A stretch of DNA of 64,000 nt from Nitrosopumilus sp. (lineage in GTDB: Archaea; Thermoproteota; Nitrososphaeria; Nitrososphaerales; Nitrosopumilaceae). The stretch covers positions 1,984,001 through 2,048,000 of the forward strand of contig CBDBLO010000002.1 of NCBI GenBank assembly GCA_965207075.1, written 5' to 3'. Of the stretch, positions 1 to 64,000 are shown piece by piece. The translations under genes and the position numbers were made by a program. The notes beneath the pieces are model-generated. The model saw only the letters and a program-made list of their open reading frames with translations, ran no database searches and was not told where the DNA came from. The first letter of the stretch is position 1, and each line of letters begins with the position of its first letter.

Positions 1-719
1 TGGCCCATCGAGTACACGAGCGAGCCCTCCCACGGGTTGTCGGTGGGCGCCCCGCCGTCGCGGTCCATGCGCAGTATCTTCCCGGCAAGCGACGATATAT
101 CCTGCGACAGCTCCGGAACTATGGCGTCACCCGTGGCCGCGTACAGCATGCCGTCGGGCCCGAACTGTATCCTGCCCCCGTCGTGCCAGGAGCTTGCCGG
201 TATGCGGTCAAGTATGATGTGCGCGTCGCCCAGCCGCGGCGGGTCGGTGGCGTCCCCGCCGCCGCTGCCGTCAGAACCGTCGTAATACGTATAGCGCTCT
301 ATCCTGTTGTAGGGGGGCGACAAGAGATCAACGTAGGTGTAATACAGGTAGACGTACCCGTTCTCCTCAAAGTCCGGATCGACTGCGACTCCCAGCAGGC
401 CGGCCTCCGCCCCGCCCCCCGCGGCGACGGACAGCACGGCCTCTGGCTCCTGCAGGCCGTCCCTTATGACGCTGACGGTGCCGCCCCTCTCGGTGAATAT
501 GGCGGTGCCGTCCGGAAGCCAGTCGATGCTCCAGGGCACGGCCAGCCCGTCCGCGATGGTCTGGACGCGGACGCCCAGTCCCGGATAGTCGGCCTGCGCG
601 TACGGCCCGGCGGCGTGGGCCGGCCCGGCGGTAAAGGCGGCCGCAGCAAAGAGAAGGACTACGGAGACTGCCGTAGCGGCAGCCGCAGGGGCCGTCTTCG
701 TGCCGCATCCCGCGCCCAT
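1..719 (-). CDS. PQQ-dependent sugar dehydrogenase (glucose/sorbosone dehydrogenase family), secreted; 3' end outside window
   Basis: Manual translation from ATG at 719: hydrophobic signal, then GLAVPWSIDWLPDG..FTERGG, GEAGLLGVAVDPDFEENGYVYLYYT, HDGGRIQFGPDGMLYAATGD, SLAGKILR. Confidence 0.85.
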   Translation of the reverse strand, partial: MGAGCGTKTAPAAAATAVSVVLLFAAAAFTAGPAHAAGPYAQADYPGLGVRVQTIADGLAVPWSIDWLPDGTAIFTERGGTVSVIRDGLQEPEAVLSVAAGGGAEAGLLGVAVDPDFEENGYVYLYYTYVDLLSPPYNRIERYTYYDGSDGSGGGDATDPPRLGDAHIILDRIPASSWHDGGRIQFGPDGMLYAATGDAIVPELSQDISSLAGKILRMDRDGGAPTDNPWEGSLVYSMG

Positions 720-771
720 GCAGACACAAGCTCGCCGCACGCTAAAAAGAGTCCCGTCACGAAGCCACGGG

Positions 772-2607
772 GTACACCCTCAGGTCGTTCGACATGGAGC
801 CACGGGCTGACGCCGTCCCGTTCGCGTCAGGCGGGATCGTAACCGGAGGCCGGGGTGCGCGCCATCCGCCTGATTCTGGCGCGCGCCGCTCACGCGGCCA
901 CCGCGGCCCTGTCCCGGGGCGGGCCGGGCCCGCCAAAGACGGAGTATCTGGTGCCGTCGGGGTTTGTGAGCGAGTACGGGGTGTCACCGGCCCTCTCAAA
1001 CAGGCTCCAATCGCGGTCAAGCAGGTATTCCAGGAGCGCCCTGCCCGGTGAAACATTTTGCCGGTGGCATGTGCGGGTGAACGTGAGGAGGACCGACATC
1101 AGGAGCCTGCCCCCTGCCGTCATGGTCTTGCGCCTGACGTTCCGCTGCGGTATGAGCCCGTCCCGTATCTCGCGCTCCACGTCGTTGCTGTGCGGCGACA
1201 TTCCCGGGTGCGCCTGGAACGTGAACAGGTTGGGAATGGCGTTTAGCAGGTGCGTTCGGAACCCGGGATCCTCGTACGACGCGGCGATCGCGTATGCCCG
1301 CCGCGAGAGCTCCATCATGGTGAGCGGCGCCAGCGTCTTGATCCGCTTGGCGTCGCGGTACAGCCCGAGCAGCATGTCGTACCTTGCCTCGTCTTCCGGT
1401 TTTTTGCCGACCACCGCCACCCTTTCGGCCTTGCGCAGTATGTGGACAAAGTCCCGCTGTATGGTGCCGGTCAGCTCCGGGTACCCGGCGTAGCCGTCGC
1501 ATGTCACGGGCTTGCCCCGGAGCCACGCAAAGTGGACGGAGAGCACCGAGGCGGACCTGGTCGGCGAGAACAGGACGAACACCGCGGCGGGCGTGTACGC
1601 CACCCAGACGTATCCGTGGTGCCCGTCGCCGCGCCCGTACCTTGACTCGTCCATCTGGATGTGCGGCCGGAGCTGAATCATGCGCATTATCCGGGCGAGC
1701 ATGCCCGACTGTATGTGCGTGGAGACCGCGCTCCTGCCGTTTCTCACGGCGTTGGGACTCAGCTCGAAGCCGAATATGCCGCGTATCATGTCCGCGATGC
1801 CCTCGTCCGTGTTTGCCGCCGCAAACATCATCAGTATGACCGACAGCAGGACGGGCCCAAGCGACGTCCCGTCAAGAAACGGGCTCGGCGCCCTGAAGAC
1901 GCGGCCGCAGGACGGGCACCCGGCCCTGCCGATGACCGCCATGGCGCACTGCACCGCGTAACACGCGTCAAGGTCGTACACGAGCTTGCACGCGGGACGC
2001 ATCCCCGCGAGCGGCCTTTTGCAGCACTCGGACACCGCGTCGTCCACGGGGTAGTACAGCGGCGGAAGGGTGGCCCTGTTGTGGTGCGAGGCCCCGGCGT
2101 GGCCGACCGGGGGCCCGATCCTCCCGCCGCTTGGACCGCGAGTGACGTCGTCCTCATCGCCGCCGTCCTCCCGGCTGATCTTTTCCCCGGGCCCGCCCTT
2201 TGGGTCCTCGCCGCGCCTCCTCCGGAACTTGTCGCGCGCACCGTTATAGCCTGACGGAGTCGACGTTGGCATGTTCTCGCTCTCGTAATAGGCAATCTTC
2301 CTTCTCATCCCTTCCATCTCTTCCCGCTGCCTCCGGTTCTCCTCCTCCAGCTCGCGTATCCTCCCAAACGCCTTCCTGAGCTCCCCCCTCAGCAGCTTGG
2401 ACTCTGCGCCGCCCGTCTGAGCATCAAGGAGGATCCCAATCGTGTCCTCCAGGCTGTCAATCCGGGCGTGCAGCCTTTTGATATCCTCTCGCAAGGCTTC
2501 CTCTGACACGCGGACGGTGTCACGGGGTCGGATCTAAAGCTTGTGAACTGTTTTTGTACACCATTTGGTCAATTTTCACACATTTTGATTTCGACCTGAG
2601 GGTGTAC
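772..2607 (-). mobile_element. IS66-family insertion sequence, single-ORF (ISBst12-like organisation)
   Basis: Perfect 16-bp TIRs GTACACCCTCAGGTCG (772-787 / 2592-2607); 8-bp direct repeat GCCACGGG at 764-771 and 2608-2615. Confidence 0.93.
890..2509 (-). CDS. IS66 transposase (TnpC-like DDE)
   Basis: N-terminal coiled coil, Cys knuckle (CPSCG), MDES, CDGYAGY, QRDFVHILR, HSNDVEREIR. Confidence 0.9.
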   Translation of the reverse strand: MSEEALREDIKRLHARIDSLEDTIGILLDAQTGGAESKLLRGELRKAFGRIRELEEENRRQREEMEGMRRKIAYYESENMPTSTPSGYNGARDKFRRRRGEDPKGGPGEKISREDGGDEDDVTRGPSGGRIGPPVGHAGASHHNRATLPPLYYPVDDAVSECCKRPLAGMRPACKLVYDLDACYAVQCAMAVIGRAGCPSCGRVFRAPSPFLDGTSLGPVLLSVILMMFAAANTDEGIADMIRGIFGFELSPNAVRNGRSAVSTHIQSGMLARIMRMIQLRPHIQMDESRYGRGDGHHGYVWVAYTPAAVFVLFSPTRSASVLSVHFAWLRGKPVTCDGYAGYPELTGTIQRDFVHILRKAERVAVVGKKPEDEARYDMLLGLYRDAKRIKTLAPLTMMELSRRAYAIAASYEDPGFRTHLLNAIPNLFTFQAHPGMSPHSNDVEREIRDGLIPQRNVRRKTMTAGGRLLMSVLLTFTRTCHRQNVSPGRALLEYLLDRDWSLFERAGDTPYSLTNPDGTRYSVFGGPGPPRDRAAVAA

Positions 2608-2816
2608 GCCACGGGTCAGGCAAGGTATGAATATTTACAATATTATGTAAACTATGCATAGTATGGTAATGATACTTAATAGTTATAGACGGGTTCGGAC
2701 TGTATGCAAAAACAGATCACGCTATTGCACAGTCATCGGGGGGGTGAGAGGCCCCCGCCCATCTTCTTTCCGAGGATAGTGCGAGAGTTTTCAGACGAGT
2801 AGCAGGCATCCGCACA

Positions 2817-2843
2817 TTTCTTTTCTTTTCTTTTCTTTTTTTT
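2817..2843 (+). terminator. T-rich archaeal-type terminator
   Basis: TTTCTTTTCTTTTCTTTTCTTTTTTTT tract. Confidence 0.45.
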
Positions 2844-2926
2844 CGTCTGCTTGCTTCGCGCACGCCCCGCACCGCGCAGCAGTCAGTCCGCCCCGAGGCG
2901 GACGGCCATGCGTCGAACCATCCGTT

Positions 2927-3448
2927 TTGGCCACCGTATGCCTTGGCGGCCCTGTGAGTACTGCGGCATGTGGTGGCCGGTCGGAACTCTTTATGGGCAT
3001 GGCGGGCCTAACCGGGGTGTTGAGGGCAAGGTACAAGATTCCGCTGATAGTAGGCATCGCCGTCCCGGCCGGATTGGTGGCAATCATCATGGGGCCGGTT
3101 CTCTTTATGATTGCCTTTGGCGCTATTGCCAGCATAATGCCGGATCCCTCAGAAGAGGCAGTTGAAAAAGACTTTGCACGGATTCCAGAGGTAGGGGTCT
3201 TCACTGAAAGATATCCGGATTACGGCACTTCCCACTATGGCGATTTTATGGGATGGAGGGTAGTCCAGTACACCTCAGAAACCAGCGACGCGCAAAGCAT
3301 CTCAATGGCGGTAAGAAAGAACGTCCTGCATCAGGGGATAGAGATCAGCGCGGGCTGCGGCCCCGAGTTTTCGTACGCGCTGGACGTCCCGCACGACCAG
3401 GTAATTGACTTTTTACAAAGCGGCAGATGCTTTGTGGATGGAAGATGA
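2927..3448 (+). CDS. Hypothetical membrane-anchored protein (start probably ATG about 2993)
   Basis: Hydrophobic segment IPLIVGIAVPAGLVAIIMGPVLFMIAFGAIA followed by a soluble domain. Confidence 0.6.
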   Translation: MATVCLGGPVSTAACGGRSELFMGMAGLTGVLRARYKIPLIVGIAVPAGLVAIIMGPVLFMIAFGAIASIMPDPSEEAVEKDFARIPEVGVFTERYPDYGTSHYGDFMGWRVVQYTSETSDAQSISMAVRKNVLHQGIEISAGCGPEFSYALDVPHDQVIDFLQSGRCFVDGR

Positions 3449-3488
3449 TTAGGGGAGGCGTCCCCGGCTGCACGTTACGAAGATACCG

Positions 3489-6029
3489 TCATGGCGCGCG
3501 CCTCCTGCCATACCCCGCCGGCTTGCCCGACACCGAGCGCATTATCGACTCTGCGACGGTGGGCCCTATCTGCCGTATGGTGGCAAGCCTGGCCGGGGAC
3601 GCGGCCCTGATGTCGGAGATGCTCCGCAGTCCGGCGTCATATATGGCGCGCGCCCTGACCCTGCCCACCCCCCGGATCGACGCCAGCTCCACAAGCTCCT
3701 CCTTGATCCCCGACCTCAGCCTGGTGCGCAGGGTGGCAAGCTCCGCCAGCAGGTCGTCGCGTCCCGCGTCCCGTGCCATCTCGCGCATTACATATGCAAG
3801 CCACGCCGCGCTCTCGGTCATGCGGTGCAGGTCACCGGACTGCGTCTTGTATGCGGTCTCTATCTCCCTGTCCGTGCGCTCGTTCATCCAGTCGTACAGC
3901 ACCAGCAGGCTCCGGGAGCACTCCTCGGCGTATACAGGGGAGAGCAGCTCCGGGCGGTGCGGGCCCGACAGCAGGCTCTCGGCAAAGTGGTAGTGGTTCT
4001 TCAGGAGGTCCTGCCTCGGGTTGAACTCGTCGCAGGATATGACCGCGTGCAGGAACCCGAGCGTGTGCCTCTGCGCGCGCCGGCCGCTGCCGCCGCGCGG
4101 GGCGCCCGCGGCCACATTGCGCAGGTATGATGCCGTTACGGGATCCACGTAGAGTCCGGAGGTCCTCCTCCCCAGGGAGGTGGCCGCGTACCTCCCGCCC
4201 TTTGAGACGATCATGCCGTGCTCGAGCAGGAACTCCACCGCCGTGCCGACCGCGTCCTCCACCTCGCTCCCGGGGTACTGGAGCCCCCCGAGCGTCGCGG
4301 AGAAGAACGACTGCAGGTCGTCCTGGCGGATTCCGGGGTTCAGCACGGCCACGGTCAGGAGGTGCGTGCGCATGGCCTTCTCGGCCACGATGCCGGACTC
4401 CAGTGGCTCGGGCTCGCCGTCCACGTACCGCTCCAAAAGCTCGTACAGCGGGCCCGTCGCGGATATGACTGCCTCGCCGTACTTGTCGTACTGGGGCCTG
4501 CCGGCCCTCCCGCAGAGCTGCTTGTACTCGAGCACGCTGATGGGCCTGTTGTACCCGTACCTCGCGTCGTAGCGGCTGACTGATGCTATGACGACCCGCC
4601 TTGCGGGGAGGTTGACCCCCGCCGCGAGGGTTGGGGTCGACGCAAGCAGCCTTATCGAGCCGCGGCGAAACTCGGACTCGACTATATCACGGAGCCGCTC
4701 TGAGAGGCCCGCGTGGTGGAACGCCACGCCGGTGGAGACGAGGGTGGCCAGGTCCTTTTCGAGCTCCGTGGGGGTGGATGCGGGGGTAGCGGCAGCGGCT
4801 GTAGCGGCTGTAGCGGCTGTAGGAGGTGGAGAGGAAGCAGCAGATTTGGGAGCTGCTGCTGCGGTGGCGGCGCCGTCCCGCCTGCGCCCGCCCTTGGGGG
4901 CCCCTGCGGCATCGGTCCTCATCCTTGCGGGCAGTATCCTTGATGATATCCTTCCAAGCGCCCTTCTCTCGTCATCTGAGAGCATCTTGCCAACCCGCTT
5001 TGACGCCTTTACCGCGGTCGCCCTGGCGCTCGCCCGTGTGGCCGCGAACACCAGGCTCTGGCCGCCCTCTGACACCGCGTGTATGCCCAGCCGCGCCGGC
5101 ATCCCCTCTGTGCCGATCCCGACCTCGAACCTGCGGCCGTCGTTCATCATGACGCTGCCGGCCTCGTCGCAGACGCCCTCCGCAAGCGGGACGGGCCTCC
5201 ACGTGCTGCGGACCAGCGTGCAGCCGAGCCATTTGGCGATCTCCTCGTCGTTGCTGACGGTGGCGCTCAGGCCGACGATCTGCATCTTGGCTGGCGGCGG
5301 TGGCGGCGGTGGCGCGTCCGTACTGCCTTTTGAGGGCGAGGGTCCCTTTTGGCGCCGCTTCTCCTGCTGCTGCTGCTGATGTTGTATCTGCTGCGTCAGT
5401 ATCATCTCCAGCGTAGGGCCCCGCGACTCGTCGCCGATGAGGTGTATCTCGTCGATTATCATCAGGCCTATCTCCTGCGTCCATTCGCGCCCGCGGCGCA
5501 TGGCCGCGTCCATGGCCTCGTTTGTGGCCACCACGATGTCCGCGTCGTCGATCTTCACGGGGCCCCGGGAGGCGGCCGCGGCCCCCCGCTCGCCGGTCAG
5601 GCGGGCAGTCGTGATTGCGGCATCGGCACGCGCGGCCCCGCCCTGCTGCCGCAGCGCTTGGAGCCTCCCCCGCCACCCGGCCCCCGACACCTTCACCCCG
5701 GAGAGGGCCGCGAACTCGTCGTACTTTTCTGCCGCGAGCGCCCGGAGCGGGCTCAGGTACACCACGCGCCCGCCACCGCGCGCCAGGTGAGACAGGATGG
5801 CTAGAGTCGCGACCAGCGTCTTTCCGCTTGCGGTGGGCGCCGAGACGAGCAGGCTCTTACCGTCAAGCAACCCAGATTCGACGGCCGCGGCCTGCGGCGG
5901 GTACAGGTCTACAAACCCGCGCGACCCGAGGAATTTTCTGGCGCTGGCCGGTATCGCGCCAAGCCCGGATACGCGAAAATCTCCTCCGGGCTCCCCTCCC
6001 GTCTTCTTCTTCTTCTTCTCCTTCGTCAT
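3489..6029 (-). CDS. hel308: Ski2-like DEAD/DEAH helicase Hel308
   Basis: APTASGKT, DEIH, LSAT, VAFHHAGL, TPTLAAGVNLPA, QLCGRAGRPQYD, C-terminal HhH (RGVGRVRA). Confidence 0.93.
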   Translation of the reverse strand: MTKEKKKKKTGGEPGGDFRVSGLGAIPASARKFLGSRGFVDLYPPQAAAVESGLLDGKSLLVSAPTASGKTLVATLAILSHLARGGGRVVYLSPLRALAAEKYDEFAALSGVKVSGAGWRGRLQALRQQGGAARADAAITTARLTGERGAAAASRGPVKIDDADIVVATNEAMDAAMRRGREWTQEIGLMIIDEIHLIGDESRGPTLEMILTQQIQHQQQQQEKRRQKGPSPSKGSTDAPPPPPPPAKMQIVGLSATVSNDEEIAKWLGCTLVRSTWRPVPLAEGVCDEAGSVMMNDGRRFEVGIGTEGMPARLGIHAVSEGGQSLVFAATRASARATAVKASKRVGKMLSDDERRALGRISSRILPARMRTDAAGAPKGGRRRDGAATAAAAPKSAASSPPPTAATAATAAAATPASTPTELEKDLATLVSTGVAFHHAGLSERLRDIVESEFRRGSIRLLASTPTLAAGVNLPARRVVIASVSRYDARYGYNRPISVLEYKQLCGRAGRPQYDKYGEAVISATGPLYELLERYVDGEPEPLESGIVAEKAMRTHLLTVAVLNPGIRQDDLQSFFSATLGGLQYPGSEVEDAVGTAVEFLLEHGMIVSKGGRYAATSLGRRTSGLYVDPVTASYLRNVAAGAPRGGSGRRAQRHTLGFLHAVISCDEFNPRQDLLKNHYHFAESLLSGPHRPELLSPVYAEECSRSLLVLYDWMNERTDREIETAYKTQSGDLHRMTESAAWLAYVMREMARDAGRDDLLAELATLRTRLRSGIKEELVELASIRGVGRVRARAIYDAGLRSISDIRAASPARLATIRQIGPTVAESIMRSVSGKPAGYGRRRAP

Positions 6030-8155
6030 GCCTTGCTGTAAAAGCCGGGATGCCGCTCATAAATAATTCCATCACGCTTTAGCTTTTCAATAAAGTTGCG
6101 CGCGTCGTCGGCCGTGAACTTTTCGGTGTTCTCCAGCTCGGCGACCAGCGCCTTTTCCTCCACCGGCTCCTTCTGCTCGCCGGAGAGGCGCCCCAGCACG
6201 TCCATGAAGAGCTGCATCTTTGTGACCTCGCTGCGGGGCCTGCCCCTCAGCACCCCGACGTCGATCTCCCCCGTGTTGACGTCCACGCCGGCGTCCTGGA
6301 GCATCTGCTCCAGCAGGTATATGGCCCTCTCCGCGTCCTCCTTCTCTATCATGTCCTTCATCAGGAGCCGGGCGCGCGCAGTCGATATGCGTATGAGTCC
6401 CTCAAGCTGCCTTGCGGTTACGGGCGTCATGTCTTCCGACTGGGCCATCTTGCGCATCTTGATGTAATAGTCCACAATCAGCTGCTCTGCCTCCTTTGTC
6501 ATCTTGGGGGTGAAGCGCTTTGCGTACGCCAGGTACTTTGTAAGCAGGTCCGCGTCGACCAGGTTGGCCGTGTCGGCCCCCTGCAAAGAGTGCAGCTTTA
6601 TGACGTGCTGCGCGATCTCCGTGTCCATCTCGACTGACGGCTGGTCCCTGACCACGAATATCAGGTCGAATCTGGAGAGCAGCGGGATCGGCAGGTTGAT
6701 GTTCTCAGTTATGTTGCGGAACGGGTCGTACTTGCCGTACAGCGGGTTTGCGGCAGCCAGTATCGACGTCCTCGCGTTCAGGGTGGCCACGATCCCGCCC
6801 TTTGCGATGCTTGCCGACTGCTGCTCCATCACCTCGTGTAGCGCGCTCCTGTCCTCCGCGCTCATCTTGTCAAACTCGTCTATTGCGACCATCCCCTGGT
6901 CGCCCAGCACGACGGCGCCCGCCTCGAGCATCATGATGCCGGTCTTGTCCCTGACCACCGAGGCGGTGAGCCCCGCGGCAGTCGAGCCGCGTCCGGACGT
7001 GTACAGCCCCCGCGGGGCCGTCCTGGAGCAGAACTTTAGCATCTCGGACTTTGCCGTCCCGGGGTCGCCGACCAGAAACACGTTGATGTCGCCCCGTATC
7101 TTGCTGCCGTCTGCGCGCTCCCGCTGCACGGACCCGACCATCAGCAGCAGGATGGCCTCCTTGATCAGGTGCTGCCCCTTGATGTGGGGGGCAAACGACT
7201 CGATCAGCCTGCCGTATATGTCCGGGTCCTGCTTTAGCGCCAGTATGGCCCTCTCGTCCTCCGGCGATATCGACTCGCGCTCTATCTTCCGCGACGACTT
7301 TGAGCGGCCGCCGAGGAACTCTATGTTGTTGCCCTCCAGGCGCAGCCTGTACAGGCTGCTGCGCGTCCTCGCGATGCCGGCGACGGACTCCTGCTCGACG
7401 CGCACGAGACCCGTCAGCGCGACGCGGTCGCCGGGCCTGGCGTTGTCGACCAGGTCCTGCTTTACCATGATGTCGATGTAGTCGGGCAGCTGGCCCGGCG
7501 GCAGGTCCTCGGGCAGCTCCTGCAGCCTCAGGATCTGGAAGTCGATGAACTTTGAGGACTCTGGCTTTAGCTCAAAGTCGCGCAGCTTGCAGTCCGGGTT
7601 GTCGCATACCGCGGGCGGCTTTGTGTCCATGCCCTTTATCTGCACGATCTTGGTGTAGTGGCCGTCCCCGCACGCGTACACCAGCTCCTTTGCAAGCGGG
7701 TTGACCTCAGACGCCCTGACCACCATGCCCGACACGCTGGTCATCGTGCCGATGGTGTCGGCGTTTATCTTGCGGAGGCTGCGCATCAGCGGGTAGTTGC
7801 TTATGCGCGCCCTGATCTCCTCGCCCACCTGCTCCGCGTAGTCGTAAAAGCGGACCTGGAGTATCTCCCATATGGCCCTCGAGAACGCGGCGAGTATGAG
7901 GTCTGGGCTGTGCACGAACATGTCTGCAACCTCGCGCTCGTCGATGAGGTCGTTGTAGTCCACCACGATGTGCCGCGTCTCCCTGGGCATCATCTCGTCT
8001 ATCATCTTCACGTACTTGCGCTCGCCGTTTTGGTCCTGGAAGCCGGTCAGAAACTGCCTTGCCTTGTCTGACAGCGCCGAGCTCGTGTAGTCGGGGCCCG
8101 AACCGTCGTCGGTCCCTTCCGCGGGATCCATCTGGGCCGAGTCCTGCCCGCTCAC
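6026..8155 (-). CDS. mcm: MCM replicative helicase
   Basis: GDPGTAKSE, IDEFDKM, AAANP, LLSRFD, N-terminal Zn finger; no intein. Confidence 0.97.
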   Translation of the reverse strand: MSGQDSAQMDPAEGTDDGSGPDYTSSALSDKARQFLTGFQDQNGERKYVKMIDEMMPRETRHIVVDYNDLIDEREVADMFVHSPDLILAAFSRAIWEILQVRFYDYAEQVGEEIRARISNYPLMRSLRKINADTIGTMTSVSGMVVRASEVNPLAKELVYACGDGHYTKIVQIKGMDTKPPAVCDNPDCKLRDFELKPESSKFIDFQILRLQELPEDLPPGQLPDYIDIMVKQDLVDNARPGDRVALTGLVRVEQESVAGIARTRSSLYRLRLEGNNIEFLGGRSKSSRKIERESISPEDERAILALKQDPDIYGRLIESFAPHIKGQHLIKEAILLLMVGSVQRERADGSKIRGDINVFLVGDPGTAKSEMLKFCSRTAPRGLYTSGRGSTAAGLTASVVRDKTGIMMLEAGAVVLGDQGMVAIDEFDKMSAEDRSALHEVMEQQSASIAKGGIVATLNARTSILAAANPLYGKYDPFRNITENINLPIPLLSRFDLIFVVRDQPSVEMDTEIAQHVIKLHSLQGADTANLVDADLLTKYLAYAKRFTPKMTKEAEQLIVDYYIKMRKMAQSEDMTPVTARQLEGLIRISTARARLLMKDMIEKEDAERAIYLLEQMLQDAGVDVNTGEIDVGVLRGRPRSEVTKMQLFMDVLGRLSGEQKEPVEEKALVAELENTEKFTADDARNFIEKLKRDGIIYERHPGFYSKA

Positions 8156-8799
8156 TGCCGCTGCTCACCCCCCGCCGCCGCCGATGCCGCTGCCGATGCC
8201 GCCGCCGTACTGCCGCCGGGCGTCCGGCCCGGTTCGGGCTCCTCGTGCACGATCTCCATGTCGCCCATGCCGTCAGACGAGACGGCCGTTATCTGCGCCT
8301 CGAACTCGGCGCACTCGCGGTGCACCACGGTATAGAACGCCTGCTCCTCGACGGTCAGCTTTGACTTCATGTCCGCGCTCAGCTTCATGGAGCTTGCCTT
8401 TGAGACGATCTTGGCGTTGCGCATGCGGAACAGCTCCAAAAGCATGTCGTACACCCTGTCATAGTCGCGCCCCTCAAGGTGCCTCATGGCCGCCTTTAGC
8501 TTTACGTAGAACAGCGGCTCGAGCGCCTGGAACGCGCGGGAGCCGGCAATCCTCTCCTTTGCAAGCGCCTGCTTGAGCGCCGCTATCATGTCAGGCAGCC
8601 TCATGCTCCCCATGTTGTTCTTCTCAAGCACCAGCCCGGCCCAGTAGGGCACCCTGGTCGTCTCGCCGCGGCGCGCGGCGACGTCTATTCCCCCGACCCT
8701 CACCTTGAAGTCGCTGCCGGCCTCAAACTCGACCTCCTCAAGCCCGTACTCGACTGCGTGTATCTGGCCAACCTTATCGACGCTCATTTGTCCCACCAT
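8152..8799 (-). CDS. gins: GINS complex subunit
   Basis: VPYWAGLVL, RMRNAKIV, KLTVEEQAFY; canonical position overlapping the mcm start. Confidence 0.8.
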   Translation of the reverse strand: MVGQMSVDKVGQIHAVEYGLEEVEFEAGSDFKVRVGGIDVAARRGETTRVPYWAGLVLEKNNMGSMRLPDMIAALKQALAKERIAGSRAFQALEPLFYVKLKAAMRHLEGRDYDRVYDMLLELFRMRNAKIVSKASSMKLSADMKSKLTVEEQAFYTVVHRECAEFEAQITAVSSDGMGDMEIVHEEPEPGRTPGGSTAAASAAASAAAGGEQRQ

Positions 8800-8937
8800 T
8801 ACAAAGTCTGTATTTATCCATCATGTGCGGTAACGGCCGCGCGGCCCCATATAAATACCGTACTTTACCGTTGCATGGCCGGCCCCGGCGGCGGGAACCG
8901 ATCCTGAGTTTATTAATGGGATCGCCGCACGCGCGGC

Positions 8938-9912
8938 ATGTCACTGGGCGAGGCTGCCGCGGGCATGTGGGTCGAAAAGTACAGGCCCGCAAGGCTCGCA
9001 GACGTGGTGAACCAGTCGGAGATAATCAAGAGCCTGGAGGCCCTGCTCAAGAACCCCGAAGAGATGCCGCACCTGCTCTTCTCGGGTTCTGCCGGCGTGG
9101 GCAAGACGACCACCGCGCTGTGCATAGCAAGGCAGGTGCTGGGCAAGCACTACAGGGACCACACGCTGGAGCTGAACGCGTCAGACGAGCGCGGCATCGG
9201 GATGGTCAGGGACAAGATAAAGCGCTACTCCCGGTTTGCGGGCATAAGCGAGGTGCCCTTCAAGGTGGTGATACTCGACGAGGCCGACGAGATGACGGCC
9301 GACGCGCAGACCGCGCTGCGCCGCATCATAGAGGACGCGTCGCGCACGTGCAGGTTCATCATGATTGCAAACAACATATCGAAGATAATCGAGCCCATAC
9401 AGAGCAGGTTTGCGACCTTCAAGTTTATGGCAGTCTCCAAGGAGGATATAGTCTCGAGGCTGGCGCATATAGCCAAGAGGGAGGGCGTGAGCGCCAAGAA
9501 GGACGGGCTGGAGGCCGTATACGGATACGCGGGGGGCGACATGAGGCACGCCATCAACATCATGCAGGCCGCAGCCGGCATGGACCGGTCGGTCACGCCA
9601 GAGGGCGTGGAGGCGGCGGCCGGGCTCTCAAAGGTATCGGACGTGGACAAGGTGCTCGCGTCGGCCATTGCGGGAGACGTCGCAGGGGCGCGCGAGAGGA
9701 TGATAGAGCTGACCCGCGTGTACGGCATGTCGGAGTCGGACTTTGTAAAGTACGCGAGCGCCGCCGTGACAAGGTCGGCCGGCGCCGAGAGCCTCGGCGC
9801 CATGCTGAGGGTGGTGGCCGAGTACGACTACCGCATACTGTCGGGCGCAAACCCGGAGGTGCAGCTTGCCGCCATGCTCGCGGAGCTTGCGGCGCTCGGG
9901 GCCGGCAAGTAG
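8938..9912 (+). CDS. rfcS: Replication factor C small subunit
   Basis: WVEKYRP, GVGKTT, LELNASDERG, ILDEAD, PIQSR. Confidence 0.96.
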   Translation: MSLGEAAAGMWVEKYRPARLADVVNQSEIIKSLEALLKNPEEMPHLLFSGSAGVGKTTTALCIARQVLGKHYRDHTLELNASDERGIGMVRDKIKRYSRFAGISEVPFKVVILDEADEMTADAQTALRRIIEDASRTCRFIMIANNISKIIEPIQSRFATFKFMAVSKEDIVSRLAHIAKREGVSAKKDGLEAVYGYAGGDMRHAINIMQAAAGMDRSVTPEGVEAAAGLSKVSDVDKVLASAIAGDVAGARERMIELTRVYGMSESDFVKYASAAVTRSAGAESLGAMLRVVAEYDYRILSGANPEVQLAAMLAELAALGAGK

Positions 9913-10018
9913 CTGCCGCGCGGCATCGGTACTGCACGGTGCGCAGGCCATTGGAGATGCCGTCACCATGAGCATATCATAAACATGAACGCCAGGGCCG
10001 CACAGCGGCAGCAAGCAG

Positions 10019-10042
10019 CAGCGCAGGGAGGGGAATTTTAAG
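10019..10042. repeat. Degenerate att-like copy of the tRNA-Ser 3' end
   Basis: CAGCGCAGGGAGGGGAATTTTAAG matches 12772-12795 at 21 of 24 positions. Confidence 0.6.
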
Positions 10043-10343
10043 CATGCATGCAGGAAAACCGTCCATTCCGTTCACCTTGCATAATGGATCCAATGCGCGG
10101 TGGCGCCAGCCACGCGGATCGCATTTCTGCTCCGGTATCCCCACCAAAAGGGCTACGGCGCAGGAACCTCGTCTCCTAATTCGCCCCGCGACACCTGCCG
10201 GGCCCCTGTCGGACAACGAGTGACGTGCCTACAGGAGCAATCAGGAACGGGGTTGGAAGCCGACATGTTACGGCTTGTGCTACGGTACGTTTGGGGCGGC
10301 ACACGGGCAGCGGCGCTCGCCAGTACTAGTGCCCCGGGCACGT

Positions 10344-10913
10344 TCAGGAAGTCGGCATGTTACGCTTCCGTCCGGTTGTGGGAAGCACCGCCCCGATATT
10401 GTACGAGCCGTCTTCCTCCCACGGGTGGATCATGAGGCCGTACGTGCCCCCCTTGGCAATGGCGTCTGCAACCGACACGCCTGACACCGCCCGGTACTCG
10501 GCTCCTCCTGCCTCGGAGCGAAGCAGAAACCTGCCGCTTTCACGATCCGCATCCAGCACCCTAAAGGTATCGACGAGGATCCTGTCCGCGCGCCGTATCC
10601 TTGACGCGATGTCCGGATCACGGACGCGCTTTTTGGCATAATCGTCAACCAGGCGCGTCTTGGTTCCGGGCAAGATCGCCGCATACGTACCCCATACGTG
10701 CGACACGAAATAATCCAGATCCTCGCTATCAAACTCGTACGGGCACTCTATCGCATACGTGTCGATCAGTTCGTGGTGGTGCTCCATCAGGTAAGTCGAC
10801 ATGCGGTGGATCACGTCGTCGTCCCTTCTTGGGCGAACCATACGGCCGTCACGGAATCTCGTGGCATATGTGTTGCGCGGGCCTGCCCATGGCGGTCGTG
10901 CGGCATACCTCAC
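10344..10913 (-). CDS. Hypothetical protein (island cargo)
   Basis: 189-aa ORF with globular composition; no recognised motif. Confidence 0.55.
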   Translation of the reverse strand: MRYAARPPWAGPRNTYATRFRDGRMVRPRRDDDVIHRMSTYLMEHHHELIDTYAIECPYEFDSEDLDYFVSHVWGTYAAILPGTKTRLVDDYAKKRVRDPDIASRIRRADRILVDTFRVLDADRESGRFLLRSEAGGAEYRAVSGVSVADAIAKGGTYGLMIHPWEEDGSYNIGAVLPTTGRKRNMPTS

Positions 10914-11416
10914 CCACCTTAACGCCCCGCCGGAGTGGTTGCGGCCGCATTGTCGGTTTCGCGTCGGTTCCGTGTTGACATGGGCGAGCTTACACGGGCC
11001 GAGAACCGTCGTCCCCCGTCAGATCTGCCATGCGTGGCAGGCATGGCGAACAAGTAGTATTTTGAAGCATCTGGAAGGCATTGCTTCAAGGCCGTTCTGC
11101 CCACCCTCCCCCCTTCCCTCCCCCTCCCCCCGCCGCCGCACAGGCAGGACGCCGCGATTGGCCGGATTGCCGAGATTCGGAGCTGTAGCTACACCAGCAT
11201 CAGCCCGAGCCAGTACGCCAGCGGGACAGACGCGGAAAAGAGCGCAAATTTTGCCCGGGTAGACCTCGTCTCGAGGGGCTTCCACTGGCCGGGCCCACGT
11301 AATCGAACCGTCTGAAGACGCACGGCATGTTCCCCCCCCCCCCCCGGCCCAGATGCCCAAAGAACCTGCCCAGATCACTGGAGAACCGTGTCACTGCGGC
11401 TTCCAGAGCGGCGGCC

Positions 11417-11829
11417 TCAGCTCGTCCTGAAGGATTGGGCCCGTCTTGCAAGAGCCGCGGCGATCTCATAGTCGTCGTATGCGTATCCGAATATGCCCGA
11501 GTGGGACGCGTCTCCAGGCCTTGGCATGTGCCTGATCCGTATCCGCTTGTTGGCAGCGTCAAGCGCAGCGGACACGGCCGTACCTACGCCAATTACTGCC
11601 ATCCTTCCGCCGGGCTTGACTTCGTAGTCCTTGCCGCGCAGTAGTCTGCAAACCATGCCGGCCGCCTCCGCCACGTCCCATGCTCCGAGATATTCGGCCC
11701 AGTTGACCGACAAGTGATCTTCGTTCCTGCGAATTCGAAAAGCTCCGGCCATTAGTTCCCGTCAACGACGGAAGACGGCTTGCAATACCAGTATGCGTGA
11801 GCTCCCGTCGGAATACCCTTGTCGGTCAT
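11417..11829 (-). pseudogene. Hypothetical protein, possibly ADP-ribosyltransferase-like toxin fold; frameshifted near 11755
   Basis: ATG at 11829 overlaps the upstream stop and gives ...YCKPSSVVDG; the sequence continues in another frame as MAGAFRIRRNEDHLSVNWAEY...HSGIFG. Confidence 0.5.
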
Positions 11830-12260
11830 GCGGAGATCAACTTGTCAACGAACGGCCGAATCGCGTTCATCATGTCATCAGGTGGTAGCAGGCCGCCAAG
11901 GCTGCGCTGCCGGGGCGCGGACTCGTATGTGGCAAGAATGACTGCAAACCCGACGTCACCGACGGGCAAAAAGTACATCGACAGCATGTCCCCGCCGGAC
12001 GTATCCCAGGCAATCTCCATAAAGCCCTCGTGGGTGAGGCCTATGCGCGGGCATGGCAGGTGACGCCGCGTTATGATAAAAGCGGCAAACCTTTGCAGCG
12101 ACTCCAAGTCGACGGTCGGCTCGTCGGGATCGTCGGCGGCCAGTCCGTCAAGGTGCGTGATGCTCTTTGCTATACGCGGATCCATGTTGTCTTGCTCCAT
12201 CACGGCGACAACGTCCTTGCAGCTCTTGGTTAACGCGATCTGCCCATCCTGTGAAACCAC
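11826..12260 (-). CDS. Hypothetical protein translationally coupled to the gene above
   Basis: 144-aa ORF with PCPRIGLTHEGFMEIAW; ATGA overlap. Confidence 0.6.
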   Translation of the reverse strand: MVSQDGQIALTKSCKDVVAVMEQDNMDPRIAKSITHLDGLAADDPDEPTVDLESLQRFAAFIITRRHLPCPRIGLTHEGFMEIAWDTSGGDMLSMYFLPVGDVGFAVILATYESAPRQRSLGGLLPPDDMMNAIRPFVDKLISA

Positions 12261-12445
12261 GCGCTCATGGTGGTACTGCGTGTCCGCAGCATATTACGTT
12301 TATCCGGCCGCGACTGTATGCTTTCACGCCACTGCAGATTCATGCCCGAGTGAGTCTCACACAGTGCAAATTTAGGCACAAAAAAACGGAGGCGAGGATA
12401 TGTCGTAATCACTCCACGCCCCCGTATAAAAAGGGGGTTTAGTCC

Positions 12446-12550
12446 CTAGCCTTCATCGCCAGGTTCTTCACGACTGTGCCAGCACTCGTCGTTATTTGGA
12501 CTACGCTGGTTTGCGTGCTTGTCTAAATCGGATTGCCTGTTCATTTGCAT
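12446..12550 (-). CDS. Small protein of the 'DNHANQLNPNN..YW.SR' type
   Basis: Manual translation MQMNRQSDLDKHANQRSPNNDECWHSREEPGDEG*. Confidence 0.5.
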   Translation of the reverse strand: MQMNRQSDLDKHANQRSPNNDECWHSREEPGDEG

Positions 12551-12772
12551 TTCACCCCCCGTCTCCCAACGTTTTTTTCAGAAAAAACCGCAAGACTTGT
12601 TGGCAATGACGCGGACTCAAGTTTTTGTATATTCTTGGCCCGGTAGGCCTGAGAATGGTCGGACGTTAGGCCGGTAGCGGTAGCAACGGCTGCAACGGCG
12701 GCCGCAGCAACACCGTAACAGGCCGCTGCGGCGACGGCCGCGGTGACCGCATCTGCCACAAAACAAAGCAAC

Positions 12773-12791
12773 AGCGCAGAGAGAGGGATTT
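12773..12791. repeat. att site: exact 19-bp duplicate of the tRNA-Ser(TGA) 3' end
   Basis: AGCGCAGAGAGAGGGATTT identical to 21928-21946. Confidence 0.88.
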
Positions 12792-12902
12792 TAAGTGCGT
12801 ATATAGAAAGGGCGTCTATTCCTTGTCGGATTACAGATCACACGGCCGCCGGTCGACACGGGCTCCCGCGAGGCGGCCGGCGTCCGGGCCGAGTGTTTCT
12901 GC

Positions 12903-15900
12903 CTACCTGCAGACCTTCGGGGCGGCGAGCGTGGGTGGCACGTCCCGGACGATCACAGTTACGGTGTCGGCATCGGTGGCGCCGTCGTCGTCAGTGACGG
13001 TGAGTGCGAACGTGTAACCGGTGTCGGCCGATACCGAGGGCGCCGTGAAGGTGGGAACCGCAGTGTTGTCGTTCTGGAGGGTTACGCCCTGCGGGGCGGC
13101 CCAGGTGTACGATACAATGGAGCCGTCGGGGTCCGAAGATCCGGATCCGTCAAGCGTCACAGCGTCGTCCTCGTCGACTGTCTGGTCGGGCCCCGCGTCC
13201 GCGGAGGGCGGTGAGTTGGGTGGTGGGGGTGTTGGCGCGGGCATGCGCACCGGCGTGTCCTGAACGGTCACGGTGGCGGTGGCGGTGGCGGATAGCCGGC
13301 CGTCAGACACTGTAAGTGTAAAGTTGTATTGGGTGTCCGCAGAGACTTGGGGAGCCTCAAACGACGGGGTCGCGGTGGCGGCATTTTGTAGGGTTATACC
13401 GGAGGGCGCCGTCCAAGCGTACGTTATGGCATCATTATCAGGATCCGAGGAGTTGGAACCGTCGAGACGCACAGTGTAACCCTCATCCACGGACTGGTCG
13501 GCCCCTGCCTCGGCGGCGGGGGCCCTGTTGACGTGCCGAACCGTTATGGTTACGGTGTCGGTATCGTGCAGCGTGCCGTCAGTGACGTTGAGCGTTATGG
13601 TGTAGGGGGTGTCAGACGCGACATCGGGGGCCGTGAAGGACGGGGTGGCCGAACTGGAGGTCTGCAGGGCAGGTATGGCAGGCGACGACGTCCAAGAGTA
13701 CGTCAGCCCGTCGTTGTCGGGATCCGAGGAGCCGGTGCCGTTGAGGTTCACGGTGGCGCGCTCGTCCACCGCCTGGTCGGCGCCGGCGTTTGCGGCGGGG
13801 GCCCTGTTGACCTCCCTGACGGTGACGGTGACGGTGTCCGTGTCCCACAACTGGCCGTCAGTGACGTTGAGCGTTATGGTGTAGGGGGTGTCAGACGCGA
13901 CATCGGGGGCCGTGAAGGACGGGGTGGCGGTGGTGGCGCCGCTGAGCGCTATGGCCGCAGGAGCCGTCCAGCGGTACGTGAGGGCGTCGCCGTCCGGATC
14001 GGAGGAGGACGAGCCGTTGAGGTTCACGGTGGCGCGCTCCGACGCGGACTGGTCGGCCCCTGCCTCGGCGGCGGGGGCCCTGTTGACGTGCCGAACCGTT
14101 ATGGTTACGGTGTCGGTATCGTGCAGCGTGCCGTCAGTGACGTTGAGCGTTATGGTGTAGGGGGTGTCAGACGCGACATCGGGGGCCGTGAAGGACGGGG
14201 TGGCCGAACTGGAGGTCTGCAGGGCAGGTATGGCAGGCGACGACGTCCAAGAGTACGTCAGCCCGTCGTTGTCGGGATCCGAGGAGCCGGTGCCGTTGAG
14301 GTTCACGGTGGTGCGCTCGTCCACCGCCTGGTCGGCGCCGGCGTTTGCGGCGGGGGCCCTGTTGACCTCCCTGACGGTGACGGTGACGGTGTCCGTGTCC
14401 CACAACTGGCCGTCAGTGACGTTGAGCGTTATGGTGTAGGGGGTGTCAGACGCGACATCGGGGGCCGTGAAGGACGGCGTGGCGGTGGTGGCGCCGCTGA
14501 GCGCTATGGCCGCAGGAGCCGTCCAGCGGTACGTGAGGGCGTCGCCGTCCGGATCGGAGGAGGACGAGCCGTTGAGGTTCACGGTGGCGCGCTCCGACGC
14601 GGACTGGTCGGCCCCTGCCTCGGCGGCGGGGGCCCTGTTGACGTGCCGAACCGTTATGGTTACGGTGTCGGTATCGTGCAGCGTGCCGTCAGTGACGTTG
14701 AGCGTTATGGTGTAGGGGGTGTCAGACGCGACATCGGGGGCCGTGAAGGACGGGGTGGCCGAACTGGAGGTCTGCAGGGCAGGTATGGCAGGCGACGACG
14801 TCCAAGAGTACGTCAGCCCGTCGTTGTCGGGATCCGAGGAGCCGGTGCCGTTGAGGTTCACGGTGGCGCGCTCGTCCACCGCCTGGTCGGCGCCGGCGTT
14901 TGCGGCGGGGGCCCTGTTGACCTCCCTGACGGTGACGGTGACGGTGTCCGTGTCCCACAACTGGCCGTCAGTGACGTTGAGCGTTATGGTGTAGGGGGTG
15001 TCAGACGCGACATCGGGGGCCGTGAAGGACGGCGTGGCGGTGGTGGCGCCGCTGAGCGCTATGGCCGCAGGAGCCGTCCAGCGGTACGTGAGGGCGTCGC
15101 CGTCCGGATCGGAGGAGGACGAGCCGTTGAGGTTCACGGTGGCGCGCTCCGACGCGGACTGGTCGGCCCCTGCCTCGGCGGCGGGGGCCCTGTTGACGTG
15201 CCGAACCGTTATGGTTACGGTGTCGGTATCGTGCAGCGTGCCGTCAGTGACGTTGAGCGTTATGGTGTAGGGGGTGTCAGACGCGACATCGGGGGCCGTG
15301 AAGGACGGGGTGGCCGAACTGGAGGTCTGCAGGGCAGGTATGGCAGGCGACGACGTCCAAGAGTACGTCAGCCCGTCGTTGTCGGGATCCGAGGAGCCGG
15401 TGCCGTTGAGGTTCACGGTGGTGCGCTCGTCCACCGCCTGGTCGGCGCCGGCGTTTGCGGCGGGGGCCCTGTTGACCTCCCTGACGGTGACGGTGACGGT
15501 GTCCGTGTCCCACAACTGGCCGTCAGTGACGTTGAGCGTTATGGTGTAGGGGGTGTCAGACGCGACATCGGGGGCCGTGAAGGACGGCGTGGCGGTGGTG
15601 GCGCCGCTGAGCGCTATGGCCGCAGGAGCCGTCCAGCGGTACGTGAGGGCGTCGCCGTCCGGATCGGAGGAGGACGAGCCGTTGAGGTTCACGGTGGCGC
15701 GCTCCGACGCGGACTGGTCGGCCCCTGCCTCGGCGGCGGGGGCCCTGTTGACGTGCCGAACCGTTATGGTTACGGTGTCGGTATCGTGCAGCGTGCCGTC
15801 AGTGACGTTGAGCGTTATGGTGTAGGGGGTGTCAGACGCGACATCGGGGGCCGTGAAGGACGGGGTGGCCGAACTGGAGGTCTGCAGGGCAGGTATGGCA

Positions 15901-18900
15901 GGCGACGACGTCCAAGAGTACGTCAGCCCGTCGTTGTCGGGATCCGAGGAGCCGGTGCCGTTGAGGTTCACGGTGGCGCGCTCGTCCACCGCCTGGTCGG
16001 CGCCGGCGTTTGCGGCGGGGGCCCTGTTGACCTCCCTGACGGTGACGGTGACGGTGTCCGTGTCCCACAACTGGCCGTCAGTGACGTTGAGCGTTATGGT
16101 GTAGGGGGTGTCAGACGCGACATCGGGGGCCGTGAAGGACGGCGTGGCGGTGGTGGCGCCGCTGAGCGCTATGGCCGCAGGAGCCGTCCAGCGGTACGTG
16201 AGGGCGTCGCCGTCCGGATCGGAGGAGGACGAGCCGTTGAGGTTCACGGTGGCGCGCTCCGACGCGGACTGGTCGGCCCCTGCCTCGGCGGCGGGGGCCC
16301 TGTTGACGTGCCGAACCGTTATGGTTACGGTGTCGGTATCGTGCAGCGTGCCGTCAGTGACGTTGAGCGTTATGGTGTAGGGGGTGTCAGACGCGACATC
16401 GGGGGCCGTGAAGGACGGGGTGGCCGAACTGGAGGTCTGCAGGGCAGGTATGGCAGGCGACGACGTCCAAGAGTACGTCAGCCCGTCGTTGTCGGGATCC
16501 GAGGAGCCGGTGCCGTTGAGGTTCACGGTGGTGCGCTCGTCCACCGCCTGGTCGGCGCCGGCGTTTGCGGCGGGGGCCCTGTTGACCTCCCTGACGGTGA
16601 CGGTGACGGTGTCCGTGTCCCACAACTGGCCGTCAGTGACGTTGAGCGTTATGGTGTAGGGGGTGTCAGACGCGACATCGGGGGCCGTGAAGGACGGCGT
16701 GGCGGTGGTGGCGCCGCTGAGCGCTATGGCCGCAGGAGCCGTCCAGCGGTACGTGAGGGCGTCGCCGTCCGGATCGGAGGAGGACGAGCCGTTGAGGTTC
16801 ACGGTGGCGCGCTCCGACGCGGACTGGTCACGGTGGCGCGCTCCGACGCCGTCAGTGACGAGCGTTATGGTGTGGTCGGGGGGCCTGACGGGGTGGCCGA
16901 ACTCGGCAGGTATGGCGGGATCCGAGGAGTACCGTCGTTGTCGGGATCCGAGTGCCGTTGCCGTTGAGGTTCACGGTGGTGCGCTCGTCCACCGCCTGGT
17001 CGGCGCCGGCGTTTGCGGCGGGTGTAGGGGGTGTCAGACGCGACATCGGGGGCCGTGAAGGACGGGGTGGCCGAACGTGTCCCGCTATGGCCGCAGGAGC
17101 CGTCCAACGGTACGTGAGGGCGTCGCCGTCCGGATCGGAGGAGGACGAGCCCGCGTGAAGGACGGCGTGGCGGTGGTGGCGCCGCTGAGCGCTATGGTGT
17201 AGGGGGGTCAGACCGACATCGGGAGCCGTGAAGGACGGTACGTGATCCGAGGAGCCGGTGCCGTTGAGGTTCACGGTGGTGCGCTCGTCCACCGCCTGGT
17301 CGGCGCCGGCGTTTGCGGCGGGGGCCCTGTTGACCTCCCTGACGGTGACGGTGACGGTGTCCGTGTCCCACAACTGGCCGTCAGTGACGTTGAGCGTTAT
17401 GGTGTAGGGGGTGTCGTGCTCAACGTCACTGAGGAGGACCGAGGAGCCGTCCAGCGGTACGTGAGGGCGGTCGCCGTCCGGATCGGAGGAGGACGAGCCG
17501 TTGAGGTTCACGGTGGCGCGCTCCGCACGTGCCGGACTGCGTCGGTAGGGGGCCGGCGTTTGGCCGCAGCGGGGGCCCTGTTGACCAGCCCCCTGGTTCA
17601 CGGTGGGGGGGTGTCAGAGCGCGACTGTCGGGGGCCGTGAAGGACGGGGTGGCCGAACTGGAGGTCTGCAGGAACCAGGTATGGCAGGCCGTCACGACGT
17701 TGAAGAGTACGTCAGCCCGAACCGTTGTCGGGATCCGAGCGTGGAGCCGGTGCCGGTGGACATCGGGGGCCGTGAAGGACGGGGTGGCCGAACTGGAGGT
17801 CTGCAGGGCAGGTATGGCAGGCGACGACGTCCAAGAGTACGTCAGCCCGTCGTTGTCGGGATCCGAGGAGCCGGTGCCGTTGTCGGTTCACGGTGGTGCG
17901 CTCGATCCGAGGAGCCGGTGCCGTTGAGGTTCACGGTGGTGGTGGCGCGCTCGTCCGTCCGGATCCGCCGTTGAGGTTCACGGGTCGTGCGGACTGGTCG
18001 GCCCTGCCTGCGGCGGGGGGCGCTGTTGACGTGCCGAAGTTATGTTATGCCGTCAGTGACGTTGAGGGTGTAGGGGGTGTCAGACGCGACATCGGGGGCC
18101 GTGAAGGACGGCGTGGATCCGAGGTGGTGGCGACCTCCTGAGCGCTGACCGCAGGAGCCGTCAGCGGTTATGGTGTAGGGCGTCGCCGGGGCCGTGATCC
18201 GGAGCGGTACGTGAGGGCGTCGCCGTCCGGATCGGAGGAGGACGAGCCGTTGAGGTTCACGGTGGCGCGCTCCGACGCGGACTGGTCGGCGCCGGCGTTT
18301 GCAGCGGGGGCCCTGTTGACCTCCCTGACGGTGACGGTGACGGTGTCCGTGTCCCACAACTGGCCGTCAGTGACGTTGAGCGTTATGGTGTAGGGGGTGT
18401 CAGACGCGACATCGGGGGCCGTGAAGGACGGGGTGGCCGAACTGGAGGTCTGCAGGGCAGGTATGGCAGGCGACGACGTCCAAGAGTACGTCAGCCCGTC
18501 GTTGTCGGGATCCGAGGAGCCGGTGCCGTTGAGGTTCACGGTGGTGCGCTCGTCCACCGCCTGGTCGGCGCCGGCGTTTGCGGCGGGGGCCCTGTTGACC
18601 TCCCTGACGGTGACGGTGACGGTGTCCGTGTCCCACAACTGGCCGTCAGTGACGTTGAGCGTTATGGTGTAGGGGGTGTCAGACGCGACATCGGGGGCCG
18701 TGAAGGACGGCGTGGCGGTGGTGGCGCCGCTGAGCGCTATGGCCGCAGGAGCCGTCCAGCGGTACGTGAGGGCGTCGCCGTCCGGATCGGAGGAGGACGA
18801 GCCGTTGAGGTTCACGGTGGCGCGCTCCGACGCGGACTGGTCGGCGCCGGCGTTTGCAGCGGGGGCCCTGTTGACCTCCCTGACGGTGACGGTGACGGTG

Positions 18901-21104
18901 TCCGTGTCCCACAACTGGCCGTCAGTGACGTTGAGCGTTATGGTGTAGGGGGTGTCAGACGCGACATCGGGGGCCGTGAAGGACGGGGTGGCCGAACTGG
19001 AGGTCTGCAGGGCAGGTATGGCAGGCGACGACGTCCAAGAGTACGTCAGCCCGTTGTTGTCGGGATCCGAGGAGCCGGTGCCGTTGAGGTTCACGGTGGT
19101 GCGCTCGTCCACCGCCTGGTCGGCGCCGGCGTTTGCGGCGGGGGCCCTGTTGACAGGCAGGTTCGCGCTCAGAGTTACCTGCCGCGTGAGGGTGGTGAGC
19201 GCACCTATGTCGATGATCCTACCGGTAGACTCTATGCACACGCTGTACGAACTCTGGGCAAGGGCGCTGGGGTTCAGCTTCAGGACGTTGTCCGATATGG
19301 AAAAATCCTCATTGTCGTCACATCCGGTGCCGGTTACGAGGGAGTAATTCGGGTTGTGGCCTGTCAGATAATCGTTCTGGGGCGAGATGAGGGCCGCGAA
19401 CGAGCGGTCCGTTCCCACGTCCGTGGTGTTGAGCTGTATGTACCAGAGCCCCAGGTTCGGGTTGAAGGAGGAGGCGTGGGCGAACATATGGTTCATGTCG
19501 GTCACACCCGACACGTCCCACGCGGAGATGTCTTGGTTGAAGGAGAAGGCGTAGGTGAACATGTAGCTCATGTCGGTCACGCCCGACACGTCCCACGCGG
19601 AGATGCTCTGGTTGAAGGCTAAGGCTTCATAGAACATGCGGTTCATGTCGGTCACGCTGGAGGTGCTCCACGCGGAGAGGTCACCATCAAAGTCCCAGGC
19701 GTCTTCGAACATGCTGCTCATGTTGGTCACGCCCGACACGTCCCACGCGGAGATGCTCTGGTTGAAGACAACGGCGCCGGAGAACATATAGTTCATGTCG
19801 GTCACACCCGACACGTCCCACGCGGAGAGGTCGCCGTCAAAGAGGACGGCGTAGGCGAACATGCTGCTCATGTCGGTCACGCCCGACACGTCCCACGCGG
19901 AGATGTTTTGGTTGAAGACATTGGTTTCATAGAACATGCGGTTCATGTCGGTCACGCTGGAGGTGCTCCACGCGGAGAGGTCGCCGTCAAAGAGGGAGGC
20001 GTCTTCGAACATGCTGCTCATGTTGGTCACGCCCGACACGTCCCACGCGGAGATGTCTTGGTTGAAGGAGGAGGCGTAGGCGAACATGTAGCTCATGTCG
20101 GTCACGCCCGACACGTCCCACGCGGAGATGTCTTGGTTGAAGGAGGAGGCGTGGGCGAACATGTAGCTCATGTCGGTCACGCCCGACACGTCCCACGCGG
20201 AGAGGTTGCCGTCAAAGAGGTGGGCGTAGGCGAACATGCTGCTCATGTCGGTCACGCCCGACACGTCCCACGCGGAGAGGTTGCCGTCAAAGAAGGAGGC
20301 GTAGGCGAACATGTAGCTCATGTCGGTCACGCCCGACACGTCCCACGCGGAGATGTCTTGGTTGAAGGAGGAGGCGTGGGCGAACATGTAGCTCATGTCG
20401 GTCACGCCCGACACGTCCCACGCGGAGAGGTTGCCGTCAAAGAAGAAGGCGTCTTCGAACATGCTGCTCATGTCGGTCACGTCGGAGAGGTCGGGCGAGT
20501 CGGGCGCGTAGAGTCTCATGTTGCTCGCGCCCTTGAACGCGGATGCCATGGACGTCCACGACGCGTTGCCCCACTGGTCGATGCTCCGCAGCTGGGCGGC
20601 GTTTGCAGGGTCGCCACCCAAGTATATCCGGGTAAAGTCGCCGGATATGTTGACCGCATAGTCGCCCGGCTCATCGTATGTGTGCGATATGTCACCGGAC
20701 ACGCTGGAGTTGGTGGTGCCGTCGCCCCAGTCCACAGTGTAGGAGCCAGTGGCGCCATCCACAGGTATCGTTATGGCCTTGTCGGTTTCAGTGGCCGCCC
20801 ACGTGGTGACAAAGTCCGTAGAGTCGGCCCACGCGTACTGGAACATGCCGTGGCCGCGGGCTCCCTGATCCGCGTCCCATTCCCACCAATCTCCGGCGCT
20901 CCACGCGTTCTTCCCACCACCATCATGACAACAGCAGCAGATTAGCAAGCATGCCGCGCACAACCCCAAGTTCGCACACGTGGCGCGACGTGCGGACTTC
21001 GTTCCGTTTGCGTCAGGCGGAACTGTGTGACAGCAGGAACCATGGGCGTGGCATCTATCCGAAGGGTTCACATGCTGTTGCAGTTGCGCGCCCCAATTTA
21101 ACAT
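12903..21104 (-). CDS. Giant surface protein: DUF285/BspA-like 25-aa repeats plus a long PKD/Ig-like repeat stalk; reading frame broken in 16830-18200; start uncertain
   Basis: ORFs 18168-21104 and 12903-16802 share the [30 protein letters not shown]-type repeats; FVTTW..VDWGDG N-domain; [13 protein letters not shown] repeats. Confidence 0.85.
13492..16828. repeat. Near-perfect 555-bp tandem repeat, six copies (two PKD domains each), with a 1110-bp higher-order unit
   Basis: Identical blocks every 555 bp (13609, 14164, 14719, 15274, 15829, 16384); ERATV/ERTTV SNP alternates. Confidence 0.95.
19442..20491 (-). repeat. Fourteen 75-bp DUF285/BspA-type repeats
   Basis: (DVSG/STSS)VT(D/N)MxxMFxxAxxF(DG/NQ)x(L/I)SAW x14. 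Confidence 0.92.
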
Positions 21105-21164
21105 AACCGGCCAAGATGGGAAAAAACCGAGGCCATGCGTGAGTGTCCATAGGGGAGCTCGGCA

Positions 21165-21335
21165 TCACGGTCACGGCGGGAAGTTCCGCGGGCAGGCGGT
21201 GATCGACCTGCACTGTCCGTACTTTGGCATTCCGACCGTGACGGACGGGTACGCGCCATACAACGGGTTCGGGGTACGGCGCTGCTGCCGCTGCTGGGCC
21301 CACCTGCTCCGCGACGCGGAGCTGCTTGCCGCCAT
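21165..21335 (+). pseudogene. IS66 transposase fragment
   Basis: PTVTDGYAPY...RCWAHLLRDAE, the IS66 core motifs. Confidence 0.7.
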
Positions 21336-21339
21336 ACAT

Positions 21340-21880
21340 GGCGGCATCGACCTCGCCCTTGGCAGCGGCGCCGTCTTTTGTCATGGGCGTGACGTCCCCC
21401 AGCACAGGTCCCCAAACGCCCCCACCCGCACCCCTGAGCTGGCGCAAGTCAGCATGATGCACCGCAGGCGCAGGTCAGCCGCGTCCATCATCTGCCGCAT
21501 CTCCTGTATGGTGTGCGCGCAGTCACCGCCGCTTGCGGACGCGGGGCATCATCTTTGCGATCTTCTTCTAGGATATTGTATCCTCGGCATCGTTCATCTC
21601 AAAAAAAGTGCTTGAGGGCCGCCATGACCCGGTTTATCGTGGAGCCGGACACCCGGCTTTCGCGCTCCTCCATGTAGTCTATCATGAGCCGCTGCACCCC
21701 CGCCGGGCTGCCGCGCGCCTACGCCAGGAACGCGTCGGGCGCCACTCCGCACGCGTCCAAGAACTGGCACAGCTTGCGCGCGTACCCCACCTTTGTGGCC
21801 TCGCTGTGGAACCCCTTGAGGAGCCGCCGCACGGACTCCGACCCCGTGTCGAGCGCCATAGGCAGCAGCTGCGCATGCAT
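21340..21880 (-). pseudogene. Tyrosine recombinase/integrase pseudogene
   Basis: Manual translation across stops and frameshifts: SEATKVGYARKLCQFL, SGSTINRVMAALKHFFEMND, EMRQMMDAADLRLRCIMLTCASSGVRVGAFGDL; starts next to the tRNA 3' end. Confidence 0.8.
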
Positions 21881-21929
21881 CGCGTATGGTATGCACGCCT
21901 TGAATGCAGGTATTCTACCCTACATGTAG

Positions 21930-22013
21930 CGCAGAGAGAGGGATTTGAACCCCCGCGTGCTTTCGCACACAGGCTCTCAAGGCCCGCGCCCTACCGAACT
22001 AGGCGACCTCTGC
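21930..22013 (-). tRNA. tRNA-Ser (TGA)
   Basis: GCAGAGG/TCTCTGC acceptor stem, CGGGC-CT TGA GA-GCCTG anticodon arm, long variable arm, GTTCAAATC. Confidence 0.93.
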
Positions 22014-22152
22014 AAGGGGCCGCGCCCCCTTGCGGTTAAAATTTGTTGCACTGCGGCCCATGAAGGGACTGCGCCGTGCCGCAGTACGCGCGTGCGCGTG
22101 CATGCGGCCACGCGTGCACATCAGGTGGAAAAAAAGTCAGAGGAGATATCCT

Positions 22153-22689
22153 CTAATCGTGTGCGTGCGGGTTGACCGAGCTGCCCTGCATCTTGACAAA
22201 GGTCCCGTCTGCCTTCTCGTGGTACTCGAGGTATGACGGCTCTATCAGGATGGCGTGCGTCGGACATGCCTCCTGGCATGCCATGCACTGGGTGCAGTCG
22301 TGCTCCCTGATCGGCTGTGACTTGTCGGAGTAGTCCAGGCGCTCGTCCTGCTCTGTCAGGCCCGTGCCCTCAAAGGTGGCGTCCAGGCAGTCGGCCGCAG
22401 CAATGTCCTGCTCGGTCCGGTACCACTGGAATGTCTGCACGGGACAGACGCTCATGCACGAGCCAGCGGCGACGCACGAGTCCCAGTCGACTGCCACGGT
22501 GGTGCCGTGGATGCCGAGCGGGACCTGCTCCTCGCCGTGCTCCTCGTATGCGGCCTTGACATCGTCGTTGGAGAATGCATCGCCCTCGGTATTACCAGGC
22601 CCCCAGATGAAGTGCTTGTTCTCACCATCTGCGTGGCTGGTCTTGCCGATGACTTCAAGATTCTCTACAAATTTCTCGTCTATTGGCAT
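22153..22689 (-). CDS. Dicluster (7Fe-type, zinc-ferredoxin-like) ferredoxin
   Basis: DWDSCVAAGSCMSVCP and CTQCMACQEACP. Confidence 0.9.
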   Translation of the reverse strand: MPIDEKFVENLEVIGKTSHADGENKHFIWGPGNTEGDAFSNDDVKAAYEEHGEEQVPLGIHGTTVAVDWDSCVAAGSCMSVCPVQTFQWYRTEQDIAAADCLDATFEGTGLTEQDERLDYSDKSQPIREHDCTQCMACQEACPTHAILIEPSYLEYHEKADGTFVKMQGSSVNPHAHD

Positions 22690-22751
22690 GATCCCACGTG
22701 CCTGTGATTATTATTTAAATCTAAATAAAATTAGTCGAAACTAAAGGGTTG

Positions 22752-23303
22752 TCAGTCGTGCGAGTGCGGGTTCGGCGTGCCGGCCTCTATCTTTACAAAG
22801 GTCCCGGCCGCCTTTTCGTGCGCCTCCAGGTTCGACTGGTCCACCTTTATGGCCTGGGGCGGGCATACGGATACGCACGCCATGCACCATATGCAGTCGT
22901 GCTCCCTGATGGGGTCGGCCTTGTCGGTAAAGTCGGCCCTCTCGTCCTTGACGGAGCTGCCCGTGCCCTCAAAGTACTGCCCCGGCACGTCCTTGGCGGG
23001 TATGTCCTTTTCCGTGCGGTACCATTGGAAGACCTGGACGGGGCACGCCTCTATGCAGGCGCCGTCTGCCACGCACGAGTCCCAGTCGACTGCCACCATC
23101 GTCCCGCTGACGCCTAGCGGAACCTGCTCCTCGCCGCGCGCCGCGTACGCGGACTTTACGTCCTCGTCGGAGAGTACCTCCGCCGGCGATCCGTCCGCGT
23201 TCTTGTCCTTGCCTGGGCCCCACACAAAGTGGAACTGGCCGTCGGCCGTCTCGATCTTGCCTATGGGCTCCAAGCCCTCGGGAAAGTTTTCTGCTATCGG
23301 CAT
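22752..23303 (-). CDS. Dicluster ferredoxin paralogue
   Basis: [16 protein letters not shown] and [12 protein letters not shown]. Confidence 0.9.
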
Positions 23304-23447
23304 GACAAGATAAGAGAGACATTGTTATTTAAAGATAAACAGTGCGGGCGCCGGCAGGCGACACCGCCGGGCCGGAACGGGGGTGCCGCGCGGCGCAGGA
23401 TGCGGTACCGGTATCGAATCCCCTAGGTTCATAACGCACCGCCGCCC

Positions 23448-24128
23448 ATGTTTCGCGTGGACATCATAAAGTACGACCTGTACCGGGGGCCCAACGTGGG
23501 CGTGTACGCAGCCGCAAACGACTCGGTCCTGCTCCTGCCAAGCGGGTTCGCGCCCGAAAAGGCCGACAGGCTTGCCGGGCACCTGGGGGTGGAGCGCCGC
23601 GTGAACGCGTCGGTGGCAAACACCAGGCTGCTTGGCACCCTGCTTGTGATGAACAACTCGGGGATCATGCTGCCGAGGACGGCGTTTGAGGACGAGTACG
23701 CCGTGCTCAAGTCGGAGACCGGCCTCAACGTGGGCGTGCTTGACTCCAAGTTCACGGCGCTCGGCAACCTGGTGTGCGCAAACGACAGGGGGGCCATAGC
23801 GTCCCCATGGCTCTCAAGGGGGGAGTGCGGCGCCATATCGGACATACTGGGGGTGGAGGTCATGCAGGGCAGGATAGCCGGCATGTACCAGACGGGATCC
23901 GTAATGGCCGCGAACAACGCGGGCGCTGCGGTCCACCCGGAGACCGACGAGGAGGAGATGAAGGCGTTTGCAAACCTGCTGGGGGTCCGCGGCATAGAGC
24001 ACGCGTCCATAAACAACGGGATACCCTACGTGGCCTCCGGCATGCTTGCAAACAACAACGCGATAGTGGTCGGATCCCTCACGACGGGGCCCGAGATAAT
24101 GATGCTCACAAGGGCCTTTCTTGGCTGA
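23448..24128 (+). CDS. eif6: Translation initiation factor 6 (aIF6)
   Basis: PNVGVYAAAND, ALGNLVCAND, VGSLTTGPE. Confidence 0.92.
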   Translation: MFRVDIIKYDLYRGPNVGVYAAANDSVLLLPSGFAPEKADRLAGHLGVERRVNASVANTRLLGTLLVMNNSGIMLPRTAFEDEYAVLKSETGLNVGVLDSKFTALGNLVCANDRGAIASPWLSRGECGAISDILGVEVMQGRIAGMYQTGSVMAANNAGAAVHPETDEEEMKAFANLLGVRGIEHASINNGIPYVASGMLANNNAIVVGSLTTGPEIMMLTRAFLG

Positions 24129-25500
24129 CGCGTGCAATGACCGAGCGCGGGTCGCCTGTCAGCTCCTCGAGTCTTACCGTGCTCTGCTCCCCGGTGTCCA
24201 TCATGCGGAGCAGCGCCTGCCCGCTCTGCACCTCCTCGGTTCCTACGATTATGGCGGCGCGGGCGCCCGCGCGGGACGCCGAGGCCATCTGCTTTTTGAG
24301 GGGGCGGCCCGCGATGTCAAACTCGGTCGTAATGCCGCCGCGGCGCAGGGCCGACGCGATTCCGGCGGCCACCCCCCTGGCGTCCGGCGTGGCGCATATC
24401 ACGGCGACCAAGTACGCCGCGCCGGCCCGGGCGCCGCCGCCGCCGTCACGGTCACCGCCAAGCAGCCCCCTGCGGCGCATCGCAAGCATCGTGCGCTCCA
24501 CCCCGCCTGCCACGCCGGCGGCCCCGAGGTCGGGCCTGCCAAAGGCCTTCATCAGCGCGTCGTACCTGCCTCCCCCGGCAAGCGAGCCGTACTGGGAGGG
24601 CGGGCCGCCGCCGTCATCATCGCGGTCATCGAACACCTCAAAGACCATCCCGGAGTAATAGTCAAGCCCCCGCACGATTCCAAGGTCTACCACGGCGCAG
24701 TCCACGCCGCGGCTCCCAAGCGAGTCGGACAGCGACGCGAGATCGTCCCACCCGTCCAGCGACGAGATCTCCCCCCGCCTGCCGGCTATCTCGTCCGCGC
24801 TTCCGCGCATGGAGGCATACTCGAGCAGCTCGCCTAGCATGTCGGCGCGGTCCGGGCGCCCACCGCCTCCCGCGGCGTCCGCATACTCGGATATTATTAC
24901 ATCCCTCGGCTTTTTTGCGGCCTTGTCCATGGCGCGCAGGATCTCGGACATCTCGCCTGCAGGTGTCTCCCGCCCGAAGACGCTGCGCACGAGGGACTCC
25001 ACCACCCCGCGGTGGCAGACCCGTATCGATATACCCTTTTTCATCCCGAGGGACTCGAACAGCAGTGACGTGGCCTCGATTATCTCCGCGTCCGCGTCAG
25101 CGGAGGGGCTGCCGAACACCTCCATGTCCCACTGGTGAAAGTACCGGTACCTGCCCTGCTGCGGCTCGTCGTACCTGAACACGCCCCCAAAGCTGGCGAC
25201 CTTGGAGGGCAGCCTCTCCGAGCGCTGCTGCGCGGCGCGCCTCGCAAGCCCCATGGTAAAGTCAAAGCGGAGGGCCACCCGGCGGCCGCCCTTGTCCTCA
25301 AAGTGGTATATCTCGTCCCTGATTGCGGGCCCCGACCTGGTCTCCAGGGTCGAGAGGCTCTCAAGCGGCGAGGGATCCACGAGCCCGTACCCGTACAGCC
25401 CGCACGCGCGTACAAAGCGCTCCCTGATGCGCTCGATTCCCGCAGAGTCGGCCCCGTCAAAATCCCTCATGCCGCGGGGCAGGTTAGGAGACAATAGCAA
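24106..25500 (-). CDS. hisS: Histidine--tRNA ligase
   Basis: LPRGMRDF, ALRFDFT, FRYDEPQQGRYRYFHQ, VRGLDYYSG, AGGGRYD. Confidence 0.95.
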   Translation of the reverse strand: MLLSPNLPRGMRDFDGADSAGIERIRERFVRACGLYGYGLVDPSPLESLSTLETRSGPAIRDEIYHFEDKGGRRVALRFDFTMGLARRAAQQRSERLPSKVASFGGVFRYDEPQQGRYRYFHQWDMEVFGSPSADADAEIIEATSLLFESLGMKKGISIRVCHRGVVESLVRSVFGRETPAGEMSEILRAMDKAAKKPRDVIISEYADAAGGGGRPDRADMLGELLEYASMRGSADEIAGRRGEISSLDGWDDLASLSDSLGSRGVDCAVVDLGIVRGLDYYSGMVFEVFDDRDDDGGGPPSQYGSLAGGGRYDALMKAFGRPDLGAAGVAGGVERTMLAMRRRGLLGGDRDGGGGARAGAAYLVAVICATPDARGVAAGIASALRRGGITTEFDIAGRPLKKQMASASRAGARAAIIVGTEEVQSGQALLRMMDTGEQSTVRLEELTGDPRSVIARVSQERPL

Positions 25501-25542
25501 CGGCGCGCGCGCATGTGGATGATTTAGAGATTTCGCACAAGG

Positions 25543-25818
25543 TCACAGGTGCCACGGATTCGCGCGCGCGGTTATCTTTTCGGGGAGCGACCCGGCGTGC
25601 CTGCCGAGAAACTCCGTCTCCTGCTCCTTGTCGCGCAGGTCGTCGGGGAGCATTATCGGGATCTCCTCCATAATCGGGTAGAACCGGGAGCATTTGTCGC
25701 AGTACAGCGCGCCCTCCGACACGGTGCCGTCCCCCTTCTCGCTTACGACGTGGAGCTCCAGCGGGTGGTGCTTGTCAATGGGGCACGCCAGTATGTCCAT
25801 CATCACGCTCTTCTTCAT
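25543..25818 (-). CDS. Trm112-like protein
   Basis: ILACPIDK...LYCDKCSRFYPIMEEIPIML. Confidence 0.9.
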   Translation of the reverse strand: MKKSVMMDILACPIDKHHPLELHVVSEKGDGTVSEGALYCDKCSRFYPIMEEIPIMLPDDLRDKEQETEFLGRHAGSLPEKITARANPWHL

Positions 25819-26952
25819 CTATCTCAGATCCAGGTATATGGGGATCCCCCGCCTTGCAGATAAAAGTGAAGCTTTGGCGGCCTTGATTGCAGCGAGCGCG
25901 TGCACGGCGCTCCGCGCAACGCGGCGGCCGCGGCGCTCCGGTTTGCCCCCGCGACTTGCGGCGTCCACGAAATCCCCAAGCCAGGACCGCAGCTGCGAGT
26001 CGGGGTCCAGGCTGCCGCGCGGATGGCCCCGGCTCCCTGCGGCGCTGTCTGGGCCGCTGCCGGCCGCGGCAAGCTCGGTTGTGACGAGCCCCTCAGACAG
26101 GTCTGCCCTTATGACCGCCCCCTCCAGTACAACCTCCGCCGTCTCAGAGCCGCAGCCGGCCTCCAGGTTGATGGATATCGTGGCAGCCGAGCCGCCGCCG
26201 TATCCGAGTATGGTGGTCAGGCGGCCCTCCGGGCGGCCGCCCCCCGGGCCGCCCGATACGGCAAAGACCACGTGTGGCGCGGCGTCAAACGCCAGGTTTG
26301 CGGCGTATACGTAGTCTGCCTGCATGGCGCGCATGGCGCGGGCGCGGGCATTACCGGCACGGTCATTATCTGCATGGTCATTATCTGCATGGTCATTATC
26401 TGCATGGTCACCGCCCGGGCTACCGCCGCGTTCGTCCCCATAGTCGCAGTCGTCCCGGTCGGCGTACGCCGGTGCGGAGCCGCCCCTTGCGCGAACGTCA
26501 AGCGACATCAGGCGGCCGTACGCGCCAGACGATGCCGCGTCGCGCATCGCTTCTGCGGCCATGCCCGAGGGCGCCACTGGAAGGCACGACAGCACCGCCT
26601 TCTTCCGGCCTGCCAGCTCCAGCAGCGACTCCATCCCGGCCACGTCGCACGCGGGCGGCCACTGCACGCACACGTGCTTTCCCGCGTAAAGCAGCTCAGA
26701 GGCCGCGGCTGCGCGGGCATCAGCAGCGGGTGCGGCCACGACGGCCCCCTCAAACGCCTCGCCCCGGATCATGCCGCCGACGTCCCCGTAATGGCCCACA
26801 GAGTACTCTCGGCCGCACGACGCGGCCCTGCGCCCGTCCGGGTCGCACACGGCCGCAAGCGCGCCCATGGCAGACAGCACCCTTGCAATCCGCCCGCACC
26901 CCGGCCCGCCCGTGCCGACGAGTGCCAGCCTCGTGCCGCCGCCTTCGGTCAT
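25819..26952 (-). CDS. Gfo/Idh/MocA-family oxidoreductase, divergent
   Basis: True start MTEGGGTRLALVGTGG overlaps the ilvE stop; LAAVCDPD, AGKHVCV, AAKASLLSARRGIPIYLDL. Confidence 0.7.
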   Translation of the reverse strand: MTEGGGTRLALVGTGGPGCGRIARVLSAMGALAAVCDPDGRRAASCGREYSVGHYGDVGGMIRGEAFEGAVVAAPAADARAAAASELLYAGKHVCVQWPPACDVAGMESLLELAGRKKAVLSCLPVAPSGMAAEAMRDAASSGAYGRLMSLDVRARGGSAPAYADRDDCDYGDERGGSPGGDHADNDHADNDHADNDRAGNARARAMRAMQADYVYAANLAFDAAPHVVFAVSGGPGGGRPEGRLTTILGYGGGSAATISINLEAGCGSETAEVVLEGAVIRADLSEGLVTTELAAAGSGPDSAAGSRGHPRGSLDPDSQLRSWLGDFVDAASRGGKPERRGRRVARSAVHALAAIKAAKASLLSARRGIPIYLDLR

Positions 26953-27878
26953 GTGCCATACACCGGTGTCAGCCAGCGGTCGGCGTACTCTGGCGCGCGC
27001 CCCATCACGATGTCGGTGTACCGCTCCATCATATTGCGCGTGACGGGGCCAGGCCCGCCGCCGTCCCCTATCCTCTTGGAGTCGATCGCCGTCACCGGCG
27101 TGATCTCGGCGGCCGTCCCGCTCAGAAACACCTCCTGCGCCGACATCATCTCGGCGCGCGTCATGTCCTGCTCTACTGCCTCGATTCCAGCGGCGCGGGC
27201 CACCTCCAGTATCGTGTCGCGGGTGATGCCCTCCAGCGCGGAGGACGCCAGGGTGGGCGTGACCAGCCTGCCGTCTATGACCGCAAAGATGTTCTCGCCG
27301 GGCGCCTCGCTCACGTTTCCGGACAGGTCCAGCAGTATGGCCTCGTCCGCGCCGGCCTTTTTGGCCTCGCCGGTGGCGATTATCGAGTTGAGGTAGTTTC
27401 CGCCCATCTTTGCCTGGACCGGGGTCGACGCGTCGGAGAACTTTCGCCACGAGGACGTGACCGCCGATATGCCGCCCTTCTCAAACAGGTCGCCGAACGG
27501 GAACGCAAAGACGGCCATTACGGTGGGCGCGTCGGGCGTGACGTGCAGGTTTATGCCGTGGTTCCCCACAAAGTAAAAGGGCCTGACATAGCACGACTCC
27601 CTGAGCTTGTTCTCCCTGCAGATCCCGGTGATGGCGTCAGACACCTCGGGGTCCGTATGGTTGAGCGATATCCCGTAAAAGCCGCCGGAGCGCCTAAAGC
27701 GGCGTATATGGTCGTCGAGGCGGAACACGTTGAGGTTATCGCCGTTCCAGTACGCCCTGACCCCCTCAAATATGGTGGTGCCGTAGTGCATCGCATGGGT
27801 GGTTATCGGTATGGTGGCCTGCTCAAGCGGCACGTACGAGCCGTCAATCCACACGAGGCGGCACAGTGGAAGCTTCAC
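26949..27878 (-). CDS. ilvE: Branched-chain amino acid aminotransferase
   Basis: HYGTTIFEGVR, AKMGGNYLNS, EAPGENIF, LEGITR, FLSGTAAEI. Confidence 0.95.
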   Translation of the reverse strand: MKLPLCRLVWIDGSYVPLEQATIPITTHAMHYGTTIFEGVRAYWNGDNLNVFRLDDHIRRFRRSGGFYGISLNHTDPEVSDAITGICRENKLRESCYVRPFYFVGNHGINLHVTPDAPTVMAVFAFPFGDLFEKGGISAVTSSWRKFSDASTPVQAKMGGNYLNSIIATGEAKKAGADEAILLDLSGNVSEAPGENIFAVIDGRLVTPTLASSALEGITRDTILEVARAAGIEAVEQDMTRAEMMSAQEVFLSGTAAEITPVTAIDSKRIGDGGGPGPVTRNMMERYTDIVMGRAPEYADRWLTPVYGT

Positions 27879-27953
27879 GCATGTTGCGGCCGTGTTTCTG
27901 TATTAATCTATTTTCAACCGGGCTCAGGCGGCGAGGCGCGTGTCGCACCGGCG

Positions 27954-28700
27954 CTACTCCTTTGGGAACTTCATGCCGACGATCCTGGTGGTCATGTCCT
28001 CGGCGCCCGCAAACCTCCTGACCACGTCCCACTCCCTCCTGATTATGCGCGCGACCGGCTCCGGTACGTCGGACTCCCACCCGCCGGGGGCGCTTCCCTC
28101 TTCTGGGCCGGCTCCCCTGCTGTCGTCGTCGCCGGCGCCATTATGATCGTCACTGCCATGATCATCGCCGCGATCATGATCATCATTGTCATCAGGACCG
28201 TGATCACCGCCGGCGCCCCCCTCCGCCAGCGCTGCCCCGTACATCCTCTCCTTGACTGACGCGGCCGAGATGGGCCTCCTCGTGCCCACCCGCGGCTTTA
28301 GCCTGTAGAGCCGCAGCATGTAGCCCTCCGTGCGGTCGCCCGTGTACGAAAAGTACCTCCGGTGCTCCACCCCGCGCAGTATCTGCCTCCGCAGCCTCCA
28401 GGACATAGGCGAGAGCAGGGGTGGCATGTAGCGTTTGAAGGGGGCGTGGAACGTATAGTCGTCGGATATCACAATGGAGTCGCCAAAGACGGACTCTAGC
28501 ATCTCCCTCCTGCACTCAAAGCTGAACGGAAAGCTCCGGCTGTTGACCTCGTTGTGGTCGCGGTCCCTGAACACGACCGGCATCACCTTGACCCTGCCGG
28601 CGGCGCCCCTGAGGTCCGATATGATCTCGACGTGCGCGTTCGTGACGGGGTTGAGGTGGGCAAGGTACAGGGCCGTAGCATCATCGTCACGGGTGGCCAA
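27954..28700 (-). CDS. Nucleotidyltransferase-like (HIGH-type) conserved protein
   Basis: LYLAHLNPVTNAH, ISAASVKE, WESDVPEPV. Confidence 0.7.
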   Translation of the reverse strand: MATRDDDATALYLAHLNPVTNAHVEIISDLRGAAGRVKVMPVVFRDRDHNEVNSRSFPFSFECRREMLESVFGDSIVISDDYTFHAPFKRYMPPLLSPMSWRLRRQILRGVEHRRYFSYTGDRTEGYMLRLYRLKPRVGTRRPISAASVKERMYGAALAEGGAGGDHGPDDNDDHDRGDDHGSDDHNGAGDDDSRGAGPEEGSAPGGWESDVPEPVARIIRREWDVVRRFAGAEDMTTRIVGMKFPKE

Positions 28701-28765
28701 CTGCGCCTAAACCGTAATGTCTCTTATTTCAACTGTGGCTATGCGGCGGCGGGAGAAGGAGGAGG

Positions 28766-29611
28766 TCACCCGTACGACTCGTACTTGACCTCAAAGCTGC
28801 CGTCGTCGCGCTTGTCGTGCTCCGTCACAAACCCTCTCGGCTTTAAAAAGTCCATCACTCCGTCTATCGTGCCCTGCCAGCCGCACACGTAGAACATGGT
28901 GTTCTCCTTTGTTATCTCCTCGCCGACCAGGTCCTCCAGCGGGGACACGCCGTCCGCGCGCGGGCGCAGGAACGTCTCGACGCGCCCAATCTGGCCCGAC
29001 CACGACCGGTTGAACCACTCCTGCGGCCTGCTGATTGCGGCCCTGTACCTGAAATTCCACTGGTCCTTGCCCCTCTGTGTGCTGTCATATTCCAGGTCGG
29101 TCAGCAGGTCCTTGTAGGACAGCTCGTCGACGTAGCTTGCGCCGTGCAGCACCACGATCTCGCGCTTGTCGCCGACGTGGTGCAGGTGCTGCGCATAGCT
29201 GACAAACGGGGCAAGCCCGGTGCCGCCCCCGATGCAGACCATCCTTCTCGTGTCAGGCGAGCCGTCCGGCATGGTCTCGTTTATCTCGAGTGCCTTGCCG
29301 CTCGGCTTGAGCCACAGCACCTCGTCGCCCTCCTTGGCGTTGAACAGCTGGGTGGTGAGCCTGCCCGGCAGGGGCTTGCGGACCCACCGGATTACGAGCT
29401 CGATATAGTCCCTGTTCTCCGGATGCGACGCTATGGAGTATGCGCGCCTCACAATCTTGCCGCCCTCGTTGGGGTTCGGCATGCCAAGCGTTATGAACTG
29501 CCCGGCCTTGAACTCTGGCACGGGCCCCTCGTTTGGGACGAGCCTCATGATCACCAGGTCCTCCTTGAGCAGCTGGACGTACGTGACCGTAGCCTTGTTG
29601 TCTACTACCAA
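28766..29611 (-). CDS. Ferredoxin--NADP reductase (start probably TTG 29611)
   Basis: FKAGQF, RRAYSIAS, GGTGLAPF, FYVCG, YESY. Confidence 0.9.
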   Translation of the reverse strand: MVVDNKATVTYVQLLKEDLVIMRLVPNEGPVPEFKAGQFITLGMPNPNEGGKIVRRAYSIASHPENRDYIELVIRWVRKPLPGRLTTQLFNAKEGDEVLWLKPSGKALEINETMPDGSPDTRRMVCIGGGTGLAPFVSYAQHLHHVGDKREIVVLHGASYVDELSYKDLLTDLEYDSTQRGKDQWNFRYRAAISRPQEWFNRSWSGQIGRVETFLRPRADGVSPLEDLVGEEITKENTMFYVCGWQGTIDGVMDFLKPRGFVTEHDKRDDGSFEVKYESYG

Positions 29612-29761
29612 TAGCAAAACGGCCACTCCAGATGTTAAATATATTGTGATGATCACATGCAGGTACGGCGCCCCCGAGAGCCGCGCCGGGGCGCCAATCC
29701 AGGGGCCCGTCACGCAAGGGAGGATCAGCATCCATATTTAGCGCCGCCGCGGTGACAGGGC

Positions 29762-31831
29762 GTGAGGGCGTACTATTCGGACGGTCTGGAGTCCTTTTTG
29801 AGGACTGACGCCGCGCAGGTGCGCTCGGCCCTGGCGGACCGGAGCGAGATGCCCCCCACGGACGAGCAGAAGCGGGCGTGGAGGGGCCAGCTGGACATAA
29901 TGGCGCGCGAGCTGCGCAAGATGGACGGCGGCGATAGCAGCAGCGCCCACGTCTACTTGGAGTTTGTCATACCCCGCATGGGAAAGAGGGCCGACGCCGT
30001 AATAATTTACGGCGGCGTGATATTCGTACTGGAGTTCAAGATCGGCGAAAGCCAGTACAGGCGGGCGGACATGGACCAGTGCACGGACTATGCAGTGGAC
30101 CTGAAGAACTTCCACGAGGGGAGCCACGACAAGCCCATACTGCCCGTCTTGGTGGCCAGCGAGGCGGGGGCGGGGGCGGCATACGGCCTGGACATGCGGG
30201 AGGACGGGGTCTTTGAGGTCGTGTGCTCCAACGGATCAAACCTGCGCGAGATCATATGCGGGGCGGCGGGGATTCAGGGCGGCGGGGTTACGATAGACCC
30301 GCTCGAGTGGGAGAGAACAGCATACAAGCCCACGCCGACCATCATCGAGGCCGCGCGCGCCCTGTACAACAACCACGACGTGTGCGACATAACGCGCTCC
30401 GAGGCGGGAGCGGAGAACATCACCAGCACCAAGTCGGCAGTCGAGGACGTGATAGAACATTCCAGAGAAAACGGCAGGAAATCAATATGCTTTGTGACCG
30501 GCATACCGGGGGCGGGCAAGACCCTGGTGGGGCTGAACCTGACTGTAAAGCCACGTGACGGGCCGTCCCATGACGATGACGATGACGATAATGATGACGC
30601 CGGATCCGTCTTCCTGTCCGGCAACGGCCCACTCGTAAACGTCCTGCGCGAGGCGCTCGCGCGCGACAAGTACGACAGGGAGCGCTCCAAACGCGCCAGG
30701 GATCCCACCATTGCCAGGGTCACGAAGAGCAGCGCATACAGGGAGGCCGCGGCCCTCATACAGCCCGTCAGGGAGTTCATCACGGAGGCCATGGACTCGG
30801 ACCGCCCGCCGCACGAAAGGGTCGTGGTGTTCGACGAGGCGCAGCGCGCGTGGAGCAGGAACGAGCTTGACAGGTTCATGAAGAAGAGGAAGGGAAGGGA
30901 GATCGGCATGTCGCAGCCGGAATACGTGATCAATACGATGGACAGGCACGCGGACTGGGCGGTGCTCGTCTGCCTTGTCGGGGGAGGGCAGGAGATCAAC
31001 CACGGGGAGGCGGGCCTGCCAGAGTGGTTTGATTCCATGAGGCGCAGCCATCCCGGATGGGACGTGTACGTCTCCCCGGAGATAAACGGGGAAGAGTACT
31101 TGGGGAAGAATTACGACGACGGCCGCGGCCGGATCGAGGACATGCTTGGCGGCATACGGCCCGTATACCGCGCAGAGCTCCACCTTGCCACGTCCATAAG
31201 GTCGTTTAGAAGCAGGCACGTGTCGGAGTTCGTCAGGCTTCTTCTGGACCTTGACGCCGGGGCTGCGGGCGTCACGCTGTCCGGCATAAGCAGGTATCCC
31301 ATCATGGTGACAAGGGACTTTGGGCGGGCAAAGAGGTGGCTCCGGAGCAGGGCGCGGGGCACGGAACGGTTTGGGATCGTCGCGGCCGCAAAGTCGTACC
31401 GGCTGAGGCCGCACGGCATATACGTGGAGCTCACGCCAAAGGCCACCCACTGGTTCCTCAACCCCCCAGACGACCCGCGCTCCTCAAACGGACTGGAGTA
31501 CGTGGCGACCGAATTCGAGATACAGGGACTGGAGCTTGACTGGGTGTGCGTCGCATGGGACGCGGACCTACGGTATACGGAGGACGGGTGGAACTACAAG
31601 GAGTTTGTAGGGGACAGGTGGAACAACATACACAAGGATCACAAACGGAGGTACCTGAAGAATGCGTACAGGGTGCTTTTGACGCGGGCAAGGCAGGGAA
31701 TGGTGATATTCGTCCCGCACGGCGATGACAGTGACAGCACCAGGGATCCCGGATATTACGACAGGACGTACGAGTATTTGCGCGGGATAGGGATACCGGA
31801 GCTGGCATGCCCGGAGGCTGCCGGCCGCTAG
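29762..31831 (+). CDS. DUF2075 (Schlafen group 3-like) nuclease-helicase domain protein
   Basis: LEFVIPRMGKRADAV..VLEFK nuclease-like N-terminus, GIPGAGKT, FDEAQRAW, EIQGLELDW, NAYRVLLTRARQG. Confidence 0.88.
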   Translation: MRAYYSDGLESFLRTDAAQVRSALADRSEMPPTDEQKRAWRGQLDIMARELRKMDGGDSSSAHVYLEFVIPRMGKRADAVIIYGGVIFVLEFKIGESQYRRADMDQCTDYAVDLKNFHEGSHDKPILPVLVASEAGAGAAYGLDMREDGVFEVVCSNGSNLREIICGAAGIQGGGVTIDPLEWERTAYKPTPTIIEAARALYNNHDVCDITRSEAGAENITSTKSAVEDVIEHSRENGRKSICFVTGIPGAGKTLVGLNLTVKPRDGPSHDDDDDDNDDAGSVFLSGNGPLVNVLREALARDKYDRERSKRARDPTIARVTKSSAYREAAALIQPVREFITEAMDSDRPPHERVVVFDEAQRAWSRNELDRFMKKRKGREIGMSQPEYVINTMDRHADWAVLVCLVGGGQEINHGEAGLPEWFDSMRRSHPGWDVYVSPEINGEEYLGKNYDDGRGRIEDMLGGIRPVYRAELHLATSIRSFRSRHVSEFVRLLLDLDAGAAGVTLSGISRYPIMVTRDFGRAKRWLRSRARGTERFGIVAAAKSYRLRPHGIYVELTPKATHWFLNPPDDPRSSNGLEYVATEFEIQGLELDWVCVAWDADLRYTEDGWNYKEFVGDRWNNIHKDHKRRYLKNAYRVLLTRARQGMVIFVPHGDDSDSTRDPGYYDRTYEYLRGIGIPELACPEAAGR

Positions 31832-32050
31832 AAGAGTAACGGGAGAGGGCGGCAGCTTTTTACAAATTCAGCGGCTTTGGTTTTTCCAAGAGCGTTTGTC
31901 ACGTGTGGGGGTACCCTTCACCATACTGACAGACTGACGTAGAGGGACCAAGCAAGCAGTTACGACAATAGCGGTGAACGAGGGCCGCACAAGGTGCTAA
32001 CGTTAATAATTGATTAAAAAGTGGCAGGAATGGTCAGTTTTGCTGACCGT

Positions 32051-32124
32051 GGGCCGGTCGTCTAGTCCGGTAGGATAGGTGCATGGCATGCATCGGATCG
32101 AGGGTTCAAATCCCTTCCGGTCCA
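32051..32124 (+). tRNA. tRNA-Ala (GGC)
   Basis: GGGCCGG/CCGGTCC stem with G3:U70; GGTGC-AT GGC AT-GCATC anticodon arm. Confidence 0.92.
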
Positions 32125-32281
32125 TTTTCTATTCATATACCGAGGAAGCAGTTTCTGGGTTATGCCACGTGCAGCGGGCGCCGGGATCCCCGTGCGGGCA
32201 GAATGCAAATGGATTAGCCCGTTACAACGGGGCATTGCGGTCCGGGATGGCAAGCCTCACGCGCGCGCGAGGTTATGCAGC

Positions 32282-32962
32282 ATGGCTAACATGACCACAT
32301 TGCAGCCCGGCACCGGCGGCCAAAAATTTGGCCTTAAATCAAAACTGGTGATCTTGGAGGAGCGGTTGAGGGGATCTTCAAAAAAGCTGTTGGAAGCGGA
32401 CGAGAACGTCGCAAGGTGGCACACGAACCTTGCGCGCTCAAGCCAGCTCACCGCCAACTCCCGGATAAGGCGGCTCAGCTTGTTCTACAAGAACACCGGG
32501 ATAACCCCCGCCGAGATGGTCGCGACTGGAAGGGAGAGCAGCATGAAGGCCGAGGACATGATACTTGATTACGTGACGTGGATGGAGTCGCAAAAGTACG
32601 CGCCGGGATACATAGAGGACGTCGTCAAGGCGCTCAAGTCGTGGCTGACGTACAACTATGTCGACATACGGCGCAAGATAAAGATGGCAAACGCCAGGAT
32701 CCCCGTAACGCTGGAGGACGAGCAGGTGCCCACCCCGGCGCAGCTCGAGTCTATCATGAACACAGCTGATCCGCGCACCCGCGCCTGCATGTCCCTGATG
32801 GCCTTTGCCGGGCTGCAGCCGCAGGTGATAGACAACCATGACGGGACCAACGGGCTGCGCGCCTCGGATGTCAAGGGGCTGCGCGCGGACGGCGATGGAG
32901 GGGGCGCGGTCTCTTACCAGCTCAATTGGCGCGATGGCCCCCTTCCGGCTGTCGGCTCCTGA
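32282..32962 (+). pseudogene. Truncated tyrosine integrase
   Basis: YAPGYIEDVVKALKSWL, EQVPTPAQLESI, RTRACMSLMAFAGLQPQV (catalytic R apparently replaced by Q); C-terminal catalytic half missing; directly 3' of the tRNA. Confidence 0.8.
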
Positions 32963-33312
32963 ATGTCCCAGTGTCCTCCTCGCTCTACGATGGTCGGAGT
33001 GTTCATTCCCTGTTTGGCACGAGGTTCAGTCTTGGAGCGCTGCGCGTTCGCGTTCCCGGCCGGTGTTCGCCATGGGCGCGCCGGCTCAATGCCGCCCGCC
33101 GTGTCATGCGTATACGTCACCGCCCTCGTCGGTTACCTCCGAGGACGGTCAATCGCCTCCCTCTCCGGCCAACAGGCAGCCAAACTCAATCACCACTCCC
33201 GCTGGAAACTTACAATCCCAGACATTTCATGAGGCGCGCAGTTACCGTTCAACGTTCTCGCGCACCAACCGCATGTGTCGGTATCAACGTGTTCCCCATC
33301 GGTAACTCGCAC
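32915..33312 (-). mobile_element. Probable group II intron 5' fragment (domain I only)
   Basis: Begins GTGCG; contains TTGTAAGTTTCCAGCGGGAGTGGTGATT and AAGACTGAACCTC, which I recall as IIB domain I-like; no RT ORF or domain V seen. Confidence 0.5.
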
Positions 33313-33494
33313 TCCATTCTTGGCGCAGGTCGCCCGGGGCATCCGTGACCCTACTACCGTCAGCCGGTCCAGAACACGAGGCGTCTCGGGCATGTCCAGC
33401 GGCCTGCCCCGGGCTCCGTCCAGAACCGAGCACCTACGCATCCTGTCGGCTCGGTCGGCTCCGCCGATCCCAAGGGGGCTCCGGACACAGGTTC

Positions 33495-33562
33495 GGCAGG
33501 CGTCAGGCACGGAAGTCGACAATGTTGTCGACTTTGTCGACTTTGGCAGGCGTCAGGCACGG
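33495..33562. repeat. 18-bp direct repeats enclosing a perfect inverted repeat
   Basis: GGCAGGCGTCAGGCACGG at 33495 and 33545; AAGTCGACAA-TG-TTGTCGACTT between them. Confidence 0.85.
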
Positions 33563-33755
33563 TTCGCAGACTTGAATCTACACAAGGCCGGCTTTTCTAC
33601 GATTGGGTATCACTCTGACTGCATCCTCAATCGCAGATACTTGCCAAGCAGTGGCATGACAAGTTCCACGCCGGACTTGCATATCGTGTCCCGCTAATGT
33701 ATGCGATTCCAGCGGGACGGCTTGCCGTCCATGTGACGGCCGGCAGTCCTTGGTT

Positions 33756-34847
33756 TTAGCACTGGCATTTGTCCTTGACGCTTTTGAGATCCTCAAGGTA
33801 CATGCCTTCCTTCTTGTATTCGTTGATTACGGACACGTCCTTGCTCAACCTCATCCCAATGTGGTTTGCAATCACGGCAAACCTCTGCTGAAACTTGTAG
33901 ATAAAGCAGAAGATCGTGTTGTGCTGCTGTAGCAACGGCCCCGTCACATAGAGGCCCGGGGTCTTTGTGGACTCGTCATAGGAATTCAACAGTGCCTTTT
34001 CCTCTTCCCAGTGGAACATCTCCTTGATCAGCGAGAGGCCTCCCGTAAAACCGGTGGCAAGGATCGGCCTTGTCTTTGACCGGATCTTTGTTTTCCCCGT
34101 CGAAATTACAAACTCGTCGTGCTTTTTTGCCACCTGGGTCACGCGCCCGATGAATATTTTTACCGTCTCGGCAGAGTTGACCCTTCTCAGCCTGTCCTTT
34201 GTGTACGGGGATATTATCCTACTGGGATCTATTTCATCACTGTCAAGCAGGTTCTTCGTGTCGATTATCGTGACCCGCTTGTCGCGCTCTGCAAGATTAA
34301 TCGCAGTATCCATGCCGCTTTCATAACCGCCTATGACAAAAAAATCGTCACCCTTAACCTCGTCCCAGTTGGTAATCAGGCTGTTGTGTATGCAGTACTC
34401 TGCACCCGGAAACGAGTTGTCCCTCGGGTATTGGAACTCCCCCGCCGCCCAGATTAGAAACATGGTCTCTATCTTCCCCTTGTCGGTGTCCAGGACAAAT
34501 CCACCCTCTGTCTTTAGCACCGAATTTACATTGATGCCGGTCCGGATTGGCAGCTTGAAGTGCTTTGAGAGGTTCTGTAGGTACGTCGCATACTCCTGCC
34601 CGCTGGGATGCTCCGTCTGCAGCGTCAGTGCAGGCGAGGTGTCGTATGTTATTGCGTTGAGATCTATCATCTTGAAGGTGTTGCTAAAGAACGAGGGAGT
34701 CAGCAGCTTCATCTGCTTTGGCCATTTGAGAAAGGAACTGCCGACGGCATTGCGTTCCAGGACTGTAAAGTTGATCCCCAACTTTTTCAGTATTATTGAC
34801 ACGCCTATTCCCGACGGTCCTGCACCCACCACGACTGTTTCAAACAC
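33756..34847 (-). CDS. NAD(P)/FAD-dependent oxidoreductase (pyridine nucleotide-disulfide-like); start probably GTG 34847
   Basis: VVVGAGPSG, IWAAGEFQYP, VIGGYESGMD, ILATGF, FCFIYKF, C-terminal CQC. Confidence 0.88.
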   Translation of the reverse strand: MFETVVVGAGPSGIGVSIILKKLGINFTVLERNAVGSSFLKWPKQMKLLTPSFFSNTFKMIDLNAITYDTSPALTLQTEHPSGQEYATYLQNLSKHFKLPIRTGINVNSVLKTEGGFVLDTDKGKIETMFLIWAAGEFQYPRDNSFPGAEYCIHNSLITNWDEVKGDDFFVIGGYESGMDTAINLAERDKRVTIIDTKNLLDSDEIDPSRIISPYTKDRLRRVNSAETVKIFIGRVTQVAKKHDEFVISTGKTKIRSKTRPILATGFTGGLSLIKEMFHWEEEKALLNSYDESTKTPGLYVTGPLLQQHNTIFCFIYKFQQRFAVIANHIGMRLSKDVSVINEYKKEGMYLEDLKSVKDKCQC

Positions 34848-35205
34848 TAGTTGCGGTCTGGGCAATAATGTTATTAATGTTTGGATTTTTTTTATCAAAA
34901 AATATTAATATTATTCAAAATCTTAATAAACAGAGGCGCCACGGGGGTATTGGGAGCATGAAGGTTGTAACATCGAGGCTGGAAGGAATGCAGGCATTAC
35001 CGAACCGGAGGCTGTCCGGTCCGGGGGCGGGCGCGGGGTGCTGGGAGACGGGGGCCCTGCGGCAGGCCTGGCAGCATCTCGGATGCCAGAAAGGGCCGAG
35101 GCCTGCAGGACGAGATGACTGCGGGGTGCCTGAGGCGAGAGCCAAGACGCATGTCCCAAGGACTGACTTGTTGCAGATCTGAAATGACCGCGCAGAGCTC
35201 TACAA

Positions 35206-35792
35206 TGGGAAAGTCGGCCCACATCCACACGATGCGCGTCCCCAAGCGCCTTCAGAAGGAGTGGAAAAAACTGTTTACAAAGCAGCTGTACTGCATGGGA
35301 CAAGACATACGGCACGGAGACAACCTGCTGCTGCGGTACGGCTTTACAAGACAGAGGCCCCCGAACCCGGACATGGGAAGCAGCCAGTATTCGCTCATTA
35401 CACAGAACGGGCAGGTACTTTTGTGGGGTTTTGGAATGATGTTTTCTGCAAAAAACGACGGATTGTTCTTGTGGCGCCACGAGTTTGAACCGAAATTCGT
35501 CAGGGTCAGCTCGCTCCTGCCCAACACGTGGAGCTGTGACCAGCTTCCGCGACGCACAATGCCAAAAACCGCGGAGGAGGCGCTGCGGATGCTGCAGATG
35601 CTCGTTGAATCCATGAGGTGGCTGGAAAGCTATGAAAACTGGGTGCATGCCACGTGCGGACAGTCATACCGCAGCAAGTCACTGCAGAGAGAGTATGCAT
35701 CCGATCCGGTCCAGCGCATGGACGAGGCGTGGCGCAAACTGTCTGAGGAGTTTGCAAAAATCCTAAAAACCCAGGCTGGGGCCACGCCATGA
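35206..35792 (+). CDS. Hypothetical protein
   Basis: Open frame 35115-35792 with globular composition (QLYCMGQDIRHGDNLLLRYGF, VLLWGFG); start chosen at ATG 35206. Confidence 0.65.
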
Positions 35793-35822
35793 CATGGCTG
35801 GACCGGCCGTGGACCGTTTTGG

Positions 35823-37460
35823 TCAAATCTGAAGAAAGGCATTCCAAAGTTTGTCAGAATGCGCCAGCAGCAGCGTAAACGCGACGGCTGCAATGATCTG
35901 TTTTGCCGCCATCCTGACTGCAAACTTCCACGACATCTCGCGCACTATGGTCAGGAAAGTCACGATGCACGGCAGCAGCGTCCCGGCCAGGTAGACGCCC
36001 GTCAGTACCTGCAGCGCCGAAAGCGAGTCCGCCATGCCGGGTTCGGCAAGAAGCAGCAGCCCGTCCTTCCGGATGGAGCCGAACATTACTGCAAGCGCCG
36101 AGTCCCCCGGCAGGTTGAACAGGCTCATTATGAGGCCAAGCTCCCCTGCAAGAAGGGCTATGACGCCCGTCCAGTTCAGGAGGGATGCGACAAACGTGAT
36201 CGCAAAAAAGACCGGGAGTGCCGTCCTGAAGAACTGCGTTATGCTCTGCCTTGACTCCCTCCAGGTGGAGCTGAACGTGGGCCTCTCAAAGAACACCTGG
36301 CCGTCAATCACCGGCATGCCAAGCTTGGAGCGGTTCTTCCTTGTACTGACCAGCCGGGAGTAGACAACGGTGGTTCCGGCCAGGTAGATCAGGAACGGAA
36401 CCACCAGCCACGGCATGCCGGACGCGGCCAAGACCGCGATGGTCGCACCAAACTGATACGAACACGCAGAGCCGAAGCTTATTGCCGAGACGGTCGTGCC
36501 CCTAGAGCAGCCTGAACAGGACCTGCTGCTGATTACAGCAGGCACGTTGCAGCCAAAACCCATCACTATTCTGGTCACGTCCCTTCCACTCACCCCGATC
36601 CTTCTTACCAGCGGATGAATCGCCAGTGACGTGCGGTCCAGCAGCCCTGTCGACTTGTAGACACCGAGCAGCAGCGAGTATATGGTAATTGTCGGCGCCG
36701 CCCAGACAAAGAGGAACGGGCCCATGGAAAAGAGCCCGTATTCCCCGGCAAGGATGTACGTCAGCAAAGGCGGCAACGGCAGTGCCTCCAGGCGCTCCAC
36801 CGGCCCTGCCATGAGATCTGCCACTATGGGGTGGACGAGGCCTGCAAAGTAATTGGCCCCTGCAACTGACAGTATAGAAGGGGCCAGCAGCGACGCCATC
36901 CCGATTACGATCCCCATGTGCCTCTTTTCAAGGACCGTCGACTTGGGCCTGAGTGAGATTCCGGTGTGGAACGTCTTGTTTGAAAAGGTGCGGGGATTCT
37001 CTAGCGTCTTGCCGATCCTGCTCTTTTGAAACTCTGTGATCCTCCGCGCGTCGAGGGCAATTACGGGCATCCCCAGATCCCGCTCCAGCTGCTCAATTAT
37101 GGCAGCATTCTTTGAATTCGCCACCCTGTCCCAATTCGTCACTATTATCGCCCCCTTTTTGGCCTTGACCAATGAAAAGAGGTACTCGAGATCCTCATCC
37201 ATGCTTGTGGCACGGACGACAAGCAGTATGGAATCGTCCTCCTGCATTGACGCGATTGCAGTCCTTGTCGTTTCACTGTCAGAGTCAAAAACTATTCCCG
37301 GCGTGTCTACAAAGTCGAACCTGTTGCCGCTGTAGGATTCACTTGAGATCGTAGAGCCCCTGATGTTGCTGCCCCCCGCATCCTTTCCTGTAAGCGACGA
37401 GATTAGCTGTGATTTTCCAACTCCCTCCTTTCCAATTACTATGAATCTGGGAACGTTCAT
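35823..37460 (-). CDS. FeoB-like GTPase plus Gate-domain metal transporter
   Basis: GKEGVGKS, DTPG, TNWD, multiple TM helices, MGFGCNVPA, LLPC. Confidence 0.85.
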   Translation of the reverse strand: MNVPRFIVIGKEGVGKSQLISSLTGKDAGGSNIRGSTISSESYSGNRFDFVDTPGIVFDSDSETTRTAIASMQEDDSILLVVRATSMDEDLEYLFSLVKAKKGAIIVTNWDRVANSKNAAIIEQLERDLGMPVIALDARRITEFQKSRIGKTLENPRTFSNKTFHTGISLRPKSTVLEKRHMGIVIGMASLLAPSILSVAGANYFAGLVHPIVADLMAGPVERLEALPLPPLLTYILAGEYGLFSMGPFLFVWAAPTITIYSLLLGVYKSTGLLDRTSLAIHPLVRRIGVSGRDVTRIVMGFGCNVPAVISSRSCSGCSRGTTVSAISFGSACSYQFGATIAVLAASGMPWLVVPFLIYLAGTTVVYSRLVSTRKNRSKLGMPVIDGQVFFERPTFSSTWRESRQSITQFFRTALPVFFAITFVASLLNWTGVIALLAGELGLIMSLFNLPGDSALAVMFGSIRKDGLLLLAEPGMADSLSALQVLTGVYLAGTLLPCIVTFLTIVREMSWKFAVRMAAKQIIAAVAFTLLLAHSDKLWNAFLQI

Positions 37461-37489
37461 TGCAGATCATAAAAAGGTGGGAGCGCGGA

Positions 37490-37741
37490 CTAGCCGCATG
37501 GTGCGTTCTTAATCTGAGGGGTCCCGCTCATGGCGTGATGCCAGTCAATCCTCTGCCCCCTGTCCCCAAAGGTCGCGTCATCCATTTTGGAAAGCCAGGC
37601 CTGGAAAGGGATGCGGCTCCCAGACACGCTAACACCGTACACCCTTCCCATGCCGGCGTAGACATTTGGAACTTTATGCATCCGGTCCTGCGCCCTGCCG
37701 ATCTCTTCAACTTCAAGATTTACTTGGAATGTCTTGGTCAT
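37490..37741 (-). CDS. Small hypothetical protein upstream of the FeoB-like gene
   Basis: ATG about 30 nt downstream of an AT-rich TATA-like tract; ends 30 nt before the FeoB-like start. Confidence 0.4.
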   Translation of the reverse strand: MTKTFQVNLEVEEIGRAQDRMHKVPNVYAGMGRVYGVSVSGSRIPFQAWLSKMDDATFGDRGQRIDWHHAMSGTPQIKNAPCG

Positions 37742-38015
37742 GCCACTGGTATCGGCCCGGCACTATTTATATATTATTAAATATTTCAGAATCTTTCATA
37801 GTTATTATTAAAAATCATTAGATTATTAATATCATGGAGCACAGGGGCGGGCGGTTCATGGCAATGCTAGGGTGATGCAGGCACAGGATGGGAGTGCCCC
37901 CCGCATTGCCGTGCTGGACACATTCCGGTCCACCATCTACAGGGCGCGGACCGCGTTGCGTTTGACAGTGTCAGGCCAGCCTCCGACACGGTTCTAGTGC
38001 AGGCGGGGTGCCGGG

Positions 38016-38270
38016 TTAGTACTCAACGCCCATGGCCGATCCTTTCAAATGTTTCACCACATCCCAGACGCTCCCACCCCCAGTCTCATGCCAGAGAATC
38101 CCGAAGTACTTTTGAAACTCGTACGTGACCACGGGGCCACAGCCGTTGTCAGATCCCAACCAACTGGGTTGGGGCCCGTCAACAAATATGCACATGCTGG
38201 GCCCGGTCAAGCCAGCCCAGGCGGCAAAGCCTGCAGAAGCCAGTATCGTAATCTTGTACCTTCTCTTCAA
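38016..38270 (-). CDS. Small secreted/membrane hypothetical protein
   Basis: KRRYK plus hydrophobic N-terminus. Confidence 0.45.
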   Translation of the reverse strand: MKRRYKITILASAGFAAWAGLTGPSMCIFVDGPQPSWLGSDNGCGPVVTYEFQKYFGILWHETGGGSVWDVVKHLKGSAMGVEY

Positions 38271-38505
38271 CCATTTCGGCTAAAGCCGGGGCACTCATAA
38301 AGAATTCTCAACTTGAGCGTCATTTCCCAGAAGATGTTGGATAATCACAGTCATTTGGAATCTCAAGCACTATTGGCATGATTACCTGGGCCTGTTGACT
38401 GCGCGTATCACTGTGTGGGGCTGGGAGGGCGCGGACGAACGCGTATCTCCTCTTAGCAACTGTTCATTTTAAAGACTTATAGAAACGGCTCCGCACAAAT
38501 CCGTA

Positions 38506-39885
38506 TTGAATAAAGTTGCAATATATGCCATCGTCGGGGCCGTGATTGCAATAGGGATTGCAGCTGCGGCCGTTTCGTACCCAGCCGACGAGCCCGCAGA
38601 CATGGACGCCGACATGCAGCCGGAGGATGCCGCCACGACGGTGCCAGAAAATGCAGGGGCGCCCGGCGATGTCAACGAGACGGCAGACGAGGACACGGAT
38701 GACGGGAGAGACAGCGGGGCCGATGGCGACAGCAGCGCGGCGTCATCAGACACAAGGACGGTAGACGTCGGGGCGCTGATCCCGGTAACCGGGGACCTGG
38801 CAAGCTACGGGATCGACACGAGATACGGGCTGGACATGGCATTGGACCACTTCAACGCATACCTGCAGGACAAGGGGGCGGACTGGCGCATGAGGCTCGT
38901 CGCGGAAGACACGCAGACCAACCCGATCACCGCCCTTGAAAAGATACAGTCGCTTGACGCCAAGGGGATAAAGTACATACTGGGGCCGTCGTCGAGCGCG
39001 GAGATCCGCAACATCATGGCGTACGTGAACTCCAACAACATGCTGCTGATATCGCCCTCGTCCACGTCGCCCAAGCTGGCAATCCCGGGCGACAACATAT
39101 TCAGGTTTGTCCCCGACGACAGCAAGCAGGGCACCGTGATAGCGGCGCTGCTAGAAGACCGCGGCATCAAGGCCATAGTAGCCGTATACCGCGGCGACAT
39201 ATGGGGCGACGGGCTGTTTGAGACGGCGGCGGCCGCGTTTGAGGACAGGGGCGGCGTCGTGGCAGAGGGCATACGCTACAACCCGGAGATAACCACGTTC
39301 TCCTCGGAGATGCACGCGCTCTCGAGTCTGGTGGCCCAGCTGCACGACACGTACGAGCGCGGCGAGGTAGGCGTCCTCCTCATAAGTTTCGACGAGGCGT
39401 CGCACATGTTCAACTCCGCGGTCGAGTACGAGAACCTGCGAAGCATACAGTGGATCGGCTCCGAGGGGGTCACGGGGGCGCACACCATCACGGACGACGA
39501 GCGCGCGGCCAAGTTTGCGGAGGATACCAGGCTAATGGCGCTGCAGTTCTCTGCGTCGGACAACGAGGTGTTCAGGGACGTCAGGGATGAGTTTGAGAGG
39601 CGGTCGGGCGCCACCCCCAACAACAACTACATCTACGCGTCGTATGACAGCCTGTGGGCGCTGGGCCTCGCGATGGAGGCGGCGGGGCCTGACGTGCAGG
39701 ACATCATAGAGCAGCTCCCAGATACCGTCACCGGGCGCACCGGTGCGCTGGGTGACGTCACGTTCAACGAGGCGGGGGACCTGGACGTCACGGACTATGA
39801 GTTTCTGATAGTTGCAGACGGCGAGTGGGCGCCCGCGGCCAGGTATGACGCGGCCACGGGTGAGATTGTGGACTATCACCAATAG
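38506..39885 (+). CDS. Liv-type ABC substrate-binding protein (orphan paralogue)
   Basis: N-terminal TM anchor, acidic linker, VGALIPVTGDLAS, SPSSTSPKL, FRFVPDD; clearly homologous to 49063-52740. Confidence 0.9.
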   Translation: MNKVAIYAIVGAVIAIGIAAAAVSYPADEPADMDADMQPEDAATTVPENAGAPGDVNETADEDTDDGRDSGADGDSSAASSDTRTVDVGALIPVTGDLASYGIDTRYGLDMALDHFNAYLQDKGADWRMRLVAEDTQTNPITALEKIQSLDAKGIKYILGPSSSAEIRNIMAYVNSNNMLLISPSSTSPKLAIPGDNIFRFVPDDSKQGTVIAALLEDRGIKAIVAVYRGDIWGDGLFETAAAAFEDRGGVVAEGIRYNPEITTFSSEMHALSSLVAQLHDTYERGEVGVLLISFDEASHMFNSAVEYENLRSIQWIGSEGVTGAHTITDDERAAKFAEDTRLMALQFSASDNEVFRDVRDEFERRSGATPNNNYIYASYDSLWALGLAMEAAGPDVQDIIEQLPDTVTGRTGALGDVTFNEAGDLDVTDYEFLIVADGEWAPAARYDAATGEIVDYHQ

Positions 39886-40638
39886 GCGGCACCGGCAGCC
39901 GCGCGGCACGCGCGGGGGTGTGATGATGGAAGGAGGCACAGGTGCAGGCACGCAACCGCCGTACGTCATACGTGCCGTGCGTAGCGCTAGTTTAGAAATT
40001 CCATCCCGTACGTCGGGCTCAGAGTCGATGATGTCATAGTTCAGCAGGAGCTCGTACGGCTACGTCCAGCAGCGGAGGCGTGCCAAACTCCATGGGAACT
40101 GCCGTCACGCCGCTGCCATAGTCATTACTCGGTTGGCCAGCATGCTCCTTGTCATGAACTCCGACTCGTCTCCGGCGCACCGGACGTCTTTCCCAGTCCC
40201 GCGGCTCGCGATTCCGGGCTCCCTTAGCGCCATCGGCGCAAGCGGGCCCTGCCTGCATGTGACTACCAGGGCGCGCGTCGGCGCCCGTAACCCTAGTCCG
40301 CGGCGCCTGCAACCGCGTCCCCAACGGACGTGCCCTCAAAGTCGAACGACCCTATGATGACTGCCACGCCGTTGTCCAGATGGCATCCCTTCCGGTCGGC
40401 CGTGTAAACGCCCGCAAGCTGCGCCTGACCCGCCCGCCTGAGCTTTGCCGCCGTCACCATCTCGGCAGGGTCACCGTCGGCCGTAGACAGGGACGGGACT
40501 GGATCCCGCCACAGCAACGACAATCACGATTGCGAGTATGGCCTTGCTCTGCCCGCGAGGCGAACAAGCGGAGAGGCTTGTTAATTGCCAGTAACAGACA
40601 GGCACGTCCTGCAAATAAGAAACCCCGGCACGCCGTGA

Positions 40639-42087
40639 TCAGCGGCACACGTTGGGAGGAGCCAGCGCCACCCAGTCGTAGACGCCGTCGGCGACCTCGA
40701 CCACGTGGTATACGACGTACGCCCTGGTTTCAGTCAGGTCACCCGTCGCCGGATCCAGCATGTAGTCGCCCATCGCCCCCTCGCCCAGGATTCTGTTTTC
40801 GTGGGGCACCGGGTCCATGTTGTTGTTGGCCACGTCAAATATGACGGCCTTTAGGTCTGCACCATCACCATCAACGCCGCCGATTGCAAGGACGTCGGCC
40901 AAGAGGTGGACTGCATCGTACGAGGCAAAGTTGAAGTTTCTAAAGCCGGGGCTGAACGTCGGCAGTTCTGCGAGCGGGGCGTTGACGTCGGTGCTCGCAA
41001 TCTCGAATACAACGACGTTCATGTCTACACGATCGGCAAATGCGGCGGCAGTTGGGTCGCCCGTAATGAAGGGAGAGTGTCCGAGATAATTGTAGCCAAA
41101 CCACTTTACGTCGTCTAGGACGGTCAGCTGCGGGTTGGCCGCAATGGCGTGGGCCATGGTAACGAAGGTGGGCGGCTGCGTGGCCGCGAATACCCCTATC
41201 CGATCACTGCCGTGCTGGTCAATCAGCGCGGTTAGATCGTCGTTCAGTTGGATCAGCGACTCGGTGTTAGCCGCCAAGTCGTTGAAACCATATATTGGAA
41301 TTGCGTCAGGCTGGTAGTGGTCGTGCAGGTCGTCTGGGAAGAAGCCCTGCTCTACGAGCGGCTCGAACGCCGCATCGGTGACTATAATCACGCTCCCGAC
41401 GCCCTGCCTGTCAAACTGCTCTAAGAGACGCTCGCCCTGCGTCGCAACGTTGGGCGCCAGCCTGAAGAGATTGTCGTCCGCGGCCAGGGAGGGTGGCAGG
41501 GTGGACTGAGATGCTGGCGATATGAGTATTGTATCTGACAGAGTTGGTATATTGTTTACGACCTGTTGGACTACAAAAAGGGCCTGATCGTCGGACGGGG
41601 CGATAAAGTGCTTGTAGCCGTCCTGGGCGGCGGCGCCAATCTGCTGTCCCACAAATAGCCCATGGGCCGGATCCGAAAAATTCCCCCTGATGTCAATAAA
41701 CTTTAGCTCCAGCTCTGCGTTGAAGTGAGCTGAGGATTCCTCATTCCAGGCATCCCGGGCCGCCTCCATTGCCAGGTTGGGGCCTTCCTCAAAGATGGGC
41801 AGGGATGCCGAGAGCACGCCGATCTTTATCTTCTCAGTGGTCTGCGCCATCGCCGCCTCCGACATGCCGACGGCGGCCAAGGCTGCCACGGCTACCACCG
41901 CTGCGATCAGCAGCTTGCCTGTGGCATGCGGGGCAGAGGCGGCCTTTGGGCCGCGCGCCAGTCTTGCCTGCGGTGTGTCTGAAAGATCGTACATGTATAC
42001 TGCTGTATCATCATTTAACTGGTTAATAACATTTGTGAACGAGCAGGCGCCGCCCAGATCACGCGCCGCAAAGTATGAACGCAGCAC
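40639..42087 (-). CDS. Divergent periplasmic-binding-protein type I (Liv-like) exported protein; true start probably near 41997
   Basis: Signal-like LLIAAVVAVAALAAVG..AMA, KIKIGVL, LISPAS, DNLFRLAPN, YDAVHLLA. Confidence 0.8.
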   Translation of the reverse strand: MLRSYFAARDLGGACSFTNVINQLNDDTAVYMYDLSDTPQARLARGPKAASAPHATGKLLIAAVVAVAALAAVGMSEAAMAQTTEKIKIGVLSASLPIFEEGPNLAMEAARDAWNEESSAHFNAELELKFIDIRGNFSDPAHGLFVGQQIGAAAQDGYKHFIAPSDDQALFVVQQVVNNIPTLSDTILISPASQSTLPPSLAADDNLFRLAPNVATQGERLLEQFDRQGVGSVIIVTDAAFEPLVEQGFFPDDLHDHYQPDAIPIYGFNDLAANTESLIQLNDDLTALIDQHGSDRIGVFAATQPPTFVTMAHAIAANPQLTVLDDVKWFGYNYLGHSPFITGDPTAAAFADRVDMNVVVFEIASTDVNAPLAELPTFSPGFRNFNFASYDAVHLLADVLAIGGVDGDGADLKAVIFDVANNNMDPVPHENRILGEGAMGDYMLDPATGDLTETRAYVVYHVVEVADGVYDWVALAPPNVCR

Positions 42088-42305
42088 CCTGCCTCAGACC
42101 CACCAAGACGGTCAAAAGGCCCCGCTCGACGGTCCCCTAATCTGCAGACATATGGGAACCAAGCCGCCGCTACGACGGCCGCCTTCGCGCCCGGCGCGTG
42201 CCGCGCGCAGTCCAAGGCGTCAAGCAGCATGATCCGCGTGCCGGATGCAGGCGCCGGATGGAGCCGACTGTCCATCGCCCCGTCATCCAGTATGCATACC
42301 GTGAG

Positions 42306-43145
42306 TCATCCCGCCTGCGCCGCGCTCCCGCCAAGCCATTCCGCGCACTCCCCGCTTATGCCGTCGGCCGACTCGCCTAGGAGTCGGCGCCCGGCCTCTG
42401 CCGTCGCGCCGGCCGGATCCCCCCAGACGCCGTTGCCGGTCGCCTCCGGGAACGACCGCTTTGCAAGCTCGGAGATCTCCCGGATTCGCTCCGGCGGCAT
42501 CCCGTCCGTTACCAGCCCCTTCTGCGCCAGGTCCATCCTCACCGAACCGGCAGATATTGCCAGCATCATGGAGGTCTCCGCAAACCCGGCGTGGCCCAGC
42601 TCCTGCTGCCGCTGCATGTAGCGCCAGTAGTTGAACACCCGAACTGCGGGCCCGCCACCGTTGCCAGTCGAATCCTTCACCAGGCGTTCAAGCCTGCCAA
42701 GCGCCTCCATGTTCCCGTGGTGCCCGTTTACTATGATTATATTACAGATGCCGCTCCCGTACAGCGACCCGCACAGGTCCGATATCATCTGGGACAGCGA
42801 GTCCGGGCTTGTGCTGGCATTGAAGAGCGGCGCATGCTCGTACGACACGCCGTACGCGATAACCGGCATCAACAGGTAGCCGTTCTGCTCGGCCACCATG
42901 CGGGACACCTCCGACGCGATGACAGAGTCAGTAGAGACCGGCAGGTGGGGACCGTGCTGCTCAAGCGAGCCGACGGGTATTACCGCTGTTGCTGCGGCAG
43001 CCACTGATGCCTTATCTGCTGCTGCTGTCGTCGTCGCGTCACGGACGCCGCCGCGCACGGATGCCTGGATTCCCGGATCGGTCATCCCCCATGCTTCACG
43101 GCGCGCATCCACGGGCGTCACCTCCGCACGTGCACCTTGCGCCAC
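42306..43145 (-). CDS. Creatininase/creatinine amidohydrolase family protein
   Basis: IPVGSLEQHGPHLPVSTD, NGHHGN, HAGFAETS, GVWGDP. Confidence 0.92.
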   Translation of the reverse strand: MAQGARAEVTPVDARREAWGMTDPGIQASVRGGVRDATTTAAADKASVAAAATAVIPVGSLEQHGPHLPVSTDSVIASEVSRMVAEQNGYLLMPVIAYGVSYEHAPLFNASTSPDSLSQMISDLCGSLYGSGICNIIIVNGHHGNMEALGRLERLVKDSTGNGGGPAVRVFNYWRYMQRQQELGHAGFAETSMMLAISAGSVRMDLAQKGLVTDGMPPERIREISELAKRSFPEATGNGVWGDPAGATAEAGRRLLGESADGISGECAEWLGGSAAQAG

Positions 43146-43969
43146 CTGACCTCGAGCCTGCCTGCAAGGTGCATCTTCAGGGCCTTGAATAGCAGCGCTG
43201 CCTCCAGCCGCTGCCCCCTCTGCTTTATCTCCGCAAGCGTGTAGTCGGGATCCGCCTCAAAGGAATCCTGGAATATTATGGGCCCCTGGTCCAGGTCCTC
43301 GGAGACGTAGTGGGCCGTCACCCCCACTATCTTGGTGCCGCGCTCGTGGGCCTGCTCGTACGCCGACGCTCCCGGAAATGCGGGCAGCAGCGACGGGTGT
43401 ATGTTGATGATGCGGTTGGGATACCTCCACACAAAGTTCGGGGTCAGTATGCGCATGTATCGCGCCAGCGCAATCACGTCGATGTCGTACTTTTTGCACG
43501 CGCGCAGGATGCGCTCCTCGGCCTTTGACTGGTTTCTCTCCTGTATCAGCACGAACGGTATGTGTGCGCGCCTCGCGACGGGGGCAAGCGTCCTCTCCGT
43601 GCCGATCACCACGGATATGCGGCCCGCGAGGGAGTCGCGCCCCGCGATTATGGCCTCGAGGCAGAGCGGCTCCCTTGTGACCATCACGGCTATGTTCTTC
43701 TCCGAGTTTGTCTCGTGGTGCACCGAGACCTCCATGTTCTGCTCGGAGGCAAGGCGCTGTATCTCCCTGTCAAGCCGTCCCGTGTCAACCTCCCTTGCAA
43801 ACGAGACCTCCATGTGCATCCCGAAGAGCCCCTTGATGACGTTCTGGTTTATCTTCTCGACGTTGCCGTCCTGCCTGAATGCAAAGTTGGTAAACGCGGC
43901 GACCACCCCCTCCTTGTCGGGGCCCACCGCCGTGATCCCCACGACGGTTCTCTTTGGTTTGCGGCTCAT
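43118..43969 (-). CDS. purU: Formyltetrahydrofolate deformylase
   Basis: N-terminal ACT domain, LARYMRIL, INIHPSLLPAFPGA, LDQGPII. Confidence 0.93.
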   Translation of the reverse strand: MSRKPKRTVVGITAVGPDKEGVVAAFTNFAFRQDGNVEKINQNVIKGLFGMHMEVSFAREVDTGRLDREIQRLASEQNMEVSVHHETNSEKNIAVMVTREPLCLEAIIAGRDSLAGRISVVIGTERTLAPVARRAHIPFVLIQERNQSKAEERILRACKKYDIDVIALARYMRILTPNFVWRYPNRIINIHPSLLPAFPGASAYEQAHERGTKIVGVTAHYVSEDLDQGPIIFQDSFEADPDYTLAEIKQRGQRLEAALLFKALKMHLAGRLEVRWRKVHVRR

Positions 43970-44060
43970 TATGGACGGTTACGGGGTCGGGGTCGGGCAT
44001 ATTAATTCTTAAAAACGGGAGGGCGGCAGCGGTGCGGTTATTACGAGATATAAGGCAGCG

Positions 44061-45047
44061 GTGCGGTACAACCGCATGCCCCATGCTGCAAGAAAACGGC
44101 AGTACGGCGCGTATTATACAAAGCAGAGCCCGTTTGAACTCAGGCCGTTCAAGGACTGGGCGCGGGGCGCGGGCCTCGAGGACTGCACGGTTCTGGAGCC
44201 CTTTGCAGGGGCCAAGGACATAGTGCGCATGCTGCAGGACTCCAACGCGTGCTCGAGGTTCGCATGCTACGACGTTGCAGGCGGGGCCGGGCGGCCTGCA
44301 GACGGCGGCGTCCGGGTAAGGCGCCAGGACACGCTCGAGTCGTTTCCAACCGGATACCGCGCGTGCGTAACGAACCCGCCCTGGCTTGCCCGGAACTCTG
44401 CCCGCCGCAGGGGCCTCGAGTTCAGGGCGCCCTGCAGGTACGACGACGTTTACAAGTATGCACTGGAACTGGCGCTTGCAAGCTGCAGCTATGTTGCCTT
44501 CATAATACCTGCCACGTTCATCCGGAGCCGCCTGTTCCGTCACAGGCTCAGGGCATTCGTGCTGCTGGAGCGGCGCCTCTTCACCGACACCGACAACCCC
44601 GTGTGCCTTGCGCTGTTTACGCCGCGCCCGCGGCGGACGGAGGTATGGGCCGACAACGAGCGCCTCGGGTACCTTGACGAGCTGGAGGAGAGGTACAACC
44701 TCAACGTCCGGACCGCGTCAGGCAGGCGCGTGCGCTTCAACGCACCAGGGGGCGCGCTGGGCCTGAGGGGGGTGGACAATACCAAGGAGCCGTCCATAAG
44801 GTTTTGCAGGGGCTCCGAGCTGGCGCACCGCACGGTAAAGCACAGCGACCGGAGCATAACCAGGATTGATCCGGGGGTCAGGGTGACGTCAAGGACCATA
44901 GAGGAGCTGAACGAGTTCCTGTACAGATTCCGCCGGGACATACACGACGTGTTTTTGGCCCCGTTCAAGGGGCTGAGGGAGGACGGGCACTACCGGCGGC
45001 GGCTGGATTATGCGACCGCGAGGGGACTGATCTCCTGCAGCGTGTGA
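44061..45047 (+). CDS. Orphan amino-type (N6-A/N4-C) DNA methyltransferase-like protein
   Basis: GAYYT, VLEPFAG, VTNPPW, FIIPATF. Confidence 0.72.
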   Translation: MRYNRMPHAARKRQYGAYYTKQSPFELRPFKDWARGAGLEDCTVLEPFAGAKDIVRMLQDSNACSRFACYDVAGGAGRPADGGVRVRRQDTLESFPTGYRACVTNPPWLARNSARRRGLEFRAPCRYDDVYKYALELALASCSYVAFIIPATFIRSRLFRHRLRAFVLLERRLFTDTDNPVCLALFTPRPRRTEVWADNERLGYLDELEERYNLNVRTASGRRVRFNAPGGALGLRGVDNTKEPSIRFCRGSELAHRTVKHSDRSITRIDPGVRVTSRTIEELNEFLYRFRRDIHDVFLAPFKGLREDGHYRRRLDYATARGLISCSV

Positions 45048-45255
45048 CTGCGGGGCCGGAATCCGGCAGGCGGCGCCCGGACCTAAAGTAGCGGATCACC
45101 TAGGGGGCGCATCGGACCGCATTGCAAGAGGGGCGGCGGGTGTGGTGAGGAGAGGAGGGGGATGGATCCCCGGCCAGAGAGCGCTGGTCTTGGCAGAGGG
45201 CGGGGCCTTGCGCGCCTCACAGGCACAGAGACAAGAGGACGCTGCAAGGCAGGAG

Positions 45256-45343
45256 TGGTGCGGGAGATGGGATTCGAACCCACGAACTCCTGAGAGATAA
45301 GGACCTGAACCTTACGCCGTTGACCAGGCTGGGCGACTCCCGC
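45256..45343 (-). tRNA. tRNA-Leu (CAG), CCA encoded
   Basis: GCGGGAG/CTCCCGC stem; TAAGG-TT CAG GT-CCTTA; long variable arm. Confidence 0.95.
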
Positions 45344-45499
45344 ACAGGGACGGCGCAACCTGCGAAATATGTACTTTGAGATGGCTGCCCACGCTCATGC
45401 GGTGCGTGTTGGGAGGATTCAGGCGGAGGCCGGCCGGCCGGCACGCACGCCGTTGCCTCCTCATTGTTGCCGCCGCCGCGCCGTCCGCGCGGCCCCGGG

Positions 45500-46525
45500 T
45501 CAGCCCTTCTCCAGGCTCTTGGTCTTTTGCGGCCGTTCCGGTATGATCCCGTGGGGGCGGAATATCAGCACCAGTATCATGAGCCCTCCGAGCGCCAAAT
45601 AGTCCAGCCATATGATGTCAAACGGCAGCAGGCCGTCAAGCGAGTCGTTGTAATATATGACCAGCTTCCTGATCGCCACGAACAGGAACGTCCCGACAAG
45701 GACGCCCTTGTTGTTGGCCATGCCGCCGACTATAATCATGACAAACGGGAGGAACGTCCAGTTCAGCCTGTCGTAGCCGAACGCGACCACGCCCTCCACG
45801 TACGAGGCGTACATCACGCCGCCCACCGCGCCGAGCATCCCGGCAAGCATCATGACCTTGAACTTTATCTTGACGGGATCGCGCCCGAGAGTCTGCAGCG
45901 CGAGGTCGTCGTCGCGCGTCGCCCTCAGCAGCCGGCCCACCGGCGACTTTGTAAAGCGCGCCACGAGCAGGTAGATTACGCCCGCGAACGCCAGCAGCAC
46001 AAAGCTGGCCGTCAGGAACCTGTACTCGTTTGGCACGAACGCCAGCATGTCCGGCAGCGAGATGCCCAGCGTCCCGCCTACCAGCGACGTGTGGTTGATC
46101 CCGACGATCCTGATTATCTCGCCGAACCCCAGCAGCGTGATGGCCAGGTAGTCGCCGCGCAGCCGGATTGCCGGGTACGCGGACGCCAGGCCCAGCAGCC
46201 CGCCCACGGCTACGGCCACGATCAGCGTGATGGCAAAGACGCCCAGCACGCTCTCCGGGTGCGCCTCGATGTACGCGTTTATCTGGTGCACGAGCATGAT
46301 GTTGTCATCCACGGGCTCGAGTGCCCCGTAGTCGACGAGCATCCCGAACACCATGAAAGGGATGGTCCCCATGACGAACGCGCCCCCCGCCACCGCAAGC
46401 ACCTTTCCAAAGTTCGGCACCCCCCCGAACCCGAACTCCAGGTTGAGGCTGAGGTTGATTATCAGGTATACCGAGAATATGGCAACCAGGTCGCCTATGA
46501 ATATGACCGCGGGGTCAAGCGCCAA
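45500..46525 (-). CDS. livM: Branched-chain amino acid ABC permease
   Basis: RLRGDYLAITLLGFGE, SPVGRLLRATRDD, IVGGMANNKG, RPHGI. Confidence 0.9.
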   Translation of the reverse strand: MALDPAVIFIGDLVAIFSVYLIINLSLNLEFGFGGVPNFGKVLAVAGGAFVMGTIPFMVFGMLVDYGALEPVDDNIMLVHQINAYIEAHPESVLGVFAITLIVAVAVGGLLGLASAYPAIRLRGDYLAITLLGFGEIIRIVGINHTSLVGGTLGISLPDMLAFVPNEYRFLTASFVLLAFAGVIYLLVARFTKSPVGRLLRATRDDDLALQTLGRDPVKIKFKVMMLAGMLGAVGGVMYASYVEGVVAFGYDRLNWTFLPFVMIIVGGMANNKGVLVGTFLFVAIRKLVIYYNDSLDGLLPFDIIWLDYLALGGLMILVLIFRPHGIIPERPQKTKSLEKG

Positions 46526-47507
46526 CGCCGTCCTCCTCCTCCTTCTCTTTGCTTCCTTCCTTCTCCTCCTCTGTCTTCTTCATGGTCATGTTCTTGCGCT
46601 TCTGGTATTTTGTGATCAGCTGTATGAGCCCTCCCGGCAGCACGAGCAGGGTCGCGATCATGGCGATGAACGGTATGACGGGCCTGTACGGGATCACCCA
46701 GTACCCCAGAAGGTCGATCAGGATGCTGGTCCCCACCACCTCCGACAGCCCCACGAGGACCCCGCCCAGTATGGCCCCGTACACGCTCGAAAAGCCGCCG
46801 ACTATGCTCCCCGCGAATATGCTCGGCAGCATTATGGCCGCCAGGCTCGGGTCCCCCTGGAACCACATGGACATCAGCACGCCGGCCATGCCGGCGAGGC
46901 CGCCGCTCAAAAACCACGCAAAGCAGAATATCGTCCGCGTGTTGATGCCCAGCGTCTGGGCCAGCGACTCGTTCTCTATGGCCCCCCTCAGGCTCATGCC
47001 AAAGCTCGTCCGGTACAGCAGGCAGTACAGCCCGAGCGCCAGCCCTGCCAGCAGGACCAGCGTCACGATAAATACGAGCGGCAGCCCCCCGTCGCCGCCG
47101 ATCACGATGTCCAGGCTACGCAGCGTAAAGTCGCGCGAGTTGACCTGGTACGTGTTGCGGATCCCGTCCGCTATTATGTTCAGCACGCCGATCATGAACA
47201 TGTCAAAGGCCAGCGTCGCGATGATCAGCGAGATGAGGGAGGACTTTTTCTTCTGCAGTATGCGGATTATCCCGTAGTACATGAACAGCGCCAGCGCCCC
47301 GGAGGCCGCGAACGCCACCGGGAGCGCCAGGTACACGGACATGTCGAGCACCTTTGCCATTATCAGCGCCATGTACATGCCGAGGATCGCAAACGAGGTG
47401 TGCGCAAAGTTCGGGACGCTCGTGATCTTGTACGTGAGCGAGAGCCCCACGCACAGCACGGCGAGCACCGAGGCGTATATCAGTCCGTCGAACAGTATGA
47501 TCGTCAT
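46515..47507 (-). CDS. livH: Branched-chain amino acid ABC permease
   Basis: GLSLTY..NFAH, RTSFGMSLRG, VGGFSSVYGAILGG. Confidence 0.9.
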   Translation of the reverse strand: MTIILFDGLIYASVLAVLCVGLSLTYKITSVPNFAHTSFAILGMYMALIMAKVLDMSVYLALPVAFAASGALALFMYYGIIRILQKKKSSLISLIIATLAFDMFMIGVLNIIADGIRNTYQVNSRDFTLRSLDIVIGGDGGLPLVFIVTLVLLAGLALGLYCLLYRTSFGMSLRGAIENESLAQTLGINTRTIFCFAWFLSGGLAGMAGVLMSMWFQGDPSLAAIMLPSIFAGSIVGGFSSVYGAILGGVLVGLSEVVGTSILIDLLGYWVIPYRPVIPFIAMIATLLVLPGGLIQLITKYQKRKNMTMKKTEEEKEGSKEKEEEDGVGA

Positions 47508-47514
47508 CGGCTCA

Positions 47515-48327
47515 TCACATCCCCAGGTATTTGGACGCCAGGTCCTCGTCGTGGAGCAGGGTCTCCGGATCGCCGCCGTACACGACGTTCCCGCTTGCCA
47601 GCAGGTACACCTTGTCGCAGTTACGGAGCGCGTACTTTACGTTCTGCTCGACCAGCACTATGCAGTTGTCATGCTCCGCGTTCAGGTTCTTGATCTTCTC
47701 TATTATGATGTCCGCGTTCTTGGGCGAGAGCGCGGCGGTGGGCTCGTCGAAGAGCATTATCTTGGGGTTGTGCACGAGGATCATGGCCATGGCGAGGAGC
47801 TGCCGCTGCCCGCCGCTGAGTGTCATGGCCGGCCTGTCCAGGAACGGCAGGAGCTCCGGGAAGTGGTCCATGGCCCTGTCGGCCCTGTGGCGACCCGCCA
47901 CCACCGCGAGGTTCTCGCGCAGCGTGAGGTCCTGGAAGACGTTCTTCCTCTGCGCCATGTACGATATCCCGTAGTTCAGTATGGCATGGGTCGGAATGTG
48001 CGTGATGTCGCGCCCCAGCGCCCGTATGGAGCCGGACTTTACGTCGCACAGCCCGAATAGCGCCTTTAGCAGCGTGCTCTTTCCGGACCCGTTGGAGCCC
48101 ACTATCGCGGTTATCTTTGAGAAGTCGGCGCTAAAGTCCACGCCGTGCAGCACCTGGTTCTTTCCGTATCCGCAGGCCAGCTCCTTGATCTCTATGGCGT
48201 GGGAGCCGCCGTCGCCGCCCGGCGCGCCGCCGCTGCCGCTACCTGCGGTGCCCCCCGCGTTTCGTGTAAAAGGTGCCCCCTGGTGGTCGTCGCCGCCCGG
48301 CGCGCCGCCGCTGCCGCTACTTGCCAA
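47515..48327 (-). CDS. livF: Branched-chain amino acid ABC ATPase
   Basis: GSNGSGKST, LSGGQRQ, FDEPTAAL, LVEQN. Confidence 0.9.
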   Translation of the reverse strand: MASSGSGGAPGGDDHQGAPFTRNAGGTAGSGSGGAPGGDGGSHAIEIKELACGYGKNQVLHGVDFSADFSKITAIVGSNGSGKSTLLKALFGLCDVKSGSIRALGRDITHIPTHAILNYGISYMAQRKNVFQDLTLRENLAVVAGRHRADRAMDHFPELLPFLDRPAMTLSGGQRQLLAMAMILVHNPKIMLFDEPTAALSPKNADIIIEKIKNLNAEHDNCIVLVEQNVKYALRNCDKVYLLASGNVVYGGDPETLLHDEDLASKYLGM

Positions 48328-49066
48328 GATACGACTCCTGCACCGCCTCGTTGTCCAGTATGCGATCGGGCAAGTCGTGCGCCACCACCCTCCCGTCGCC
48401 CATCACGAAGACATAGTCGGAGTAGTGCAGCGCGATGTCAAGCCGGTGCTCTATGATCAGGAACGTGACGCCGCCCTTCAGTATCTCCCTTATCTTCTTG
48501 AAGATCTTGTGCGCCAGCGTGGGGTTCACGCCCGCTATCGGCTCGTCGAGCATGATTATCTCCGTATCGGCCATCAGCGTCTTTCCCAGCTCGAGCAGCT
48601 TTATCTGCCCCCCGGATATCTCAAAGGACAGCTTGTCCTTGAGATGCAGCAGCTCCAGCGACTCGAGGATGCCGAGGGCCTTCTTTGTCTGGCTCGCCTC
48701 GTACGACTTCCACTGCGACGGCACGAGGGCCTTGCGGAAGCTCTCCCCGGGCTCTGGGTGCGCCATCAGCATGTTCTCCATCAGGGAGAGTCCCGCAAAG
48801 TGCTTTGGTATCTGAAACGTTCTCATGATGCCGTGCTCGAATATCCGGTGGGGCGGGAGGCCGGTGATGTCCTTGCCGCGCAGCGTGACGCGCCCACCGT
48901 TGGGGGCCCAGAGTCCCGATATGGTGTTGATCAGGGTGGACTTGCCCGAGCCGTTGGCCCCGATCAGTAGGTTGATCTTGTTTGGGTGGAGATCGAGGGT
49001 GGCGCCGTCCAGAGCGTGCAGCCCCCCAAAGGACTTTCGGAGTTCGTTGACTGTTAAGAGATTCAT
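48317..49066 (-). CDS. livG: Branched-chain amino acid ABC ATPase
   Basis: FGGLHAL, GANGSGKST, RTFQ, DEPIAGVNP, IIEH. Confidence 0.9.
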   Translation of the reverse strand: MNLLTVNELRKSFGGLHALDGATLDLHPNKINLLIGANGSGKSTLINTISGLWAPNGGRVTLRGKDITGLPPHRIFEHGIMRTFQIPKHFAGLSLMENMLMAHPEPGESFRKALVPSQWKSYEASQTKKALGILESLELLHLKDKLSFEISGGQIKLLELGKTLMADTEIIMLDEPIAGVNPTLAHKIFKKIREILKGGVTFLIIEHRLDIALHYSDYVFVMGDGRVVAHDLPDRILDNEAVQESYLGK

Positions 49067-52000
49067 TTATTCATAATCTCGCCGGTGGCCGCATTGTACC
49101 TGGCTGTGGCAAACCACTCGCCGTCAATGACGGACCAGAGCTCATAGTCGGATATGGCCAGGTCTCCCGCCTCGTTGAGCTGAACCGTTCCCAGCGCGCC
49201 CGTGTACGACATGCCGGTGGCATGAAGCTGATCCTTTATGTCCAGCGAGTCAAAGCCGACCTCCTCCATGGAGAGGCCCAGCACCCACACGCTGTCGTAC
49301 GATGAGAAGACGTAGTTGTTGCTGGGCGTCGAGCCGGTCAGTTCGACAAAGTCCGCCCTGAGCATCTCGGAGACCTCGTTGTCGGATGCGGCAAACTGCG
49401 TCGCCACGAATCCCGTGTTGGTGGCAAACTCGGCGGAGCGCGCGTCCTCTACGAGCGGGGCGGCGCCGGCGTTGCCGTCGGAGCCGAACCACGGCACGGA
49501 GTTGAGTGTGTCATATTCTATGGCGGAGTTAAACAGGTGCACCACCTCGTCAAAGCCTATCACGAATACGCCGACCTCGCCGGCCTCGTACTCTGCAAGC
49601 TGCGCGTCGACGGCCTTGGAGAGCACCTCGGCCTCCGTGGAGAACGTGGTTATCTCCGGGTTGTAGCGTATGCCTTCTGCCACGATGCCGCCAATCTCCG
49701 TGAACGACTCCTGGGTTGACTCGAACAGTCCGTCGCCCCACACGTCGCCGCGGTATATCGGGACCACCACCTTTATGCCGCTGTCTGCAAGCAGCGTGGC
49801 GACCACCTTGCCCTGCTTTGTGTCGTCGGGGACGAACCTGAATATGTTGTCGGCCACGGCCAGCTTTGGCGACGTGGATGACGGTGAGAGTATAATCATG
49901 TCATTGGAGTCCGCATACGACATGATGTTGCGGGTCTCCGCACTGGACTCTGGGCCCAGCGCGTACTTTATCCCCTTTGAGTTCAGGGACTGTACCTTTT
50001 CAAGCGCGACTACCGGGTTGGACTGCGTGTCCTCTGCTACCAGGTTCATGCGCCAGTCGGCGCCCTTCTCCTCTAGGTACTCGTTAAAGTCCTCGACGGC
50101 AAACTCGAGCGCGATCTTGTTCTCGTTGCCGTGGCTTGCCAGGTCGCCGGTGGCGGGCAGCAGGACTCCCACGTCCACGGTCATGACCTCGGTGTCCTCC
50201 ATCATAGTATCGCCGGTATCCTCCATCATCGCCTCGCCGGTGTCCATCTTCTGCATGATCTCGCCGGTGGCCGCATTGTACCTGGCGGTGGCAAACCACT
50301 CGCCGTCAATGACGGACCAGAGTTCATAGTCTGATATGGCCAGGTCGCCCGCCTCGTTGAGCTGGACCGTCCCGAGCGCGCCCGTGTACGACATGCCGGT
50401 GGCATGAAGCTGATCCTTTATGTCCAGCGAGTCAAAGCCGACCTCCTCCATGGAGAGGCCCAGCACCCACACGCTGTCGTACGATGAGAAGACGTAGTTG
50501 TTGCTGGGCGTCGAGCCGGTCAGTTCGACAAAGTCCGCCCTGAGCATCTCGGAGACCTCGTTGTCAGACGCCGCAAACTGCGTCGCCACGAACCCCGTGT
50601 TGGTGGCAAACTCGGCGGAGCGCGCGTCCTCTACGAGCGGGGCGGCGCCGGCGTTGCCGTCGGAGCCGAACCACGGCACGGAGTTGAGTGTGTCATATTC
50701 TATGGCGGAGTTAAACAGGTGCACCACCTCGTCAAAGCCTATCACGAATACGCCGACCTCGCCGGCCTCATAATTGGCAAGCTGCGCGTCGACGGCCTTG
50801 GAGAGCACCTCGGCCTCCGTGGAGAACGTGGTTATCTCCGGGTTGTAGCGTATGCCTTCTGCCACGATGCCGCCAATCTCCGTGAACGACTCCTGGGTTG
50901 ACTCGAACAGTCCGTCGCCCCACACGTCGCCGCGGTATATCGGGACCACCACCTTTATGCCGCTGTCTGCAAGCAGCGTGGCGACCACCTTGCCCTGCTT
51001 TGTGTCGTCGGGGACGAACCTGAATATGTTGTCGGCCACGGCCAGCTTTGGCGACGTGGATGACGGTGAGAGTATAATCATGTCATTGGAGTCCGCATAC
51101 GACATGATGTTGCGGGTCTCCGCACTGGACTCTGGGCCCAGCGCGTACTTTATCCCCTTTGAGTTCAGGGACTGTACCTTTTCAAGCGCGACTACCGGGT
51201 TGGACTGCGTGTCCTCTGCTACCAGGTTCATGCGCCAGTCGGCGCCCTTCTCCTCTAGGTACTCGTTAAAGTCCTCGACGGCAAACTCGAGCGCGATCTT
51301 GTTCTCGTTGCCGTGGCTTGCCAGGTCGCCGGTGGCGGGCAGCAGGACTCCCACGTCCACGGTCATGACCTCGGTGTCCTCCATCATAGTATCGCCGGTG
51401 TCCATCTTCTGCATGATCTCGCCGGTGGCCGCATTGTACCTGGCTGTGGCAAACCACTCGCCGTCAATGACGGACCAGAGCTCATAGTCGGATATGGCCA
51501 GGTCTCCCGCCTCGTTGAGCTGAACCGTTCCCAGCGCGCCCGTGTACGACATGCCGGTGGCATGAAGCTGATCCTTTATGTCCAGCGAGTCAAAGCCGAC
51601 CTCCTCCATGGAGAGGCCCAGCACCCACACGCTGTCGTACGATGAGAAGACGTAGTTGTTGCTGGGCGTCGAGCCGGTCAGTTCGACAAAGTCCGCCCTG
51701 AGCATCTCGGAGACCTCGTTGTCGGATGCGGCAAACTGCGTCGCCACGAATCCCGTGTTGGTGGCAAACTCGGCGGAGCGCGCGTCCTCTACGAGCGGGG
51801 CGGCGCCGGCGTTGCCGTCGGAGCCGAACCACGGCACGGAGTTGAGTGTGTCATATTCTATGGCGGAGTTAAACAGGTGCACCACCTCGTCAAAGCCTAT
51901 CACGAATACGCCGACCTCGCCGGCCTCGTACTCTGCAAGCTGCGCCTCCACCGCGTCTGAGAGCACCTCGGCCTCCGTGGAGAACGTGGTTATCTCCGGG

Positions 52001-52740
52001 TTGTAGCGTATGCCTTCTGCCACGATGCCGCCAATCTCCGTGAACGATTCCTGGGTTGACTCGAACAGTCCGTCGCCCCACACGTCGCCGCGGTATATCG
52101 GGACCACCACCTTTATGCCGCTGTCTGCAAGCAGCGTGGCGACCACCTTGCCCTGCTTTGTGTCGTCGGGGACGAACCTGAATATGTTGTCGGCCACGGC
52201 CAGCTTTGGCGACGTGGATGACGGTGAGAGTATAATCATGTCATTGGAGTCCGCATACGACATGATGTTGCGGGTCTCCGCACTGGACTCTGGGCCCAGC
52301 GCGTACTTTATCCCCTTTGAGTTCAGGGACTGTACCTTTTCAAGCGCGACCACGGGGTTGGACTGCGTGTCCTCTGCTACCAGGTTCATGCGCCAGTCGG
52401 CACCCTTCTCCTCTAGGTACTCGTTAAAGTCCTCGACGGCAAACTCGAGCGCGATCTTGTTCTCGTTGCCGTGGCTTGCTAGGTCGCCGGTGGCGGGCAG
52501 CAGGACTCCCACGTCCACGGTCATAATCTCGCCGGGCTCTTCCTCTGTCACGTCTGGTTCTTCAACGGGTACCTCGGGTTCTACGGGCTCAACTGGTACC
52601 TCGGGCTCCACCGGTACCACGGGTTCCACAGGGGGTTCAACTGGCACGTCGCCGTCTCCGCCCATCGATGCCGCAATGGCCACGCCTATTGCAATCGCTA
52701 TTGCAGCTCCGATAATGCCATATTTGGCTCCGTTATTCAC
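49063..52740 (-). CDS. Liv substrate-binding protein with three tandem near-identical domains
   Basis: TM anchor, PVE linker, three copies of TVDVGVLLPATGDLAS...ARYNAATGEIM (periods 1158 and 1182 bp). Confidence 0.92.
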   Translation of the reverse strand: MNNGAKYGIIGAAIAIAIGVAIAASMGGDGDVPVEPPVEPVVPVEPEVPVEPVEPEVPVEEPDVTEEEPGEIMTVDVGVLLPATGDLASHGNENKIALEFAVEDFNEYLEEKGADWRMNLVAEDTQSNPVVALEKVQSLNSKGIKYALGPESSAETRNIMSYADSNDMIILSPSSTSPKLAVADNIFRFVPDDTKQGKVVATLLADSGIKVVVPIYRGDVWGDGLFESTQESFTEIGGIVAEGIRYNPEITTFSTEAEVLSDAVEAQLAEYEAGEVGVFVIGFDEVVHLFNSAIEYDTLNSVPWFGSDGNAGAAPLVEDARSAEFATNTGFVATQFAASDNEVSEMLRADFVELTGSTPSNNYVFSSYDSVWVLGLSMEEVGFDSLDIKDQLHATGMSYTGALGTVQLNEAGDLAISDYELWSVIDGEWFATARYNAATGEIMQKMDTGDTMMEDTEVMTVDVGVLLPATGDLASHGNENKIALEFAVEDFNEYLEEKGADWRMNLVAEDTQSNPVVALEKVQSLNSKGIKYALGPESSAETRNIMSYADSNDMIILSPSSTSPKLAVADNIFRFVPDDTKQGKVVATLLADSGIKVVVPIYRGDVWGDGLFESTQESFTEIGGIVAEGIRYNPEITTFSTEAEVLSKAVDAQLANYEAGEVGVFVIGFDEVVHLFNSAIEYDTLNSVPWFGSDGNAGAAPLVEDARSAEFATNTGFVATQFAASDNEVSEMLRADFVELTGSTPSNNYVFSSYDSVWVLGLSMEEVGFDSLDIKDQLHATGMSYTGALGTVQLNEAGDLAISDYELWSVIDGEWFATARYNAATGEIMQKMDTGEAMMEDTGDTMMEDTEVMTVDVGVLLPATGDLASHGNENKIALEFAVEDFNEYLEEKGADWRMNLVAEDTQSNPVVALEKVQSLNSKGIKYALGPESSAETRNIMSYADSNDMIILSPSSTSPKLAVADNIFRFVPDDTKQGKVVATLLADSGIKVVVPIYRGDVWGDGLFESTQESFTEIGGIVAEGIRYNPEITTFSTEAEVLSKAVDAQLAEYEAGEVGVFVIGFDEVVHLFNSAIEYDTLNSVPWFGSDGNAGAAPLVEDARSAEFATNTGFVATQFAASDNEVSEMLRADFVELTGSTPSNNYVFSSYDSVWVLGLSMEEVGFDSLDIKDQLHATGMSYTGALGTVQLNEAGDLAISDYELWSVIDGEWFATARYNAATGEIMNK

Positions 52741-52952
52741 GTCACTCCTGTTAATCTTGTGTTTATAAAGATTTATACGTCGATGTCGGATTTTATTAGA
52801 TCAGATAATTACGCCTGCGAATGATGCCGGCAAGCCGCGATACTGGGTCGGCACCATGGAGGCTGCCTGCGGCAGTCCGACATCAGGGTACGCCAGGCCC
52901 GCCGGACATGCGGCAGAGGGGGAGGCGGATCGCCCGCAACCCGCGTGAATCA

Positions 52953-53040
52953 TGGTGCGGAAGATGGGATTTGAACCCACGAACTCCTAAAAGATAGGGT
53001 CCTAAGCCCTACGCCTTTGACCAGGCTTGGCAACTCCCGC
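52953..53040 (-). tRNA. tRNA-Leu (TAG), CCA encoded
   Basis: GCGGGAG/CTTCCGC stem; TAGGG-CT TAG GA-CCCTA. Confidence 0.95.
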
Positions 53041-53092
53041 ACGCCCGCTACCCCGGACACAAATTTATCTATTGTCAGCGCGCCGTCACGCC

Positions 53093-54541
53093 GTGGGCGC
53101 ATACTTTGGCACAAACGGCATACGCGGGATCCCCGGGCGCGGATTCTTTACGCTCGACTTTGCATGCACCGCAGCGGCCGCGATAGGCTCCCACCTCCTG
53201 GCGTCTGCACGCGACAGTGGCGCGAACCGCAGCGGCGACAACGGGGGCGGCACAACGGTGCTGGTCGGATACGACGGGCGCAGCACGGGGCCGCTCATAT
53301 GCAGCGCGGTGTCGGCCGCGCTCAGCTACGCGGGCATAGACTGCGCGGTTGCCGGCATGCTGTCAACCCCCTGCCTCGAATACGAGGTAAGAAAGAAGCC
53401 GCAGTACGCGGGAGGCATAATGATTACGGCGTCGCACAACCCGCCGGCATACAACGGGCTGAAGGTAGTCGCGTCAGACGGCATCGAGGTATCACGCCAA
53501 GACGAGCTGCGGATAGAGAACAGGATTACGTCCGGGGGGGTCCGCGCGGCAGGGAATGGGGAATGGGGAGCCATATCATCCGCGCGGGAGTTTGACTACG
53601 TGTCCGACGTGGCGTCCCGGGTCGACAGGCAGGCGATATCGTCAAGGGGCCTCAGGGTCGTGATAGACTCCGGAAACGGCGCGCAGGGGCCGTTTGCGGC
53701 GGAGCTGTGCGGCATGCTCGGCTGCCGGTACACGGTGATAAACCGGGAGGTGGACGGCAGGTTCCCGGGGCGGGGCCCCGAGCCCACGCCGGAGAACCTC
53801 TCGCAACTGTCCCGGGAGGTGGTGCGCAGCGGCGCCGACCTCGGGGTCGCGTTTGACGGCGACGGGGACAGGAGCATATTCTGCGACGAGACCGGCGGCA
53901 TAGTAATAGGCGACCGCTCGGCCCTCGTACTTGCAAGGCACATACTGGGCGGCAGCAGGGGCTCGAGTATTGCGACCTGCCTCAACTCCAGCTCGTCGGC
54001 AGAAAAGGTGGCCGCCGAGTTCGGCTCCGACGTCATACGCACCAGGATAGGCAGCGTCGAGGTCTCGCAGTGCATGAGGGAGACCGGCGCCCTGATAGGA
54101 TACGAGGAGAACGGCGGGTTCATGTACGGGGCGCACAACGCGGTCCGCGACGGATGCATGACGCTGGCGCTCATGCTCGACGCGCTGGCAAGCTCCGAGA
54201 TCACGCTGTCGCAGCACGCCGGCCTGCTGCCCCCCTCGTATACTGCAAAGACAAAGGTGAGGTGCGCGGAGAATGGCGGTGGCGGTGGCGGCAGGAGTGC
54301 CGGCAGCACCGCGCGGTCCGTCATGGGGCGCCTCAGGGACGCGCTGGACGTATCGGACGACTCTGACGGCCTCAAGGTCCTGCTGTCGGATGCCGGCAAC
54401 AGGTGGGTCCTGGTGCGCCCAAGCGGCACCGAGCCGGCCCTGCGCGTGTACGCCGAGGCCCCCACCCAGGGCGAGGCCGACGGCATCGTGTCCGAGTACG
54501 CCAAGATGCTGCTCGGGATGGACGGCGTCTCACCATACTGA
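53093..54541 (+). CDS. Phosphoglucomutase/phosphomannomutase/phosphoglucosamine mutase
   Basis: FGTNGIRG, ITASHNP, FDGDGDR, YEENGG, VRPSGTEP; start moved to GTG 53093 because the called start lies inside the tRNA. Confidence 0.92.
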   Translation: MGAYFGTNGIRGIPGRGFFTLDFACTAAAAIGSHLLASARDSGANRSGDNGGGTTVLVGYDGRSTGPLICSAVSAALSYAGIDCAVAGMLSTPCLEYEVRKKPQYAGGIMITASHNPPAYNGLKVVASDGIEVSRQDELRIENRITSGGVRAAGNGEWGAISSAREFDYVSDVASRVDRQAISSRGLRVVIDSGNGAQGPFAAELCGMLGCRYTVINREVDGRFPGRGPEPTPENLSQLSREVVRSGADLGVAFDGDGDRSIFCDETGGIVIGDRSALVLARHILGGSRGSSIATCLNSSSSAEKVAAEFGSDVIRTRIGSVEVSQCMRETGALIGYEENGGFMYGAHNAVRDGCMTLALMLDALASSEITLSQHAGLLPPSYTAKTKVRCAENGGGGGGRSAGSTARSVMGRLRDALDVSDDSDGLKVLLSDAGNRWVLVRPSGTEPALRVYAEAPTQGEADGIVSEYAKMLLGMDGVSPY

Positions 54542-54599
54542 TCATAAAAGAACGCCGTAAATTTTAATATACTAGCGAAAGGCCCCAAAGTCGAGAAAG

Positions 54600-54842
54600 A
54601 TGTCCGTTGATATGGCAGTAAAGGTGCTTGATGAGAGCATCAACCAGGTCGTACTGATAAAGCTAAAGGGGAACAAGACCATCAGGGGAAACCTGCTCGG
54701 CTTTGACCAGCACATGAACCTGCTGCTTGACGCCTCTGAGGAGATACCCGCGGAGGGCGAGGCGGAGAGCCTGGGTTCCATCGTGGTGAGGGGCGACAAC
54801 GTGGTGATGATATCCCCGCCCCCGGCATCGCAGCAGCAGTAG
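54600..54842 (+). CDS. Sm/Lsm protein
   Basis: [22 protein letters not shown]. Confidence 0.95.
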
Positions 54843-54855
54843 TGGGTGGCGTGCA

Positions 54856-55023
54856 ATGGTAAAGGGCACCACATCAATGGGCGGCTTTACAAAGAAAAAG
54901 GTGCACATAAGGTGCAGGCGCTGCGGCAAGAACTCGCTTCACAAGCGACACCACAGGTGCGCCAGCTGCGGATTTCCCGACGCAAAGCGCAGAAAGTATT
55001 CCTGGATAAAGTGGTACACGTAG
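54856..55023 (+). CDS. rpl37e: 50S ribosomal protein L37e (missed by the ORF track)
   Basis: [41 protein letters not shown]; canonical Sm-L37e synteny. Confidence 0.95.
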
Positions 55024-55024
55024 A

Positions 55025-56188
55025 ATGCAGGAGATTGCCCTTCTTCTAAGCTCGCTAGCAGGAATTGCCACAGCGGCGGCAGTGCGGGCGAGGTCGGGCA
55101 GCGGCCAGATCCTCACGCTGGGCGCAAGCTCCCAGATCCAGAGCCAGATAAAGGCCCTGAGGATGGAGAAGGAGGTACTTGCAAAGACCATCACCAGGCT
55201 GTACCAAGCAGAGTGGGAGATGCCCAGGGAGCAGAAGGAGGGGCTGCTTGCCAGATACCAGCGCCAGATGGGGATGGTGATGGCAAGGCTTGAAAAGATG
55301 GAGGACGCGAAGAGGCATCCGGACCTGGGCCCCGTCGGGGACGGGCTGATCACGCTGATGGATCAAAAGCTGTCAGGCCTGGACGCAAAGATCTACGACA
55401 TATCGTCGGCCGTGGCCGACATCAAGGCGGTGCAGCAAAAGGCGATAGCGCCCGGGAAGGCGGAGGCGCAGAGTACGGGAGGCGCAGGGGGCGTGGCGGC
55501 GGTGGCGCCAACGGCGGCGGTGGCGCCAACGGCGGCGACGGCAGACACCAAGGTTGCGCCGGACGTGCCGATCCCAGGACAGAGGCGCGTCAGGCCGTTT
55601 GAGATTACCACGCTTACGAGCATCCCTGCCGCGAAAAAACCAGAGTTCAGGATAAAGACGGACGAAAAGAAGGCGCCTGTGGCAGCAGCAGAACAGCAGG
55701 CCGCAACAGACGCGCCGGTGACGCAAAGGCAGGAGCAGATTCAGCAGCCGGGGCGGGGCCTGCAGGAGCAGCTCCCGGTAGAAAAGCCCGCTGCCGTACA
55801 GAAAGGGGATGCGCCAGAAAAGGAATCCGCGCCAGTGGCGGAGGAGGAGAAAAAGATGCCAGACGTGTCATCGCTGATCGTACCCGACGTCGCAACTGCG
55901 ATAGTGCCCAAAACCATACCTAACGCCGCGGGCACGGAAGACGGCGCGGCAGGCAGGCCCGAGCCCACCACGCTGCCCTCCCCAGCGGCGGCGGCGATTG
56001 CAGGCGGCAAGGTCACGCCGCCAAAACAAGATGAGGGCGAGGCGGCGAGGCTCACCGGTGACGACAGCGGCATTCAAGGCGGCGTGGATGACGTGAAGGA
56101 AGAGGAGGAAGATGACAAGGAGCTCGAGGAGGCCATAAGCGACATCAAGAAGACCCTGGAAAAGCTTGACAGGGCGGAGTCCGAATAA
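55025..56188 (+). CDS. Conserved hypothetical membrane-anchored coiled-coil protein
   Basis: N-terminal hydrophobic anchor, coiled coil, long low-complexity middle. Confidence 0.7.
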   Translation: MQEIALLLSSLAGIATAAAVRARSGSGQILTLGASSQIQSQIKALRMEKEVLAKTITRLYQAEWEMPREQKEGLLARYQRQMGMVMARLEKMEDAKRHPDLGPVGDGLITLMDQKLSGLDAKIYDISSAVADIKAVQQKAIAPGKAEAQSTGGAGGVAAVAPTAAVAPTAATADTKVAPDVPIPGQRRVRPFEITTLTSIPAAKKPEFRIKTDEKKAPVAAAEQQAATDAPVTQRQEQIQQPGRGLQEQLPVEKPAAVQKGDAPEKESAPVAEEEKKMPDVSSLIVPDVATAIVPKTIPNAAGTEDGAAGRPEPTTLPSPAAAAIAGGKVTPPKQDEGEAARLTGDDSGIQGGVDDVKEEEEDDKELEEAISDIKKTLEKLDRAESE

Positions 56189-56189
56189 G

Positions 56190-56969
56190 ATGGCGCCAAG
56201 GTCGTCGGCCGCATACGGCGCCGCCATAAGGGCGGCGGCAAGGGATGCGACAAAGTACGTCGCGCGCACCGCCGCCGCGAAAGACGACGTTACAAGGGTA
56301 GGCTTTGGCAGCGGCCGCGCCGCGACGGCAGTCGCAAGGGAGATCGCAGGACTGGTCAGGGACAAAGGCCTCAGGGTAATCGGCGTCCCGACCTCGCTTC
56401 AGATCAAGCTCGTAATCGAGGAGGAGGTGGGTGACGCTATACCCCTCATAGGCGCGGACCAGACGGACATGGTCGACGTAGTATATGACGGCGCGGACCA
56501 GATAGACGCCAGCGGATACGTGGTAAAGGGGGGCGGGGGCGCCCTCCTGCGCGAGAACATACTGTTCAACATGGCGCAGAGGGTGGTGGTAATGGCGGAT
56601 GCCACAAAGTTCGTCAGGAACATATCCAGGACCGTCCCGGTGGAGGCGCACAGGCTCGCCCGCCGGCTGGTCCAAAGAAGGATAACGGAGATGGGGGGGG
56701 AGCCCGTCCTGCGCGTGCAGGACTCTGGGTATCCCGTATTCACCGAGAACGGAAACGTCATTCTGGACTGCGGCTTTGGAACCATACGGGATCCCGGCAG
56801 GCTGACTGGCGCCATAAGGCGCATACCCGGGGTCGCAGAGTCCGGAATCTTTGCAAGGAGGCCCGACATCATATACAAGGCGGGCAGGCGCGGCAAGTTC
56901 AGGGAGATCCGCGCAAGGTCCGGACGCGCCGACGCGTACGGCGAAAGGGATCCGGACCTCAGGGCATGA
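56190..56969 (+). CDS. rpiA: Ribose-5-phosphate isomerase A
   Basis: GFGSG, DGADQID, KGGGGALLRE, TENGNVILD. Confidence 0.93.
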   Translation: MAPRSSAAYGAAIRAAARDATKYVARTAAAKDDVTRVGFGSGRAATAVAREIAGLVRDKGLRVIGVPTSLQIKLVIEEEVGDAIPLIGADQTDMVDVVYDGADQIDASGYVVKGGGGALLRENILFNMAQRVVVMADATKFVRNISRTVPVEAHRLARRLVQRRITEMGGEPVLRVQDSGYPVFTENGNVILDCGFGTIRDPGRLTGAIRRIPGVAESGIFARRPDIIYKAGRRGKFREIRARSGRADAYGERDPDLRA

Positions 56970-57032
56970 GGCGGCAGTCACGCGCGGCGCACGCGCGTGC
57001 GGCAGGTACAGCTCCACGCGGGGGAGGGGCCG

Positions 57033-58439
57033 TCAGTCCGACGAGCCGGGGCGCCCTGCCATCCTGCCATACCCAGGCTTGCTGACCATCTCGAACTCGT
57101 CGGATACGACCTGTCCGCGCACAATCGTCCTGACGGGCCACCCCCGAAGCGTCATGCCCTCGTATACGGAATAGTCCGAAAAGCCCCCGAACATCTCCGA
57201 CGTGACCCTCTTCTCGCGCTTGAGGTCAAGCATCGCAATGTCGGCATCGCACCCGACTGCAATCCGGCCCTTGCCGCGCAGTCCGAATATGCTGGCGGCG
57301 TTCTGGCTGGTCAGGCGGGCAAACTCGCCGACCGTGATGCGGCCCGAGTTGACGCCCTCGTGCAGCATTATCGGCACCGACGTCCCGACTCCCGGGAACC
57401 CCGCCGGCGCGCCCCAGACGTCCTCGCCCCCGAGCTTTAGCGACAGCTGGTTTGCCACGTGGTCCGTCCCTATGGTATCAATGGAGCCGTCCGATATGGA
57501 CTGCCACACGGAGTCCCTGTCGCGGCCCGTCCGGATCGGCGGCATCACCTTTGCAAGGTAGCCGCCCCTCCCCTCGTGCGACAGCGTGAGATAGTGGGGG
57601 CAGGTCTCCACGTATATGCGGGTGCCAAGCGCACGCTCGGCCCTGATCTGCCCGAGGGCCTCGGCCGAGCCCACGTGGACAAAGTATATGGTGCAGCCGT
57701 ACTCGCGGCCGAACCCCGACACGGTCTTGATCGCCTTTGCCTCCGACGTCGGCGGGCGGCTCTCGGACCAGGCGGAGAGCCCGTCGAGCCCCTTTTGCCG
57801 CGCCGTCTTGATTCCGCAGCCGCACATCTCATAATCCTCGGCGTGCACGAGCACGGGGCAGCCGAGCCGCGCGGCCTCCCTTACCGTCTCCCGCACCATG
57901 CGGTCATCCACGTGGACGCTTGAGGGCGCCAGCTCCTTGGAGCCGGGCGGCATGTCCATGTATACGTGGCCCACCTCGCCCCCGAGGTTCATGTATATCT
58001 TAAACGACCTCACGTCGCACTTCTCAGAGCAGAACTCCATGGTGCGCACCTGTTCGGGCGTAAAGACCGACGCGTGTACGGCATAGTCCACGTGGTGGTT
58101 TGCCGACATCGCATCGAGCTGCTCGGGCAGCGACTCGTCAAAGGGGCCTGGAAGCCGGAGCATGCGCATCATGGTGGTTATACCGCCGATTGCGGCCGCG
58201 CGCGACTCGGTCCGGGCGGCCTTGTCGATGGGCGAGTACACCCCGTAGTGGACGTGCGGGTCTATCGGCCCCGGGACTGACACGAGGCCCCTGCCGTCTA
58301 TGCGGACGTCGGCCGGCGGCAGGTCCGTGGTAATGCCGGATATGAGGCCGTCGTCAATCACGATGTTTGCATCCGAGAGTTCCCCGGTGTCCGGAAGCAC
58401 GACGTGCGATCCGGCAATGACTGTGTCGTGCGTGGCCAT
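57033..58439 (-). CDS. Dihydroorotase/allantoinase-family amidohydrolase
   Basis: IDPHVH, GGITT, VHAED, ETCPHYL, GTDH, DADI. Confidence 0.88.
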   Translation of the reverse strand: MATHDTVIAGSHVVLPDTGELSDANIVIDDGLISGITTDLPPADVRIDGRGLVSVPGPIDPHVHYGVYSPIDKAARTESRAAAIGGITTMMRMLRLPGPFDESLPEQLDAMSANHHVDYAVHASVFTPEQVRTMEFCSEKCDVRSFKIYMNLGGEVGHVYMDMPPGSKELAPSSVHVDDRMVRETVREAARLGCPVLVHAEDYEMCGCGIKTARQKGLDGLSAWSESRPPTSEAKAIKTVSGFGREYGCTIYFVHVGSAEALGQIRAERALGTRIYVETCPHYLTLSHEGRGGYLAKVMPPIRTGRDRDSVWQSISDGSIDTIGTDHVANQLSLKLGGEDVWGAPAGFPGVGTSVPIMLHEGVNSGRITVGEFARLTSQNAASIFGLRGKGRIAVGCDADIAMLDLKREKRVTSEMFGGFSDYSVYEGMTLRGWPVRTIVRGQVVSDEFEMVSKPGYGRMAGRPGSSD

Positions 58440-58491
58440 GCCTGGCGTGGCCCTGCTGCGCTATTATGCCTTGAGGCGTACGCAAGAGGCG

Positions 58492-59620
58492 TGTGGTATC
58501 CAAAAAGTAGTTCCCCCCTCCCTATCTGGCATCGTACTCCTCACCCGTCTGCTCATCTATGATCCTTTCCCCCTTGGGAGCCATCTTTCTCTCAAACGCC
58601 TCTGCAGGAGTCTCGTCGTCATTCAGTGACATGTGCGTCCGGCGGTAGTTGTACCACTGCATGAACAGGTCCATCGGATCGCTCTTCCTCATCATTATGG
58701 CCTCAAACTCGTGCAGCTTGCGCTGTATTTCTCCGTGCAGGCGCTCTATCTTGCCGTTGGTCTGCGGGTGCCCCACGCCCGCGAGTATCTGGCGTATGCC
58801 GAGCTCGACCAGTCTCTTCTCGAACCCGCTCTCGCCGCGCGCCTTGGCCTCTTTCTCGTTTGCGTAGAACTGCACACCGTGATCCGTCATGATCGACGCC
58901 GGCCTGCCGTGGTTCTTGATGGCCTCGTCAAGCACTCTGAGGGCGTTCTCGGTGGTGGCGTTGTCGAAGATTCCATATCCCGTCACGAACCTGGACGCGT
59001 CGTCCTCGTAGCACAGGAACCAGCGGCCGTCGTGCATTCCGCCGTGGATCTGCTTCCAGTCCGTGTGCCACAGCGAGTTTGAGTGCGTGCGCTCGTATCT
59101 GACCCATCTGCGCCTCTTTCTCTTCTTGCCCGGCTCCTCCCGGGCAAGGTTCTCCTCCACCATTACCCTGTGTATGACGCCCAGTGGGATATTAAGACCG
59201 CACTGTTTCCGGATCTTTTCTCGCAGCAGGGATGCGCTCACGTGCTCGCCGCCGCGCGCGTTCAGTACCGCCGCGTGCTCCCTGCGGCCGTACATGCTGG
59301 CAACGCGCCTGCCCATCCGGGGCGGATGAACCACGTCCTTCACCCGCTTGTGCTTGTACCTGGACCAGAGTTTCTTCACCCATCGCGCGGAGACCTTCAT
59401 GGATTCGGCTATCTGAGCGTTGGTGAGTTCACCCTTGTGCTTCTCTTGCAGTATCCATCGTACCTGCTTTGTGTCGAGCCTCACTCTGTCTGGGTTCTCA
59501 CGGCTTACGTATTTACGCCGCCGCCTGCTCCAGACCCACACACCCACATTTCCACTGCGCATGTTGACACACAGCCTGCCTAGGCTCCGGGACAGGGGGT
59601 GAACGACTTTTTGTATAACA
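58492..59620 (-). mobile_element. IS481-like insertion sequence
   Basis: Imperfect TIRs TGGTATCCAAAAAGTAGTTC (58494) versus reverse complement TGTTATACAAAAAGTCGTTC (59620) enclosing a single DDE ORF. Confidence 0.8.
58522..59562 (-). CDS. IS481-type DDE transposase (integrase core)
   Basis: HTH, LWHTDWK, EDDASRF, MTDHGVQF, PQTNGKIER, YNYRRTH. Confidence 0.9.
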   Translation of the reverse strand: MRSGNVGVWVWSRRRRKYVSRENPDRVRLDTKQVRWILQEKHKGELTNAQIAESMKVSARWVKKLWSRYKHKRVKDVVHPPRMGRRVASMYGRREHAAVLNARGGEHVSASLLREKIRKQCGLNIPLGVIHRVMVEENLAREEPGKKRKRRRWVRYERTHSNSLWHTDWKQIHGGMHDGRWFLCYEDDASRFVTGYGIFDNATTENALRVLDEAIKNHGRPASIMTDHGVQFYANEKEAKARGESGFEKRLVELGIRQILAGVGHPQTNGKIERLHGEIQRKLHEFEAIMMRKSDPMDLFMQWYNYRRTHMSLNDDETPAEAFERKMAPKGERIIDEQTGEEYDAR

Positions 59621-59679
59621 GAGCGTACGCAGGAGGCGGTTGAAAATGAATAAAAGCGGACTGTGCGGAGCATGCCAGA

Positions 59680-59754
59680 GGGCCGGTGGTTTAGGGGTAT
59701 GATGCCTCGTTCGCAACGAGGAGGTCGGGGGTTCAAATCCCCCCCGGTCCACCA
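59680..59754 (+). tRNA. tRNA-Ala (CGC), CCA encoded
   Basis: GGGCCGG/CCGGTCC with G3:U70; CCTCG-TT CGC AA-CGAGG. Confidence 0.93.
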
Positions 59755-59892
59755 CCATCATGATGTTACAGTACGGGCCCGCGGCCGGTGGGTCCACGCC
59801 CCCTCGGGGGCCGCTGCGCGTGCCCCGCGAGGCGACGGATGCGGCGCGCACCGCTTGAAAACTCTTATACGCACGCGCCGGATGTGACGCGC

Positions 59893-60267
59893 ATGGAGGT
59901 CTTTGACGGCAAGAAGGCGGCGCAGGAGTACATGTCAAAGCACACGCTGGCCTTTTCCACCCCAGAGCTCACGCTCACGAGGTTCGCCTTCTGGCTGGGG
60001 GACACCGTGCCGGACCCGAAGGGGCAGAAACCCGACGGCGTGCCAAGGATGCTGACGTTCATGACAGAGCAGGACTATGCCCCCGTCATGATAGACGACG
60101 ACAAGTACGAGCCGTCCGGGGCGGTCCTGAGCAGCGCCACGTACGGCAACACGTACGGCAAGGAGGAGGCGCCAAAGGAAGACGCCAAGGGCAGGTTCTG
60201 CTTTGAGTGCGGCATCGGCATATCACAGACTGCAAAGTTCTGCCCGGACTGCGGTACCACGCAGTAA
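59893..60267 (+). CDS. Zinc-ribbon domain protein
   Basis: MEVFDGKKAAQEY...FCFECG..KFCPDCG. Confidence 0.8.
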   Translation: MEVFDGKKAAQEYMSKHTLAFSTPELTLTRFAFWLGDTVPDPKGQKPDGVPRMLTFMTEQDYAPVMIDDDKYEPSGAVLSSATYGNTYGKEEAPKEDAKGRFCFECGIGISQTAKFCPDCGTTQ

Positions 60268-60326
60268 GTTTTGTTGTAAAATTTCAATAACCAATCCCGC
60301 GCGCCGCCGGCCAGGGGCGGCTGCGA

Positions 60327-60902
60327 TCACAGCCTCGCCCCGCACGCGGTGCAGAACTTTGCGTTGGGCCGCAGCGCGGCCCCGCACGAGGCGCATGCGC
60401 CAGAAGGAGGGGGGGGAGCAGTAGAGGCGCCCGGCTGCGCGGTGCCGGGCTGCTGCCGGTGCACGAGCGAGGGGTCCGGCGACGGCAGCGTGCCCACGTT
60501 TCCAAACGCCTCGTTTGCAGAGACGATTCCAGGGGGCCCTCCCACCGGATTCTGGGCCGTCCCGCTTCTAGGGGGCATCATTCCGGGGCCTCCCGCCCCG
60601 GGCATCATTCCGGGGCTCCCCATGCCGGGCATAAGCCCCGGCGACTGCGTGGCCCCCGACCCGGTGGCCACCGACTTTTTAATCTCAAACAGCACCTTTA
60701 TTGCAAGAAACTCCAGCGCAGAGTACGCGACCACATAGTCCCCGAGCCTCTGAAAGAACTCCTTGTCGCTGATCTGGCCCTTTTTGTACATGTTGTTGGT
60801 GTCAAGAAACGACTCGTAATACCCCTGGGACTCGTCAAAGAGGCTGCTGAGCTTTTCAAACAGCATGTTGAGCGTGTCCACTTCGCCAAACGACATGGCC
60901 AT
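60327..60902 (-). CDS. Zinc-ribbon domain protein
   Basis: Helical N-domain, PGM-rich linker, CASCG..KFCTACG. Confidence 0.8.
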   Translation of the reverse strand: MAMSFGEVDTLNMLFEKLSSLFDESQGYYESFLDTNNMYKKGQISDKEFFQRLGDYVVAYSALEFLAIKVLFEIKKSVATGSGATQSPGLMPGMGSPGMMPGAGGPGMMPPRSGTAQNPVGGPPGIVSANEAFGNVGTLPSPDPSLVHRQQPGTAQPGASTAPPPPSGACASCGAALRPNAKFCTACGARL

Positions 60903-60949
60903 GCTCCGGCGCGGACTGTATTAATTACTTTAGGATCGGCGAGCGCGAG

Positions 60950-61276
60950 TCACGCAAGTACTTTGTCTATCATGTCCTGATAGGATTCCTTGGATGCGGC
61001 TCCGATCTGCTGCTTCACCACCTCGCCCTTGTTGAAGAGGAACAGGGTGGGGATGCTGTACACCTGGTACTTGGAGGCCAGCTCGCTGGCCTCGTCTACG
61101 TTGACCTTGACGAACTTGACCTTTCCGTCATAATCGCCCGCTAGCTCCTCTACCACGGGGCCGACCATGCGGCACGGGCCGCACCACTCTGCCCAAAAGT
61201 CCACGAATACGGGAATCTCAGAGTTGATTACCTCCGACTCCCAAGTCTGCGCATCCTTGATTGGTATGGTGCCCAT
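60950..61276 (-). CDS. trxA: Thioredoxin
   Basis: VDFWAEWCGPC, SIPT. Confidence 0.95.
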   Translation of the reverse strand: MGTIPIKDAQTWESEVINSEIPVFVDFWAEWCGPCRMVGPVVEELAGDYDGKVKFVKVNVDEASELASKYQVYSIPTLFLFNKGEVVKQQIGAASKESYQDMIDKVLA

Positions 61277-61411
61277 GCAGCCTCCCACAGTATTACCACC
61301 TAAAAACCTTGACAGCTCGGACTGCAGAGTCGGGGGGCGCCCGTGTCCGAGAAGAAAGATGATCACAAGAGTGCCGCATATGCTTAAATCCCTACTTTAT
61401 GATGGCAGATC

Positions 61412-62359
61412 ATGAGTTCGGAACTCAGGGTCAAAAAGCTCAGAGGATCCGGCGGCTACGTGGTAGCGGCCCTGACTGACGAACAGCAGACAAAGGCAAG
61501 CATAGGAGGCCCCGACCTGTTCCTGGCTCCCCTCTGCAGGATGGACACGGACAGGATGTCAAAGCACATGTGCAACATGTGCGACAAGGAGTACGAGGGA
61601 TCCCCGGAGATACATTACGAGAATCCCAACGAGGAGGTCGCCCAGGGCCTGACACTGGTTGAGAAGGGCAGATACTTTTGCAAGGTATGCAACAGTACAA
61701 TCGCAGAGTACAGGGAATTCAGAAAGGAAGACGAGCAGGCGGCGGGCCTGACTGCGGAGCAGCCGCAGAGTCAAGAGCAGCAGCCAAGCGTAGCGCCGAC
61801 GCCGACGGTGGCAGCCGAGACACCATCTGCGCCGCCGCCAGCGCCATCACCATCTGCGCCGCCGCCAGCGCCATCACCATCTGCGCCGCCGCCAGCGCCA
61901 TCACCATCTGCGCCATCACCATCTGCGCCACCTGCCACCACCGCGCCGCAGCAGCAGCCGCTGCAGCCAAACGTGGCAGAACAGTCGCCACAAACACAGC
62001 AGCAACAGCCGCAACCGGCCGGCACGCCATCTGATGCGTCCGGTGTCAGCGACATCAACGGAAGGGTGGTATACGATGAGAATGCGATAAAGATCGGGAT
62101 TGTAAACCGAATTGGCATAGACTCGACAAATGCAATGGTGCTAGTGATAGCAAAGGACGGCGGGGGCGAGGAGGCAATACCGTGGAGCCGCGTCAGAAAG
62201 GTGGGGGAGATAGTACTGCTTGGTGGCGGTGGTGGCCCGGCCGACGCCCCCGTGGCAGCTGTGTCGGCCGACGGCGGCAACAGCGGCAGATGTGGTAGCT
62301 GTGGATTTGAGAACAGAGAAGGCTCAAGGTTCTGCGAAGAATGCGGCGCCAAATTGTAA
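61412..62359 (+). CDS. PRC-barrel and zinc-ribbon protein with Pro-rich linker
   Basis: CxxC pairs, GRVVYDENAIKIG..IPWSRVRKVGEIVLL, (APPPAPSPS)n, C-terminal CGSCG..FCEECG. Confidence 0.78.
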   Translation: MSSELRVKKLRGSGGYVVAALTDEQQTKASIGGPDLFLAPLCRMDTDRMSKHMCNMCDKEYEGSPEIHYENPNEEVAQGLTLVEKGRYFCKVCNSTIAEYREFRKEDEQAAGLTAEQPQSQEQQPSVAPTPTVAAETPSAPPPAPSPSAPPPAPSPSAPPPAPSPSAPSPSAPPATTAPQQQPLQPNVAEQSPQTQQQQPQPAGTPSDASGVSDINGRVVYDENAIKIGIVNRIGIDSTNAMVLVIAKDGGGEEAIPWSRVRKVGEIVLLGGGGGPADAPVAAVSADGGNSGRCGSCGFENREGSRFCEECGAKL

Positions 62360-62399
62360 TGGTTGATATTGGCAGCCTCGGCGGAAAACGATCAGTCAG

Positions 62400-63503
62400 T
62401 TGTCAGCATCAAGTTCAATACCGAGGGGCATCCTGCGAGATGCCGGCATAGTCATAGCGGGAATAATCATAGTGTGGGCGGGGCTGTACGCCGCATTCGG
62501 CATGCCAAACCCGTTTTACGTGGTGGCAAGCGGAAGCATGGTACCCGAGCTTGAGATATACGACGTGCTCATAGTGCAGGGAAACCACCCATTTGACGAG
62601 CTAGGGGTGGGCGACGTCATAGTGTTCGACAGGCCGTCTGACCACAACAGAGTCATAGTCCACAGGGTTGCAAACGTGATAGACGACGATCCCAGAACGC
62701 TGCGCACAAAGGGCGACGCCAACAGGGCATCCATACCGGGGACGGACTTTCCCATTACGGAGAAAGAGTATATCGGCAAGGTCGAGCACGTGATACCCCA
62801 GATAGGATACGTAACGCAGGCGCTAAAGCCGCCGGTCAACTATATCATAATAGCAGTCATCATAGGGGTGATGATATCAAAGCAGCTCTTGGCAAGAAAG
62901 AAGGACGACGGCAAGGCCATCTTTTCTGGCGCGGCCCGGGACGGCGAAGACGGAGCCGGTGACGATGTCGTTGGTGACGATACAGATACGGACAAGAAAG
63001 ACGCCGACGGGCTGCAGGCCGATGCGCCGGGGCGCGATGGCGCGGCCCCAGACGCAGGCCAAGATGGCACAGACGGGCCCGCCGCATCCGGATATAACGG
63101 CGACTCTGAATATGTGGGGGACGGGCCGCAGGAGAAAGGCGGCGACTCTGAATATGTGGGGGACGGGCCGCAGGAGAAAGGCGGCGACTCTGAATATGTG
63201 GGGGACGGGCCGCAGGAGAAAGGCGGCGACTCTGAATATGTGGGGGACGGGCCGCAGGAGAAAGGCGGCGACTCTGAATATGTGGGGGACGGGCCGCAGG
63301 AGAAAGGCGGCGACTCTGAATATGTGGGGGACGGGCCGCAGGAGAAAGGCGGCGACTCTGAATATGTGGGGGACGGGCCGCAGGAGAAAGGCGGCGACTC
63401 TGAATATGTGGGGGACGGGCCGCAGGAGAAAGGCGGCGAGGAGTCCAAAAGTCCGGGTGACAGGCCCGGACGGGACAAGGGCGACGATGCCGCCGCGCCG
63501 TGA
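62400..63503 (+). CDS. Signal peptidase I (archaeal S26B) with acidic repeat tail
   Basis: VVASGSMVP, GDVIVF, IVHRV, TKGDAN. Confidence 0.9.
   Translation: MSASSSIPRGILRDAGIVIAGIIIVWAGLYAAFGMPNPFYVVASGSMVPELEIYDVLIVQGNHPFDELGVGDVIVFDRPSDHNRVIVHRVANVIDDDPRTLRTKGDANRASIPGTDFPITEKEYIGKVEHVIPQIGYVTQALKPPVNYIIIAVIIGVMISKQLLARKKDDGKAIFSGAARDGEDGAGDDVVGDDTDTDKKDADGLQADAPGRDGAAPDAGQDGTDGPAASGYNGDSEYVGDGPQEKGGDSEYVGDGPQEKGGDSEYVGDGPQEKGGDSEYVGDGPQEKGGDSEYVGDGPQEKGGDSEYVGDGPQEKGGDSEYVGDGPQEKGGDSEYVGDGPQEKGGEESKSPGDRPGRDKGDDAAAP
63099..63434 (+). repeat. Perfect 42-bp tandem repeat x8 (GDSEYVGDGPQEKG)
   Basis: GGCGACTCTGAATATGTGGGGGACGGGCCGCAGGAGAAAGGC repeated eight times without spacers. Confidence 0.97.
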
Positions 63504-63555
63504 CGGCGCGCGATGACTAGCAGTTGTAGCTGTCTGTCCCCTGCCCCAGGCGGGC

Positions 63556-64000
63556 TCAGATTATCGAGTCGTCGGTCTTGAATATGCGCTTAAAGTACTC
63601 GGACTGCTCCTTTGACTCTGCGTCGCCCTTGGTGCGTATGCCGGCCAGGTTCCTTGCAAGGTCCTTTTTGTATTCCAGCTGCATCTGGCGCTGTATCTGT
63701 ATGCGCTGGGCCTGCGGCGAGCCGGCCCCGTGCATCGACTCTGTAAGGTACCCGACCGCGTTGCGCCCGAGGGTCATGTTCTCTATGAGGCGCAGCATCC
63801 TCACCCGCTCCTCGACGGGAATGTCCTGGCGGCCGACCAGATACTTTTCAAGTATGGGGCCGATCTCCGGGTGACGCAGGTCGCGCTCGGACGGCAGCGT
63901 GACTACCAGTCCCCCCGCTATGTCCTGCGCAAGCCTCCCTATCTCGTACGGGAACCTAGTGACGTTGTGCTTGCAGACCTGGGCGAGCATGTCCTCGTTG
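63556..64000 (-). CDS. hcd: 4-hydroxybutyryl-CoA dehydratase, C-terminal part
   Basis: VCKHNVTRFPYEIGRLAQDIAGG, ESMHGAGSPQAQ. Confidence 0.92.
   Translation of the reverse strand, partial: NEDMLAQVCKHNVTRFPYEIGRLAQDIAGGLVVTLPSERDLRHPEIGPILEKYLVGRQDIPVEERVRMLRLIENMTLGRNAVGYLTESMHGAGSPQAQRIQIQRQMQLEYKKDLARNLAGIRTKGDAESKEQSEYFKRIFKTDDSII

Follow-up and report, generated by a model that had tools for sequence, protein, structure and literature searches.

The window analysed here, a 64,000-nucleotide stretch of DNA from a Nitrosopumilus sp., encodes proteins of two unrelated exported families whose last residues are nearly the same (Table 1). A DUF285/PKD-repeat adhesin ends LAAPKVCR and a binding-protein-like protein ends LAPPNVCR, each at the position given in the initial annotation, and six of the last eight residues are common to both. 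The shared residues are specified by different codons (GTC TGC AGG TAG in the adhesin and GTG TGC CGC TGA in the binding-protein-like gene) and the DNA downstream of the two stops is unrelated, which places the match at the protein level, as had been proposed. A C-terminal transmembrane (TM) helix is absent from both proteins, again in agreement with the earlier reading, the maximum Kyte-Doolittle 19-residue mean over the last 60 aa being 0.87 in one and 1.11 in the other. Ends of the form P-x-[VI]-C-R are confined to these two among the 717 stop-to-stop ORFs of at least 50 aa found in six frames of the window, and no C[RK] end occurs in the 118 other gene-like ORFs of the window and six related loci.

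Table 1. Positions of the tails, the genes that bear them and the canonical Liv-type comparators in the window.
Feature	Positions	Strand	Basis
Adhesin tail LAAPKVCR and stop TAG	12903..12929	-	ORF reading; A[AV]PKVCR end also in relatives P0182, P0238
C-terminal open frame of adhesin, 14 PKD-type repeats	12903..16970	-	Pfam, tandem array, alignment to P0238/P0182
Continuing PKD-repeat coding, frame changes at least 4 times	16852..18366	-	tblastn of repeat unit, ORF map
N-terminal adhesin part, DUF285 repeats then PKD repeats	18168..21104	-	Pfam
Canonical Liv-type binding protein: N-terminal TM and acidic stalk, no Cys, no tail	38506..39885	+	Pfam, hydropathy
Binding-protein-like tail LAPPNVCR and stop TGA	40639..40665	-	ORF reading, alignment, AF2
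Orphan type I periplasmic-binding-protein / Venus-flytrap-fold protein, 451 aa from ATG	40639..41994	-	AF2, Foldseek
Predicted signal peptide with A-x-A|Q(T) cleavage-type site directly ahead of beta-strand 1	41845..41994	-	alignment, AF2, hydropathy
Triple binding-protein fusion: N-terminal TM and Pro/Glu stalk, no Cys, no tail	49063..52740	-	Pfam, hydropathy

The binding-protein-like gene occupies a minus-strand ORF (40639-42087) with a probable ATG at 41994, and its C-terminal residues are DGVYDWVALAPPNVCR, followed by the stop TGA. AF2 modelled a two-lobed alpha/beta fold (mean pLDDT 80.5, pTM 0.79), for which Foldseek retrieved GLR3.4, mGluR, LivK/LivJ and NPR-C from the PDB at E about 1e-13. 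The label "Liv-like" given in the initial annotation therefore stands for the fold, of the type I binding-protein class, but not for the family: the protein is a divergent orphan that scores 15.9 bits against Pfam ANF_receptor, below the cut-off of 25.4, and its gene lies outside any ABC operon, having neither the gathering score nor the permease and ATPase neighbours of a Liv-type ABC substrate-binding protein. Its paralogues L005 and L010 gave no Pfam match at 1e-4 and have housekeeping genes as neighbours. The fold and a C-terminal G-D-L...W hairpin are common to this protein and the canonical Liv-type proteins of the window, from which it differs in not being encoded with ABC permeases, in possessing a signal of the cleavable type where they have a TM segment and stalk, and in its Cys-Arg tail.

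The signal is recognizable as a hydrophobic segment (Kyte-Doolittle maximum 2.24 within the first 80 aa) and by the invariance of A48, A50 and Q51, with T52 nearly invariant, in the family alignment. The first beta-strand of the model comprises residues 54-62 and the A-x-A-Q site lies 2-3 residues upstream of it, an arrangement that suggests signal-peptide cleavage. The two N-terminally anchored Liv paralogues had been said to lack the tail, and they do: each has a TM segment followed by a long acidic or Pro-containing stalk of 50-60 aa, and neither contains a Cys. The triple fusion heads a Liv ABC operon (45500-49066), which thus has its own binding protein.

Conservation of the tail was assessed most extensively in the binding-protein-like family, in which, at identities down to 25%, 25 of 27 distinct C-termini (pooled) end in [VIMT]-C-R-stop and the two that do not are truncated fragments. 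A CR end is present in 18 of 20 database homologues, while the two without it lie on contigs of 2-3 kb and stop ahead of the tail; among 11 thaumarchaeal loci, 10 have a gene with a [VIM]CR end and the last is interrupted by the contig end. In all 25 tails a single Cys at position -2 is followed by Arg; position -5 is P in 19 of them and position -3 is V or I in 22. C450 and R451 are invariant in all 22 aligned sequences, which represent three subfamilies. Residue 450 is the one Cys among the 451 residues of the window's protein, and the orthologues of this protein, when aligned, share no conserved Cys besides the penultimate one; the most distant subfamily has one local Cys pair in addition and retains the terminal Cys. 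The last ~10 residues, modelled with a pLDDT of 44, extend beyond the confident fold, and this low model confidence suggests a flexible C-terminal extension. Because the two stops in the window are TAG and TGA, mis-calling or recoding was considered, whereby a hidden downstream TM segment would complete a conventional sorting signal. Such an artefact is scarcely credible: TGA, TAG and TAA all follow the same Cys-Arg within the family, and in-frame reading past the stop meets further stops within 5-18 codons at several loci and is not conserved, so that the varied stops and the unconserved downstream frame contradict it.

The adhesin had been described as one giant intact gene, which does not hold. 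Its tailed ORF (12903-16802, minus strand; stop-to-stop 12903-16970, 1299 aa, stop TAG) possesses neither a start nor a signal peptide, because PKD coding runs on through 16.85-18.4 kb in changing frames, and this frame-changing stretch (16852-18366) is a pseudogene or a local assembly error. The N-terminal part matches DUF285 with a Pfam E of 8.5e-179, and no clean signal peptide was seen at its N-terminus. Two relatives, P0182 (3747 aa) and P0238 (944 aa), end IA[AV]PKVCR after fn3 and a C-terminal domain of ~200 aa, and no other protein among the 240 non-self PKD proteins retrieved has a [VIMT]CR end. Alignment to them indicated that the window's adhesin lacks both fn3 and the ~200-aa domain, and when residues 630-944 of P0238 were searched against the window by tblastn, only the last 9 residues were recovered (12906-12932). 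The tail of the window's adhesin is probably a relic, because the ~200-aa domain has been lost and the gene is frameshifted. Failure of orthologues to conserve the tail had been named as an outcome that would count against its significance; instead, it is kept by the binding-protein-like C-termini other than the two truncated ones and by 2 of 2 close adhesin relatives.

The ~200-aa domain preceding the tail of the adhesin relatives carries a conserved T-x-H-[FL]-[ST] signature, and in all five aligned sequences H is invariant, with F or L after it and then S or T (NHF-SS, NHL-SS, YHL-TK). In sequence, the domain contains the H-X-(S/T) that is conserved in the last beta-turn of MAIN/GAIN domains. 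MAIN proteins are described as consisting of a signal peptide, adhesion domains, a MAIN domain and a surface anchor, in that order (bioRxiv 10.64898/2026.05.12.724683). The adhesin relatives share the order reported by Brogan & Rudner, with an N-terminal hydrophobic segment, DUF285/PKD/fn3 and a mostly-beta C-terminal domain; the H-hydrophobic-S/T element lies 13 residues ahead of their end, and the tail occupies the place expected of an anchor. The likeness in these relatives is one of order and motif with a putative fold, and it differs from MAIN in that the window's own adhesin copy is without the domain. When the 197-aa domain was modelled with AF2 on an alignment of 5 rows, the mean pLDDT was 36; there was no Pfam or PDB sequence match at E up to 10, NCBIfam returned a lectin model only (E 0.12, 1 of 5 members), and Atlas gave only a weak ZU5 lead (0.87). 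The anchors named in the Results of the MAIN preprint are sortase signals, wall-binding domains and SLH domains, with no Cys-Arg end among them, and if the domain of the adhesin relatives is MAIN, the tail would be an anchor type not named in those Results (bioRxiv 10.64898/2026.05.12.724683). The NHL-repeat relatives P0264-P0266 have the equivalent Cys at an internal position, with a further domain after it that ends C-R-x-P in two of the three; this Cys could pair within the chain, and the adhesin Cys may therefore be the leftover of a domain boundary.

Further proteins with the motif had been sought on the strength of the initial annotation, and more tailed proteins were indeed found, but all come from the same two families. 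Because only two independent families are tailed, the case for a shared function rests on the eight-residue resemblance together with conservation within each family. The two ends could instead have unrelated roles and have converged, with the Cys-Arg of the binding-protein-like family acting in ligand or metal contact or in folding, the adhesin end being a truncated Cys-domain boundary, and the 6-of-8 match arising by coincidence, favoured by Ala/Pro-rich linkers and 62% GC. The restriction of the tail to two families speaks for convergence, as do the shrinkage of the common core beyond close orthologues to a hydrophobic residue plus C-R (AKAKICR, KGVLVCR, RTPQMCR), the internal position of the corresponding Cys in P0264-P0266 and the decay of the window's adhesin. 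Among 53 gene-like ORFs (1378 pairs), the adhesin and the binding-protein-like protein form the sole pair with 6 of the last 8 residues in common, the second-best pair (5 of 8) being true paralogues; a 6-of-8 pair arose in 0.25% of 2000 random tail sets of the window's composition, a per-window chance that is not decisive because the initial reading screened many features. Profile comparison of the two full-length families was not significant (E 0.4), and comparison of tail with tail gave P 8e-4 and a probability of 24% for segments chosen after they had been seen. Yet the adhesin tails agree with the residue most frequent in the other family at positions -8, -7, -5, -3, -2 and -1, the tail stands at the exact C-terminus with an odd-numbered Cys in both families, the binding-protein-like tail lies outside the confidently modelled fold, and folding alone hardly explains an invariant terminal Arg. 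Convergence is on this balance unlikely. The tail is genuine and under selection: a short C-terminal extension, flexible and free of helix, that ends Pro-x-(Val/Ile)-Cys-Arg-COOH and carries the one unpaired Cys of two unrelated Sec-exported families of sponge-associated ammonia-oxidising archaea. Its presence on both may reflect a mechanism, not described before, by which proteins are fastened or linked at the surface of the cell.

Archaeal C-terminal surface anchors include the PGF-CTERM and PEFG-CTERM archaeosortase signals, which consist of a TM helix and a basic tail and have no essential Cys; the PEFG type occurs in Nitrosopumilus relatives. The Cys-Arg tail would also be an archaeal C-terminal tag, but the TM segment that defines these signals is missing from it. 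More generally, neither tail has the TM segment that follows the signature in tripartite signals (PGF-/PEFG-/MYXO-/CGP-CTERM, LPXTG, PEP-CTERM), nor their basic cluster, the terminal Arg standing alone. NCBIfam scans of P0002, the adhesin C-terminus, P0238 and five A3 sequences returned no C-terminal sorting-domain model, the nearest names being whole-protein "myxosortase/rhombosortase-dependent M36" models that fell on PKD repeats, far below cut-offs. TM-less C-terminal Cys residues used for membrane attachment are familiar from cytosolic substrates in eukaryotes, with Cys at -4 in CaaX proteins and a CC or CXC end in Rab proteins. The likeness lies in a TM-less Cys within the last few residues; a CaaX/Rab prenylation motif is ruled out by the single Cys at -2 followed by Arg and by the N-terminal signal-type segments.

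Attachment through lipid, the option named first in the initial annotation, was also weighed. On the outer side of the membrane, a putative enzyme would join the penultimate Cys by a thioether to a lipid of the isoprenoid or archaeol type, yielding a C-terminal lipoprotein without a TM precursor. The evidence that the tail is a tag serves this explanation and a thiol tether equally, and the C-terminus, being last out of the translocon, would be near the membrane. Support also comes from the four Cys-containing prokaryotic C-terminal signals, MYXO-CTERM, CGP-CTERM, JDVT-CTERM and Synerg-CTERM (Haft), which likewise stand at the very C-terminal end of various surface proteins and whose signature motif is described as containing an invariant Cys, followed by Arg (10.1101/2023.06.07.544157). 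In these signals, however, the Cys is kept at the membrane by a TM segment together with an Arg-rich cluster, and cleavage is by intramembrane proteases of the CPBP/Rce1 type (10.1101/2023.06.07.544157); the Cys-Arg tail has neither element, stops one residue past the Cys with no in-frame extension, matches none of their HMMs and has no such protease nearby. The co-occurring processing enzyme anticipated in the initial annotation did not materialize near the genes (39+12 window ORFs and 22 paralogue neighbours): no CPBP/Rce1-like, prenyltransferase-like or archaeosortase-like gene and no sortase was found in the window or beside the paralogues, together ~10% of a genome, and the tailed genes have housekeeping neighbourhoods without a conserved companion. 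We know of no case of extracytoplasmic lipidation of a free C-terminal tail, and the lipid anchor is improbable.

An unpaired Cys on a low-confidence terminal extension fits a tag, and the best explanation, held tentatively and at somewhat less than an even chance, is that the tail is a thiol tether or assembly tag, which would form a covalent intermolecular bond through its penultimate Cys and thereby retain the protein at the surface. Export and signal-peptide cleavage would expose this Cys, the neighbouring Arg should, on general chemical grounds, favour the thiolate, and the simplest bond would be a disulfide with a partner associated with the membrane or the S-layer, keeping otherwise anchorless proteins at the cell surface. 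The need for such an anchor is suggested by the invariant A-x-A-Q site, in contrast to the TM segment and stalk of the canonical paralogues; in the adhesin lineage, the tail follows the ~200-aa domain, at the place where MAIN proteins would bear their surface anchor. A functional analogy is offered by the secretory tailpiece of IgM/IgA heavy chains, in which a penultimate Cys in a flexible C-terminal tail is reported to form an intermolecular disulfide to a partner, J chain (PMC7555362), with neither TM segment nor cleavage needed; the tailpiece is eukaryotic, unrelated in sequence and assembled in the ER. One of the two instances observed in the window, that of the adhesin, is probably non-functional, because the gene is disrupted and the domain that the tail normally follows is missing, and this counts against the tether.

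The lone free Cys on a flexible tail would equally suit self-assembly, in which covalent homo-dimers or oligomers form tail-to-tail, as in receptor-type Venus-flytrap domains or multimeric adhesins, with no anchoring role. The nearest solved folds include the dimeric receptor ectodomains of mGluR, GABA-B, NPR-C and GLR3.4, and some receptor ectodomain dimers of the Venus-flytrap fold are disulfide-linked. Self-assembly alone is nonetheless quite improbable, since it would leave unexplained both how a signal-cleaved protein is retained on a cell without an outer membrane and why Pro-x-Val and a terminal Arg are common to two unrelated families.

Archaea that have neither a cell wall nor an outer membrane are known to hold surface proteins by TM segments at either terminus, by lipoboxes and by archaeosortase signals; to these, a helix-free Cys-Arg tail shared by two unrelated families would add a mechanism of another kind, the covalent thiol tether. 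A bolder extension, which seems rather unlikely, is that Pro-x-(Val/Ile)-Cys-Arg-COOH defines a new TM-free class of archaeal surface-attachment signal, with a dedicated partner or enzyme coupling the Cys to the envelope, and that it anchors GAIN/MAIN-like shear-release adhesins and orphan Venus-flytrap proteins in sponge-symbiotic Nitrosopumilaceae. Liv-type binding proteins and DUF285/PKD "eukaryotic-like" proteins are among the surface proteins of this lineage thought to mediate sponge-symbiont contact (PMC7848895, PMC6697440); if the extension is true, the host-contact proteins of the symbiont would hang from one thiol-linked "hook". The genome has 62% GC, and the carriers of the tail are high-GC (sponge-type) Nitrosopumilaceae.

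Two of the 717 stop-to-stop ORFs of at least 50 aa in the window, and only these two, end in P-x-[VI]-C-R: the C-terminal ORF of the adhesin locus and the ORF of a binding-protein-like product (P0002), both listed in the table. Among 53 gene-like ORFs they also form the sole pair with six of the last eight residues in common, and such a pair arose in 0.25% of 2000 trials of a composition-matched null. A C[RK] end was found in none of 118 other gene-like ORFs from the window and six related loci. No hydrophobic C-terminal segment is present in either tailed protein, so that the initial annotation was correct in describing a shared tail and in stating that both proteins lack a C-terminal transmembrane (TM) helix. 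The surrounding DNA has a GC content of 58–69% and an archaeal gene content, including MCM, GINS, RFC, eIF6 and eIF2-type genes and a Liv ABC operon.

Tailed ORFs and other features of the window, with adhesin relatives from outside it
Feature	Position	Strand	Remarks
Adhesin C-terminal ORF, tailed	12903–16802	-	ORF translation
Binding-protein-like ORF	40639–42087	-	ORF translation; ends ...YDWVALAPPNVCR-TGA
Binding-protein-like product	ATG at 41994	-	ORF translation; 451 aa
P0182			Adhesin relative with tail; 3747 aa
P0238			Adhesin relative with tail; 944 aa, 71% identical; DUF285, PKD and fn3 domains
IS66-family transposase	890–2509	-	Mobile/defence-type
Tandem paralogous 4Fe-4S ferredoxin-domain proteins	22153–22689, 22752–23303	-	Common end ...NPH[AS]HD
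Schlafen-group-3-like helicase	29762–31831	+	Mobile/defence-type
Flavin monooxygenase-like Pyr_redox_3 gene	33756–34898		In low-GC stretch
FeoB	35823–37460		In low-GC stretch
rve integrase	58522–59736	-	Mobile/defence-type
Three adjoining ORFs, zinc-ribbon ends (...FC..CG...)	59788–60267, 60327–60902, 61412–62359	+, -, +	

The tail is conserved in the binding-protein-like family. A word-indexed search returned 20 homologues, the window's own protein included, of which 18 have the Cys-Arg end; P0014 and P0019, which lack it, come from 2–3 kb contigs and their sequences stop before the tail. A scan of GTDB species genomes recovered 15 loci, 11 of them from four Nitrosopumilaceae/Thaumarchaeota MAGs with a GC content of 57–61%. 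These thaumarchaeal loci fall into three subfamilies, namely the orthologues and two further groups with identities of ~35% and ~25%, and 10 of the 11 end in [VIM]-C-R-stop, the eleventh (L003) being a gene cut by a contig end. The remaining four loci encode remote binding proteins of other phyla, with no ORF ending in C[RK]. When homologues and loci are pooled, CR closes 25 of 27 distinct C-termini, and retention of the tail in orthologues is thus confirmed; upstream of CR, 19 of these 25 tails have Pro at -5, 22 have Val or Ile at -3 and 17 have Ala at -7. An artefact is an exceedingly improbable explanation of the tail. The stop codons that follow the family's Cys-Arg codons include TGA, TAG and TAA, and the in-frame sequence past them contains nothing conserved and nothing hydrophobic. 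A hidden TM segment and stop-codon read-through were therefore rejected.

The ANF_receptor score of the 451-aa protein (15.9 bits) is below the Pfam cut-off of 25.4. An AF2 model built on a 22-row alignment was confident (pLDDT 80.5, pTM 0.79), and the protein is accordingly modelled as a type I periplasmic-binding or Venus-flytrap fold, with plant GLR3.4, mGluR, LivK/LivJ and NPR-C as the closest solved folds. Invariant columns of the 22-row alignment include A48, A50, Q51, C450 and R451. The first three constitute a signal-peptidase-type site, A48-x-A50|Q51, located 2–3 residues ahead of the first β-strand; invariance of A-x-A-Q(T), which closes the signal peptide (window 41845–41994, minus strand), across relatives down to 25% identity hints at a role for the N-terminal Gln of the mature protein, possibly as pyroglutamate. 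The last ten residues of the model have a pLDDT of 44, which places the tail outside the confidently modelled fold, and the tail is read as flexible from this low-confidence part of the model. The penultimate residue is the only Cys of the window's protein; in the most distant subfamily a single local Cys pair is present as well, with the terminal Cys retained as the unpartnered residue. The C-terminal tryptic peptide of P0002 (residues 425–451) is AYVVYHVVEVADGVYDWVALAPPNVCR.

No tail-bearing gene examined is part of an ABC operon or has a conserved companion gene next to it. The neighbours of tail-bearing relatives encode ribosomal protein S6e, eIF2-gamma, ThiF-type enzymes, cytochrome b and others, and those in the window encode creatininase and PurU. 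The two canonical Liv-type proteins of the window differ in that each has an N-terminal TM segment and an acidic/Pro stalk of 50–60 aa, without Cys and without the tail, as expected from their earlier description as N-terminally anchored, motif-free paralogues. In the Liv-type ABC operon (45500–52740, minus strand), the binding protein (1225 aa) consists of three fused binding-protein domains, which lie behind a single TM anchor and a Pro/Glu stalk. A third tailed family ending in ...TPGPCR (L001/L002) was rejected as a spurious antisense ORF over Liv permease genes; its low-complexity, R/H/Q-rich product maps to window 46332–47552. On a complete MAG chromosome, the gene for a 2469-aa Ig-like surface protein (L010 1986–9395, plus strand) immediately precedes the most distant Cys-Arg-tailed paralogue; the surface protein ends in ...TTDITVS, without the tail.

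Among PKD proteins, the tail has a narrow distribution. A search of the full library with the last 230 residues of the adhesin listed 150 PKD-rich proteins, and the same end was present in two close relatives only, P0182 and P0238 (2 of 240 non-self PKD proteins), both of which terminate in ...S-[SI]-[IV]-A-S-I-A-[AV]-P-K-V-C-R. A C[RK] end occurred in none of 119 non-self matches of 745–2372 aa, and the tail was therefore rejected as a general trait of PKD adhesins. Alignment of the two relatives indicates that the Cys-Arg tail normally closes a C-terminal domain in the adhesin lineage, the order being ...VRDV..PP..PPAAP, fn3, a C-terminal domain of ~200 aa and IA[AV]P-KVCR.

The single giant adhesin gene proposed in the initial annotation could not be sustained. 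Within the adhesin locus (12903–21104), the PKD-repeat coding spans 18.7 to 16.7 kb with at least four frame changes (16852–18366, minus strand), indicating either a pseudogene or a mis-assembled repeat region, and these changes leave the tailed 1299-aa ORF with neither its own start nor its own signal peptide; no clean signal peptide is seen in the N-terminal sequence of the DUF285 part. Tandem arrays of nearly identical 279-bp PKD units are present at 13482–16703 (11.6 copies) and 18207–19154 (3.4 copies), and a 75-bp array of 13.6 copies lies inside the DUF285 part (19460–20481). In the alignment with its relatives, the window adhesin lacks both fn3 and the ~200-aa domain, apparently through an in-frame deletion that removed ~300 residues between two A-A-P sites. 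Because it is in frame and between these sites, the junction (window 12906–12940 versus P0238 residues 630–944) has the appearance of a microhomology deletion, and no trace of the lost part was found elsewhere in the window. The window adhesin is probably a decaying gene, its last residues kept by chance or by selection.

Homology of the two tailed families beyond the tail was rejected, as full-length hhalign gave a nonsignificant E of 0.4; the tail-only comparison gave P 8e-4 for segments that were picked post hoc. The claim of one common function is based on two families, and one of the two window instances lies in a broken gene. Unrelated roles with convergent ends are considered unlikely.

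The ~200-aa domain of the adhesin relatives (P0238 residues 748–944 and the C-terminus of P0182) is unannotated, and a search with it identified three NHL-repeat proteins, P0264–P0266, at 30–32% identity. All five sequences share three conserved Cys and a T-x-H-[FL]-[ST] element 13 residues ahead of the adhesin end (NHF-SS, NHL-SS and YHL-TK). This element fits the H-X-(S/T) motif for self-cleavage that characterises GAIN domains and the microbial MAIN domains, which were described recently. MAIN domains are described, in the part of the source consulted, as following the adhesion domains and preceding a surface anchor at the C-terminus (bioRxiv 10.64898/2026.05.12.724683); if the domain is MAIN, the Cys-Arg tail would occupy the exact place expected of the anchor. 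The domain had no match in Pfam or PDB sequences, its AF2 model was unusable (pLDDT 36), and the one NCBIfam hit, a lectin model, was not meaningful (E 0.12). ESM Atlas look-ups were uninformative: apart from clusters without a name, they gave only a ZU5 lead (0.87) and, for the tail segment, a Peripla_BP_5 cluster. In the NHL proteins, the equivalent Cys lies inside the chain (...A-P-P-P-V-I-H-T-C-S...), with another domain of ~170 aa after it. In two of these three proteins that last domain closes with C-R-M-P (P0264, ...YQAMCRMP) or C-R-L-P (P0266, ...YQATCRLP). These ends could represent a third context of near-terminal Cys-Arg; the adhesin Cys could equally be a domain-boundary residue.

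The tail is rare, conserved in two unrelated exported families, helix-free and equipped with an unpaired Cys. Once the signal peptide had been cleaved off, a lone invariant Cys, exposed beside Arg in an aerobic extracellular setting, would be expected to form a covalent bond. An intermolecular disulfide to an envelope partner is tentatively favoured as the most likely chemistry, although this falls short of an even chance; covalent self-assembly through the same Cys, without anchoring, is distinctly unlikely. Lipidation of the penultimate Cys would be another, improbable, modification; CaaX and Rab motifs have their Cys at another position and belong to another cellular compartment. A precedent for the disulfide is provided by the penultimate Cys of IgM and IgA tailpieces, which bonds to J chain according to the portion consulted of PMC7555362. 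The prokaryotic C-terminal sorting signals with an invariant Cys covered in the available part of 10.1101/2023.06.07.544157 are all tripartite, consisting of a motif, a TM segment and an Arg cluster, whereas tests for a TM segment in the Cys-Arg tail proteins were negative. Curated sorting-domain models did not match the tailed proteins. The tail is rated as belonging with C-terminal Cys-bearing surface tags, and it is doubtful that it represents a categorically new anchoring signal. Two reviews of sponge-associated Thaumarchaeota name Liv transporters, high-copy LivK-type binding proteins, and DUF285 and PKD domains, and contain 0 occurrences each of “C-terminal” and “cysteine” (PMC7848895, PMC6697440). 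No description of a Cys-Arg-stop tail was found in the literature searched, bioRxiv supplements excluded.

Elsewhere in the window, a stretch at 32000–38000 has a GC content of 0.53–0.58 versus ~0.62 and may be acquired DNA. The trio of zinc-ribbon ORFs adjoins a thioredoxin gene (60950–61366) and an S26 signal-peptidase-like ORF (62400–63503).
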